A stretch of DNA of 64,000 nucleotides from Phyllobates terribilis (GCF_046119375.1 NW_027362765.1:61628001-61692000), one strand, 5' to 3'. Positions 1 through 64,000 are shown, counted from the first letter of the stretch. Notes: generated from the letters alone by a model not told the origin. A program made the numbers and translations.

Positions 1-218
1 AAATTACTAGAAACACATAATTATTTACAGGATATGGCCGCTCTCAGTCCTCGGCCAGTGGGGATAAGGAATGGCTGCTCACAGTCCTCAGCCTGGTTTA
101 AGATAGGGGCACATGGGGAACAATTCACTAATCCCAACGGGGACCATATTTTAATTAGCAGCAGTCCTTGTACCCTTACGGGTAACTATTTACAGCTCTT
201 TATTCACGCTACTTCCCT

Positions 219-620
219 TCAGTAGCTATGTCCTCTTTGTGCTCCCTCCTGAGGGTAGTCCTCAGACCCGTCCGGGTCCTCTTGGCTTTCCTCGTATTGG
301 TAGTACTGCAGCTCCTCCTCGGTTAGCTGGGTTAGTATCTCTGCGACAGTCCTCCTCCCAGGTGGCCAGGACTTTACCTCCCTTTGGGCTGCCCCGGTTA
401 ATTGGGCCACCAGGATGCTCACTTTTTGCTCTTCTGTGAGGGGGTACACCTGGAAGAGGCTATCCAGCTTTTCTTTAAAGTCATTCAGGGTATATGACTC
501 CCCTGAGTACTGGGGTAGCCAGGCTGCTCCCGGGATATAGGGCATGGTGAAAGGCATGACTGCAGCAGCGGTGGCGCTGGCGGGGGTTGAGGCAGTGAAG
601 CTCTCCTCCGTATCCGACAT
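219..620 (-). CDS. Truncated Gag (N-terminal about 98 aa) fused to a 35-aa acidic, Tyr-rich tail
   Basis: ATG-started ORF. MPYIPGAAWLPQYSGE...VYPLTEEQKVSILVAQLTGAAQREVKSW aligns with the gag of elements C and D. Confidence 0.7.
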   Translation of the reverse strand: MSDTEESFTASTPASATAAAVMPFTMPYIPGAAWLPQYSGESYTLNDFKEKLDSLFQVYPLTEEQKVSILVAQLTGAAQREVKSWPPGRRTVAEILTQLTEEELQYYQYEESQEDPDGSEDYPQEGAQRGHSY

Positions 621-1038
621 CTTTCTCCCCCTCTAGTGGACCGTGGCCTACCTTGCGATGATCCTCTTCCGTAGGCCGCGGCTCCGCAGTGGATCGTCAG
701 GGTTGAGGACCTTCCGTCGCGCTCCTGTGACGTCGGCGTCTGCTGGGCTCCTTCCAGGACCTTACGCAACGTCTGGACGTGAGGCGGGGCTTCAGTTCTC
801 GCGCGCTTTTGGAGTCCACGCCCCTCTTCTTCCCGCGCGGCGTCTTCAAGATGGCGTCCAACGGCGGGAAAACTCCACGGAAGGCGGGAAGAAGGCTGAA
901 AATGGCGCCGGATGGCGGGAATCTTCACCGATGGCGGGAAGAAGGCTGAAGATGGCGCCGGATGGCGGGAATCTTCACCACTGGTAAGTTTGAACAGTCT
1001 TTTTCAGGCACGCAGTACCCGGTGGTTGCGGGCACGAG

Positions 1039-1056
1039 ATCCTGCCGACTACGCCA
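1039..1056 (-). promoter_or_regulatory. Primer-binding site, tRNA-Ser(AGA/UGA type)
   Basis: TGGCGTAGTCGGCAGGAT lies 5 nt after the LTR's CA end and is complementary to the recalled vertebrate tRNA-Ser 3' end (ATCCTGCCGACTACGCCA). Confidence 0.85.
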
Positions 1057-1061
1057 AAAGT

Positions 1062-2131
1062 TGACGCACCCCTGGGCCTGTGTCGCGCAGCGTTGCGCAC
1101 GCGGGAGCTTACCCGGAGCCGGATCTGTTGAAGGTTGTAGTCTCGTGGCGGTGACCCGGTCCGTGCCCAGGGAGTCAGACTAAGTGGCGCTGTATTAGCG
1201 GTAGATGATGGACGACTACGCCACCCGTTGAATGCAGCTATGGAGCTGCCGCTGCAGGGCAGACCGCTGAGGCCGGTGGAAGGATGGTGCAGCGTGGATG
1301 GTATAACCCCCAACGGGAGGGGTATGGCCTCAGGGCAGCCGACGTGGATGATGGGGGTAGCAGGAACCACTCAGAGACGATGCGGTGTAGTTCAGGGTCT
1401 TTACTGGTGACAAAGATAGACCCTCCCGGAGTACTGGCTAGCGGTTGGGGCCTGGTCAGTCCTTGAGCAGATGGGATCTCCCCTGGCCAGGCGGAGTTGT
1501 AGGCCTCCCAAACTAACGATACTCTTCTGGCTACCTTGCTAGAAGCGAGTATAAGTAGCCCACGTCCCTGAGTGTACCGTGTGGTGCTCACCCGTATGGC
1601 CGGTGACTCGGGGCCTTCTAGTAGCTTCCGCTCCACGACGGCGGTGCTGGTCCCATGCGTGTGACCGTGCCTTCGGGTTTCTTGGCCAGAGGACCTGAAA
1701 TCCCCTGCCTGACGGATTCTGCTGCTGGGTAGGAGTTAGTCCCCACAGCCTCGGACTCCGGGTCCGGTAAGAAATCTTCTCAGTCAGGGCGAGCTCTGCA
1801 GCTGCCAGCCCCTGACTCCTTGTAACACTGCTCCCACAGAGCTCCTGTTGTTTCTTCCCATAGCTGCTTCTCTTCTCTGTCTCTACTTCTGGCATGGCCC
1901 AGGAGCTGGGCCCAGCCGGAGCCACAGCTCCCTGTCAGCCCTCCTGGCTGAACTCTCCCTCTGAACTCTCTAACCCTGCCTCAGCCCCAGGTTTATATAG
2001 GGGAAGTTCTTCCCCTCCCAGGACTGGGCAGGAGGTGTGGCATGCATAGGATTCCTGACCAAGAGACCTCCCACCTGCTCTCAGACATAACATTGCCGTT
2101 ACTGTGGAAACCAGACCCCTGGGGTGCCACA
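1062..2131 (-). repeat. 5' LTR of element A (1070 bp)
   Basis: TG/CA termini, TATA box (CCTATATAAA, about 1991-2000), AGTAAA at about 1400, followed by the PBS. Confidence 0.85.
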
Positions 2132-2929
2132 ACGGTGCAAACCTGTTCGTGGCCCTACGCTGAGGCGAGCTCACACACGTGCCTTGCATGGCTCAAGTAA
2201 TCAACCTAGTGATACAGCAATTTCTCAGCCACTATCCCGGCCTGGATGAGCTGCGTCAGAAAGTACGGAAGCTGTGTGCCGTTGTTCTCACCCCTCATGT
2301 CATCGACTTGCATCGATACAGAGGTCTTTCTCCATGCCAGTTAATAGGTTGATATGCGATGTGCCGACGTTGTGGAATTCCACTCTGCACATGTTGCAGC
2401 GACTGTGTCAGCAGCAACAAGCCCTGATGCAATGTGTCATGTCGTGTAGCCTGGGTCAACGCAGTATGGACGTGGGGCATATCACGTTTACGGAGTGGGA
2501 ACAGATTAAAGACCTCTGCACCCTTCCGCACAGTTTTGAAACAGTTTTGAAACTAACATAGTTAGCGCTGACGATGCCGTCATCAGCATCACTATTTCGG
2601 TCATCTACATGCTGGAGCAGACTTTGAATAGCGTGTGGCACGAGGTGGTTGTCCCAGAAGAAGAGGAGGATGCGGAAGGGATAAGAATGTCTCAAAGTTC
2701 CAGACTGTCGTCACACAGGCGGATGCCAAGTGACAGTGGATTCCTGGGACAGAGGGGGTTTGGTGATACCATACATACTGTTAGTGAAGGTGCAAGAGCC
2801 GAGGAACAAATGGAGGAGGAAGAGGTGATGGGCGAGCAACAGTCAGAAGATGAAGACGATAATCATCGCCTATCTGTTGAACGTGGTTGGCAGGAGGGAA
2901 CGGAGGAAACAAACATAAGTGTTACGTAG
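2132..2929 (+). pseudogene. hAT-family transposase fragment (central region)
   Basis: Motif ICDVPTLWNSTLHMLQRL resembles the hAT D(V/T)xTRWNS motif. The reading frame is broken by stops. Confidence 0.75.
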
Positions 2930-2996
2930 TCAACAATAGAGCCTGGCTTTGGACCTCCCGGAAGAGCCCGACATGAGTGCCTTCTTGATGCCACAT

Positions 2997-4580
2997 TGTT
3001 ACGCACACGCCCGGACTGACTGGCGTGAGAGTGGTTAGTGATCCCACTGGACCATGAACCGAGGAGTGCCTGAAGGGGCGAAAACTAAGTATCAACTCGG
3101 TCCGACCAAGGTCACACGGTGGCTCAGTCGACTCCGTGAACCAGGGAGGAACCGAGCAGAGGGACCAGGTGCTACTCCAGGTCAGACCCTGGTCACAGTT
3201 GTTGACCAACACAGGGGAATGTAGGAACGAGCAGGCACAGCTGGTTTGCAGAAAGGAGGATACTGGCAGGCACAGCTGGTATTCAGACAGGCGGGTACTG
3301 GCAGGCACGGCTGGTATGCAGGCTGGCAGATACTGGTAGGTAGGAATGCAGGCTGGATAGGAACCAGTACAGACTGGGATACAGGAACAGAGCCGCGGGA
3401 GCGGTGGACTAGCAGAGCAGAACCGCAGGCACGGAGGACAAGCAGAGCAGAGCAAAACCGCAGGTGCGGTGGACAAGCAGAGCAGAGCAAAACCGCAGGT
3501 GCGGTGGACAAGCAGAGCAGAGCAAAACCGCAGGTGCGGTGGACAAGCAGAGCAGAGCGAAACCGCAGGTGCGGTGGACAAGCAGAGCAGAGTGAAACCG
3601 CAGGTGCGGTGCATAAGCAGAGCAAAGCGAAACCGCAGGTGCGGTGGACAAGCAGAGCAGAGCAAAATCCCCGGTGCGGTGGACAAGCAGAGTGAAACCG
3701 CCAGTGCGGTGGACAAGCAGAGCAGAGCGAAACCGCAGGTGTGGTGGACAAGCAGAGCAGAGCAAAACCGCAGGTGCGGTGGACAAGCAGAGCAGAGTGA
3801 AACTGCAGGTGCGGTGGACAAGCAGAGCAAAGCGAAACTGCAGGTGCGGTAGACAAGCAGAGCAGAGCAAAACCGCAGGTGCGGTGGGCAAGCAGGGCAG
3901 AACAGAGCAGAAGGCGCAGGCAGACAGGACAGGGCTCTGTTCACATGGAATAGACTGGAAAATACAGGAAGATAGTTAGAACACAGGAGGTAGATACGGA
4001 GGCAGGGAAACGGGACAAGCAGAACCAGATACACACAAGGTACTTACAATGAAGTAGCGAGTGTACACAAAACTCACAAACAGAAGTACAGAGACAACGA
4101 GTTGGAGTTAGGTGCAGGTTCAGACACTGCAGGAAAAGGGCAGGTACGAACATAGAGACAAACAAGTAACGGGCTAGGACACAGTTCGGACAGGAACTGA
4201 ACAAGATACAGGAACGAGCCTGGGAACTCAGCCCCCAGGGTGGCGGAAACAGTCTAGAAGTTACAGATACAGATAACAGGCCTGGGTATACAGCCCCCAG
4301 GGTGTCGGAACAGACTAGAAGTCACAGATACAGATAATGGGCCTGGGTATACAGCGCCCAGGGTGGCGGAACAGACTAGACACAGGACAGGACCTGGCAA
4401 CTCAGTTGCACAGAACACACTGAAAGAAAGTGTTGCTCAGGCCCCTCCTACTGGGTGGAGGGGGTTTAAGTATCCAGTGACTCACAACAATAGGCTGGGG
4501 ACGCATTAGGAGTGCGCACACAGAAACTATAAGAATCAGGCTGTAACCGCGCCGCCGCCCTAAGCAATCAGACAAGAGAC
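2997..4580. mobile_element. Probable solo LTR of an unrelated family, inserted into the hAT transposase
   Basis: Begins TGTTACG and ends ...CAGACA (approximate). It interrupts hAT coding sequence and contains internal 35-bp and about 60-bp tandem repeats. No clean TSD was found. Confidence 0.5.
3400..3895. repeat. 35-bp minisatellite, about 14 copies
   Basis: Unit GCGGTGGACAAGCAGAGCAGAGCAAAACCGCAGGT. Confidence 0.95.
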
Positions 4581-4584
4581 ATGC

Positions 4585-5192
4585 ACAAGAGTACATTTTT
4601 CCAGATGCTTCCCGTCCTGGAAAGGGACCTGCTAATGTTGGAGTATCAAAACAAGCTTTCAAGCAACCTTAATAGAGCTTTTCCCTAAGATAGGAGTGAG
4701 GCACACAATGTGCATCCCAGATGTAGTCTTTCAACCTCTGGCACGTCAGTTCGTCAATACCAGAACATTACCAACAGCAGCAGAGTAAGTGGCAGAAGCA
4801 ATTTCTGTGAGTCCTTTCACACATTTTTTAGACCAGCTCGTGCACCAGGACAACAGAGTAGAAGTCTGACACGTGGTGAACGACTGGAGAGGATGGTGGA
4901 GGAGTATCTTGAGCTCAATATGAATACCATCAGGGAGGATTTGGACCCTATTACATTTTGGTCTTCAAAAATGGATGAATGGCCTGAGCTCGCCTGTCAC
5001 GCCTTGGAGGTTTTATCATGCCCGGCAGCCAGCGTTCTCTTACAACGTGTCTTCAGCACTGCTGGTGGTGTCTTGACGGATAAGTGCAGCCGGCTGTCCC
5101 ATGAAAGTGTATACCGCCTAACTGTCATTAAGATGAACATGTCATGGATCTCCAAGGACTTTTATACCCCAATTACAGACTGTACAGACTAG
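4585..5192 (+). pseudogene. hAT transposase C-terminal dimerization region
   Basis: DPITFWSSKMDEWPELACHALEVLSCPAASVLLQRVFSTAGGVLTDKCSRL is a typical hATC motif. Confidence 0.85.
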
Positions 5193-5234
5193 GCTATGTT
5201 GTAGTTTTTAGTGTGCTGCATCAATCTTGTGGAA

Positions 5235-5790
5235 AAAAGGAGTGAAGGAGTGCAATTCAAGATATTTTAATCAAGTGGTAATATATTATTTTTCACAGCT
5301 TATTTCTAGAGCCGTAAGTTGCGCTGCACTTTACTTAAGTTAGGCAGGGTACCTTCAAACTACACTTTGTATGTGTACCATTATGCCCTATGGGATGTGT
5401 AATTACTATCTGTCTCTTTGTGGTTTCATGTTTTACAATCTCTGTGGTTTGTAGACAAATATGGTCATTTGTGATCATTTCAATATATAAATGATATGGA
5501 CTGATACTATATTACTGTGTTTACTACCACAACCTGTGAACTAATGATTGTATACCATCAAGTGCATGATTGTATGTAACATGCATTGACCTCTTTTTGT
5601 ATCCACCTCTGGCTCTAGAAATAAGCTGTGAAAAATAATATATTACCACTTGATTAAAATATCTTGAATTGCACTCCTTCTCTCCTCTTTTTTCATTTTC
5701 CTTTTTTGTTATCCATTTCTGGAGTTTATGTGCCTGGTGACTACCTGTCCCCTAGACACATTTCATGGATTGTATGGAAATTTTATATTG
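5235..5790. mobile_element. Insertion with a 70-bp inverted repeat and 11-bp target-site duplication (Penelope-like structure)
   Basis: Positions 5244-5313 are the reverse complement of 5611-5680. ATCTTGTGGAA occurs at 5224-5234 and again at 5791-5801. Confidence 0.6.
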
Positions 5791-5859
5791 ATCTTGTGGA
5801 ATTGCTGGTCCTGATATGGCTTCTGTGCCTACACTTGCTGCTGCTGCTGCAGGTTTTAG

Positions 5860-6770
5860 GCCCTAAATTTTTGAAATGTGGAGAATCCAGATTGGGTCAC
5901 TCTATCTATTAAGTTGGCTGTAGTGGAAGAGGTGTTGTTCCTAATTCTACAATTTCTACTCTACTGAAATTGATGCCACTTTGCTGGTGTTAGGCCCTAA
6001 TTTAGGGGAAAATGAACACTCCAGATTAGGTCTCCATCTCCAGGGTTGGCTGTAGTGGAAGAGGTGTCGTTCCTAATTTTACAATTTCTACTGTACTGAA
6101 ACTGATGCCACTTTGCTGGTGTCTGCCACTAATTTTTAGAATTGTGGGGAATCCTGATTGGGTCTCCATCTACTGGGTTGGCTGTAGGGGAACAAGTGTC
6201 GGTCCTAATTATACTATTTATATTTTAATGAAATTGATTCCACTTTGGTTGTTTTAGGCCCAAATGTTTTCAAATGTGAACACTCCTGATTGGGTCTCCA
6301 TCCTACTAGGTTGGCTGTAGGGGAAGAGGTGTCGTTCCTAATTGTACAATTTCTACTGTAGTGAAATTGATGCCACTTTGTTGGTGTCTGCCACAAATTT
6401 TTGGAAATGTGGGGAATCCTGATTGGGTTTCCATCTACTTGGTTGGCCGTAGGGGAAGAAGTGTCGGTCCTAATTATACTATTTCTACTGTAGTGAAATT
6501 TATGCCACTTCGGTAAGAAATGAGTAGTCTGGATCGTGTGCTCGCGATTCAGGACGAAATCTGTGACATCGCTGTGGAATCCCTGACAAGTCTTCATTGG
6601 GTCTCCATCTACTGGGTTAGTTGTAGGAGAAGAGGTGTCGTTCCTAATTCTACAATTTCTACTGTACTGAAGTTGATTCCACTTCGGTTGTGTTAGGCTC
6701 TAATTTAGGGAAATGTGAACACTCCTGATTGGGTCTCCATCTGCTGGGTTGGCTGTAGTGGAAGGGCTTT
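5860..6770. repeat. Degenerate tandem repeat of about 120 bp (7-8 copies), hAT-associated
   Basis: Recurring GGTTGGCTGTAG(T/G)GGAAGAGGTGTCGTTCCTAATT...ATTTCTACTGTA...GATTGGGTCTCCATCT. Confidence 0.9.
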
Positions 6771-7082
6771 TTGTCTCCTTTACAATAGTTATACTCTAGT
6801 GAAATTCATTTTTTGGTGCAGATATTGTTCTCTACACAGGGGTACAGACATGATAAACTCAATTGGTATACAAAGCAGGCTACATCTCCGCTTAAAATTA
6901 TTTGGGGCAAATATTGTTCTACATACGGGGGGGGTGGAAGGTTGGGTCCAAGCAGCTCCCTGACCTTTGACTGTACTGTGCTGTCAGGGCAAGAGGAGGA
7001 GGGTGACTCTGAGGGCGAGGAATGGGATAACATATTGGATGATGATGAGGTACATCCAACTTGGTGTGAACCCAGAGGCACG

Positions 7083-8139
7083 TGTGGCGCCCTGCTGTGC
7101 ACAGGTACCACACAACCCAAAAGGGTGCATGGACGGACTTCTCCACAAGAGGCCCTCACTTCATACACCTCCACCCTTCCACCTCAGACCACCAGAGGGA
7201 GCCCTGTTAGGGATATATATATACTGGAGGGTGGAGTTAGGTAGTCAGAGTGTGCTGACGCTAGGAGATCAGTGAAGATGCAGCACGCTGGCTGCTGTGC
7301 TTAGGCGAGCCAAGGCCTACAGCATGAGTTGAAGCCTGAGGGGCCCCGAGTGTGGCCGGAGGCAAGGAGGAGAAGAGAGAGGAGTTGAGGGGGCAGAGGA
7401 GAATCACAGGCTCACCCCAGGAAATGAACCAGACACCGGGTCCGCGCCTACAGGGTCCTTTATACCCAGTAGGGATCACCGGCATACCAGGAGGACTACA
7501 AGTCCCTGGTCGACCTGAAGCTAAACCTATTACAGAACTAGGAACCACGAAGGCCCCGGCATCCAGGGATAGTGGTTGCCAGAAAAAGGTCCTACTACCA
7601 AGCGACAGGTGAAGGAACAGCACAACACAAAAGCTAGGCCCAGTTGCAGGCTGGCCAGGAGCTTAGAGAGAGGGAGACATGGACCAGGAGGCCTTATACC
7701 CGCTCACTGGGGAGAAGTCCTGAAGTGCACCCTTCCTACCGAGTACCCTGGACCGTACCTGACATCTGCACCAGTAAAGGTATTGAAGCGAATCCCCTGT
7801 CTCTGTCAGTTACTCCTGCTGCGCCATCCCGACTGCACCACAAGTCCCAGCATCACCACCCACCATCAAACTCTACACTGCCCTGAGGCCCGCTCCACCT
7901 GTGGGGAGCTGTTCCATCCTAGCTGCCTATCAACTGCCTCAGAGGTCTGCAGCAGCACTGGTACAAATTACCAAAGACCACAGGTGGCGTCACGATCAAA
8001 CTACAAATCCCATATGAACTATCCCCTTTTTTTGTTGACCGCCCTGGGCCACGGACCGGGCTAGCCACTGTGACATATCCCCCCCCCCAGCATCCATAGG
8101 CCCGGACGCCGAGTACCCCACTGCCCTGGGGGCGCGTCA
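7083..8139 (+). repeat. 5' LTR of element B (1057 bp)
   Basis: TGTGGCGCCC...GGCGCGTCA; matches 10634-11247 plus 19164-19288. Confidence 0.92.
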
Positions 8140-8144
8140 ACTTC

Positions 8145-8163
8145 TGGCGTCACGAGCAGGATT
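8145..8163 (+). promoter_or_regulatory. Primer-binding site, tRNA-Ser(CGA type)
   Basis: TGGCGTCACGAGCAGGATT matches the recalled tRNA-Ser(CGA) 3' end AATCCTGTTCGTGACGCCA at 18 of 19 positions. Confidence 0.75.
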
Positions 8164-8461
8164 TCGTGCCCGTTGCCACCGGGTACTGTGTGCCGTAATT
8201 GAACTGTGTTTGTACTGTGGTGAACATCGCCGCCATTACCGCGCCGCCGCGTGGGATGAAGAGGGGCATAACTGTGGGAACCAGTGGGGCATGACTGTAG
8301 GATGCGTGCGAAGCCCAGGCCTCGCCTTGCGCCTTGACGCCAAACCAGGAAGCGTCAGGTCCTAGAAAGAGACCGTTGTCAAGCGCACGCTCTGACGTCT
8401 GCCGCGAGGGAGACGCAAGGTCCTGGAAGAGATTGAACTACCTGCTTTCCACAGAAATGGG

Positions 8462-10192
8462 ATGGTCCACGAGCAGCGCACCTCCAGAAGGTATCGTGGT
8501 AAGACACTAAACCCTTTACCTCATCACAGCTGGAAGGAGACCCAGGACAGTGACCCGGTTGTCAGCCTCATCAAAGGACTGATAACCCAGGAAGGTTCTT
8601 ACCTGGAGAAGGATGCTCCTCCACAAGCTAAGCAACTGTGGAATGAGAGAAGCCAGCTGTTCATCTACAAAGAGAAGCTGTGCAGAAGGTATGTCAACCC
8701 CAAGACCCCTGAAATGGTGTGGCAGATTGTTGTACCCAGGACAGATATCCAGATGGTGTTAGAGGCCTACCACGACCAGGCAGGTCATTTTTGCTGGAAG
8801 AAGCTGGAAACCCTGCTGAAGGACCGGTTCTATTGGGTTGGAATGCGGAGTTCCATAGAAAGGTGGTGCCGGAATTGTGGACCCTGTAGCCTCAGAAGGA
8901 AAGACTACGGCAGCCAGAAAGCACCCTTGCAGTCCATCAAAACAACCCAACCCTTGGAGATTGTCGCTCTGGATCGCGTCAAATTGTCACCCAGCAGATC
9001 AGGTTTCTCCTATGCACTAACCATGGTGGATCATTATTCCCGGTTCCTGGTGATAGCCCCTGTCAAGGATCTGACAGCAGAAACTGCAGCAAGAACGTTC
9101 CAAGCATACTTCTGCAGGCCCCATGGATACCCGGACAAAGTGCTGACGGATCAAGGCCCTGCCTTCGAAGCCGAGCTGTTTAAAGAATTCTGTCATCTGT
9201 ATGGGTGCAAGAAGATCCGGACTACGCCGTATCACCCTCAGACCAATGGTTTGTGTGAGAAAATGAACAACATCGTCATAGACCTGCTGAAAACCTTACC
9301 CTTGGAAGAAAGGAACCAGTGGCCAGACAAACTACCTGACCTGGTAGATCTGTACAATCACATACATGTTAGTTCTACTAATTGTACCCCAGTATACCTC
9401 ATGAGAGCAAGACCCGGAAAGTTGCCCATGGACCTGGAACTCGGAGTGGTAGAACCTGAAGCAGATATGTCCACTGAAGACTGGGATACAAATCGACAAG
9501 AGCAGTACAGGAGAGTACAGGCCTGTGTCGAAGACAGTCTAAACAGAGTAAGGGAAAAACAAGAAGAACAGTACAATAAACATGCACCAGCAGAACCCTT
9601 GGCACCTGGAGAAATAGTGCTAAAGCGGAAAAGGAGAGGTCACAAGCTCGATGACCAGTGGGAAAGAGAGCCCTACACTGTGCTAAACTCCAGATTTGAC
9701 AACAGTAAAACCTGCCTGATCACTAAGGATGGAGGTAAGACCACCACAACAGTCTCAAGAGACCACTTGAAGGTGTGCCCAGGTCTACTGAAGACAACAG
9801 AGGAAGAAGTACCTCCGATAGCACCGGAAGAACCCAAGGAAGAAGTGCTTCATACAGTTCTAGGAGATTTCCCTGTGGACTGGCCTCAACTCGATGGAGC
9901 AGTTATAATACCGGTAATACACTTCTATCAGCAGCCAGAAGAACCTGTAAGCGCCCTGGAAAAGCCTGCTCAGGAACAGGAAGAGTCACCAGTAAGAGGA
10001 GAAGCACCAGTTGAAGCAGAGCCTGGAGGCCCAGTAATCAGTGTACTTGCCAGTCCCATAGAGAGATTAAGGCAGTTCTATGATTCACCTACACAAAGAC
10101 CTGATAGGCTAATAGACACTAGTAACACCCCAGTGCTACGTAGGTCAACACGCAGCACACAAGGACAAATCCCTGCCAGGTTTAGGGATTAA
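8462..10192 (+). CDS. Gypsy integrase, uninterrupted 576-aa ORF
   Basis: HHCC zinc motif (YHDQAGHF...CRNCGPC), D-D-35-E core (ALD / LTDQG / CEKMN), RRSTR...P tail. Confidence 0.8.
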   Translation: MVHEQRTSRRYRGKTLNPLPHHSWKETQDSDPVVSLIKGLITQEGSYLEKDAPPQAKQLWNERSQLFIYKEKLCRRYVNPKTPEMVWQIVVPRTDIQMVLEAYHDQAGHFCWKKLETLLKDRFYWVGMRSSIERWCRNCGPCSLRRKDYGSQKAPLQSIKTTQPLEIVALDRVKLSPSRSGFSYALTMVDHYSRFLVIAPVKDLTAETAARTFQAYFCRPHGYPDKVLTDQGPAFEAELFKEFCHLYGCKKIRTTPYHPQTNGLCEKMNNIVIDLLKTLPLEERNQWPDKLPDLVDLYNHIHVSSTNCTPVYLMRARPGKLPMDLELGVVEPEADMSTEDWDTNRQEQYRRVQACVEDSLNRVREKQEEQYNKHAPAEPLAPGEIVLKRKRRGHKLDDQWEREPYTVLNSRFDNSKTCLITKDGGKTTTTVSRDHLKVCPGLLKTTEEEVPPIAPEEPKEEVLHTVLGDFPVDWPQLDGAVIIPVIHFYQQPEEPVSALEKPAQEQEESPVRGEAPVEAEPGGPVISVLASPIERLRQFYDSPTQRPDRLIDTSNTPVLRRSTRSTQGQIPARFRD

Positions 10193-10623
10193 GCACAAAG
10201 TGCCTACATTATAAATAGTTACCCAGTTGGGTATTGCCTATTATTTATTGTATAAACTGAAATTAATGTGTGCCTGTAGTTACCCGGGAGGGTATAAAGA
10301 CTTGTAGGCTGAGGACTGTGAGCAGCCAAAAACTGTCCCTGTAAATAGTTGCACTCATCAAAAGTGCCCCTCTTATTTGACCACTGAACAAAAACCCGTT
10401 TGGCGTGGCCGAAGACGTGGTCCAGCACCTGGATCACTTATACCCTGTAGCCACGCCCAGGGCCTACGTTGAGGGTTTTCAGGCGGGTCCCTCATGTTCT
10501 TTCTTTGGTGAAATGGACACCTGGTTACGGGACTTACTGTAACTTAATTATTGCTATTGTAATTATACTTGTTATTGTTGTACCTGTTACAAAATGCTTC
10601 AGTCCGGAAGTACTGAGTTGTAC

Positions 10624-10633
10624 TAGGGGGGAA
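10624..10633 (+). promoter_or_regulatory. Polypurine tract of element B
   Basis: TAGGGGGGAA immediately before the TGTGG start of the 3' LTR. Confidence 0.85.
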
Positions 10634-11251
10634 TGTGGCACCCTGCTGTGCACAGGTACCACAGAAGCCAAAAAGGTGCATGGACGGACTTCTCCACAAG
10701 AGGCCCTCACTTCATACAAACACCTCCACCCTTCCATCTCAGACCACCAGAGGGAGCCCTGTTAGGGATATATATACTGGAGGGTGGAGTTAGGTAGTCA
10801 GAGTGTGCTGACGCTAGGAGATCAGTGAAGACACAGCACACTGATTAGTTGCAGCCTGAGGGGCCCCGAGTGTGGCCGGAGGCAAGGAGGAGAAGAGAGA
10901 GGAGTTGAGGGGGCAGAGGAGCATCACAGGCTCACCCCAAGAAATGAACCGGACACCGGGTCCGCGCCTACAGGGTCCTTTATACCCAGTAGGGATCACC
11001 GGCATACCAGGAGGACTACAAGTCCCTGGTCGACCTGAAGCTAAACCTATTACAGGACTAGGAACCACGAAGGCCCCAGCGTCCAGGGATAGTGGTTGCC
11101 AGAAAAAGGTCCTACTACCAAGCGACAGGTGAAGGAACAGCACAACACAAAAGCTAGGACCAGTTGCAGGCTGGCCAGGATCTTAGAGAGAGGGAGACAT
11201 GGACCAGGAGGCCTTATACCCGCTCACTGGGGAGAAGTCCTGAAGTGAAGC

Positions 11252-12291
11252 TGACTCGCCCCCTGGGCCGTGGGGCACTCGGATCCGTCAATAGGGGAAC
11301 GATGGGGGTAGTAGTGGCAACCCGGTTCCGTGGCTCAGGGTGGTCAGGTCAGTGGTAGTCTGCTATGCACTATTGATAATGTCCGACTACGCCACCCGTG
11401 GATTTGCGGTCATTAGGAACCGCCGCTGCAAGGCAGACCGCTGGGGCTGATGATGTATGCAGCTGGGATGGTGTGACTCCCCACGGGAAGACTGTGGCCC
11501 CAGGGCAGTGTAGTGGATGGTCGGAGTGATGGTAGTGAGAGTCCCAGTGCTGATAGTGCTGGAGGAGCAAGGAGCACACAGACAACAGGTTGCAGTCCAG
11601 GGTCTTTACTAGAACAGGTAAACTGACCCACAAACAGTCCCGGCTAGGAGGGGACCTGGATGTCTGAGAGCAATGGGGAAATTGACCCTGGTCAGGGTGA
11701 GGGTGTAGGCCTACCGTGCTTTCTGCACTCCTTCTGGCTATCTCCTCCTTATAGGGTAATAGCCCACGTTTCTGAGCTCTCCGTGTATTCTCGCCTGTAT
11801 GGCCTGCAACGTGGGTTCCTTTCTGCTCCCGGCCTGGTATGGCTTTACCGGTCCCTTCTGTTGTGGCAGAGCCTCCAGGCTTCTTAGGCCAAGGAATATA
11901 CAGTCCCCTGCGGACTGGTTATCTGCTGTAGGATGTGGAATCCTCCCAGCCTCAGACACCAAAGTCTGGTAAATTAAGTCCTTTATCTGCCAAGACAGGC
12001 TCACTTCGCCTCTTGTCTCTGGCTTGTGGCTCTTCTCCTGCCACACTTCCTTTTAGGTGCAATACAACTTTCTGTCCCTGCTCTGCTCTGGGACAAGTCT
12101 CAGTCCTGAGACAGGTCATCCAGTTCTCCCTAACCCTGCCCCCAGCACCAGCTTTTATAGGGGCAGCCTGCTCCCCCTACTGGCCTGAGACAGGAGGTAC
12201 TGCATGCTAATGTTCCCCTGACCAGAGAACCTCCCCCTTGCTCTCAGACACAGCTTTATTACACTTGTGGCATCCAGGCCAGGGTGACACA
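11252..12291 (-). repeat. 3' LTR of element C
   Basis: Near-identical to 18140-19163 and preceded by the PPT on the minus strand. Confidence 0.95.
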
Positions 12292-12677
12292 TTCCCCCCT
12301 AGTGAAATTTAGTACTCCTGGACTAAACAATAAACAAAGACAATATGCATAACCATAAAACATTAACAGACAGACCGCGCACAGATTGAGTTCTTAAGGT
12401 CACAGTGTGGCCTGGGACCGGGTGTCCATATCACCAACCCAACGGGGAGCCTTAACCAGGTGGGGGTCTGTCCTACCCCAAGTCCTTTACAGTCTTAGTT
12501 CATTCCTTGGTTAGGCTCCAAACGCAGTCCATACAAGGTCCCGGTTATAAAAAGTCCATAACCTTTGAGTCCTTACAGTAGCTGCAAGAAACTGAAACAT
12601 AGAATTATCAAACATGCGTGTAACTTGGCAAACATTTCAACATTTGGCAACAGGGTTATTTACAATTTTAGTACACT

Positions 12678-15600
12678 CTATATTTTCCAGCGAGCGGGTA
12701 TCTGCCCTTTTGTGCTCCTGGTTGATCTCCTAACCCACTGTCTGGTGGTGGACTGACTTGGCTTTCCCCACTAGCGTTAGGGGTACAGCTACCAGCTGGG
12801 TGTACAGGTAGGGCAGGCAGCTGTCTGCGGGTCCTTTGGCTTACCGCAGGCATGGCAGGCTCACTGTCAGCAGAGGGTTGACTCTCCTGGGCTGCTGGTA
12901 CAGGCTCTTCTGCCTCTGGAGCCGCTTGCTCCTCTTCACCTTCCGGCTCTGGTGTTGGTTGTTGCTGTGGCGGTTGCAGGAAATGCAGGACGGGTACCAC
13001 TATGGCATCATTTATGCGAGTCCAGGACTGAGGGAACTCTCCGAGAACGGTGCTGATCATTTCTTCCTTGTCTTCTGCGGGTTCAAGGTCACTCTGATCC
13101 TCTTCTGCACTCTTCTGCACTACGGAGTTGCTCGGGGCACCTTTTGAGGTGGTCTCTGGAGACGACACTAGTGGTTTCTCCTCCGTCCTTGGTGATTACG
13201 CACACCTTTGGGTTGTCGTGGTCAGACTGCAGTACGGTGTAGCCTTCTCTTCCGCTTCAGGACCTGCTCACCAGGTTCTAGGGGACCTGCAGGGGCGTGT
13301 TGGTTGAAGAGTTTTTCTTGCCTCTCTCTCACCTGGGCCAGGCTCTTCTCCACACTCTCCTGTACCTTCTTGTACTGCAGTTGCCTTTCCGTATCCCAGT
13401 CTGCATCCGGGGAGGTGTCCTCAGGTGTTAGGACTCCCATCTCCAGGTCTACGGGCAGCTTACCTGGTCTGGCTCGCATCAGGTAAGCCGGGGTGCAGTT
13501 GGTAGCGTTCACCGGGATATGATTGTATAAGTCTATCAGGTCCGGCAGTTTTTCTGGCCACAGGCTGGGTTCCTCCAGGGGCAACGTCTTCAGGAGATCA
13601 ATGACTATATTGTTCATCTTCTCACACATCCCATTGGTTTGTGGGTAGTAAGGCGTTGTCCGAATCTTCTTACAGCCATAGAGGTTGCAGAACTCTTGGA
13701 AGATTTCAGCCTCGAACGCTGGGCCCTGGTCTGTCAGGACCTGTTCCGGATACCCGTGTGGACGGCAGAAGTATTGCTGGAAGGCTCTGGCCGCTGTTTG
13801 GGCTCTCAAGTCCTTTACCGGGAGCACCACTAGAAAACGGGAATAGTGGTCCACGATTGTCAGGGCATAGATGTATCCTGACCGGCTGGGAGCCAATTTG
13901 ACATGGTCCAGAGCTACCAGTTCAAGAGGCTGCGTGGTGACAATGGGCCTCAAGGGTGTCTTCTGGCTGGCACGGTCCTTCCTCCTTAGGTGACAAGGGC
14001 CACAGTCTCTGCACCACTTTTCTACAGCCCCTCTCATGCCGACCCAAAAGAACCGTCCTCTTAGCAGGAACTCCAGTTTCTTCCAACCGAAGTGCCCCGC
14101 TCTGTCATGGTAAGCCCCCAGGACCATAGCTGCATCCCGCCTTGGAACCACGACTTGCCAGGTCAGCTCGTGCGTCCGGTGGTTGACAATCCTTCTGCAC
14201 AGCTTGCCTTCATAGAGGAACAGCTTGCTCTTCTCTTTCCATAGCTGCTTGGCTTCCTCTGGAGCATCCGGATCCATGCGGGCATCTTCCTGGGTCAGCA
14301 GATCTTTCACTAGGCGGATGGCAGGGTCACTATCTTGGGTCTCGGCCCAGCTGTGGTGAGGTAGGGGATTGATCATCACGGTTGTTAGATCCTCCTCCTT
14401 CACGCGGTGGGAGTATTGAGCTGCTCCATACCGGTGAAACGCGGGGAGTTCTACCTCCTCCAGCTCTTCTGGGTCTTCGTCACTTTCAGGTAAGTGAGGC
14501 ATTCTCGATAGGGCGTCAGCGTTGGCATTGGTTTTGCCTGCCCGGTACTTGATCACGAAGTCATAATTGGAGAGACGGGCCATCTACCGCTGTTCCAGGG
14601 CACCAAGTCTTGCATTGTCTAGGTGTGTTAACGGGTTGTTGTCCGTGTACACCGTGAACTTTGCGGAGGCCAGGTAATGCTTGAAGCGTTCCGTTACGGC
14701 CCACACCACCGCCAAGAATTCTAGCTTGAAGGAGCTGTAATTCTCCGGGTTCCTCTCGGTGGGTCTCAGCTTCCGGCTGGCGTACGCGATCACCCTTTCT
14801 CTGCCCTGTTGGTTTTGGGACAGTACGGCTCACAGTCCCACATTACTGGCGTCTGTGTGGAGAATAAAAGGCTGGCCATAGTCAGGGTAGGCCAGGATCT
14901 CATCCCCCGTGAGGGCCATCTTCAAACGGCGGAAGGACTCCTCTTCCGGTTTATCCCACTTGAAGGGTGGCTTTTGGCTTCTGGACTTAGACTGTCCGAT
15001 CAGGAGGTCCTGCATAGGAGCTGCCATCTTAGTGAACCCGGGGATGAACATTCGGTAGTAGCCTACCAACCCGAGGAACAATCTCACCTCTTTGATGTTC
15101 GAGGGGCTTGGCCAGCTCTTGATTGCCGTGACCTTGTCAGAGTCGGGGGCCACTCCTTCCGCTCTTACCACGTGCCCTAGGTACTGGACCTTTGGTTTCA
15201 ACAGGTGACACTTCGATGGTTTCACCTTCAGGCCATAGCCTGCCAGGGCTTCGAACACCTCGGCCAGGTGCTTTAGGTGGTCCTCGTAGGTCTTCGAATA
15301 GACGATCACGTCGTCCAGGTAAAGGAGGACCGTCTCGAAGTTTCGGTGCCCTAGACAGCATTCCATCAGCCGCTGGAAGGTCCCTGGTGCGTTGCAGAGC
15401 CCGAAAGGCATGCAGTTGAATTCGCTCAGTCCCATCGGGGTGGTGAAGGCGGTCTTCTCCTTGTCAGCCTCTGCCACAGGAACCTGCCAGTACCCGCTAG
15501 TAAGGTCCAAAGTAGAAAAGAAGTTAGCAGATTTTAGGGTGGCTAAAGACTCCTCTATTCTAGGCAGCGGATATGCGTCTTTGTGGGTGATACGGTTGAT

Positions 15601-16821
15601 TTGTCTATAGTCCACGCACATCCTCATGGTGCCGTCTTTCTTTTTCACCAGAGCCAAGGGGGCTGCCCAGGGGCTACAGCTATCTCTGATGACCCCAGCT
15701 TCCTTCATTTCTCTTAGCATGCCCTTTGCGATCTGATAATGTGCAGGGGGTACAGGCCTGTGTCTCTCTTTTATTGGTGGGTGGCTCCCCGTGGGGATAT
15801 GGTGTTCTATCCCTTTTACTCTGCCAAAGTCTAGCGGGTGCTTACTAAAAATTCTCTCGTACTCCTGGACCACCCGGTAGACTCCTTGTTTTTGGTGCAG
15901 GGGAGTGGAGTCAGCACCCACATGGAGTTTCTGGCACCAGTCCTCCTTTTGTTTCTGGGAGCCATTACCCTCCGCCTGAGGAGATGGAGGCAAGGGTTCC
16001 ACGGCCCTGATAGCTTTGTGTTCGACAACAAACAGTTTGGCAAGTGTAGCGTACCTGGGTAAGTGTACCTCTCTCTCCCCAATGTTGAGAATGCGAACGG
16101 GCACCCTCCCATGGCGGACATCAACCACCCCCCTGGCTGTCAAAATGGTGGGCCTGCTGTCTGAGTACACGGGTTCTACCATGGCTTGGTAGTCTCTACC
16201 TCTCAACCCGATTGCAGTCCGACACCAGATCATCATTTCACTTTTGGGAGGCATGGAAATGGGGAATGGGTCACTCAGTCTTACGCTACCGATCTCACAA
16301 CCAGACAGTTCTACCTGCTGCCGTCTCATCAGGGCTTTTATCTCCTTGTTGAGGACTCTCTGTTGGCTGGAACTAGCATTCACCGCCACCTGTTGTAGAA
16401 TTACAATTACCTCTGAAAGACAATTTTCAATCACGTTAGTACCCACAGTTATTTTAGGATGACTTTCACGATGGTCAATGTCCACAATAATTACTCCCTG
16501 TGCCGGCAGTTCAACTTTACCAATCTTAATGGTCATCTCCTTGAACCCCATCTGCGGCACGGGTAAGCCATTACTGGCGATGATGCTCAAGTTACTGTCT
16601 GGATACCGTGTGATATCAGCATCAGTCCAACACTGCTTAAAAAGTACATAAGGGATAGTGGTTACTTGCGACCCGGTATCCAGCAAGGCGCTCATGGGGA
16701 TACCGTCCAGCACCACGGGTAAAACCGGGCGCCCCCCAACGTACTTAACACACCAATTATAAGGGCCTGGTGATCTTATGCCTGGGGGTTGGCCCTCTGC
16801 CCCAGGTTGGACCCGTTTAAA
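12678..16821 (-). pseudogene. pol of element C (protease, RT, RNase H, integrase)
   Basis: LLDTGS protease, YLDD RT, TDAS RNase H and DDE integrase motifs. Frameshifts at about 14830 and about 13220; TAG at about 14584. Confidence 0.95.
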
Positions 16822-17767
16822 TTACAGTACCTGGAAATGTGTCCGGGCTGGTTGCATCGACGGCAAATGGGCTGTCCATCCTCTGCGTAGCGGTCTGTGG
16901 GCCTCCCTCGGAATGATGGGATCCTCCTCTGTCGACGCCACGGGACATCCTCCGGACTTCAAGCCAGCTCGATGGGTCTTGACGGATCCACTTGCAAAGC
17001 CTGGACGGTCCTGGTCAACGCCGCGACACTCCTGGTCAGCTCCTGGACTTGGTGGTGCAGGTCTTTCGACGGGGCTTGGTTCAGGGCCTGTGCATCAGCC
17101 CCCACGGGTCCATAGAGGAGGGCGCCGCCTCTTGGTGGTAGGTGAGAGCAGGGCGCCGGGGGTTTATAGCGCCACTGGTTGCAGATTCACGGAGCACCCT
17201 TATGGCCCTGTCCTTAAATTGGGCAAAGGTCAGGTCGGGGTTCTGAAAGAACATGAGGAGCAGTTGGGCCCTGTGGGCACTAGACAGCAGACCTTCTATG
17301 AATTGTTCTGTTAGCAGCTTATCCGTTTCCTGCACACTGCCAGGGTCAGTTTGTTGAATAGCCCTCAAGGCTTCCTGCAGATTTAGAGCATAGTCTCTGA
17401 TGCTGTCCTGTGCCCGCTGCTTACATCCATAGAACCTCATTTTAATCTCAGCGGAGGTACGTGTGTCAAAGGTACCCCGCAGCCGGGCCAGAATACCCTT
17501 CACAGTCCTTTTCTCCTCAGTGGGCCATGATTTTACCTCCCTTTGGGCTGCGCCAGTTAACTGCCCTGTTAGTATGCTGACCTTCTGTTCCTCTGTCAGG
17601 GGGTAGACTTGGAACAAACTGTACAGCCTTTCCTTAAAGTCAGTTAGGGCATGGGGCTCCCCTGAGTACTTGGGCAGCTAGGCCGCTCCAGGGATGTAGG
17701 GCAGGGAAAAGGGCATCACCGCTGCTGCAGCTGCGCTGGTGGTAGTGGGTGCCTCCGTGTCCAACAT
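16776..17767 (-). pseudogene. gag of element C with CCHC zinc knuckle
   Basis: ATG at 17767; knuckle CRRCNQPGHISRYC; in-frame TGG>TAG at about 17678. Confidence 0.9.
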
Positions 17768-18117
17768 CTTTCTCCCCCCTAGTCAAGCGTGGCCTACCTT
17801 CCGACGATCCTGTTCTGTAGGCCGCGGCTCCGCTGATGCCGCTCTGGACGAGGACCTTGCGTCGCGTCCTGGTGACGTCAGCGTCGCTCTCTCTCCCTTC
17901 CAGGACCTTGCGCAGCGTCGGTCCGTGGGGCGGAGCTTCAGGTCTCACGCGCTTCCAGCGTCCACGCCCCTCTTCTTCCCGCGCGGCGTCCTGAAGATGG
18001 CGTCCGACGGCGGGAAAACGACTTCGGATGGCGGGAAAACAGCTGAAGATGGCGGGAACCGACTGAAGATGGCGGGAAATGGCTCCGGATGGCGGGACCG
18101 GTGGTTGCGGGCACAAT

Positions 18118-18135
18118 ATCCTGCCGACTACGCCA
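18118..18135 (-). promoter_or_regulatory. PBS of element C (tRNA-Ser)
   Basis: TGGCGTAGTCGGCAGGAT after a 4-nt GCTT spacer. Confidence 0.9.
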
Positions 18136-18139
18136 AAGC

Positions 18140-19163
18140 TGACTCGCCCCCTGGGCCGTTGGGCACTCAGATCCGGGCAATAGGGGAACGATGGGGGTAG
18201 TAGTGGCAACCCGGTTCCGTGGATCAGGGTGGTCAGGCCAGTGGTAGTCTGCTATGCACTATTCATAATGTCCGACTATGCCACCAGTGGATTTGCGGTC
18301 ATTAGGAACAAGCCGCTGCAAGGCAGACCGCTGGGGCTGATGATGTATGCAGCTGGGATGGTGTGACTCCCCACGAGAAGACTGCGGCCCCAGGGCAGTG
18401 TAGTGGATGGTGGGAGTGATGGTAGTGAGAGTCCCAGTGCTGATAGTGCTGGAGGAGCAAGGAGCACACAGACAACAGGTTGCAGGCAGGGTCTTTACTA
18501 GAACAGGTAAACTGACCCACAAACAGTCCCGGCTAGGAGGGGACCTGGATGTCTGAGAGCAATGGGGAAATTGGCCCTGGTCAGGGTGAGAGTGTAGGCC
18601 TACCGTGCTTTCTGCGCTCCTTCTGGCTATCTCCTCCTTATAGGGTAACAGCCCACGTTTCCGAGCTCTCCGTGTATTCTCGCCTGTATGGCCTGCAACG
18701 TGGGTTCCTTTCTGCTCCCGGCCTGGTACGGCTTTACCGGTCCCTTCTGTTGTGGCAGAGCCTCCAGTCTTCTTAGGCCAAGGAATATACAGTCCCCTGC
18801 GGACTGGTTATCTGCTGTAGGATGTGGAATCCTCCCAACCTCAGACACCAAAGTCTGGTAAATTAAGTCCTTTATCTGCCAAGACAGGCTCACTTCGCCT
18901 CTTGTCTCTGGCTTGTGGCTCTCCTCCTGCCACACTTCCTCTTAGGTGCAATACAACTTTCTGTCCCTGCTCTGCTCTGGGACAAGTCTCAGTCCTGAGA
19001 CAGGTCATCCGGTTCTCCCTAACCCTGCCCCCAGCACCAGCTTTTATAGGGGCAGCCTGCTCCCCCTACTGGCCTGAGACAGGAGGTACTGCATGCTAAT
19101 GTTCCCCTGACCAGAGAACCTCCTCCTTGCTCTCAGACACAGCTTTATTACACTTGTGACACA
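18140..19163 (-). repeat. 5' LTR of element C
   Basis: Matches the 3' LTR except for a 17-bp deletion near its 5' terminus. Confidence 0.95.
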
Positions 19164-19289
19164 CACCCTACCTACCGAGTACACTGGACCGTACTTGACA
19201 TCTGCACCAGTAAAGGTATTGAAGCGAATCCCCTGTCTCTGTCAGTTACTCCTGCTGCGCCATCCCGACTGCACCACAAGTCCCAGCAG

Positions 19290-19600
19290 ATTTGTCCCGG
19301 GCATCTCCCCTGCTGTGATAACATTGTACCCCAAGACATCAGACTGTCACCTACTGTGGTAACCTTGAAAAGGAAGCTGAAGATCCACTTCTTCTGACAA
19401 GCGTACATTCTGTGGTAACCCTCGCTCCAGCATACCGCAGCATGACCAGCTGTACCCTGACCTACTGTATCCTCACCGATCCCTTGTAGATTATTTGTGT
19501 GCCCTCACAGGCAGGGTCCTCTCTTCCCTTGTACCAGTCGGTGACCCCTTTTCACATGTAAAGCGCCACGGAATAAATGTCTCTGTAATAGTAATAATAA
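19290..19600 (+). mobile_element. 3' end fragment of an L2-type LINE
   Basis: Similar to 46900-47240 (TTGTAGATT...GCAGGGTCCTC...GGAATAAATG, then a TAA-rich tail). Confidence 0.75.
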
Positions 19601-19844
19601 TTATAGTACTTCTACTCTGGGTCAATTGATAGCACTTTCCTGGTGTCTACCCCTAATTTGATGTGTTTTGGCAGCTTTTGGGCCCATTTGAAGGTGCTGT
19701 ATATGCGTTTTTTTTGTCCCCCGATTAAATCCTATGGCATTCGGAAATGTTCGACGAACATTCGACGAATAAATTTGGCGAATGTCTAAATATCCAGCGA
19801 GCATTTCCGAACCGAACATTGAAATGTTCGCTCATCTCTAGCCA

Positions 19845-20889
19845 CGACCCATCTTTAATGGTCTTACTGAGGGAAGGAGGTTGTTGGCCAAAATCTTGCG
19901 ATACCTGACCCCATCCATCCCCTCTTCAATATGGTGCCGTCATCCCATCTTCTTTGCAGAAAAGCACCCCCAGAGTATGATGTTCCCCCACCAAGCTTCA
20001 CGGTTGGGACAGTGTTCTTGAGGTTTTACTCATCATTCTTCTTCCTCCAAACACGGCAAGTGGAGTTGATACCAAAAAGTTCTATTTTGGTCTCATATGA
20101 CCACATGACCCTCTCCCATGCCTCCTCTGGATCATCCAGATAGTCATTGGAGAACTTCAAACGGGCTTGGATGTGAGCAGGGGGACCTTGCATGCCCTGC
20201 AGGATTTTCATCAATGACAGCGTAGTGTGTCACTAACAGTAATGTTTGAGACTATGGTCCCAGCTCTATTCAGGTCATTAACCAAGTCCTCCCGTGTAGT
20301 TCAGGGCTCTTTCCTTACCTTTCTCAGAATCACCCTTACCCCACGAGGCGATATCTTGCATGGAGCACCAAAGCAAGGAAGATTGACAGTCATCTTGTGT
20401 TTCTTCCATTTTCTAACAATTGCACCAATAGTTGTTGCTTTCTCACCGACCTGCTTGCCTATTGTCTTGTAGTCCATCCCAGCCTTGTGCAAGTCTACAG
20501 TGTTGTCGCTGGTGTCCTTAGACAGCTCTTTGGTCTTGGCCATGGTGGAGAGGTTGAAGAGTGATTGATTGTTCGGACAGGTGTCTTTTATACAGGTAAC
20601 GAGTTCAAACAGGTGCAATTAATACAGGTAATGAGTGCACTTCTTAAAGAAAAACTAACAGGTCTGTGAGAGCAGAATTCTTGCTGAATGGTAGGTGATC
20701 AAATACATCTATCATGCAATAAAATGCAATTTAATTATGTAAAAATCATAAAATGTGATTTTCTGGATCTGTTTTTTAGATTTTGTCTCTCACAGTGTAC
20801 TTACGATAGAAATTACAGACCTCTCCATTTTTTTTAGGTGGAAAAACTTGCAAAATCGGCAGTGTATCAAATACTTATTTTCCCCACTG
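19845..20889 (-). mobile_element. Tc1/mariner 5' half
   Basis: TIR CAGTGGGGAAAATAAGTATTTGATACAC next to TA; transposase N-terminus [11 protein letters not shown]... Confidence 0.85.
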
Positions 20890-22019
20890 TATTACACACT
20901 TAAACTATGATGGAAACCATGTGGAGGAGTAGGGTGCACAGTTTCCTTGTTTAGATGTCCCGTTTGAGCACTGCAGTCTATTCTTACTGTGAGTCCTCTC
21001 ACCTCATCTCTGACTCGAAGCACTATGCAAAGAGGAGATCATGACGCACGTGGGAAGATTCCAGGATTCTCAAGAAATAAATTTTAATGGTCTACTGCTC
21101 AGCAAAAGGCCCCAATGTTGGGTGGGATCTTCATAATTGAATTTCACAGAAAAATGCACCTAAAATTTACAATTTATTGATATCATTTAAAAATTCACAG
21201 TATTCAAGAAAAAGAAACAAAAAAGCAAAAAAAAAATTGTTTTTTTTTCTGCAGGAAATAGGCACAGCGGTAGTGTCCATGGGTCTTTGAGTCCTTTTAC
21301 ATATATATATTACACTCCGCAACATTAACATTGCAACACCAAGAAGGAAATATTTTGGAATTATAGAAATCACAAGATTGTTAGATATGTTAATGATATG
21401 AAAATAATAAAAAAGGAAACAAAATTTTCAGTTTTCAGGTATGAATATCATGCGCAAAAATACACGCACTAACATGCTGTTGCATGTTATCAATAAGGTC
21501 ATTAATTGTTGTCTGAAGACTAATATAAAAAGGTTTGTGAATATAGCTCACTCGTTCAATATATGTCTATTGTTTAATCTGGTTCCTGGTCAGTCCACTC
21601 CACTATGCACTGATAAAGCTTGTGCAGGAATCAAGCAACTTTGTTCAAAGTTATGAAAAGAGTTTTTTCAATCCAGCAAAGTGAATTCACTTAGCTGGAT
21701 TGAAAAACATCTTTCTATCACTTTGTCTGAAGAATATTCTGCCATGCTGAATGCATTGGGGCATACAAATCGTCAAAATCCGCTACTGGAAGATGCATTT
21801 GCAATTGCAGATGAGTGACATTTCAGGTGTGATCGATGGGAGACAAGTCCTGAGACGCTGCAGGCCATGATAGCATGTTTATACCATGTTTTTCTTTAAA
21901 ACGTTTTCCACATTCGGAGAATGAAAACACCTTGTTTTCCCTTCATGACTTATCTGATGAGTAGCAAGATGGGATTTTTGTGTAAAACGTTTCCCACATT
22001 CTGGACACGAAAATGGCTT

Positions 22020-23473
22020 CTAACCTGTGTGAATTCTCTGATGTCCAACAAGTTTTGCATTCTGATTAAAACATTTCCCACATTCTGAACATGAAAATGA
22101 CTTCTCCACTGTATGAGTTCTCTGATGCTTGACAAGTTCAGATTTCCTCAAAAAACATTTCCCACATTCTGAACATGAAAATGGCTTCTCCCCTGTGTGA
22201 ATTCTCTGATGTGTAACAAGTTCAGATTTCCTAGAAAAACATTTCTCACATTCTGAACACGAAAAAAATGGCTTCTCCCCTGTGTGCTTTCTCTGATGCG
22301 TAACAAGTTCAGATTTCCGAGAAAAACATTTCTCACATTCTGAACTCGAAAATGGCTTCTCCCCTGTGTGAATGTTGTGATGTCTATCAAGTTTTCCTTT
22401 CTGACTAAAACATTTTCCACATTCTGAACACGAAAATGGTTTTTCGCTTGTGTGAATTCTCTGATGTGTAACAAGTTCAGATTTCCTAGAAAAACATTTC
22501 TCACATTCTGAACACGAAAAAAATGGCTTCTCCCCAGTGTGATTTCTCTGATGTGTAACAAGTTCAGATTTCCGAGAAAAACATTTCTCACATTCTGAAC
22601 ACGAAAATGGCTTCTCCCCTGTGTGAATTCTCTGATGTTGAACAAGTTCACCGTTCGTAGAAAAACATTTCCCACATTCTGAACACGAAAATGGCTTCTC
22701 CCCTGTGTGAATTCTTTGATGTCTCACAAGACTTTCTTTCCGATTAAAACATTTCCCACATTCTAAACATAAAAACGGCTTTTCTCCTGTGTGAATTATC
22801 TGATGTGCTACAAGTTTGTATTTCATACTATATTGTTTCCCACATTCTGAACATGAAAATAGCTTCTGCCCTGTGTGAATTCTCTGATGCATCATTAAAA
22901 CTGATTTTTGTTTAAAACGTTTTCCACATTCAGAGCATGAGAATGCCTTGTTCCCCTCATGACTTATCTGATGCCTATCAAGATGTGATTTGTCTGTAAA
23001 ACATTTCCCACATTTTGAACATGAAAATGGTTTCTCCCCTGTGTGACGTCTCTGATGTCGAACAAGATAAGATTTCCTAAAAAAACATTTCCCACATTCT
23101 GAGCACGAAAATGGCTTTTCCCCTGTGTGAATTCTCTGATGTTGAACAATTTCAAATTTCGTAGAATAGCATTTCCCACATTCTGAACATGAAAATGGCT
23201 TCTCCCCTCTGTGAATTCTCTGATGTATAATGAGTTTTGCTTTCTCATTAAAAAATTTTCCACATTCTGAACATAAAAATGGTTTCACCCCTATGCAATC
23301 TATTTTATGTTCAACAGCTCTTCTGTGACTTTTGTTTTGCAAATTTGTCTTTGATGAAGCAGAAGTAAGGACCTTGGCTTGAGGTGTATCTGGTATAATG
23401 ACATGTTGTTCACATGTTTCTGTTGCAAAATCTGAGAATATCAAATGTCCTTCTGAGCTCCTAGTACAGTCAT
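22020..23473 (-). CDS. C2H2 ZNF gene, coding exon 6 (15-finger array)
   Basis: Acceptor TTCTTGGCAG, open frame, repeated CxxCxK...HxxxH-TGEKPF, stop TAG at 22020-22022. Confidence 0.95.
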
Positions 23474-23599
23474 CTGCCAAGAATAAAACTGATGTTATAA
23501 TTTTTTAATAACAGTGCAATGGAATTATATTAATATTTATAATATTCTATATATCATTTCCATACAAACTGTAATACAATCGAATTACTAACAGATTAA

Positions 23600-23974
23600 G
23601 GCTGTGTGCCCACGATGCGTTTTTGGTGCGTATTTTGGTGCGCATTTGTAGCGCATAAACGCTCCAGAAACGCATTGCATACCTTATCCCATGACTTCCT
23701 ATGATATTCTGCAAGTTCTGTGCACATAGTCCGTATTTTTTCTGCGCAGATTTTACTCGCAGAAAAAAATACGGACATGACCAATTCTTGTGCGTTTCTG
23801 CATGCGTATTTGCCTATACAATGCATTGGAAAAACTCATGGCAAATACGCATGCAAATACGCGTCAAATACGCGTCAAAAACGCATGTAGAAAACGCATG
23901 CGTTTTTCTGCCAAGGAGATGCAGAAATGCTCAGGAAAATTTCTGCTTCATTTCTGCATCGTGGGCACTAAGCC
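23600..23974. mobile_element. PIF/Harbinger-type MITE
   Basis: TIR GGCTGTGTGCCCACGATGC...GCATCGTGGGCACTAAGCC; flanks TAA and TAT. Confidence 0.75.
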
Positions 23975-24134
23975 TATGACCATAAAAGAGGGATTGATAG
24001 CTTATGATTTTTTAAAGTTTCAATTGAAGCCTTCTTCTCTGTAGGTTGATGCTTCACTGTGCCCAACACCAATCGTTCCAAGTTACATGAGAAAACTCAC
24101 AATGGGTTCTGTAATTAATTTTATTAGGTCATTC

Positions 24135-25350
24135 CAGCTGATACACTCAGTGTCTCCCACTCACACACCACCTCCTCATCTCGCCTCCTATCTGTCGGTA
24201 TCCCCCAAGGCTCAATTCTAGGACCCCTGCTCTTCTCCATCTACACCTTCGGCCTTGGACAGCTCATAGAGTCTCACGGCTTTCAGTATCACCTCTATGC
24301 TGAAGACACACAGATCTACCTCTCCGGACCTGCTATCACCTCCTTACTAACCAGAATCGCACAATGTCTGTCCGCTATTTCATCTTTCTGCTAGATTCCT
24401 AAAACTTAACATGGATAAAACTGAATTCCACCATCTCACTCAACCCCCCCACCTGACCTAACTATGAAATTCAATGGCTGTCCACTCTCCCCAGTCTCGC
24501 AAGCTCGCTGCCTCGGGGTAACCCTTGACTCTGATCTCTCCTTCAAACCACATAACCAAGCCCTTTCCACATCCTGCCGACTCCAACTCAAAAATATTTC
24601 CCGGATCCACACATTCCTCAACCATGAATCTGCAAAAACACTAGTAAAAAGCATGCCCTCATTATCTATCGACTCGACTACTGCAACCTCCTGCTCTGTG
24701 GCCTCCCTTCTACCACTCTCGCACCCCTGCAATCTATCCTAAACACTGCTGCCCGACTAATCCACCTGTCTCCCCGCTATTCCCCGGCCTCTCCTCTCTG
24801 TCAATCCCTTCACTGGCTCCCCATTGCCCAGAGACTCCAGTTCAAAACCCTAACCATGGCATATAAAGCCATCCACAACCTGTCTCCTCCACACATCTGT
24901 GACCTAGTCTGCCGGTACTTACCTGCATGCAACCTCCGATCCTCACAAGATCTCCTGCTCTAATCTCCTCTTATCTCCTCTTCCCACAATCGCATACAAG
25001 ATTTCTCCCGTGCATCCCACCTACTCTGGAACGCTCTACCCCAACATATCAGACTCTCGCTTACCGTGGAAACCTTCAAAAGGAATCTGAAGACCCACCT
25101 CTTCAGACAAGCATACAACCTGCAGTAACCACCGCTCCACCATACCGCCATCTTTACCCTCACCTACTGTATCCTCATCCATCCCTTGTAGATTGTGAGC
25201 CCTCGCGGGCAGGGTCCTCGCTCCTCCTGTACCAGTCGCTGACTCATTTTTGTTCAAATTATTGTACTTGTTGTTTGTTAAGTATACCCCTTTTAAACCT
25301 GTACAGCACCAAGGAATTAATGGAGTTATAATAATAATAATAATAATAAT
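24135..25350 (+). mobile_element. 5'-truncated L2-type LINE
   Basis: RT remnant ([16 protein letters not shown]) with a (TAA)n tail; paralog of 46020-47244. Confidence 0.88.
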
Positions 25351-25439
25351 ACACTCTGACAGGCTCAAACAATAATAGTAAAGCCTCCATGTTTCAGAGC
25401 TGGTATGAGGTTTTTATACTTTGTTTTTGTTTCTCCACA

Positions 25440-26189
25440 CATAACACTTCTCATTTAATTGAAAAAGCTTTATTTTGGTCTCATTGTCCAAGTAAACATT
25501 GTTTCAATAGCCTTCAGGCTTATCCAGGTAATCTTTAGTAAACTGTAAACCAGTAGCAATGTTCTTTTTGAAGAGCACTGGCTTTTTCCTTGCATTGTTT
25601 TTCAATGTCCTACTGATGGTGGACATATGAATATTAACATAGGCTAATGTTAGAGTGACCTTTAGTTCCTTGGAACCTGCCTTGGGTTGCTTTGTGACAT
25701 ATCAGACTTTTATAGGATTTGCTATTGGAGTGATCTTTGTTAGTCAACACTTCTGGGGCACAGTATTAACAGTCTGCTATTATCTCCATTTCTGTATACA
25801 ATATCTGACTGATGATTGGATGAGTCCAAACTATAGAAATAATTTAGTAAACTTTTACAGCTGGATGAACATCAACAACTCCTCTTCTGAGGTCCTCATA
25901 AATCTCCTGTGTTTGTGATATGACATACTTCGACAAACATGTAAAGATCAGACTTTAATAGATCTTTTAGTAAAACAGGACGCCCACTTACTCTTGAGAT
26001 ATATAGTGATATTTATCATCCTTTTTAAATGGTGAAAAATAATCCAAGTGTAATATTTTTTACTTGTTTGTTTGATTTGGTTCTTTCCATCTACTTTTAG
26101 ACATGAGTGAAAATCTGATGCAGTTTTAGGCAAATTTATGCAAACATATGGAAAATTATGAAGGGTTCACAAACTTTCAAGCATCACTG
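25440..26189 (-). mobile_element. Tc1/mariner fragment
   Basis: TIR-like CAGTGATGCTTGAAAGTTTGTGAACCC next to TA at 26190-26191. Confidence 0.6.
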
Positions 26190-27004
26190 TAAGTCTATTG
26201 ACACCTTTGTGTGCAAAAAATATCTACATGTGTGGCTAAGTTTTTTGCATTTAACTTTCCTTCTCATGAAAAACTATCATAGAAGGTTTTTTCAAAATTT
26301 CCATGTTCAAAGGGAGGGTGGTTCCTCATTGCTGATCACATACTATGTTTTGATTTCATATGAAGTAGCAAAGTATAAGCCCATTCCCCTTCCAATTCTA
26401 CATCACTGAAAAGTCCCTGGGCAGCCCAGATCTAACTCCTCTTCAACTCTTGAACCAGCTGCTCACACCCCCTTGCTTTCATCTCTCATCCTTGTTTCCT
26501 TTTATTAGTGACATAGGATTGTAGCTCTAATGATGACTCATGCAAGGAAAAGAGATTTCATGCTTCTACACGGAGCTTAGAAGGATTGAGCAAGTTTGTT
26601 TTTCATCACCTAATGAAAAACAGAATAAATAACTGAATAGAAGGAATTAATGAGCCATTGTAAGTACATAGCGTTATATAATTTGGTGATTACCCATATA
26701 TTAATTATATAGTATGGTAATTACAATATATTAAGAGGATAAACACTTTGTTTGGACTACTTCTTTGACTGGCATTTGCCTTTCAATGAATTTGGAGCAT
26801 CTTACCTCACTACGACCCTTCATTAAGACTGGTGTGCACAGCGCAAATCTTAAACAAGCGGCCACTACATTTTTAAGCATAAAGTCCACATCAAAATTTC
26901 CTTGTGATCAAACTCTAAAAACAATTCCAACATATGAAGTTCTTATAAAAGCCAGTAAAGGAGTACAATCTGTGACTTCTCTGCATTTAGTGGTTACTAC
27001 TCAC

Positions 27005-27095
27005 CTGGGTAGTCATATGTAGGAATCTCCTCTTTACACTGCTCATCACCCCTCACATATGTCTCTGTAGTATTAATATGGATCAGATCTTCACC
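27005..27095 (-). CDS. ZNF gene coding exon 5 (GEDLIHINTTETYVRGDEQCKEEIPTYDYP)
   Basis: TTTCTTTCAG acceptor, GTGAGT donor, 91 nt, phase-compatible with exons 4 and 6. Confidence 0.9.
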
Positions 27096-27124
27096 CTGAA
27101 AGAAATATTGTAAAAGTCACAGAC

Positions 27125-28640
27125 AAATGAAGAAGTCGCATGACATGATTCAAGGGATGGAAGGCCTCTCATATGATAAGAGGTTGAAAACATTGGGCTT
27201 GTTTAGCTTAGAAAAGAGGCGCCTCAGAGAAGATCTCATTTACATGTATATGTTTGGTCAGTACAAAGGACTAGCACATGACTTATTCCTTCCAAAGACC
27301 ATACTAAGGACCAGGGGGCACTCATTACGGGTGGAAGAAAGATGATTCCGGAACCTAAACAGGAAAGGGTTCTTTAGGCTATGTGCCCACGATGCAGAAA
27401 TGAAGCAGAAAATTTCTGCAGCATTTCTGCATCTCCCTGGCAGAAAAAACGCATGCAGATTGTGCATGCGTTTTTCCTGCAGAATACATGCGGATCCACA
27501 TGCGTACCCACATGCGTTAACGCATGTGTTTCCGCATGCGGACTGACAAGCACTTTCCAGGCGATAGCATCACTTGGAAAGTGCTTGACAACTAGGTCAC
27601 ACTGTATAAATCCATGCAAAAGGCATTGATTTATATAGTGTGACCGTAAAAATAAAAAAATAAAGCTATACTTACCCCCGATCCCCCGCCGCGTGTGCTG
27701 TCGCTCTCGTCCTGGCTTCTTCCGGGTTGCCGGCATCTTGCGAGACCGCCTGCGGTCATCTCAGGTCCTGGAAGGAGAAGCGCTGCCGGCAAGCAGAGAG
27801 AAGCCGCAGGACAGGTGAATATAAACTTTATTTTTTATTTTATTCTTTTTTTTACAGGTACAATGGTACCCAGGTCTGGATGAGAGTCTCCTCTCCTCCA
27901 GAACTGGGTACCATCCACACATAGAGACGCATAGAATCCGCTTGTACAAATGTACAGAGACGGATTCTATGCGTCTCAATGCAAGTCAATAGCGGCGCTT
28001 CCGCAAAATTAATGAACATGCTGCGGATTTATTTGCGCTGCAGAAACGCTGCGGAAAAATCCGCAGCATGTGCATTGACATTGCGGAATGCCATTGGGGA
28101 CCATGGGGTGTGGATTACCATTCGTGTTTGATGCGTTTCCGCTGCGGAAATTCCGCAGCATAAATGCATGAAAAACGCATCGTGTGCACGCAGCCTTACA
28201 GTCAGAGCACTCAGACTGTGGAATTCCCTATCACAAGAGGTAGGAATGGCAGACACTATAACAGGTTTCAAAAAAGGCTGGATGATTTCCTCGATAACAT
28301 AACATTGTGTGCTACAGTCAAATTAGGCAAAATGTTACACCGATAGTAGTACTTTTAGTACGGTAATAGTAATTATGTAACTAGTATCATAATTAGGTTT
28401 GATCCAGGGTTATTGTACTGATCGCCTTTTCTCTGGGTCAAGAAGGAATTTTTCCCCTGTGACACAAATTGTCTGAAGGTGTCCTGGGGTTTTTGCCTTC
28501 TTCTGGATCAACAGTATAGGCACAGGATAGTATTAGTTAGTAAGTTAGTATTGTGTTAGTGTAGGGAGTATAATAGGGGGAGGAAGGTTGAACTTGATGA
28601 CCTAGGTCTTTATTCAACCTACGTTACTAAGTTACTATGA
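27125..28640 (+). mobile_element. CR1 LINE 3' fragment, interrupted by a MITE
   Basis: GLSYDKRLKTLGLFSLEKRRLREDLI and RKGFFTVRA..LWNS motifs; 3' end GTTGAACTTGATG...TTCAACCT. Confidence 0.85.
27377..28195. mobile_element. PIF/Harbinger-type MITE
   Basis: GGCT...AGCC termini with an exact TTA duplication splitting the CR1 sequence GGGTTCTTTA|CAGTCAGAG. Confidence 0.88.
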
Positions 28641-28720
28641 TTCAAAAGAACAGAAAAGATCATAAATGAACTTGATGATCAAAACTGACGTGACAGCAGC
28701 AGTTATCACATACCTGTATA

Positions 28721-30597
28721 GATCCAACCTGCTAATTCTAACCAGCAGTTTCCCTAACCAGGAAATTGTGAGAAGATCCAGACAACATCTAATGTCTATG
28801 ATCAGCTTTATCCTGTCATCTCCACCAAGTATAAAACATACACTGAATGGCCACATTGTGAGAAGATCCAGACAACATCTATGGTCTATGATCAGCTTTA
28901 TCCTGTCATCTCCACCAAGTATAAAACATACACTGAATGGCCACATTGTGAGAAGATCCAGACAACATCTAATGTCTATGATCAGCTTTATCCTGTCATC
29001 TCCACCAAGTATAAAACATACACTGAATGGCCACATTGTGAGAAGATCCAGACAACATCTAATGTCTATGATCTGCTTTATCCTGTCATCTCCACCAGAT
29101 ATAAAACATACACTGAATGGCCACATTGTGAGAAGATCCAGACAACATCTAATGTCTATGATCTGCTTTATCCTGTCATCTCCACCAGATATAAAACATA
29201 CACTGAATGGCCACATTGTGAGAAGATCCAGACAACATCTAATGTCTATGATCAGCTTTATCCTGTCATCTCCACCAAGTATAAAACATACACTGAATGG
29301 CCACATTGTGAGAAGATCCAGACAACATCTAATGTCTATGATCAGCTTTATCCTGTCATCTCCACCAAGTATAAAACATACACTGAATGGCCACATTGTG
29401 AGATGATCCAGACAACATCTAATGTCTATGATCAGCTTTATCCTGTCACTCCACCAGATATAAAACATACACTGAATGGCCACTTTGTGAGAAGATCCAG
29501 ACAACATCTAATGTCTATGATCAGCTTTATCCTGTCATCTCCACCAGATATAAAACATACACTGAATGGCCACATTGTGAGAAGATCCAGACAACATCTA
29601 ATGTCTATGATCAGCTTTATCCTGTCATCTCCACCAAGTATAAAACATACACTGAATGACCACATTGTGAGAAGATCCAGACAACATCTAATGTCTATGA
29701 TCAGCTTTATCCTGTCATCTCCACCAAGTATAAAACATACACTGAATGGCCACATTGTGAGAAGATCCAGACAACATCTAATGTCTATGATCAGCTTTAT
29801 CCTGTCATCTCCACCAAGTATAAAACATACACTGAATGGCCACATTGTGAGATGATCCAGACAACATCTAATGTCTATGATCAGCTTTATCCTGTCACTC
29901 CACCAGATATAAAACATACACTGAATGGCCACTTTGTGAGAAGATCCAGACAACATCTAATGTCTATGATCAGCTTTATCCTGTCATCTCCACCAGATAT
30001 AAAACATACACTGAATGGCCACATTGTGAGAAGATCCAGACAACATCTAATGTCTATGATCAGCTTTATCCTGTCATCTCCACCAAGTATAAAACATACA
30101 CTGAATGACCACATTGTGAGAAGATCCAGACAACATCTAATGTCTATGATCAGCTTTATCCTGTCATCTCCACCAAGTATAAAACATACACTGAATGGCC
30201 ACATTGTGAGAAGATCCAGACAATATCTAATGTCTATGATCAGCTTTATCCTGTCATCTCCACCAAGTATAAAACATACACTGAATGGCCACATTGTGAG
30301 AAGATCCAGACAACATCTATGGTCTATGATCAGCTTTATCCTGTCATCTCCACCAAGTATAAAACATACACTGAATGGCCACATTGTGAGAAGATCCAGA
30401 CAACATCTAATGTCTATGATCAGCTTTATCCTGTCACTCCACCAGATATAAAACATACACTGAATGGCCACATTGTGAGAAGATCCAGACAACATCTAAT
30501 GTCTATGATCAGCTTTATCCTGTCATCTCCACCAAGTATAAAACATACACTGAATGGCCACATTATTAGAGACACCTATCTAGTAGCAGGTTGGATT
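28721..30597. mobile_element. MITE-like element carrying a 90-bp tandem array
   Basis: 14-bp TIR (GATCCAACCTGCTA / TAGCAGGTTGGATT, 1 mismatch) flanked by TA on both sides. Confidence 0.6.
28765..30564. repeat. 90-bp minisatellite, about 20 copies
   Basis: Unit ATTGTGAGAAGATCCAGACAACATCTAATGTCTATGATCAGCTTTATCCTGTCATCTCCACCAAGTATAAAACATACACTGAATGGCCAC. Confidence 0.97.
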
Positions 30598-31489
30598 TAC
30601 TTTGGCCTTTAGGGACTCAGCAATTTATCGCGTCAAAGATTCTATAGTTCTGCAGGATTTTAGGATTTTAGGCCCATGAGGACATGATAGCTTCTTGCAT
30701 TTGCAGAAAATTTGCTGGAAGTCCTTTCAAGCATTAAACATCCCATTTTACCTCGTCCCTGAGATGCTCTATAGGATTCAAGGGAATCTGTCACCCCTGG
30801 GACATCTAAAGCTTACTAATATGGGCATACAGGTGATAGAAATGTTAAACTAGTTCTATCTGTATGCCTCATATTAGTGAACTTGTTGTTCAGAAATCTT
30901 ATTTTATATCTTTATGCTAATGATTCCTTCTAGGCCCCGGGGCGTGGGGCGCCCGGAAGAAATCCCTGCCTCCTCTCTTCATTATAATAGTACCTCTCTC
31001 CCCTGCACGTCACACTTGGTCTCATGATGTCAAAATATAAACAGCATGACGAATAGAACTGTTTAAATACCAATTCTAATTGAACCCCGAAATGTATTGG
31101 CTGATTTATGGATCAAACACCTTTTGTGAATTTTGCCATTAAGCCCCTTGTTAGAGAACAGCAAGTAGTTCAAAAAGTACTGAAACATTGAACAGTTGGA
31201 CATGAACATTGAAAAAGTTTAGAGATAGTCACATTAGGTTCACCTGAAAAGGTTACAGTGCATTTTAGGTGTATCCTGAAATTTCACCCGAAAGCTAAAT
31301 ATTTTTTATTTTTTTATTGTATGATGTAAACTTTCAAAGTGCAAACATTTAAAAGCAAAGATCCTAGCAAACCAAAACCTATTAGATCGTAAAGACTTGA
31401 ATGAGTATATCATAATTCAACAGCATTAATATAAAAATACAAATATAATCATCTTTTTTACATATGATTTATTATATATTTGTTATATA

Positions 31490-33062
31490 CATTGGTGTGA
31501 AAAAGTGTTTGCCCCCTTCCTGATTTCTTATTCTTTTGCATGTTTGTCACACTTAAATGTTTCAGATCACAAAATAAATGTAAACTAAAGACAAAAATAA
31601 CACAAGTAAACAAAAAGTGAACTTTTTAAATGAAAGTCTTTATTATTAAGGGAAAACGAAATCCAAACTTACAGAGCCCCGTGTGAAAAAGTGATTGCCC
31701 CCCCCCACCTTAAAACATAAATTAATTGTTTGAGAAGCTGAATTAAATTTCCCTATCCTGATTACTGTCACACCTGTTCTCAATCAAGAAATCACTTAAA
31801 TAGGACCTGCCTGACAAAGTGAAGTAGACAAAAAAATCCTCAAAAGCTAGACATCATGCTGCAATCCAGAGAAATTCAGGAACAAATGAGAAACAAAGTA
31901 ATTGAGATCTATCAGTATGAAAAAGGTTATAAAGACATTTCTAAAGCTTTGGGACTCCAGCAAATCACAGTGAGAGCCATTATCCACAAATGGCGAAAAC
32001 ATGGAACAGGAGTGGCCGGCCGACCAAAATTACCCCAAGAGCGCAGCGACGACTTATTCATGAGGTCACAAAAGACCCCACAAAAACATTCAAAGAACTG
32101 CAGGCCTCACTTGCCTCAGTTAAGGTCAGTGATCATGACTCCACCATAAGAAAGAGACTGGGCAAAAATGGCATGCTTGGCAGAGTTCCAAGACAAAAAC
32201 CATTGCTGAGCAAAAAGAACATAAAGGCTCATGTCAGTTTTGCCAGAAAACATCTTGATGATCACCAAGACTTTTGGGAGAATATTCTGTGGAATGAAGA
32301 GACAAAAGTTGACCTTTTTGGGAGGTGTATGTCTCATTACATCTGGCGTAGACGTAACACAGCATTTCAGAAAAGGAACATCATACCAACAGTAAAATAT
32401 GGTGGTGGTGGTAGTGTGATGGTCTAAAGCTGTTTTGCTGCTTCAGGACCTGAAGACTTGCTGTGGTAAATGGAACCATGAATTCTGCTGTCTACCAAAA
32501 AATCCTGAAGGAGAATGGCCGGCCATCTGTTCGTGACCTCAAGCTGATGCGCACTTGGGTTATGCAGGAGGACAATGATCCACACCAGCAAGTCCTCCTC
32601 TGATTAGCTTAAGAAAAACAAAATTAAGACTTTGGAGTGGCCTAGTCAAAATCCTGACCTTAATCTGATTGAGATGTGGAATGACCTTAAAAGACAACTC
32701 ATGCTCGGAGGCCCTTCAATGTTGCTGAATTACAACAATTTTGCAAAGATGAGTGCGCCAAAATTACTTCAGAATGTTGTAAAAGACTCATTGCCAGTTA
32801 AACGCTTGATTGCAGCTGTTGCTACTAAGGGTGGCCCAACCGGTTATTAGGTTTAGGGGGCAATCACTTTTCACACAGGGCCCTGCAGGTTTCTTTTTTC
32901 CTTAATAATAAATACCTTCATTTAAAAACTGCATTTTGTGTTTACTTGTGTTATCTTCGTCTAATATTTAAATTTGTTTTGTGATCTGAAACATTTAAGT
33001 GTGACAAACATGCAGAAGAATAAGAAATCAGGAAGGGGGGCAAACACTTTTACACACCACTG
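31490..33062 (+). mobile_element. Full-length degenerate Tc1 transposon
   Basis: TIRs CA(T/G)TGGTGTG(A/T)AAAAGTGTTTGCCCCC, TA duplication, broken transposase at 31856-32850 (WNEETKVDLF, WPSQNPDLNLIE). Confidence 0.93.
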
Positions 33063-34229
33063 TATTTGTTAATGATTATTTTGTTCGTTTTTTTTTAAAT
33101 AATGTATTTATTTATTGTATTTATATATTAATGTTGTTAGAAATATGATACTTATTCAAGTCTTGTAACTAAGAACTAATGAAGACAGGTGTGGTTTGTT
33201 ACAATTGTTGCTTTAAATTGTTCACACTTTGTAAGTTCAGATTATTCCATGAAGAAAAACTAGTAAAGTTCAAAAAGTCTTTCCCTACCCCACTTTCGCG
33301 TCTGTCTGTATGTCATTTTATTGGATAAGAAATAAAGAAGATTTTTTTGTAATATTTTAAAGGCAGTGCTGGACTATGTTGTGGAAATCTTTGTTCACTT
33401 TGTTGTAAGAACTTAGTTGGAGATTGAGAGAGGTGGAAGAGAGAAGAAGTGAGAGACTGAGAAGCAATGAGAAGATTGGATCAGGGTGTGTGATAAGGAA
33501 GGATGAGGACAACGTGTTTCTAAACTGACCCCGATACTGATACGTGGCTGAGACAATGGAGTACAGCTGGTAAGACTTGGCACCAATTACAGTATCCGGT
33601 AAAAAAGAAGTAAAAGCTACTCTAGTGGAAATGGGCCAAAAGTACAAAAAGGCCCAGGTTAGTTTTTATGGACCCTGAGACGGCAAGGACAAAGACTTGG
33701 AGTTTAAAAAAAAGTCTAGATAGTCAAGCCGGGTCACGTATTGTACACTGGAAGTGGACAGCATGGAAAAGGAGTCAGAAAAGATGAAGGGCCAGAGAAA
33801 GCTAATAACTGTAACTACTGGTTACTGTATGAAACTGTTAACCATGTTCCTCTGTTGGAAACAGAAGATTTGATTGACAAGTTATGTACCTGCTCTTCTC
33901 TATATTTGTAGTACATCATTAAAGTTCAGTTTATTTTCATATCATGGCTTTAATCATTATTTGTCAATACTTTATAGCTGGAGTTCCTGTGTCATCTGAA
34001 CGTACGTGGCCATAGAGGGAAACATCTGCAAAAGTTAACAATATGCACATCATGGAACTCGTTTCACTGGTGTCTAGGATCAGAATAGCCTGTGTGACCC
34101 TTACACTGAAAACAATCCATGAACTACATGATCCTTATGGAATGGGTCATTGTCCTATCCAACAGTAAACAGATGCTATGAAGGAATGAACTTGTTTTTG
34201 TGTCACAATGTTTAGGTAAGGTCTAGTGT

Positions 34230-34560
34230 CTAAAAATTCATCAACAGGTAACCAAGGACCCGGGATGAACCCATTCCTCGCACAATTACACCACCAGTCT
34301 GAAATGTTGACACCAAACAGGAAGGATACACGGATTTATGCTGCTTGTGCCAAATTCTGACTCTTCCATCATCAGGATGAAACAGCAACCAAGATTCCTC
34401 CAAATAATGTTTTCCACTGCTCAGTGATATCATTTTTGCCTAATGAAATTTTATTTCTTTTGGTTTCCCTAAGACAGCAATGACACTGGAACTGGTCACC
34501 TGCTGCTACAGCCCATCTATTCCTAGGGATGATGAATGTATTCTAATATATTATATATGC
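34230..34560 (-). pseudogene. Tc1 transposase fragment
   Basis: DGRVRIWHKQHKSVYPSCLVSTFQTGGVIV resembles the Tc1 catalytic region. Confidence 0.6.
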
Positions 34561-34731
34561 TGCACTACACGGTCATGTGTCTAACAGGTTTCGGATGCAA
34601 GTGTGAAAGTGTCGCTAATTAATTGGCCATTCAGAGTATAATACTACTGGATAAAGAAAGACTGAACACAAGACCTTCACAGCCTTCTATGCATGATAGG
34701 GAAGATATAATGACATCTTCTCTCCATCTAC

Positions 34732-34826
34732 CTGATGATCCTGAGGAACATTTGGATTTTCTTTACTGTCCTGTGGAAGAAGAGGACGGGGACATCTCTC
34801 TGGTGTTTTCCTCTTACTGGATAAAA
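34732..34826 (-). CDS. ZNF gene coding exon 4 (LSSKRKTPERCPRPLLPQDSKENPNVPQDHQ)
   Basis: TTCCTCCAG acceptor, GTAGAT donor, 95 nt, correct phase. Confidence 0.88.
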
Positions 34827-34909
34827 CTGGAGGAAACACATACAGGGACTGAATTCATTCTTTACATACAGATAATTATAGGCCATGTGTATTTAGTCTT
34901 GTCTATTAC

Positions 34910-35033
34910 CTGGTGATGTGAGGGGCTGGGGAACCTCCATCATGACGTCCTTGTACAGATCTTTGTGTCCTTCTAAATACTCCCACTCCTCCATGGAGAA
35001 ATAGATGGTGACATCCTGACACCTTATAGGAAC
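34910..35033 (-). CDS. ZNF gene coding exon 3, KRAB-A-like box ([33 protein letters not shown])
   Basis: AG/GT boundaries, 124 nt; DVxxxFSxEEWxxL...LYxDVM pattern of KRAB-A. Confidence 0.92.
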
Positions 35034-35116
35034 CTGACACATACAATGATACCGTCATCCCCCCGATCCCTTCATAGCGTTACTGTATAATGTCCCAGCA
35101 TTCCCAGCAGTGTCAC

Positions 35117-35296
35117 CTCTCCAGTCAGCAGCTCAATCATCTTGTAGGCGAGTTCTAGGATCTTCTGGTCATTGATGTCCTCATATATCAGGGGGTGAGG
35201 TGGAGGCCCCATGATTGGGCTCAGGGGTCTTCCCCATCCCTCAGACACAGGGGCCTGACAGCGCTCACTAGAGGTCTTCTTCACTACTGTGTAATC
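35117..35296 (-). CDS. ZNF gene coding exon 2 (DYTVVKK...MIELLTGE)
   Basis: CCATAACCAG acceptor, GTGACA donor, 180 nt, phase 0/0. Confidence 0.9.
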
Positions 35297-35425
35297 CTGG
35301 TTATGGAGAGACACATTAATAAATCTCACTACAGACATTTCCAGAGTCCTCACCTCTCCAGTTCTGTCCATCTGTTATTCCCATAGATAAGAATGATGTA
35401 ATGTGACGTCATCAGAATCTCTCAC

Positions 35426-35503
35426 CTCTCCAGTAAGCCGGAAGAGGATCTCTAGGGTGAGGTGTAATATCCTCTCCGCCATCTTGTCCCTGTCCCTATC
35501 CAT
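35426..35503 (-). CDS. ZNF gene first coding exon (MDRDRDKMAERILHLTLEILFRLTGE); the exon itself starts at 35575
   Basis: ATG at 35503, GTGAGA donor, acceptor CCCATTCAG at 35576; the six exons join into a 673-aa ORF. Confidence 0.88.
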
Positions 35504-35904
35504 CCTTGATGGGTCAATCAGGAAAATTCTCTTATATAGAAGATCTCCACTGAGAGGATCCGATATTGTAGGGACCTGAATGGGAAGAAGATGACGATGT
35601 AACATCATAAAGATCCCATCTAAGAAATCTCCGAAGCTGTTACCGGCTTCACATGATCACTACATCCAGCCATGGGCAAAACAAGACAAAGTTATAAATT
35701 GCAAGGAACATCCACAGAGATCGGGACGGCAGAACCGGGGAAGTCAGCAACAGATAATGAGAGAACATTAACATCTCCTAATAGTGACAACATGAGGGGG
35801 TTAATGTCTCCTGCGCCCAGTAATGGGGAATTTCCACAGACCTCCACCTGCAGAGCCGCACACTAGATCTATGGCTGTGGCTGAATCCTAGTGGGTGATG
35901 GGAT

Positions 35905-36122
35905 CTGCTCCCTCCGTCCTCCAGGTGTCAGTCATGTTCCCGTTATCACACAGGGTCTGTTCCTCTCATTCTCGCTGCCATCATTACCGAACACTCAGCT
36001 CCTCCAGCTTGTTGTCTTACATGTGGCCGCTTCCTTCATGGGAAAACCCTTCACTTCCTGCAAACTCTAGAATGACACTTCCTCTAAATGTGACTGATCA
36101 CATGACTGTGACATCATCACAG
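35905..36122 (-). promoter_or_regulatory. Putative ZNF promoter / non-coding first exon module
   Basis: Upstream of the coding exons; donor GTAATG at about 35987; TGACATCA and CACATG motifs; paralogous to 48525-48734. Confidence 0.55.
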
Positions 36123-36970
36123 ACGCTTCTCAGGCTTTTTGAGAATAGAATCGACAACAATCAAGTTTGATGCAACTGACCACAACCAAGTTTATTTGCT
36201 GAATTTGCAATTTAGTTAAAAAAAGTAAAAAACGGTACAAAAGAAAATCATTGGCAGCTGGTTATCAGCTTCTCGGCAAAATCCTGAAGGATGACCTGTT
36301 CTTGCCTGATCAGTGCTTGAAGGTACTCTGTAAGCTCAGAATGACAGTTCAAACTAAGCCCCCCTCACTCGGTGCTTCACAGAAGAGCCAATCGTTTATA
36401 CAGCTCTTGCAAAAATTAAGAGACCACTGAACAGTTTTCTATTGGAAAGCATGGAAAGACGCATGAAAGCTGTGATTAAAAATCATGGTTAGTCCACCAA
36501 ATATTGCCAAATATTGATTACACAGTTAAAACATGAGTAATTTGAGGTCTGAAAGCACGGTTTCTTTTTTAGTATTTTGACGCTTTATCATTTGCTGCAA
36601 ATAAATACAAATTTTTTTGCTTTGAATTTCGGAGACATGTTGTCAGTAGTTTCTAGAATAAAACCACAATGTACATTTTTTTTTAATCAGATATTTTTTA
36701 TTAAAATATTTTCCAACATTACAAATAAACAACAGTGAGACATCACCAAACTGGTAGTGCCTCTCAAAGCCCACCCATTCCCCTTCCCCCCACCCATTAC
36801 AACCCCAAGAACCATATGACAAGAGCAAATTTTGTTATTACAGACCGTGTACTGTCATATAGCTTGCTTGGCCGTTAAGGCATTGATAAATTGATCCAAG
36901 GATATATAGCATAGCATCCTACAATCAGCAATTAGTTATACAGAATATGGGAGACCACAACATTTCAATC

Positions 36971-39900
36971 TCAAGTGATATTTAAATTAGACATGACATA
37001 ATGACCATGAAACGTGCTCCATTTACCCCAGATTTTGTCAAATTTACATATAGCCTTCCGTTTTTTGTACACTCCCTCTTCTAATCTTAATAAAAGACGC
37101 ATTCTATCCAGGAATTCTTGGAACCTGAGAGGGAAGGGATCCAGCCAATGTGCGGCTATAAGCTTTCTGACCTTGTATAGAGTCCTCTTAATGGCTATTA
37201 TTTCATCCTCTTCACATCCTATTATGTCCACATGACCTAATACACATACTTTAGGATGTAGGGGTAAATTACACTCAAACACAGTATTAATATATTGCAC
37301 ACACTCATTCCAAAATACAGCGACCCTCCTACACGTCCACATCATATGCATAAGATCTGCTCCTTCCTCTCCACATTTCGGACACATACTGTCATTCCTT
37401 ACCCCAATGCGCTGCAGAAATTTGGGGGTTCTATATACTCTATGTAATAAATACAACTGTGAAAGTCTATGTGCTTCACATGTAGATAATGTCGGAACAC
37501 TCTCCACCACATCTTCCCACTTCTCTGAGGATATAGTACCAATGTCACATTCCCACCTCTCCTTGACATTTAAGGGTCTGTCCCACTGAAATTGCTGCAT
37601 AAGTATCCCGTAAATTCTGGATATCATTCCCTTCCCACCTCTATGGCATAGTAGCGTATTAAACAGTATATGATGTTGGATTTTACTCTGCATATGTCGT
37701 GGCTGTACAAACCATGCGTGCCTCAATTGGAGATAAAAGTAGAAACTGGTTTGTGGGACACAATATTCGTCCTTTATCTGTTGGAACGATTTAAGTATTT
37801 CCCCCTCTAATATTTGCGCCACATTAGTTATTCCCAATTTTTCCCATATTCCGAATCCTTTCAATTTATGGATCTCTGGAAGGCCCGCATTATGCCACAA
37901 CGGAGTAAACGGGGTAAAGCCTTTCATTCCCAACAACAGTTTGATTTTCTGCCACGTTTTCCCCATAAGTGCTAGGGTCGGGAGGTGTCGCCTAGCATCC
38001 CACCCCGAGATTCCTGTTTCTAAAAAGGAGATAATCGGCAGATTGTGTGAAAGTAGGCGTATCAGTTTATCCAGGTTCCCCTGAACCAACCCGAGCTGTT
38101 GAGTCTGAGAGGCCAGAAAGTATATCCATGGATTAGGTGCGGCTAGTCCCCCCTGATCTTTGGGCCTTTGAAGTGTATTCAAACTAATTCTGGCCACCCC
38201 TTTTTTCCAGATCAGCTCCCGAAACAATGCCTGAAACTTAAAATATTCTCATGGGGATCCAAACAGGTGAATTATGAAGGATATATAATAATTGGGGCAT
38301 TAACACCATTTTAATTAGATTAGTTCGACCTACCACTGATAAGGGAAGTTTACTCCAAGTATTGGCCTTTTGTTGAAACTTGGCAAGCAGCTCAAGTAAA
38401 TTTAAAGGAATATAATCTCCGATAGATGCGGTCACTCTAACTCCGAGATATTTGAATTCCCGCACAACCTTCAAGCTGGTACTCCCTACCTTCGTATTCT
38501 GAGACAAACCACCAACCGGCATAAGGACCGATTTGTCCCAATTCATCCGCAAGCCAGAATAATCTCCAAACTCCGTTATTAGATTCATAGCCGCCATCAG
38601 AGATTGCTCCGTGTCACCCAGAAACAACAGAAGGTCGTCGGCATATAAGGCCACCCGCTCCTCCAGTGTTTTGTAGCAGAACCCCTGTATTTCGCTGCTG
38701 GAACGAAGCTTAACAGCCAACGGCTCCACAGCCAGGGCGAATAGTAGGGGGGACAACGGGCAGCCTTGACGCGTGCCTCTGCCCATTTCAATGTTACCAG
38801 AAAGATTGCCATTAATTCTAATCCGAGCTACCGGATTGCTATATAAAAGTTGCACCCAGGCTCGAAATTCAGCACCAAATCCCATCTTTCTCAAAACAGC
38901 CCATAAGTACTCCCACTCGACACTATCAAAAGCCTTAGCGGCATCAAGCGACAGCACTGCCCTACCACCCACATTGTGTGGCTGCATTTGTAGGTTAAGG
39001 AAAAGCCGACGCAAATGAATTGCCGTTGACTTGGCCGGTATAAATCCAGTCTGGTCTTCTGCAATCAGGTACGTAATAACCGCCCCCAATCTGGTAGCCA
39101 GGATCTTAGCTAGAATTTTTACATCTACCGAGAGTAAGGATATTGGCCTATATGATTCAGGGTTTAGGGCATCCTTTCCAGGTTTAAGCAAAAGAACTAT
39201 GTTAGCCTCCCTCATTGAAGTCGGCAAGGTCCCCCTCTCCTTTGCTTCCCTAAAGACTTCCAGTAACCTGGGAAGTAAAACCCCCCCCCCCCCCAGCCTC
39301 CTTATAAATTTCTGCGGGGATCCCATTCGCACCAGGGGCCTTGTTATTTTGAAAATCTTTTAAAGCTTCCTGCATCTCCTCCAGTGTAATTGGTGCATCT
39401 AATTGTTCTCTTTGGCTATCTGTCAGGCATGGTATTTGCATATTATGAAGGTATAGATCTATGTCCCTTTGCTCGTTAGTCTGTTTGGAGGCATATAATT
39501 GTCTGTAAAACTGAAAAAATTCTTCCATTATAGCTTTTGAGTCAGTAATTACCGCACCCCTAGGATCCCTGATGGCTGCAATCATAGGAGCCCCAGTCTG
39601 GGCCTTAGCTATAGTGGCCAGCAAGTGTGCTGCACTTTCTCCCTCCACATAAAACTGTTGTTTAAGAAAGAATCGTTTATGTTCTGCTTGTTTCAATATA
39701 TGATCATTCAGTGTATCCTGTGCCCGTATCCAGTGTTCCCTATTCTCTATAATTGGGGACCCAACATACCTCTGTTCCAGTATGTCTACTTCTCTCCGCA
39801 ACTCCTGGGTACGAGCCCTGTTTCTGGATTTAACCACGGAAATCTCCTTAATCAGGATCCCCCTTAAGAACGCCTTCATGGTTTCCCATACCATATTTAA

Positions 39901-40746
39901 AGGAGCAGAGCCTATGTTGTCTTTAAATAAATAATCTAATTTACCTGCTAAATCCAACTGTTCCCCAAACACGTCCAGCCAGTAGGGATTAAATCTCCAG
40001 AATATTCTTTTATTTGTAATGCCAGAATCTACCCCCAAAACTACCAATAATGGGGAATGATCAGATAACATTCTTGTGCAGGATTCTACTTTAGTAACTA
40101 AAGGGACTAGGTGACTATTTCCCAGAGCCAGGTCAATTCTGGACAGAGAAGAATAGGATGCTGAATAACATGAATACTGCTTAACATTTGGGAATCAAGC
40201 CCGCCACACATCTACCAAGCTAATTTCCTGTAGGACCATTGCCAATGAAGTCTCTTGAGCAGCCCCTCCCTTCACATTACCCCTATACTTATCAAGCTCA
40301 GCATGTAGGTATATATTAAAATCCCCGATGCCTAACAGGGGTATGGTAGCAAATTCCGTTATCCATGGGAATATTTGGCGCAAAGTCTGTATAGAGAAAG
40401 GTGGAGGAATATATAGAGCGATTAGGCAAATTCTAAGTCCAGCCACTCTGCACACTAGGCACACATACCTACCCTCCCTGTCACAGATACTTTTTTCACA
40501 TTCAAAGGGTAAATTCGGATGAATCAATATACTAACCCCCCTAGAATAAGTACTATGTGTAGAATGATAGGCCGGCCTCCACCAAAGATTGCTCAGTGCT
40601 GTAGCGGCCTCCATATTGCAATGCGTCTCTTGCAGACAGATTATCGAGTCCCGATATTCCTTAAGATATTTAAGTGCCGCAAATCTTTTGCTGTGATCTC
40701 CCATACCCCTGACATTCCAGGATACTACATTAATCTGCTTGACCAT
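36971..40746 (-). pseudogene. L1 ORF2 (APE endonuclease, RT, Cys-rich C-terminus) with three lesions
   Basis: SWNVRG and SDH endonuclease motifs, RQGCPLSP and YADD RT motifs, CPKC...HMMWTC. In-frame TGA at 40195; frameshifts at about 39285 and about 38238. Confidence 0.93.
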
Positions 40747-41295
40747 GCTTCAACAATTGAAAATGGACCGTCACATACATCCCTCCGCACCCACTGGTGC
40801 GTCTGACCATCAAGATTATAGTATTGTATTAATACACAAAGTAAATTCTGTTCTTTTACCCCCCCTCACTACCTCATTTAACATCCCCCCCCCCTTAATC
40901 AAATGAATACCAAAGCCGTACTATGTAGAGTCTGGTGTTTAGCCTCATGCAGCCTAGTAGGCCTTAAGCACACGAGGCGCCGCAACATGAGTTGCATCAG
41001 AGACTCCCTCATTTCCCCCCCACACAACGTTCCCAGAACATTCAAACGGCAGAGTGTCTTATCCCTGCTTACACATTGTAGGTGAAACCAGCACCTCAAC
41101 AACTATATAAGTATATTGGCCTGCCCGAGGTATATATGAGAGCCAGGTTATGAGCAGTATACAATAACTGTAAAATAACAATCATAACATTTATGGACAT
41201 AAATTCAGTAGGCAACAGAGGAGTATTATCCACTAGAATTCAAAATCCCTGGATTATTTTATTATATTCTGTCAAGGATCCTCACAAAATTGGCG

Positions 41296-42393
41296 TCAGC
41301 CAGCTCGGATTTGTCTCTCTTTAAAGTCCAGACACTTTACAGCCTCTTTTGATGAATCAAAAAAATGAGTTTCACCCAGTGCTATGACTCGCAGCCGTGC
41401 AGGATATAGCATTGCATAGGGTACTTGAAGTGTTTTCAATCTGCGCTTGACATCTTGAAATTGGGCGCGTCTCTTTTGAACCTCCACAGAGAAGTCAGGA
41501 TAGAAGGATACTCTCGCCCCCTCTATACATAAGTCATTAGCCGACCGCGCCAATTGCAGGATTTTATCTCTATCACGAAAATGCAGCATTTTAATTAAGA
41601 CTGTACGTGGCATTGCCCCAGGAGGTGGAGGTCTGGTGGGGACCCTGTGTGCCCTCTCAATAGCGAACATTTTAGAGAATTTATCTTTTCCAAAGGATTG
41701 CAGCAGCCATGTCTCAAAAAAATCCACCGCTTCTCTGCCCTCTGCTTTCTCAGGCACACCCACAATACGCACGTTATTTCTTCTTAGGCGATTTTCAAAA
41801 TCATCCGTTTTGTTGAGTAAATAGTTGATAGAGTCAGTAGCTGTTTTAAGTGTTTTAGTCATAGGAGTCACAGTATCTTCCAAATCCCCCACTCTACCTT
41901 CTGTTGCAGTGAGGCGCTCCCTTATTTTCTGCAAGTCATGGCGTATATGAGATATGTCTATTTTCACAGACCCTATATGTTCAGTGAGATCTGCTTTGCT
42001 ATGTGAGATGGCCAGCAGCACATCTTTTAAAGTAGGCTCATCATCCTTTGTCACTGTGTCAGCATCACTGGTAACCTGAGCCTCTCTGCTGGGGGCAGTA
42101 GTTGGAATGGGAGTCTGTATTTTCCTTTGATATGGCTTCTCCTGTGCCTCCCCCGCTGCCCTCTCCACATCCCCCTCCGTTACCGTGCTTTTTAATGACT
42201 GCACATTCTGATCGGGTGCAGGCTCCTCAGCTCCTCCGCCGTGTGCATATTTGGAAAGTCGGATCGCCATCTCCATGCGCTTCTCCCACTGCCTCGGAGT
42301 CTCGGTCCCCGCCTCAGAGGCCGCGGCGCCATTTTGGCCCTCGTGCTGCGATGCGCTGGCCGCCTGTCTCTGCTTGCTGTCTCGCCGGATCAT
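41296..42393 (-). CDS. L1 ORF1p (coiled coil + RRM + CTD), intact
   Basis: First ATG at 42393; RRNNVRIVGVPE, IERAHR and YPARLR motifs. Confidence 0.9.
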   Translation of the reverse strand: MIRRDSKQRQAASASQHEGQNGAAASEAGTETPRQWEKRMEMAIRLSKYAHGGGAEEPAPDQNVQSLKSTVTEGDVERAAGEAQEKPYQRKIQTPIPTTAPSREAQVTSDADTVTKDDEPTLKDVLLAISHSKADLTEHIGSVKIDISHIRHDLQKIRERLTATEGRVGDLEDTVTPMTKTLKTATDSINYLLNKTDDFENRLRRNNVRIVGVPEKAEGREAVDFFETWLLQSFGKDKFSKMFAIERAHRVPTRPPPPGAMPRTVLIKMLHFRDRDKILQLARSANDLCIEGARVSFYPDFSVEVQKRRAQFQDVKRRLKTLQVPYAMLYPARLRVIALGETHFFDSSKEAVKCLDFKERQIRAG

Positions 42394-42699
42394 CCCGTAC
42401 TGCACTGCCGATTGCTCCCCCGCACTCCTGAGACCCCAGGGCACCTGGTAAGTCCTCTCAAATGTAGTGTTTCCCTCGGGCAGGAAGGATTACAGGACAG
42501 GGTTACAGGAGCTCCTCTGCCTCACGTCTGCTCACATACTCGGCCAGGCCACGCCCCCCCACAATGTACATTTTACTCAAAAATATACCTATAAAGAGAA
42601 AAATCAGAGAAACTGAAAATTTTGCAGTGGTCTCTTAATTTTTGCCAGAGCTGTATATTGTACACCTTCCCACCTGCTTGTTGTCCCTCTATCTCCCCA

Positions 42700-42990
42700 C
42701 CCCTTATTTGATTGACAGCTCTGGCTTCATAGAGCCAGAGAAGGGTGGAGATAGAGGGAAAATAAGCAGGTTGGAAGGTGTATTCAATGTTTGGCCCCGC
42801 TGTGAAGCATCGAGCTCCTGTACTTTGTTGGAATAGTCATTCTGTGCTGGCAGATACCCTGATGCCCTTTGAAGTTGATCACAATTTCTGTCTATTTGTT
42901 TGACTCCCCGCTTTTTGCAGATTGACCACATGGTTTCTGGGAAGTTTCCTGTCCATGAAGCCAAACGTCCATTTTTTTTTTAACTGAGCC
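42700..42990 (-). pseudogene. Tc1 transposase C-terminal fragment
   Basis: WTGNFPETMWSICKKRGVKQ resembles the WPGNSPDLNPIENLW region. Confidence 0.5.
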
Positions 42991-43639
42991 ACTGAGTTAT
43001 TAATTTTGTCTTGTGATATGGACTCCATCCAGAAGTGAGCTGGGCCCAGGGGCTCAGGGCATTTGCCCCCTGGGCTGCTCTAACAGCAGCTGCGCAGGGG
43101 CGCCAGGCCACCTGTTTTTTCATTGGCGAGGCAGGCTCTGTGCCTTTAATTGTGCGTGTGCCGACCCAGTCATATCACAGTTACCAAACACAGCCGTGGG
43201 GATATCTCCTAAAGTGACTTCACTTCACACAGCGTGCCCTGCACTGCTACTTTCCACAGGAGAGAAGCTTCAATGAAGCATTCAGACTAAATGGGAAACA
43301 AATCAGGGGGAGGTAAAAACCTTCCTAAGATGTGTGTATGTAGGGGTATACTTATGTCAGTTTATATGACTTTTAGTATACAGTATAAGTCTTCAAATAT
43401 GCATATGAGTGTATGTGTATATATCTGTGTACATATTTGTGTGCATGTTCTTGCATGTGTCTATGTGTGTTTGCGCATATCTGTGAGTTTACGTGCTTTA
43501 GAGTGCATGACTGTGTGCGCATGTCTGTAGGTCTGTGTGCAGGTCTGCATACTGTATGGAAGCATGTTTACGTATATGTGAATATCTACAATTGTGTGTA
43601 CATACCTGTGTACTGTATGTGTGCACAGGAGTGTATCTG

Positions 43640-46600
43640 CAGGGCTGTGTAGTGGGTAAGCCAAACCACCGACTCAGACTCCTCAATTTCCCTGACTTGC
43701 GACTCCGACTCCAAGACTTCGACTCCACAGCACTGCCTCACAACTGAGCATGTACAAAAAGTGCAGCACAGATTCATCTCAACTAAAAGCCTAAATCCTT
43801 AGATCAGGAACAGAATACACATTTCTAGGACATTTCATATCTTTCCCAAATTCTTATGACAACATTTACAGCACATACGCGTATGGGGTTGTGCACACAT
43901 CTTCTTCTGCAAAGTGACTTTGGAGCTAAGTGGAAATTATTTCAGAGGCAGTTAGTCAGGGCAGTAATCAGGTAACCCACACTTTGACTGCTTACTCTCT
44001 TTTAACTATGTTTTTGCTAATTTTCACTTTTTCCTCTATATTCCTCCCCTTTCTACTAATCCCAAACACTTAGTAATGAACTCTTCATCTCTCCCTCCAT
44101 CATCCCCATCCACCTCACCTCCTCCTCAGAACTATTTCTCAACATTCAATCCTGTGTCTCAAAACACAGACAACCACCCTATGCCCTCTCCTGCTCCCAC
44201 CTGCTAACACTTTCTCTGCTCCTCCTCACTGCCGGCGACATATCTCTGAATCCTGGTCCTCCTCACCATATCCCTCACTTCTACCTCCTATCCACGATCT
44301 ACCACAAACTCTTGCAACCTTTCTAACCTCATACCCATCCACCTAATCCCCACTTCCCCAGTTGCACTAACAGGAGCTCTATGGAACGCTTGCTCCGTCT
44401 GCAACAAGCTTTCCTACATCCATGACCTTTTCATTACTAACAAACTTTTCTTCCTCGCCATCACCGAAACCTGGCTAACTCCCTCTGACACAGCCTCCCC
44501 AGTCACACTTTCATATGGCGGATTCCACCTTTCCCACCCCCCAGTCTCAGCGGCAAACATGGTGGAGGCGTAGGTTTTCTCCTGTCAGATACCTGTGCCT
44601 TCACCCAAATCCCACTACCGCCCTCTGTCACTCTCCCTTATTTTGATGTGCACTGTGTGCGCATTTACTCCCCCTTCAACCTCCAACTGGCTGTCATTTA
44701 CCACCCCCAGTGCCAGCCACCACTTTCTTCGACCACTTCACTACCTGGCTGCTTCACTTCCTCCTTCAGCTTGCTCAATGGTCTTCCACAGCCACTCATA
44801 AAGATGGCAACACACTAGACCTCATCTTAACCCCATTCTATTCCCTATCTAACCTCTCTAACTCTCCTCTCCCTCTCTCTGGCCACAACCTACTTACATT
44901 CTCTGCCATCTCCTCTCCAGGTTCACAATCCCCACTCCACAAACTTGTACACCCTCGCAGAAACCTCAAACACCTTGACCTGCACTCACTCTCTGAATCC
45001 CTCCTCCCTCTTACAGACATAAATTCCTTACACGACGCAGATGCTGCAGCTGCTTTATATAACACCACAACAGTTGCAGCTCTCGACTCAGTTGCCCCTC
45101 TCACACATACCAAAGCTCGCACATTCATTAGGCAACCCTGGCACACCAACCTCACTAAAGAACTGCGACGGGCCTCCAGGGCTGCTGAGCGGAGATGGAA
45201 TAGGTCACACTCCATCGAGCACTTCATCGCATTCAAACAATCCTTTACTATTTTCAAGTCCACACTCACAGCAGCAAAACAAACCTACTTCTCATCTCTC
45301 ATATCCTCCCTGTCTCACAACCCTAAACAGCTATTCAACACTTTCAATTCTCTCCTCCATCCCCCAGTGCCTCCTCCCTCTCCTCTCATCATAGCTGAAG
45401 AGTTTGCCTCATTCTTCAAGCAGAAGATTGACAACATCAGACAAAGCTTTTGCCCAAAGTCCCCACAGCCCCTCCTCATGTCTACTCAACCTTCCTCCTT
45501 CAAACTCCCCTTCTGCACAATTATACCTCACAACCTGCGAACTTGACCCAATCCTGTCCCACCTCATCCCTAACCTTACCAGTCTTCATTCCAACCCTAA
45601 CCCACCCCTAACAACCAGTGTCTTTCCCTCATGTTTCAAACATGCCTCAGTCACATCCATCCTCAAAAAGCCCTTCCTAGACCCATCCTCTCAGACTATC
45701 GCCCCATATCACTTCTCCCCTATGCCTCAAAACTACTGGACCAACATGTCCACCTTAAACTGTCCTCCCACCTCTCCTCATGTTCCTTCTTCGACCGACA
45801 ATCTGGCTTCGGCCCGCACCACTCCACTGAAACTGCCCTGACTAAAGTCACCAACGACCTACTAACCGCCAAATTCAAGCGACACTACTCCGTCCTCCTC
45901 CTCCTGGACCTGTCACCTGCCTTCGACACAGTGGACCATTCCCTCTTACTACAGACTCTCTCATTTCTTTGCATCATGGACTTGGCCCTATCTTGGATCT
46001 CTTCATACCTAAGAGACCAGACATTCAGTGTCTCCCACTCACATACCACCTCCTCATCTCGCCCCCTATCTGTCGGTGTCCCCCAAGGTTCGATTCTAGG
46101 ACCCCTGGACTTCTCCATCTACACCTTTGGCCTGGGACAGCTCATAGAGTCTACTGGCTTTCAGTATCACCTCTATGCTGATGACACACAGCTCTACCTC
46201 TCTGGACCCTATATATCCTCCCTACTAACCAAAATCCCACAATGTCAGTCCGCTATCTCATCGTTCTTCTCTGACAGATTTCTAAAACTTAACATGGATA
46301 AAACAGAATTCATCATCTTTCCTCTTCTCATTCATACCCCCCATCTAACCTATCCATCAACGTCAATGGCTGTTCACTCTCCCCAGTCCTGCAAGCTCGC
46401 TGCCTTGGGGTAACTCTGGACTCTGATCTCTCCTTCAAACAACATATTGAAGTCCTTTCCACTTCCTGCCGACTCTAACTCAAAAATATCTCCCGAATCC
46501 GCACATTCCTCAACCATGAATCTGCAAAAACACTAGTGCACGCCCTCATCATCTCCCACCTCGACTACTGCAAACTCTTGCTCTATGGCCTCACTTCTAA

Positions 46601-47854
46601 CACTCTTGCGCCCCTCCAATCTATCCTAAACTCTGCTGTCCGACTAATCTACCTGTCCCCCCGCTATTTCCCGGCCTCTCCCCTCTGTCAATCTCTTCAC
46701 TGGCTCCCCATTGCCCAGAGATTTCAGTTCAAAACCCTAACCCTGGTATACAAAGCCATCCACAACCTATCTCCCTCAAACATCTGTGAACTAGTCTCCC
46801 GGAACTTACCTGCACTCAACCTCCGATCCTCACAAGATCTCATTCTCTACTCCCCTCGTATCTCCTCTTCCCACAATCACATACAAGATTTCTCCTGTGC
46901 ATCCCCCTACTCTGGAACTCTCTACCCCAACATATCAGACTCTCGCTTACTGTGGAAACCTTCAAAAGAAACCTGAAGACCTACCTCTTCCGACAAGCCT
47001 ACAACCAGCAGTAACCACCGCTCCACCATATCTCTGCATGACCAGCTCTACCCTCACCTACTCTATCCTCACCGATCCATTGTAGATTGTGAGCCCTTGT
47101 GGGCAGGGTCCTCGCTCCTCTTGTACCAGTCGCCGACTCATTTTGTTAAGATTATTTTAAGTGTTTTTGCTATGTATACCCCCTTTTTCACATGTAAAGC
47201 GCCATGGAATAAATGGCGCTATAATAATAAATAATAATAATAATATTTGTTAAATATTAATTACGGATTTCAGACTATTTTTAGCTCAGTGTAAGTTAGT
47301 GCCATATATGAAAAACAGATGCTATGAGAAGCCTATATAACCCTGTAAGTCATAGAGAGGGGGGCTCTTGCCACTACACACTACATCAGATGAAGGATCT
47401 ACACGCTGAGGAAAACAGATGACAAGGCCTAGACACATGGACCATCCTGACATGTGCTTGACAAGACAAAGACAGATGGAACCTACCACCCAGGATCCCA
47501 GAAAAAGATGGGTGAATCTCAACTAATAAGCTAATAATGGACAATCACTTTGTAACTATTTCACCTATTTTATGTAATTACAGCAATTATTCTTTTTAAT
47601 GAACAATCCAATAATAAACTGCTACATTTTTTTATAAGAATATATCGTGATATATTCTTTGATCAATCGCATCTGATAAACAGTCCTCCATATAACATAT
47701 ACATAAATAAGTATATTTTAACAATATTGCACTGAACTACTGTACCAAATTTATTATATATTTTAGGAGTCTCAGTCAGTCCATTTTATAACGAATCCAA
47801 CTCCACCAAAATGGACACTGAATTCAACACCACGACTCCGACTCCACAGCCCTG
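43640..47854. mobile_element. hAT-like non-autonomous element hosting an L2 insertion
   Basis: Termini CAGGGCTGTG...CACAGCCCTG, subterminal GACTCC repeats, degenerate TSD GTATCT(G/AG). Confidence 0.6.
44070..47244 (+). mobile_element. L2-type LINE, degenerate, with internal deletions
   Basis: APE remnant (ALWNA, AITETWL), RT ([28 protein letters not shown]), (TAA)n tail. Confidence 0.9.
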
Positions 47855-48524
47855 GTATCTAGGGGGAGGAGTCGAGGCATTTGCCTTGGGTGCAGCTGGC
47901 AGGAAAGTGCCATTGGGCAACCTGATGTGGTGGTCCGAGGTGTCTCACCAGAGGCTTAATTTAGCCACTTCCTCCATAGAGGGATTCGGCTGTTTTCTGA
48001 GCTGGCTGTCAAGCTGACAGCCCACTCAGAGAAGGTGTAACACACCGGCTCCCAGAAATCAACTATACTTACATCTTTCAGACACTAGTACAATTGAAGC
48101 CCTGGCCGCCGCCACTTCCACATCAGTGTGACATCAGTAGCGTGATCACGTAATGTGATCACGCTGCTGACGTCACTTTCGGGCGCCACATGGGCATGTA
48201 GAACATCGGTGTGGTAAGCGTTCCACTAGAGCTAAAGAGACAGAAGATTTATTATAATTGGGTGGTGTTGAAGGAGAAATTTGAGGAGGCAGTTTGGGGA
48301 GAATGTGTGAAGAAATAGTATGGTGAGCGAAGGTGGGGATGGGTGCGGACACAGTATGGGAAGCGAGGGTAGGGGGGGTTAATGTGTGAGGAAACCGTCC
48401 CAGGAGTAAAATAGAGCTGCGGAACAGTCACTCTGCATCAGCCAACAAGCAGAGCAAGAGTAGAGGGGACAGGCACCGACACGGATGTCACAAGCTGTGG
48501 TTACATCTTAATGGATGAAAGAAC

Positions 48525-48734
48525 CTGCTCCCTCCGTCCAGCAGGATTACTGTATCTACATTCCCCGTTATCACACACAGTCTGTTCCCGCTCATTCTCG
48601 GTGCCATCTTTACCTGACACCACTGCACTCAGTGTCTTCAGCTTCTTCTCTTACATGACGCCATGTTCTGAAAATTCTAGAATGGCTCCTCCCCCCTCCA
48701 TGTGACTGATCACATGACTGTGACATCATCACAG
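48525..48734 (-). promoter_or_regulatory. Second copy of the ZNF promoter / first-exon module
   Basis: Shares CTGCTCCCTCCGTCC, CCCGTTATCACACA and GTGACTGATCACATGACTGTGACATCATCACAG with 35905-36122; donor GTAAAG at about 48613. Confidence 0.55.
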
Positions 48735-51517
48735 GTCCTGTGCGCACAGAACAGCCATATATGTGGTGGGGGCTCTGCAGGTGGAGGTATGTGGAGATTC
48801 CCCATTACTATTAACCCCTTCAGTGCTGGTGACATTTTTATCCTCGTTCTTATGTAAGTTACTGACGACCATTTCTTCTTTTTCTCTGGAGCCAGAACTT
48901 CTGCTTTCCTGTTATAAATAATGACTCGAGTAAATCCCCCTCATGGTGGCTCCCCGGGACCCTTTTAGTTTCCTTGCTCTTTGTAGTTCTGAGGGTCTCC
49001 TCCATATTTCTGAAGTCCTTGTGACCTGAGCAACTCCTGTAGTGTGTAGTGTGAGGCAGTGACTGGGATCGTATACAAGGGACGTTGTATATCCCCCAGA
49101 ATGTGCACAGAGACCTATTAAACCCGTTGAAGTGCATTGCAGTCACAGACACACCTGCGGCTGCAATTCAGGAAAGAAGGTGAGCATTGACCTGGTCAGG
49201 CTATCTGGCTAAGGCAGATTAAGTAAAACCTGGCAGGGCCTTCATTTCTTGGAGGATGCTACAGGAAGGCAGTGGTGCGGCCTCCTCCCTCCAACTCGGG
49301 TTTTCCAGTGGCTCTTGCCACAGGTCCTTTAAAAACCCTGCATTAAGGGTTAGTGTTGTTCAGTGTTGGGACCTGCTAGGAACATAGCAGGAAAAGCTCG
49401 GTGGGCCTGTGTGTAGCTGAACCTATGCCTGGGAAGGCTTGGCACCCATCAGGCCCTGAGCGGCCCGGCGTGGAGGTTGCCCAAGGCAACTTTTGTTATG
49501 GACTTATGTTAACCTGGCTGTGAACCGGAGGACTTTCTGTTTACCCATAAGTTTCTGAATAAAAGCTGTTTATGTTGGACTTGGTTGGGTCACTGCCTCA
49601 GTTCCTGCACGGTGTGAACACCGCCGCCTTACAGTAGGGATTCATGCTCTCAGGTAGGCATTAGATAGCGTTCACACAGGCAATGCGGTTTGGTCCAAAC
49701 TTGCAGTTTTAATGTTTTCTTAAAACTCCTATCGATTCAAAACCAAAACAAAAGTATAACAGCAAATAAATAGTTCATTCAGCAGGCACATATATGTCAG
49801 GGTGGGCTCACCCAAACAGTCCTCTCCTTCTCCCGGAGCAAACTTTACTCAATAAGAGGTACAGTCCTACCCATCTCTGTATCACCTTCAGCCAGAGCTA
49901 CAGTAGCTTTAAGCACCAAACAGAAGTATTTAACTCTATGCACAGTTCCCACTGAACAGCTACAGCTTCTACACATTACTTGGCATCTCCAGCACACAGA
50001 CTGCTCAGCTTTTCTAGCTAACCCATGCAGTCTTCAATCAGAGTGAGACTCTTGCTTGTCTCTATCCCAGTTAAAGCTCACATTTTGGCTGGTCACGCAC
50101 CAGCTTCATCACACTGCACTCTGCTCAAGATCCAGCAGACTGACACACGATGAACTATTTCCTAGTTCTTGTAAAAAATCTAGGCAGGTACATTTACTCA
50201 AAACCCTGCAGAGCTGGGATTTATCCCAGTCCTACCTGGCTTTACTTCAAGTGATAATCTCTACCAGCAGCAGAATCTAGATAATTGTGAGAGGGCTCCC
50301 TCTATCACCCCATTTCCCCACCCATGACCCAATGGCCTCTTGTTCTGCCAGCTCTAGTGGCCTGTGTGAAACTGACAGGTCAGAAGTATTGCTGCATATC
50401 AGACCAGCGATTAAAGTGGAAAAGTGTTCTAATCCTATAGTGGGACTAAATATAAAAGCAAATAGAAACAGTTCAATAAAATTTGTAAAAGTGTAAAAAA
50501 AAAAAATGAGGCTTTAAAAAAACACTGGAAATTGTTTTGCCATTTATGCAAAAACAGTACTAAACAAAATAAATAAAAAGCTCTGGCCTGATATTCTGAC
50601 TTGCTTCCTCTAGTTGCTGTTTGTCAGTGAGTTCTTCCTTTTCATTATTGATGAGCAAACATGCTCGGATAAGGGGTTAACCGATCACGCTCGAGTGTTA
50701 TCCGAGTATCTTGGGCGCGCTTGTATATTATGTTCGAGTCCCTGCTTCTGCATGAATTGAAATCAAGGACTCCTCAAATTTTGTTTATGGACAGGACAAA
50801 AAAGTGCCCTATTTTTACAGACTGTCCAGGAATTTCTGGGTGGGTAGCAACCCAGCAACCTGGTTAGGTAATGCAAAGAATAACATTACAACAGCCTTTT
50901 TGTTCCCAGTGTCAAGGTAACCTATATTCCAGATCTTCTGCTGTTACTAATTTCTCTGCTTGGATGCAAATATCATCTTCAGGGAGGATATTTGCATATT
51001 TAAATTCCCAGAGGAGCATTGCATGGTCTGCACGTATCCTGGCTTGGTACTTTTCACAAGGAGAAATAATCACCATTGGACCTTTTTGCTCATGCAAACA
51101 CTCCAGCACCAAATTCCATTGCAATGTTTCAAATCAGGTGGTGCTGAATCACATACTGTAGTTCTGTTGCTGCAAATCCTGAAGGATTTTTTTTTGCCAC
51201 GTTAGAATAGATGAAATACCCACAGACTCTCCTGGCCACAAGCTTATTCAACTTCGCAAAAGAAATTTTGCATGATCAAATTGAAGACGTGTGCCATACA
51301 TAGAACATGTTACTTTTCCCAAATGCAGTGCTGCCACGTTGTTTCTGGCCGGGTCACTTATTTAGTTGTCCAGTTGTAGTTGACAGAGGGCCATCCCTGT
51401 GACATTTGCTGCAAGAATGAAAAGATCAAGGGTAAATAATGGATGCAATATTCTGCAATGTTGCTGTTGGGGACAAAGAGACAGTATGTCCATTGTGAAT
51501 CCACTGTGAAGGAGATG

Positions 51518-52456
51518 TGACTCGCCCCCTGGGCCGTAGGGCACCCAGAACCGGGCTTCAGTGCAATGTTGGGGGTAGTAGTGGCAACCCGATCCCGTGG
51601 CTCAGGGTGGTCAGACCAAATGCTGTGGCAGTCTATTTGTAGGGTTTTGAATGTCCGACTATGCCACCCGTGGATTGCGGTCAGGGATGACCGCCGCTGC
51701 AAGGCAGACCGCTGAGGCTGATGTTGGTATGCAGCACAGGGATAGGATAACTTCCCACGGGAAGAGTGTAGCCTCAGGGCAGTGTAATAGGATGCTGGGG
51801 GTGATGGTGCAAGCCGCAATAATAAGGGTTCAGAGTCTGCTTCAAACAGTCCAGGGTCTTTATTGTAGTTAGTACAAATGACCCAACAGGAGTACAGGGT
51901 AGGAATGGGCCCGGGTGTCTGAGAGCATTAGGGCGAGCCCCACTGGTCAGGGTGAGTGGGTAGGCCTACCGTTCTCTCTCTGCCCTTGCTGACTATCCCC
52001 CTTTTCGTGGTGTGATAGCCCACGTCCCTGAGCTGGCCGTGTACTTCGCCTGTATGGCTTGCGACTCGGGCCTTAGGTACCTGTTGCTTCTCCGTGCTGT
52101 ACTGGTCCCTCTGTGTGGTGGAGCCTCCAGGCTTCTTAGGCCAAGGAACCTGAAATTCCTTGCAGGTTGGTTATCTGCTGCCGGGCTTGCAACCCTGACA
52201 GCCTCGGACCACAGTGTCCGGTTGTGTAGTTCTCTCTCAGCCAGGACCGGCTCTCGTCGCCTCTGTCCCTGGCTCACTGCTGCTCCTCTGCCTCCCGGAC
52301 TCCTCAGCTGCTGCTGACCTGTCCCTTTCCTCTGGGAACCCTTCTGGATGCTTCAGAAGTGGGTCCTGGTCTCTAATGGTCCCTGACCAGGGAACCTCCC
52401 TCCTGCTCTCAGACACAGCCTTTAATATTTGTGGCATCCAGGCCTGGGGTGACACA
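51518..52456 (-). repeat. 3' LTR of element D (939 bp, TATA region deleted)
   Basis: Aligns to 58445-59462 with 79 bp missing. Confidence 0.93.
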
Positions 52457-52964
52457 TTCCCCCTTAGTAAATTTTAGTACTCCGGGACTAAACAAGAAAC
52501 ACAAATACAGGGTATAAGTGCATGACCATAAACACAACAGGGAAGGAAATAACAAACAACAGCACATATTGAGTTCTTTAGGTCACAGTGTGGTCTGTGA
52601 CCGGGTGTCCATATCACCACAAAAGAAGAGGGTCACAGTATGATCCGTGACCGGGTGTCCATTTCACCCAATAAGGCGAAGTTTTTAAGCGATGTGGGGA
52701 CCTGTCTCCATAAACCCCAAGTTCCTGGCCTTGGGCGTGATGACAAGGCTGAGCTACCTACTTTGGGCCACAAAGGGGGCCACGCCGGACAGGTTTTTCT
52801 TCTGTGGCCAACTTCACAAGAGGGCACCAGGTGCAACTATCTACATGGCAGTTCCGGTTATTCACTGTCCATAACCTGTCAGTCCATTGCATCTAGGAAA
52901 ACTGGAGAAACATTATTAATAACCAGGGTACAAACATAACACATTAAATATATACGTTATACAT

Positions 52965-55900
52965 TTAGATCTTCCAGCGAGCTGGTATTTGACTCCTAGT
53001 GCTCCGGGTTGACCTCCGTAACCCATTGTCTGGTGGTGGTCTAACCTGGCTTTCCCCACTAGTATTAAGGGTACAGCTACTAGCTGGGTTTACAGGCAGG
53101 GCAGGCAGCTGTCTGTGGGTCCTTTGGCTTACCGCAGGCATGGCAGGCTCACTGTCAGCAGAGGGTTGACTCTCCTCCGCTGCTGGCAAGGGTTCTTCTG
53201 CCTCGGGGGCTGCTTGTTCTTCTTGTTCTTCCTGCTCTCCTGTAGGCTCTTGCTGGGTAGGCTGAAGGAAGTGTAGGACGGGTACCACTATGGCATCGTT
53301 TACTCGAGTCCAGGTGCGGGGGAACTCTCCGAGAACTGTGCTGATCATTTCTTCCTTGTCCTCAGCGGGTTCAAGGTCATCTTGATCTTCACTTGGACTC
53401 TGCAGTTTTAGGTGGTCTCTGTAGACAGTGCTAGTGGTTTCTCCTCCATCCTTGGTAATTACACATACCGTCGGGTTGTTGTGGTCGGACTGCAGTACTG
53501 TGTATGGGTCTCTCTCCTACTGGTCGTCCAGCTTGTGAAGCCTTCTCTTCCACTTCAGGACCTGCTCACCAGGTTCCAGGGGACCAGCAGGGGCGTTTTG
53601 GTTGAAGAGCCTCTCTTGCTTTTCTCTCGCTTGAGCCAGACTCCTCTCCACACTCTCCTGTACCTTCTTGTACTGTAGCCGCCGTTTCGTATCCCAGTCC
53701 GCGTCTGGGGAGGTGTCCTCGGGTGTCAGGACTCCCATCTCCAGGTCTATCGGCAGCTTACCTGGTCTTGCGCGCATCAGGTAAGCCGGGGTGCAATTTG
53801 TAGCATTCACAGGGATATGGTTGTACAAGTCTATTAGGTCTGCCAGCTTCTCCGGCCACAGGCTGCGTTCTTCCAGGGGCAACGTCTTGAGGAGATTAAT
53901 GACGATATTGTTCATTTTCTCACACAACCCGTTGGTTTGCGGGTGGTAAGGCGTTGTCCGAATTTTCCTACAGCCGTAGAGGTTGCAGAACTCCTGGAAT
54001 ACTTCAGCCTCAAACGCTGGACCTTGATCTGTCAAGGCCTGTTCCGGATACCCGTGTGGACGGCAGAAGTGTTGCTGGAAGGCTCTGGCCGCTGTTTGGG
54101 CTGTCAGGTCTTTAACAGGAACCACTACCTGGAACCGGGAGTAATGGTCCACAATCGTGAGGGCATAGATGTAGCCGGACCGGCTTGGAGCCAACTTCAC
54201 ATGGTCCAGAGCTACCAACTCAAGAGGCTGCCTGGTGACGATGGGCCTCAAGGGTGTCTTCTGGCTGGTACGGTCCTTCCTTCTGAGGTGGCATGGGCCA
54301 CAGTCCCTGCTCCACTTCTCTATGGCCCCTCTCATACCGATCCAGTAGAACCGATCTCTCAGTAGGAACTCCAGTTTCTTCCACCCGAAGTGTCCCGCTC
54401 TGTCATGGTAGGCCTCCAGGACCATTGCTGCATCTCGCCTTGGGACCACTACCTGCCAGGTCAGTTCGTGCGTCCGGTAGTTGACAAGCCTTCTGCTCAG
54501 CTTACCCTCGTAGAGGAATAGCCTGCTTTTCTCCTTCCATATCTGCTTGGCTTCCTCTGGAGCGTCCGGGGGAGGGCTAGTGTCTGCCTGGGTTAACAGG
54601 TCTTTCACCAGGCGAACTGCAGGGTCACTATCTTGCATTTCAGCCCAGCCGTGGTGGGGTAAGGGGTTGAACATGACGGTGGTTAGGTCTTTGTCTTTTA
54701 CTCGGTGAGAATACTGAGTGGCCCCATACCGATGGAACGCAGGGAGCTCTATTTCCTCCAGCTCTTCCGAGTTTTCTTCTCCTTCGGGTAGGTGAGGCAT
54801 TCTTGATAGGGCGTCTGCGTTGGCGTTGGTCCTGCCTGCCCGGTATTTGATTGTGAAGTCATAATTGGATAGCCGGGCCATCCACCGCTGTTCTAGGGCA
54901 TCTAGTCTTGCATTGTCCAGGTGTGTCAGCGGGTTGTTGTCCGTGTACACAGTGAACTTTGCGGAGGCCAGGTAATGCTTAAACCGTTCTGTGACGGCCC
55001 ACACCACTGCCAAGAATTCTAGCTTGAAGGAGCTGTAATTCTCCGGGTTTCTTTCAGTGGGCCTCAGCTTCCGGCTGGCGTACACGATCACCCTTTCTCT
55101 GCCCTGCTGGTTCTGTGACAGTACGGCTCCCAGCCCCACATTGCTGGCGTCTGTGTGGAGGATAAAAGGCTGGCCTTAATCGGGGTAGACCAGGATCTCA
55201 TCCCCCGTGAGGACCATCTTCAACTGGCGGAAGGACTCCTCTTCCAGCTTGTCCCACTTGAAGGGTGGCTTGTGACTTCTGGATTTAGACTGGCCTATCA
55301 GGAGGTACTGCATTGGAGCTGCCATCTTTGAGAACCCGGGGATGAACCTTCGGTAGTAGCCTACCAACCCGAGGAATTGCCTCACTTCTTTGATGTTAGA
55401 GGGGCTTGGCCAGCTCTTGATGGCTGTAACCTTGTCGGGGTCGTGGGCTACTCCCTCTGCACTCACCACGTGTCCTAGGTACTGGACCTTCGGTTTCAAC
55501 AGGTGACACTTTGAGGGTTTCACCTTCAGGCCATAGCCTGCCAGGGCTTCGAACACCTCTGCCAGGTGTTTTAGATGGTCCTCGTAGGTCTTCGAATAGA
55601 CGATCACGTCGTCCAGGTAAAGTAGGACCGTCTCGAAGTTTCGGTGCCGTAGACAGCATTCCATCAGCCTCTGGAAGGTCCCTGGTGCGTTGCAGAGCCC
55701 AAAGGGCGTACAGTTGAATTCACTCAATCCCATCGGGGTGATGAAGGCGGTCTTCTCCTTGTCAGCCTCTGCCACAGGAACCTGCCAGTACCCGCTAGTA
55801 AGGTCCAAAGTAGAGAAGAAGTTAGCTGATTTTAGGACTGCTAAAGACTCCTCTACCCTAGGTAACGGGTACGCGTCTTTATGGGTGATACGATTGATTT

Positions 55901-57118
55901 GTCTATAGTCCACGCACATTCTCATGGTACCGTCTTTCTTTTTTACCAGAACCAAGGGGGCTGCCCAGGGGCTACAGCTATCTCTAATGACCCCAGCTTC
56001 TTTCATTTCTCTCAGCATGCCCTTTGCGTTCTGATAATGTGCAGGGGGTACAGGTCTGTGTCTCTCTTTTATCGGTGGGTGACTCCCCGTGGGGATGTGG
56101 TGTTCTACTCCCTTTACTCGGCCGAAGTCTAGCGGGTGCTTACTAAAAATTCTCTCGTACTCCTGAACCACCCGGTAGACTCCTTGTTTTTGGTGCAGGG
56201 GAGTAGAGTCAGCACCCACATGTCGTTTCTGGCACCAGTCCTCCTTGTGTTTCTGGGAGCCATTACCCTCCATCGGGGAAGATGGAGGCAAGGGTTCCAC
56301 TACCCTGATAGCATTGTGTTCGACGGCAAACAATTTGGCTAGTGTAGCGTACCGGGGCAAGTGTACTTCCCTTTCCCCGATGTTTAAGATCCGGACGGGC
56401 ACCCTTCCATGGCGGACATCAACCACCCCCCTGGCTGTCAAAATGGTGGGCCTGCTGTCTGAGTACACGGGTTCTTCCATGGCTTGGTAGTCTCTCCCTC
56501 TTAACCTGATTGCAGTCCGACACCAGATCATCATTTCACTTTTGGGAGGCATGGCAATGGGGAACGGGTCGCTCATCCTCACGCTACTGATCTCACCACC
56601 AGACAGTTCTACCTGTTGCCGTCTCATCAGGGCTCTTATCTCTTTCTGGAGGACCCTCTGTTGGCTGGAGCTCGCATTCATCGCCACCTGCTGCAAAATC
56701 ACAATTACTTCTGAAAGACAGTTTTCAATCACATTAGTACCCAAGGTTATTTTAGGGTGACTTTCACGACGGTCAATGTCCACAATGATCACTCCCTGTG
56801 CCGGCAGTTCAACCTTACCAATCTTGATAGTCATCTCTCTGAACCCGACCTGCGGCACGGGTTGGCCATTGCTGGCGATGATGCTTAAGTCATCGTCTGG
56901 ATAACGTGTTATATCAGTGTCACTCCAGTACTGCTTGAAAAGTACGAAGGGGATGGTAGTCACTTGAGACCCGGTGTCCAGTAGTGCACTCATGGGGATA
57001 CCGTCCAGCACTACGGGTAAGACCGGGCATCCCACACGTACTTATCGCACCAATTAGACGGGCCTGATGACCTTATGCCTGGGGGTTGGCCCTCTGCCCC
57101 AGGTCAGACCCATTTAAA
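52965..57118 (-). pseudogene. pol of element D
   Basis: PR, RT, RH and INT motifs as in C; stops at about 57105, about 55176 (TAA) and about 53517 (TGG>TAG). Confidence 0.95.
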
Positions 57119-58064
57119 GTACAGTACCTGACTATGTGTCCTGGCTGGCTGCAACGGCGGCAAATCGGCTGTCCATCCTCGGTGTAACGGTCGGCGGGCC
57201 TCCCTCTGAACGACGGGATCCTCCTCTGTCGACGTCACGGGACATCCTCCGGACTGGAAGCCAGCTTGATTGGTCTTGATGGTTCCATCTGCAACGACTG
57301 TACGGTCCTGGTCAATGCAGCCACACTCTTGGTTAATTCTTGGACCTGATGGCGCAGGTTGGCAGGCTGGGATGGATTTAGGGCCTGCGCATCAGCCCCC
57401 ACAAAGTCTGCGGGGTAGGGCGCCGCCCCCTGGTGGTAAGTGATGGCAGGGCGCCGGGAAACTACAGCGCCACCTGGTGCGGGTTCTCGGAGCACCCGGA
57501 TGGCCCTATCTTTGAACTGCGCAAAAGTCAAATCGGGGTTCTATAGGGCCATGAGGCGCAGCTGGGTTCTGTGGGCGCTGGACAGCAGACTTCTATGAAC
57601 TGGTCAGTCAACAGTTTATGGGTGTCCTGCACGCTGCCAGGGTCAGCTTGCTTAATTGCTCCCAGAGCTTCTTGCAGGTTCAAGGCATAGTCTCTGATAC
57701 TATCTTGGGCTCGCTGCTTACAGCCATAGAATCACATTTTGATTTCTGCTGAGGTACGGGTATCAAAGGTACTCCGCAGCCGGGTCAGAATGTCCTTTAC
57801 AGTCCTTTTCTCCTCATCTGACCATGATTTCACTTCCCGCTGGGCTGCACCGGTTAGCTGCCCCGTCAGAATGCTCACTTTCTGTTCTTCTGTCAGGGGA
57901 TAAACTTTAAATAAACTGTGCAGTCTTTCCTTAAAGTCAGTTAATGTATGGGATTCCCCTGAGTATTGGGGCAGCCAGGCTGCTCCGGGGATGTAGGGCA
58001 TGGAGAACGGCATCACCGCTGCAGCAGCCACGCTGGTGGTAGAAGGTCCCACCGCGTCCGTCAT
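57073..58064 (-). pseudogene. gag of element D
   Basis: MTDAVG start; frameshift and TAG at about 57540-57590; CCHC knuckle near 57130-57170. Confidence 0.9.
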
Positions 58065-58421
58065 CTTCCTCCCCCCTAGTTAACCGTGGCCTACCTTCCG
58101 TTGATCCTCTTCTGTAGGCCGCGGCTCCGCTGGTGCTGCTCCGGGCGAGGACCTTGCGTCGCGTCCTGGTGACGTCAGCGTCGCTCTCTCTCTTTCCAGG
58201 ACCTTTAGCAGCATCGGTGCGTAGGGCGGGGCTTCAGGTCTCGCGCGGTTTGAACGTCCACGCCCCTCTTCTTCCCGCACGGCGTCCTGAAGATGGCGTC
58301 CGATGGCGGGAAAACGGCTGAAGATGGCGGGAAATGACTGAAGATGGCAGGAAATCTCTTTTTAAGGTATGTGTACAGTCTTTTTCAGGCGCGCAATACC
58401 CGTTTGTGGCGGGTTGGTCAC

Positions 58422-58440
58422 AATCCTGCCGACTACGCCA
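58422..58440 (-). promoter_or_regulatory. PBS of element D (tRNA-Ser)
   Basis: TGGCGTAGTCGGCAGGATT, a 19-nt match to the recalled tRNA-Ser 3' end. Confidence 0.9.
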
Positions 58441-58444
58441 AAGC

Positions 58445-59462
58445 TGACTCGCCCCCTGGGCCGTGGGGCACCCGGAACCGGGCTTCAGTGCAATGTTAGG
58501 GGTAGTAGTGGCAACCCGATCCCGTGGCTCAGGGTGGTCAGACCAAATGCTGTGGCAGTCTATTTGTAGGGTTTTGAATGTCCGACTACGCCACCCGTGG
58601 ATTGCGGTCAGGGATGACCACCGCTGCAAGGCAGACCGCTGAGGCTGATGTTGGTATGCAGCATAGGGATAGGATAACTACCCACGGGAAGAGTGTAGCC
58701 TCAGGGCAGTGTAATAGGATGCTGGGGGTGATGGTGCAGGCCGCATTAATAAGGGTTCAGAGTCTGCTTCAAACAGTCCAGGTTCTTTATTGTAGTTAGT
58801 ACTAATGACCCAACAGGAGTACAGGGTAGGAATGGGCCCGGGTGTCTGAGAGCATTCGGACAAGCCCCACGGGTCAGGGTGAGTGGGTAGGCCTACTGTT
58901 CTCTCTCTGCCCTTGCTGACTATCCCCCTTTTCGTGGTGTGATAGCCCACGTCCCTGAGCTGGCCGTGTACTTCGCCTGTATGGCTTGCGACTCGGGCCT
59001 TAGGTACCTGTTGCTTTTCCGTGCTGTACTGGTCCCTCTGTGTGGCGGAGCCTCCAGGCTTCTTAGGCCAAGGAACCTCAAATCCCTTGCGGGTTGATTA
59101 TCTGCTGCCGGGCTTGCAACCCTGACAGCCTCGGACCCCAGTGTCCGGTTGTGTAGTTCTCTCTCGGCCAGGACCGGCTCTCGTCGCCTCTGTCCCTGGC
59201 TCACTGCTGCTCCTCTGCCTCCCGGACTCCTAAGCTGCTGCTGATCTGTCCCTTTCCTCTGGGAACCCTTCTGGATGCTTCAGAAGTGGGTCCTGGTCTC
59301 TCTAACCCTGCCCTCAGTTCCAGCTTTTATAGGGGCAGCCTGCTCCCCCTACTAGCCTGGGACAGGAGGTGCTGCATGCTAATGGTCCCTGACCAGGGAA
59401 CCTCCCTCCTGCTCTCAGATACAGCCTTTAATATTTGTGGCATCCAGGCCTGGGGTGACACA
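58445..59462 (-). repeat. LTR shared between D (as 5' LTR) and E (as 3' LTR)
   Basis: On the minus strand it is followed by the PBS and preceded by a PPT and 3' UTR (59463-59590). Confidence 0.9.
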
Positions 59463-60199
59463 TTCCCCCCTAGTAAATTTTAGTACTCCGGGACTAAGCA
59501 AGAAACACAAATACAGGGTATAAGTGCATGACCATAAACACAACAGGGAAGGAAATAACAAACAACAGCACATATTGAGTTCTTTAGGTCACCCCAGGCT
59601 CCCTCCTGCTCTCAGACATAGGCGGATTATGATGAGGGCAATCCGGGTTACCGCCCGGGGCCCCGAGCCTGCAGGGGGCCCGCGGCTCCGGGCGGGGTGT
59701 CTAATGCCGGATTGCCCTCATTATATGTGCGGGCCGCCGCGGCACATACCGGTAGCAGTGGTGGGAGGGGGGGCCCCGGACCGCTCCCCCAGCAGCGGCG
59801 CACGGCCGCTACTTCTTCATCGGCCGGGCCAGCACTGCAGCAGTTAACTTCCCTGTGCTGGCCCGGCCACGTAACTGCTAGGAGACACGGCCCTGTGCTC
59901 GGCCATGTCTCCTAGCTGTGACGTCACGCAGTGCGCGCCCGGCCTGCACTGCTACAACGGAGAAGTCGGAGCAGGCAGGAGGAATGGAGCCGGGGGATGG
60001 TGAGTCTGTGTGTGTATGTGTATGTGTGTATGTGTGTGTGTGTGTGTGTGCAGGCAGATATCATTGTGTGATGTCTGTTTATATGTATTTTTGTGTTTCA
60101 AATGTGTTTATGCGTGTATGTACGTGTCTGTATATGTTTGTGTGTGTGCGTGACTGCATGCGTGACTGCGTGCAGCCTCCTGCTGAGTATAGTTGGCGC

Positions 60200-60860
60200 C
60201 GTGCGGCCTCCTGCTGTCTCTGGGGGGAGTGCCGTGCGGCCTCCCACTATGTATAGATGGCGCCGTGCGGCCTCCCGCTGTGTATAGATGGTGCTGTGCG
60301 GCCCCCTGCTGTGTATAGATGGCGCTGTGCGGCCCTCTGCTGTGTATAGATGGCGCCGTGCGGCCCCCTGCTGTGTATAGATGGTGCCATGCGGCCCCCT
60401 GCTGTGTATAGATGGTACCGTGCGGCCCCCTGCTGTGTATAGATGGTACCGTGCGGCCCCCTGCTGTGTATAGATGGCGCCGTGCGGCCCCCTGCTGTGT
60501 ATAGATGGCGCCTTGCGGCCCCATGCTGTGTATAGATGGCGCCGTGCGGCCCCCTGCTGTGTATAGATGGCGCCGTGCGGCCTCCTGCTGTGTATAGATG
60601 GTGCCGTGCGGCCTCCTGCTGTGTATAGATGGCGCCGTGCGGCCTCCTGCTGAGTATAGATGGCGCCGTGCGGCCTCCTGCTGAGTATAGATGGCGCCGT
60701 GCGGCCTCCCGCTGTGTATAGATGGCTACGTGCGGCCTCCCGTTGTGTATAGATGGCTACGTGCGGCCTCCCGCTGTGTATAGATGGCTACGTGCGGCCT
60801 CCTGCTGTGTATAGATGGCACCGTGCAGCCTCCCGCTGTGTATAGATGGCTACGTGTGCT
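60200..60860. repeat. 31-bp minisatellite, about 21 copies
   Basis: Unit CTGCTGTGTATAGATGGCGCCGTGCGGCCCC. Confidence 0.95.
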
Positions 60861-60887
60861 CAATATTGAGTCATACAATTAATGTAA

Positions 60888-61711
60888 GGCTATGAGCCCA
60901 CGATACAGAAATGTTCCGGATTTTTTTGAGCGTTTCTTCATCTCCCTGGCAGAAAAAACGCATGCGGATTTTACATGCGGATTGTACATGCGGATTTTAC
61001 ATGCGGATTGTACATGCGTTTTCCTGCCAGGGACATGCGGATGTGAAGCGTTCTTCACTTGCATTTCCGCATGCGGGTTGACAAGCGCTTTCCAAGCGAT
61101 TTTAGCATCACTTGGAAAGTGCTTGACAACTTGGTCACACTATATAAATCCATGCAATCAGAAAAGAATGGTAAAAAATAAAAAATATATACTTACCTTC
61201 TGATGGCCTGCCGACCTCAGCGGTCGCGTGACCCGTCACCTGACTAAATGACGTCATGGCAGGTCCTTTTCAGACCGTCGCGAGCAACCGGCAAGCCAGG
61301 ACGCATCGGATAAAGACACCGGGGGCCATCAGAAGGTAAGTATAATATTTATTTTTTATTTTATTCTTTTTTTACAGGTTCCATGGTACCCGGGTCCAGA
61401 GGAGAGTCTCCTGTCCTCCACACCCGGGTACCATAAGCACATTGAAACGCATGGATTCTGCATGTACAGATGCAGTGATGCGGATTCCATGCGTTCTAAT
61501 GCAAGTCAATGGCGGCGAAAACGCTGCGCTTCCGCAAAATAATTGGTAATGCTGCGGATTTTTCCGCAATGATAATCGGCAGCATGTACACAGCACATGC
61601 GGATTATCATTGGGGAACATGGCAGACCTTCTACCAAGCGTTTTTTAAGTGGTTCTGCAGCGGAATTGCCGCTGCGGAAACGCTTAAAAAGCGCATAGTG
61701 GGCACACAACC
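60888..61711. mobile_element. PIF/Harbinger-type MITE nested in the hAT element
   Basis: GGCTATGAGCCCAC...GTGGGCACACAACC with a TAA duplication; related to 27377-28195. Confidence 0.8.
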
Positions 61712-61886
61712 TAAAAAAAATATTCTAATTAATATTGTGCCAAATTAATTTCACGTGAACTATCACATGATCTATCACAGGGGATCATGTGACATGTCAT
61801 GTGATAAATCCGGTGTGTGTGTGTGGGGGGGGGGGGCGGCGCCTTCTAAACTGCCCGGGGCCCTTGCTACTCTTAATCCACCCCTG

Positions 61887-64000
61887 CTCTCAGACACAGC
61901 CTTTAATATTTGTGGCATCCAGGCCTGGGGTGACACATTCCCCCTTAGTAAATTTTAGTACTCCGGGACTAAACAAGAAACACAAATACAGGGTATAAGT
62001 GCATGACCATAAACACAACAGGGAAGGAAATAACAAACAACAGCACATATTGAGTTCTTTAGGTCACAGTGTGGTCTGTGACCGGGTGTCCATATCACCA
62101 CAAAAGAAGAGGGTCACAGTATGATCCGTGACCGGGTGTCCATTTCACCCAATAAGGCGAAGTTTTTAAGCGATGTGGGGACCTGTCTCCATAAACCCCA
62201 AGTTCCTGGCCTTGGGCGTGATGACAAGGCTGAGCTACCTACTTTGGGCCACAAAGGGGGCCACGCCGGACAGGTTTTTCTTCTGTGGCCAACTTCACAA
62301 GAGGGCACCAGGTGCAACTATCTACATGGCAGTTCCGGTTATTCACTGTCCATAACCTGTCAGTCCATTGCATCTAGGAAAACTGGAGAAACATTATTAA
62401 TAACCAGGGTACAAACATAACACATTAAATATATACATTATACATTTAGATCTTCCAGCGAGCTGGTATTTGACCCCTAGTGCTCCGGGTTGACCTCCGT
62501 AACCCATTGTCTGGTGGTGGTCTAACCTGGCTTTCCCCACTAGTATTAAGGGTACAGCTACTAGCTGGGTTTACAGGCAGGGCAGGCAGCTGTCTGTGGG
62601 TCCTTTGGCTTACCGCAGGCATGGCAGGCTCACTGTCAGCAGAGGGTTGACTCTCCTCCGCTGCTGGCAAGGGTTCTTCTGCCTCGGGGGCTGCTTGTTC
62701 TTCTTGTTCTTCCTGCTCTCCTGTAGGCTCTTGCTGGGTAGGCTGAAGGAAGTGTAGGACGGGTACCACTATGGCATCGTTTACTCGAGTCCAGGTGCGG
62801 GGGAACTCTCCGAGAACTGTGCTGATCATTTCTTCCTTGTCCTCAGCGGGTTCAAGGTCATCTTGATCTTCACTTGGACTCTGCAGTTTTAGGTGGTCTC
62901 TGTAGACAGTGCTAGTGGTTTCTCCTCCATCCTTGGTAATTACACATACCGTCGGGTTGTTGTGGTCGGACTGCAGTACTGTGTATGGGTCTCTCTCCTA
63001 CTGGTCGTCCAGCTTGTGAAGCCTTCTCTTCCACTTCAGGACCTGCTCACCAGGTTCCAGGGGACCAGCAGGGGCGTTTTGGTTGAAGAGCCTCTCTTGC
63101 TTTTCTCTCGCTTGAGCCAGACTCCTCTCCACACTCTCCTGTACCTTCTTGTACTGTAGCCGCCGTTCCGTATCCCAGTCCGCGTCTGGGGAGGTGTCCT
63201 CGGGTGTCAGGACTCCCATCTCCAGGTCTATCGGCAGCTTACCTGGTCTTGCGCGCATCAGGTAAGCCGGGGTGCAATTTGTAGCATTCACAGGGATATG
63301 GTTGTACAAGTCTATTAGGTCTGCCAGCTTCTCCGGCCACAGGCTGCGTTCTTTCAGGGGCAACGTCTTGAGGAGATCAATGACGATATTGTTCATTTTC
63401 TCACACAACCCGTTGGTTTGCGGGTGGTAAGGCGTTGTCCGAATTTTCCTACAGCCGTAGAGGTTGCAGAACTCCTGGAATACTTCAGCCTCAAACGCTG
63501 GACCTTGATCTGTCAAGGCCTGTTCCGGATACCCGTGTGGACGGCAGAAGTGTTGCTGGAAGGCTCTGGCCGCTGTTTGGGCTGTCAGGTCTTTAACAGG
63601 AACCACCACCTGGAACCGGGAGTAATGGTCCACAATCGTGAGGGCATAGATGTAGCCGGACCGGCTTGGAGCCAACTTCACATGGTCCAGAGCTACCAAC
63701 TCAAGAGGCTGCCTGGTGACGATGGGCCTCAAGGGTGTCTTCTGGCTGGTACGGTCCTTCCTTCTGAGGTGGCATGGGCCACAGTCCCTGCTCCACTTCT
63801 CTATGGCCCCTCTCATACCGATCCAGTAGAACCGATCTCTCAGTAGGAACTCCAGTTTCTTCCACCCGAAGTGTCCCGCTCTGTCATGGTAGGCCTCCAG
63901 GACCATTGCTGCATCTCGCCTTGGGACCACTACCTGCCAGGTCAGTTCGTGCGTCCGGTAGTTGACAAGCCTTCTGCTCAGCTTACCCTCGTAGAGGAAT
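61887..64000 (-). mobile_element. Gypsy element E: 3' part (INT, 3' UTR, PPT, LTR stub); continues right of the window
   Basis: Near-identical to 52406-54520 of D, including the same premature TAG at 62998. Confidence 0.93.

Follow-up and report, generated by a model that had tools for sequence, protein, structure and literature searches.

A possible two-part clamp for the primer tRNA in the LTRs of Gypsy elements of Phyllobates terribilis

In Gypsy elements of Phyllobates terribilis, the putative U5 region of the long terminal repeat (LTR) carries two sites, termed here Y and X, each matching one strand of the acceptor stem of the primer tRNA. Since a change of tRNA is accompanied by a change at Y and at X, the two are likely to be a second clamp, at which no priming occurs, that keeps the tRNA open. 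From sequence comparison, folding and inferred mechanism, we consider it probable, though by no great measure, that Y and X jointly hold a complete tRNA of the primer type whose acceptor stem has been opened, and that no priming starts from them. The broader proposal strikes us as evenly balanced: that a deep vertebrate Gypsy branch, comprising elements with a PNMA-type gag and Gmr1-like elements, uses an undescribed two-part U5 clamp that exchanges strands with the tRNA acceptor stem, serving as a primer loader or a tRNA-sensing switch, and that three sites are re-matched at each primer change. Comparison of genomic copies showed that Y and X match the tRNA, that this match follows four different tRNAs, that wobble positions are strand-specific, and that products of priming at Y are rare.

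An internal copy of the PBS in the LTR

The window is the whole stretch of DNA analysed, 64,000 nt of P. terribilis (GCF_046119375.1 NW_027362765.1:61628001-61692000); the features of its elements A to D are listed in Table 1. Features of Ty3/Gypsy elements were found, namely two TG...CA LTRs, a primer-binding site (PBS), a polypurine tract (PPT) and a pol region in the order protease, RT, RNase H and integrase.

Table 1. Features of the LTR elements in the window (positions counted from its first nucleotide)
Element	Feature	Position	Strand	Remarks
A	Real PBS, 18 nt	1039-1056	-	tRNA-Ser(TGA), matched to host gene
A	5' LTR	1062-2131	-	TG...CA; putative poly(A) signal 1400-1405
A	Site X	1137-1149	-	Complement of tRNA-Ser(TGA) nt 1-11, 2-nt bulge; U5 hairpin loop
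A	Site Y	1213-1223	-	Internal copy of PBS nt 1-11, Ser-TGA type
B	5' LTR	7083-8139	+	Putative poly(A) signal 7773-7778
B	Site Y	7985-7995	+	Ser-CGA type
B	Site X	8064-8074	+	Complement of tRNA-Ser(CGA) nt 1-11; 10 Watson-Crick pairs and 1 G·U
B	Real PBS	8145-8162	+	tRNA-Ser(CGA), one A>G change vs host gene
B	3' LTR	10634-19288	+	Pieces 10634-11247 and 19164-19288; split by element C, truncated before site Y
C	3' LTR	11252-12291	-
C	3' LTR site X	11308-11318	-	10/11 pair with tRNA nt 1-11
C	3' LTR linker segment	11352-11360	-	Predicted fold-back onto Y
C	3' LTR site Y	11383-11394	-	12 nt
C	Coding region, broken	13222-17677	-	PNMA-type gag, protease, RT, RNase H, integrase (Gypsy order)
C	Real PBS	18118-18135	-
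C	5' LTR	18140-19163	-
C	5' LTR site X	18197-18207	-
C	5' LTR linker segment	18241-18249	-	Predicted fold-back onto Y (main Ser-TGA subfamilies only)
C	5' LTR site Y	18272-18283	-	One CpG-type change (G>A)
D	3' LTR	51518-52456	-	Terminus TCA
D	3' LTR site X	51575-51585	-
D	3' LTR linker segment	51625-51633	-	Predicted fold-back onto Y
D	3' LTR site Y	51655-51666	-	One CpG-type change (G>A)
D	pol	53517-57041	-	Protease, RT, RNase H, integrase; stop-interrupted
D	Real PBS	58423-58440	-
D	5' LTR	58445-59462	-	TATAAA 59326-59331, AATAAA 58786-58791
D	5' LTR site X	58502-58512	-
D	5' LTR linker segment	58552-58560	-	Predicted fold-back onto Y
D	5' LTR site Y	58582-58593	-	12 nt

An earlier note on this DNA had placed an internal copy of the start of the PBS at six positions. 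All six are present, those of A, C and D on the minus strand and that of B on the plus strand, and the single CpG-type change reported for two of them is a G>A in the 5' LTR of C and the 3' LTR of D. The window copies begin 143-161 nt before the LTR end. Site Y repeats the first 9-14 nt of the PBS, with an invariant core of CCA and acceptor strand; when a 345-nt U5 was shuffled 20,000 times, no exact 11-mer arose by chance. Conservation of Y ends at nt 11-14 and the neighbouring linker is diverged; in Ser-TGA copies, identity to the PBS is 86-100% across nt 1-11 and 22% at nt 12. Among 84 loci picked blind to the motif, of which 83 were parsed (L013 was unparsable), 78 carry a Y of their own type at no more than two mismatches, five have none by this cut-off, and none has the other type. 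The CA and 4-5-nt spacer described ahead of Y, as at a real LTR-PBS junction, occur in the Ser lineage and are missing from the Thr family and the Leu families. A putative poly(A) signal (AATAAA or AGTAAA) lies 177-211 nt upstream of Y, a position that would put both Y and X within U5; contigs of four RNA runs contained no visible transcript end.

In four copies the PBS has switched to another sequence; three of them retain the old Y, which argues that Y is not re-templated in every cycle, and the fourth has lost the region. Y is not universal, since it is absent from related Leu loci (e.g., L276) and from a family of Ser-GCT type, in which a purine-rich match of 9-10/11 was taken as chance.

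Site Y follows the primer tRNA

Host genes identify the PBS of element B as that of tRNA-Ser(CGA) and those of A, C and D as that of tRNA-Ser(TGA), in agreement with the switch to another tRNA-Ser that had been read from the window. The proposed co-variation of Y with the PBS is borne out within the species' own genome, where 49,645 Ser-TGA and 3,199 Ser-CGA exact pairs are concordant and one of each is discordant. The contrast between A/C/D and B is thus real, but it represents a single evolutionary event, a point that the earlier note had missed: the Ser-TGA/Ser-CGA switch occurs once on each of the two trees, gag (support 72/85) and LTR (94/95), so that the large Ser counts are not independent, and multiple independent Ser switches were rejected. 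In the LTR tree, Y and the PBS were masked and X was left in; a divergent Ser-TGA subfamily with no gag or pol match was placed on this tree only, and the long partial row winA was left out of one of the two switch trees.

The match recurs in two further deep Gypsy lineages, which are separate on an RT tree of own-genome copies (the row L331, a mixture of two elements, was ignored) and are primed by tRNA-Thr and tRNA-Leu, bringing the independent cases to about three. In the Thr family, Y is present in 26 of 28 PBS-bearing loci. The 31 Leu loci, which fall into some 3-4 families, comprise 13 with both Y and X, one with Y only, two with X only and 15 with neither. An evenly spaced sample of 200 kb contained Ser-TGA cases only; with two read-through patterns, Leu was the one new lineage followed up. 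The read-through pattern search also returned His- and Glu-like matches. The suggestion that Y is a second functional tRNA site therefore stands insofar as Y is selected and tracks the primer, over four tRNAs and three RT lineages; the roles of alternative priming site or LTR end fall away, as discussed below.

Site X, a partner for the 5' end of the tRNA

A third site in the putative U5, X, complements the 5' end of the primer tRNA, from nt 1-8 to nt 1-11. It was absent from the earlier reading of the sequence. In 44 of 47, 57 of 59 and 33 of 33 loci, X is predicted to favour the 5' end of its own tRNA over that of the other tRNA-Ser. Bulges or mismatches interrupt it in the main Ser-TGA subfamilies, where ungapped scoring (22 vs 20 loci) does not separate the two tRNAs. 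In the Thr family X is represented only by a bulged CAGC(GT)ACC, whose duplex energy is no better than that of shuffles.

The wobble positions distinguish the two sites. At G·U pairs of the acceptor stem, X follows the 5' strand of the tRNA and Y the 3' strand; thus, for the G7·U66 pair of tRNA-Ser(CGA), X invariably has C (28 of 28) and Y invariably A (28 of 28). In a pol-less subfamily (29 copies), the common variation in X is A/G opposite the two U residues of the tRNA. For Leu, X-Y pairs number 6,669, compared to 11 for the reversed pattern; among the matches listed, 100 of 100 have the letter expected from the tRNA 5' strand, not that of the PBS, and all 30 retrieved pairs contain an A, outside the search pattern, that would pair with U8. 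An interpretation of X as an anti-PBS was rejected, as the order of its halves and its wobble letters fit the tRNA 5' end instead. The order of the sites differs between lineages, the Ser elements having X on the 3' side of Y and the Leu elements on its 5' side.

Folding models place X in the apical loop of a conserved U5 hairpin in three groups. When U5 lacking the PBS was cofolded with the tRNA, the latter was predicted to sit on Y in 10 of 11 copies, with simultaneous pairing to X in 6 of 11; in cofolding of the window copies of C and D, of A and of L202, the tRNA 5' end was predicted on a segment other than X. Y and the PBS are largely paired in the models.

Alternative explanations

The earlier note had offered Y as an alternative priming site, with LTRs ending at the internal CA, and we give this almost no credence. 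Three copies do carry a full 18-nt PBS at Y, and in one locus (L102) Y of the 5' LTR only is overwritten by an 18-nt tRNA copy, compatible with a rare priming or mis-transfer event. The three copies stand, however, against 49,652 normal junctions; none of the 23 tRNA read-through copies falls within the Y context; and of 30 loci with upstream context and no motif, 8 were LTR-derived and none had a clean LTR end at the internal CA. As alternative priming and alternative ends are unsupported, so is the CA with its spacer as a working junction, which the Thr and Leu families lack in any case. Priming takes place at the real PBS and, judging from the genomic copies, is at most rare at Y. A decoy or target for tRNA fragments, with a 3'-tRF at Y (also suggested in the note) and a 5'-tRF at X, is scarcely more plausible. 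Targeting by a 3'-tRF needs pairing to the 5' seed of the fragment, on the T-stem side of the 18 nt, and since the match of Y stops at nt 11-14 the T-stem part is missing; moreover, an additional target on its own RNA should hurt the element and not be kept. It is true that 3'-tRFs repress LTR elements via the PBS, according to the available text of PMC12853362, and that X spans tRNA nt 1-8, which is seed-like for 5' fragments.

A neutral relic, whether a duplicated old LTR end and PBS or a copied-in whole tRNA, with occasional PBS conversion preserving the likeness of Y, is very improbable as a full account, although it may explain the origin of the sites, if not their upkeep. Such an origin would fit the CA and 4 nt ahead of Y in Ser elements, the tandem repeats of LTR end and PBS in Leu elements, the overwritten Y of L102, and a Y-to-X span of 81-109 nt, compared to 85 nt for the tRNA. 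Against it are the abrupt end of Y conservation beside a diverging linker, the rarity of full overwriting (1 in about 53,000 copies), and the mostly G·U-compatible variation of X. An embedded whole tRNA was rejected, since the Y-X interval bears no likeness to a tRNA body (mean z against shuffles of -1.09, -0.49 and -0.03). An internal RNA switch, in which no tRNA binds Y and its pairing with X or with an anti-PBS segment either leaves the PBS open or decides between folds for translation and packaging, is improbable to a lesser degree. X is predicted to form 5-8 bp with the GGTGGC of Y in the same RNA (Ser and Leu families), the linker to fold back onto Y in the main Ser-TGA subfamilies, and the U5 hairpins show compensatory changes. 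Nevertheless, the wobble positions of X mismatch Y and fit the tRNA 5' strand, while Y fits the 3' strand; the halves of X are wrongly ordered for end-to-end pairing with Y; and Y retains the CCA complement with all four tRNAs. The sites may instead do two jobs, X catching the displaced 5' strand of the PBS-bound tRNA, as in other extended contacts of primer and template, and Y binding a second tRNA or bridging an RNA dimer (Y of one RNA, X of the other); we regard this as rather unlikely. X precedes the PBS by 52-104 nt in Ser elements, near enough to serve it, and tRNA bridges are reported for Drosophila gypsy (PMC1635307) and proposed for Ty3 (PMC4974528, PMC5371799) in the accessible portions of these papers. 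In the Leu families, however, the distance of X to Y is 41-71 nt and that of X to the PBS about 250-460 nt, and the two sites appear and vanish together; this spacing and joint presence or absence point to a single unit.

In the clamp that we favour, Y and X would capture the correct tRNA on the genomic RNA and thus act as a packaging or loading site. The freed 3' end of the tRNA would then be passed to the true PBS, whose 18-bp duplex has a predicted advantage in stability of about 9-18 kcal/mol, while X retains the displaced 5' strand. Such a hand-off would explain why lone PBS switches fail to spread.

Comparison with known systems

In FIV, the 5' end of the tRNA contacts U5. Pairing of the FIV tRNA outside the PBS is also described in the accessible text of PMC5371799. 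According to the available parts of Gabus et al. 2006 (PMC1635307), Drosophila gypsy has a second site for tRNA-Lys2, of 11 nt, near the RNA 3' end, which pairs with the anticodon and TΨC stems. Like the present elements, it is a Ty3/Gypsy element with a second primer-tRNA site without cDNA priming, for which a tRNA bridge was proposed; the present elements differ in that Y, within the LTR, repeats the PBS itself (CCA and acceptor strand) and is accompanied by a partner for the 5' end of the tRNA. In Ty1 and Ty3, as far as the accessible sections go (PMC4974528, PMC5371799), extra segments pair with the TΨC and D arms, thereby completing a single PBS; those of Ty1 are required for tRNA packaging and aid initiation, and in Ty3 the tRNA 5' end was proposed to pair with a second tRNA and not with the element. 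Several segments complementary to one primer tRNA are common to these systems and ours, whereas a duplicated acceptor-strand site is described for none of theirs in the same sections. As in a multipartite PBS, the extra segments are, by their sequence, complementary to the same primer tRNA; X would pair with a part that the PBS leaves free (nt 1-11), but Y does not, and would compete with the PBS for the same tRNA 3' end.

The PAS or A-rich loop of HIV-1 and the U5 of HIV-2 contact the TΨC 5' strand or the anticodon loop (PMC3185550, PMC11181671, available text), whereas here tRNA nt 1-11 are matched and a second CCA/acceptor site is present. A tRNA-Lys3-like sequence in U3-R of HIV-1 aids strand transfer (Piekna-Przybylska 2010, as cited in the accessible part of PMC6468702); it too is a tRNA-complementary stretch within the LTR, but no tRNA body is detectable between Y and X. 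A PNMA-type Gag (PF14893) was found in element C (E 5e-6, just over the cut-off) and in the Thr family (E ~1e-37). The Ser and Thr lineages thus appear to share a PNMA-type gag with Barthez and Gypsy12_DR-like elements, the PNMA progenitors, an assignment made from domain matches; in the Leu-primed L262, L266, L273 and L276, integrase lies upstream of RT, a feature of Gmr1-type elements (PMC4131045, available text). The accessible portions of the papers on these groups (PMC3789554, PMC3670739, PMC4131045) do not mention an LTR-internal PBS copy, and a search of full-text literature, exclusive of subscription journals, Repbase/GyDB entries and supplements, found no such copy with a partner for the tRNA 5' end.

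Significance

The selection, packaging and unwinding of one tRNA by retroelements are known from few models (HIV, Ty1, Ty3 and gypsy). In P. terribilis, tens of thousands of element copies carry Y together with its partner X, and the elements, one of the most abundant groups in this 10.6-Gb genome, belong to lineages akin to the sources of mammalian PNMA genes. They provide a natural compensatory-change experiment over four tRNAs that names the contacts, i.e., both strands of the acceptor stem at a non-priming site, and they predict a defined RNA-tRNA complex, open to testing with short non-coding transcripts. The proposed clamp would also offer a reason for the rarity of primer switches.

Elements of the window and their tRNA-complementary sites

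The four elements of the window (A–D) are Ty3/Gypsy LTR retrotransposons, composed of a PNMA-type gag followed by protease, RT, RNase H and integrase. Their LTRs (TG...TCA, approximately 0.9–1.1 kb) are followed by a 4–5-nt spacer and an 18-nt primer-binding site (PBS). Comparison with host genes from the same genome identifies the PBS of A, C and D as complementary to tRNA-Ser(TGA); that of B, as the earlier note had claimed, corresponds to another tRNA-Ser, being the complement of a host tRNA-Ser(CGA) gene with one change. All six LTR-internal copies of the PBS start reported there, here termed Y, were recovered, and in 20,000 shuffles of a 345-nt U5 no exact 11-mer occurred. The eleven nucleotides correspond to CCA, the discriminator and the seven-base acceptor strand of the tRNA. 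Since an AATAAA or AGTAAA lies 177–211 nt upstream of Y, we infer that Y is located in U5, its position relative to the actual poly(A) site being putative. Element C interrupts B without a target-site duplication, and its 3' end still carries the 4-nt spacer, as would be seen had an unprocessed cDNA end been joined.

Locations of the sites, elements and other features (plain ranges, window positions; G000, coordinates in the same genome)
Feature	Location	Strand	Description
Y of A	1213–1223	minus	
Y of B	7985–7995		
Y of C	11383–11394; 18272–18283	minus	
Y of D	51655–51666; 58582–58593	minus	
Element C	11248–19163		inserted in the 3' LTR of B
Zinc-finger array	21984–23292		C2H2
Tandem repeat	28765–30564		90 bp x20
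Partial duplicate of D	61883–64000		99.7% identical
L102	G000:C2:938330856		full element
tRNA-Thr and tRNA-Leu genes/pseudogenes	G000:C9:298–302 Mb; C11:600–607 Mb		large tandem arrays (tRNA-Thr, 267 exact pattern matches)
Leu element in tandem array	G000:C1:19.88–19.97 Mb		4.2-kb array

Concordance of Y and PBS

A genome search with a single pattern design (GG plus the 11-mer, a variable gap, CA and the PBS) returned 49,645 Ser-TGA/Ser-TGA and 3,199 Ser-CGA/Ser-CGA pairs, and one discordant pair per direction. Among 83 parsed loci picked independently of the motif (by LTR end, tRNA read-through or even spacing), 78 carry a Y of their own type (≤2 mismatches), 5 fall outside this cut-off and none carries the other type. 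The two approaches concur, and the proposed co-variation, in which Y type follows PBS type, is borne out. Identity between Y and PBS in the Ser-TGA copies is 86–100% across nt 1–11 and 22% at nt 12, and in the Ser-CGA copies the match reaches nt 13–14. The linker directly downstream of Y is weakly conserved (0.55–0.60, in a set partly selected by the motif). In the Ser-CGA elements L167–L196, the spacer from the LTR-end CA to the PBS is pyrimidine-rich and highly variable (approximately 4–10 nt).

A single change between the Ser types suffices in the gag tree (55 rows), and likewise in an LTR tree from which Y and the PBS had been masked out (107/144 rows after thinning). Because both trees need only one change, the Ser pair counts represent one switch inherited many times. 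Independent sequence support for the Y-PBS match comes from the Thr and Leu families, which form with Ser three deep, separate lineages in the RT tree, Leu having its integrase before RT. The tRNA-Thr-primed family, recovered by a Pfam PNMA search, contains a 12-nt Y, 78–80 nt upstream, in 26 of 28 PBS-bearing loci; the genome harbors 267 matching tRNA-Thr genes, with anticodon AGT as read from the sequence (ARAGORN calls TGT for neighbouring arrays). In the tRNA-Leu-primed families a 9–11-nt Y, 180–388 nt upstream, occurs in 14 of 31 loci. Y is absent from a sister Leu locus and from a Ser-GCT-type family. In four Leu elements (L257, L260, L261, L266) the LTR end together with the PBS is repeated in tandem as a 52-nt unit.

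A third site, X

The Y/PBS pattern is explained by a third site, X, complementary to the 5' end of the primer tRNA. In the Ser elements it lies between Y and PBS and is the complement of tRNA nt 1–11. For each of the three Ser groups, alignment folding predicts a conserved U5 hairpin with X in its apical loop. Scored by duplex energy, X pairs better with its own tRNA than with that of the other Ser type in 44 of 47 loci of the main Ser-TGA subfamilies, 57 of 59 Ser-CGA loci and all 33 loci of a divergent Ser-TGA subfamily. A bulge or a single mismatch marks X in the main Ser-TGA subfamilies (including A, C and D), where the two tRNAs are not told apart by ungapped scoring. The divergent subfamily (L277–L306, L339–L342; 1,249 junctions) has the best-kept X and Y; no gag/pol was found in four of its loci within about 5.9 kb.

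G·U pairs in the acceptor stem serve to distinguish a 5'- from a 3'-strand match. At G7·U66 of tRNA-Ser(CGA), X has C, fitting G7, and Y has A, fitting U66, each in 28 of 28 loci. The usual variation of X among 29 copies from the divergent subfamily is A/G at two positions opposite tRNA U's, of a kind that RNA pairing would tolerate, the remaining columns differing in at most one copy. The Leu-family X, (A)CGCTACC, lies 41–71 nt upstream of Y; X-Y pairs number 6,669 genome-wide vs 11 in controls, and X carries the tRNA 5'-strand letter in all 100 listed pairs where the pattern permitted either. The 31 Leu loci, which represent about 3–4 families and include damaged copies among the negatives, comprise 13 with X and Y, 1 with Y only, 2 with X only and 15 with neither. 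An X in the Thr family is doubtful.

Y is neither rewritten each cycle nor a working priming site

In four Ser-CGA-type copies with a different PBS, the old Y is retained in three and the region is lost in one; Y is not re-templated in every replication cycle. Six lone copies (L062, L063, L067, L068, L155, L166) have a switched PBS with internal sites still of the old type, and form terminal branches on the LTR tree, from which L062 is absent.

Among the possible roles named in the earlier note was that of an alternative priming site, a reading that the genomic copies do not support. A full 18-nt PBS in the Y context occurs in only 3 copies genome-wide vs 49,652 normal junctions, and two of the three have Y joined to the leader. 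In 23 fetched copies (L107–L124, L156, L159–L161, L164) the PBS continues into the tRNA T-loop and beyond (approximately 7–55 nt), reverse transcription having gone past its usual stop in the primer; in none of the 23 is the read-through joined at the Y context. A search for the upstream context lacking the motif returned 231 matches, vs 142 in a control. Of 30 fetched, 8 were LTR-derived: seven showed deletions or changes with the LTR continuing afterwards (6 by BLAST, 1 by eye), one a break after CCACGG, and none an LTR ending at the internal CA. Judged from these copies, Y is not a working primer site, its priming products being nearly absent. L102, the third copy with a full PBS at Y, has the Y of its 5' LTR overwritten by the full 18-nt tRNA copy, and its 3' LTR is complete with a normal Y; tRNA sequence can thus rarely be written into Y, a possible route of Y rewriting. 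The reading of Y as a neutral relic, and the tRF silencing also suggested in the note, likewise failed the tests applied.

Possible role and relation to known systems

The complementarity of X and Y, their tracking of the tRNA and their strand specificity are established at the sequence level. Predicted pairing energies of the tRNA 3' end are -19 to -26 kcal/mol on Y and -34 to -37 kcal/mol on the PBS, that of the 5' end on X is -15 to -25 kcal/mol, and opening the acceptor stem would cost 14–16 kcal/mol. In cofolding without the PBS, tRNA pairing with Y was predicted for 10 of 11 copies, and simultaneous pairing with Y and X for 6. We propose that X and Y would hold an entire tRNA in a clamp, its acceptor stem opened, before the longer PBS takes over the 3' end from Y. 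Against this clamp stand chiefly two other readings, one of a second tRNA or an RNA bridge, the other of an internal RNA switch. As to the purpose of an X-Y clamp, primer capture or packaging is the best guess, Ty1 offering an analogy in its extra segments, required for tRNA encapsidation (PMC4974528).

Extra primer-binding segments are known from Ty1, Ty3, Drosophila gypsy and lentiviruses (PMC4974528, PMC5371799, PMC1635307, PMC3185550, PMC11181671), and as portrayed in excerpts of these sources they pair with parts of the tRNA left free by the PBS. X resembles them in this respect, whereas Y differs in repeating the acceptor-strand site. No description of the combined arrangement was found in the open-access literature searched. 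The X/Y feature is real, under selection and extends beyond the window, and would add a new form of multipartite tRNA binding, its function being putative.
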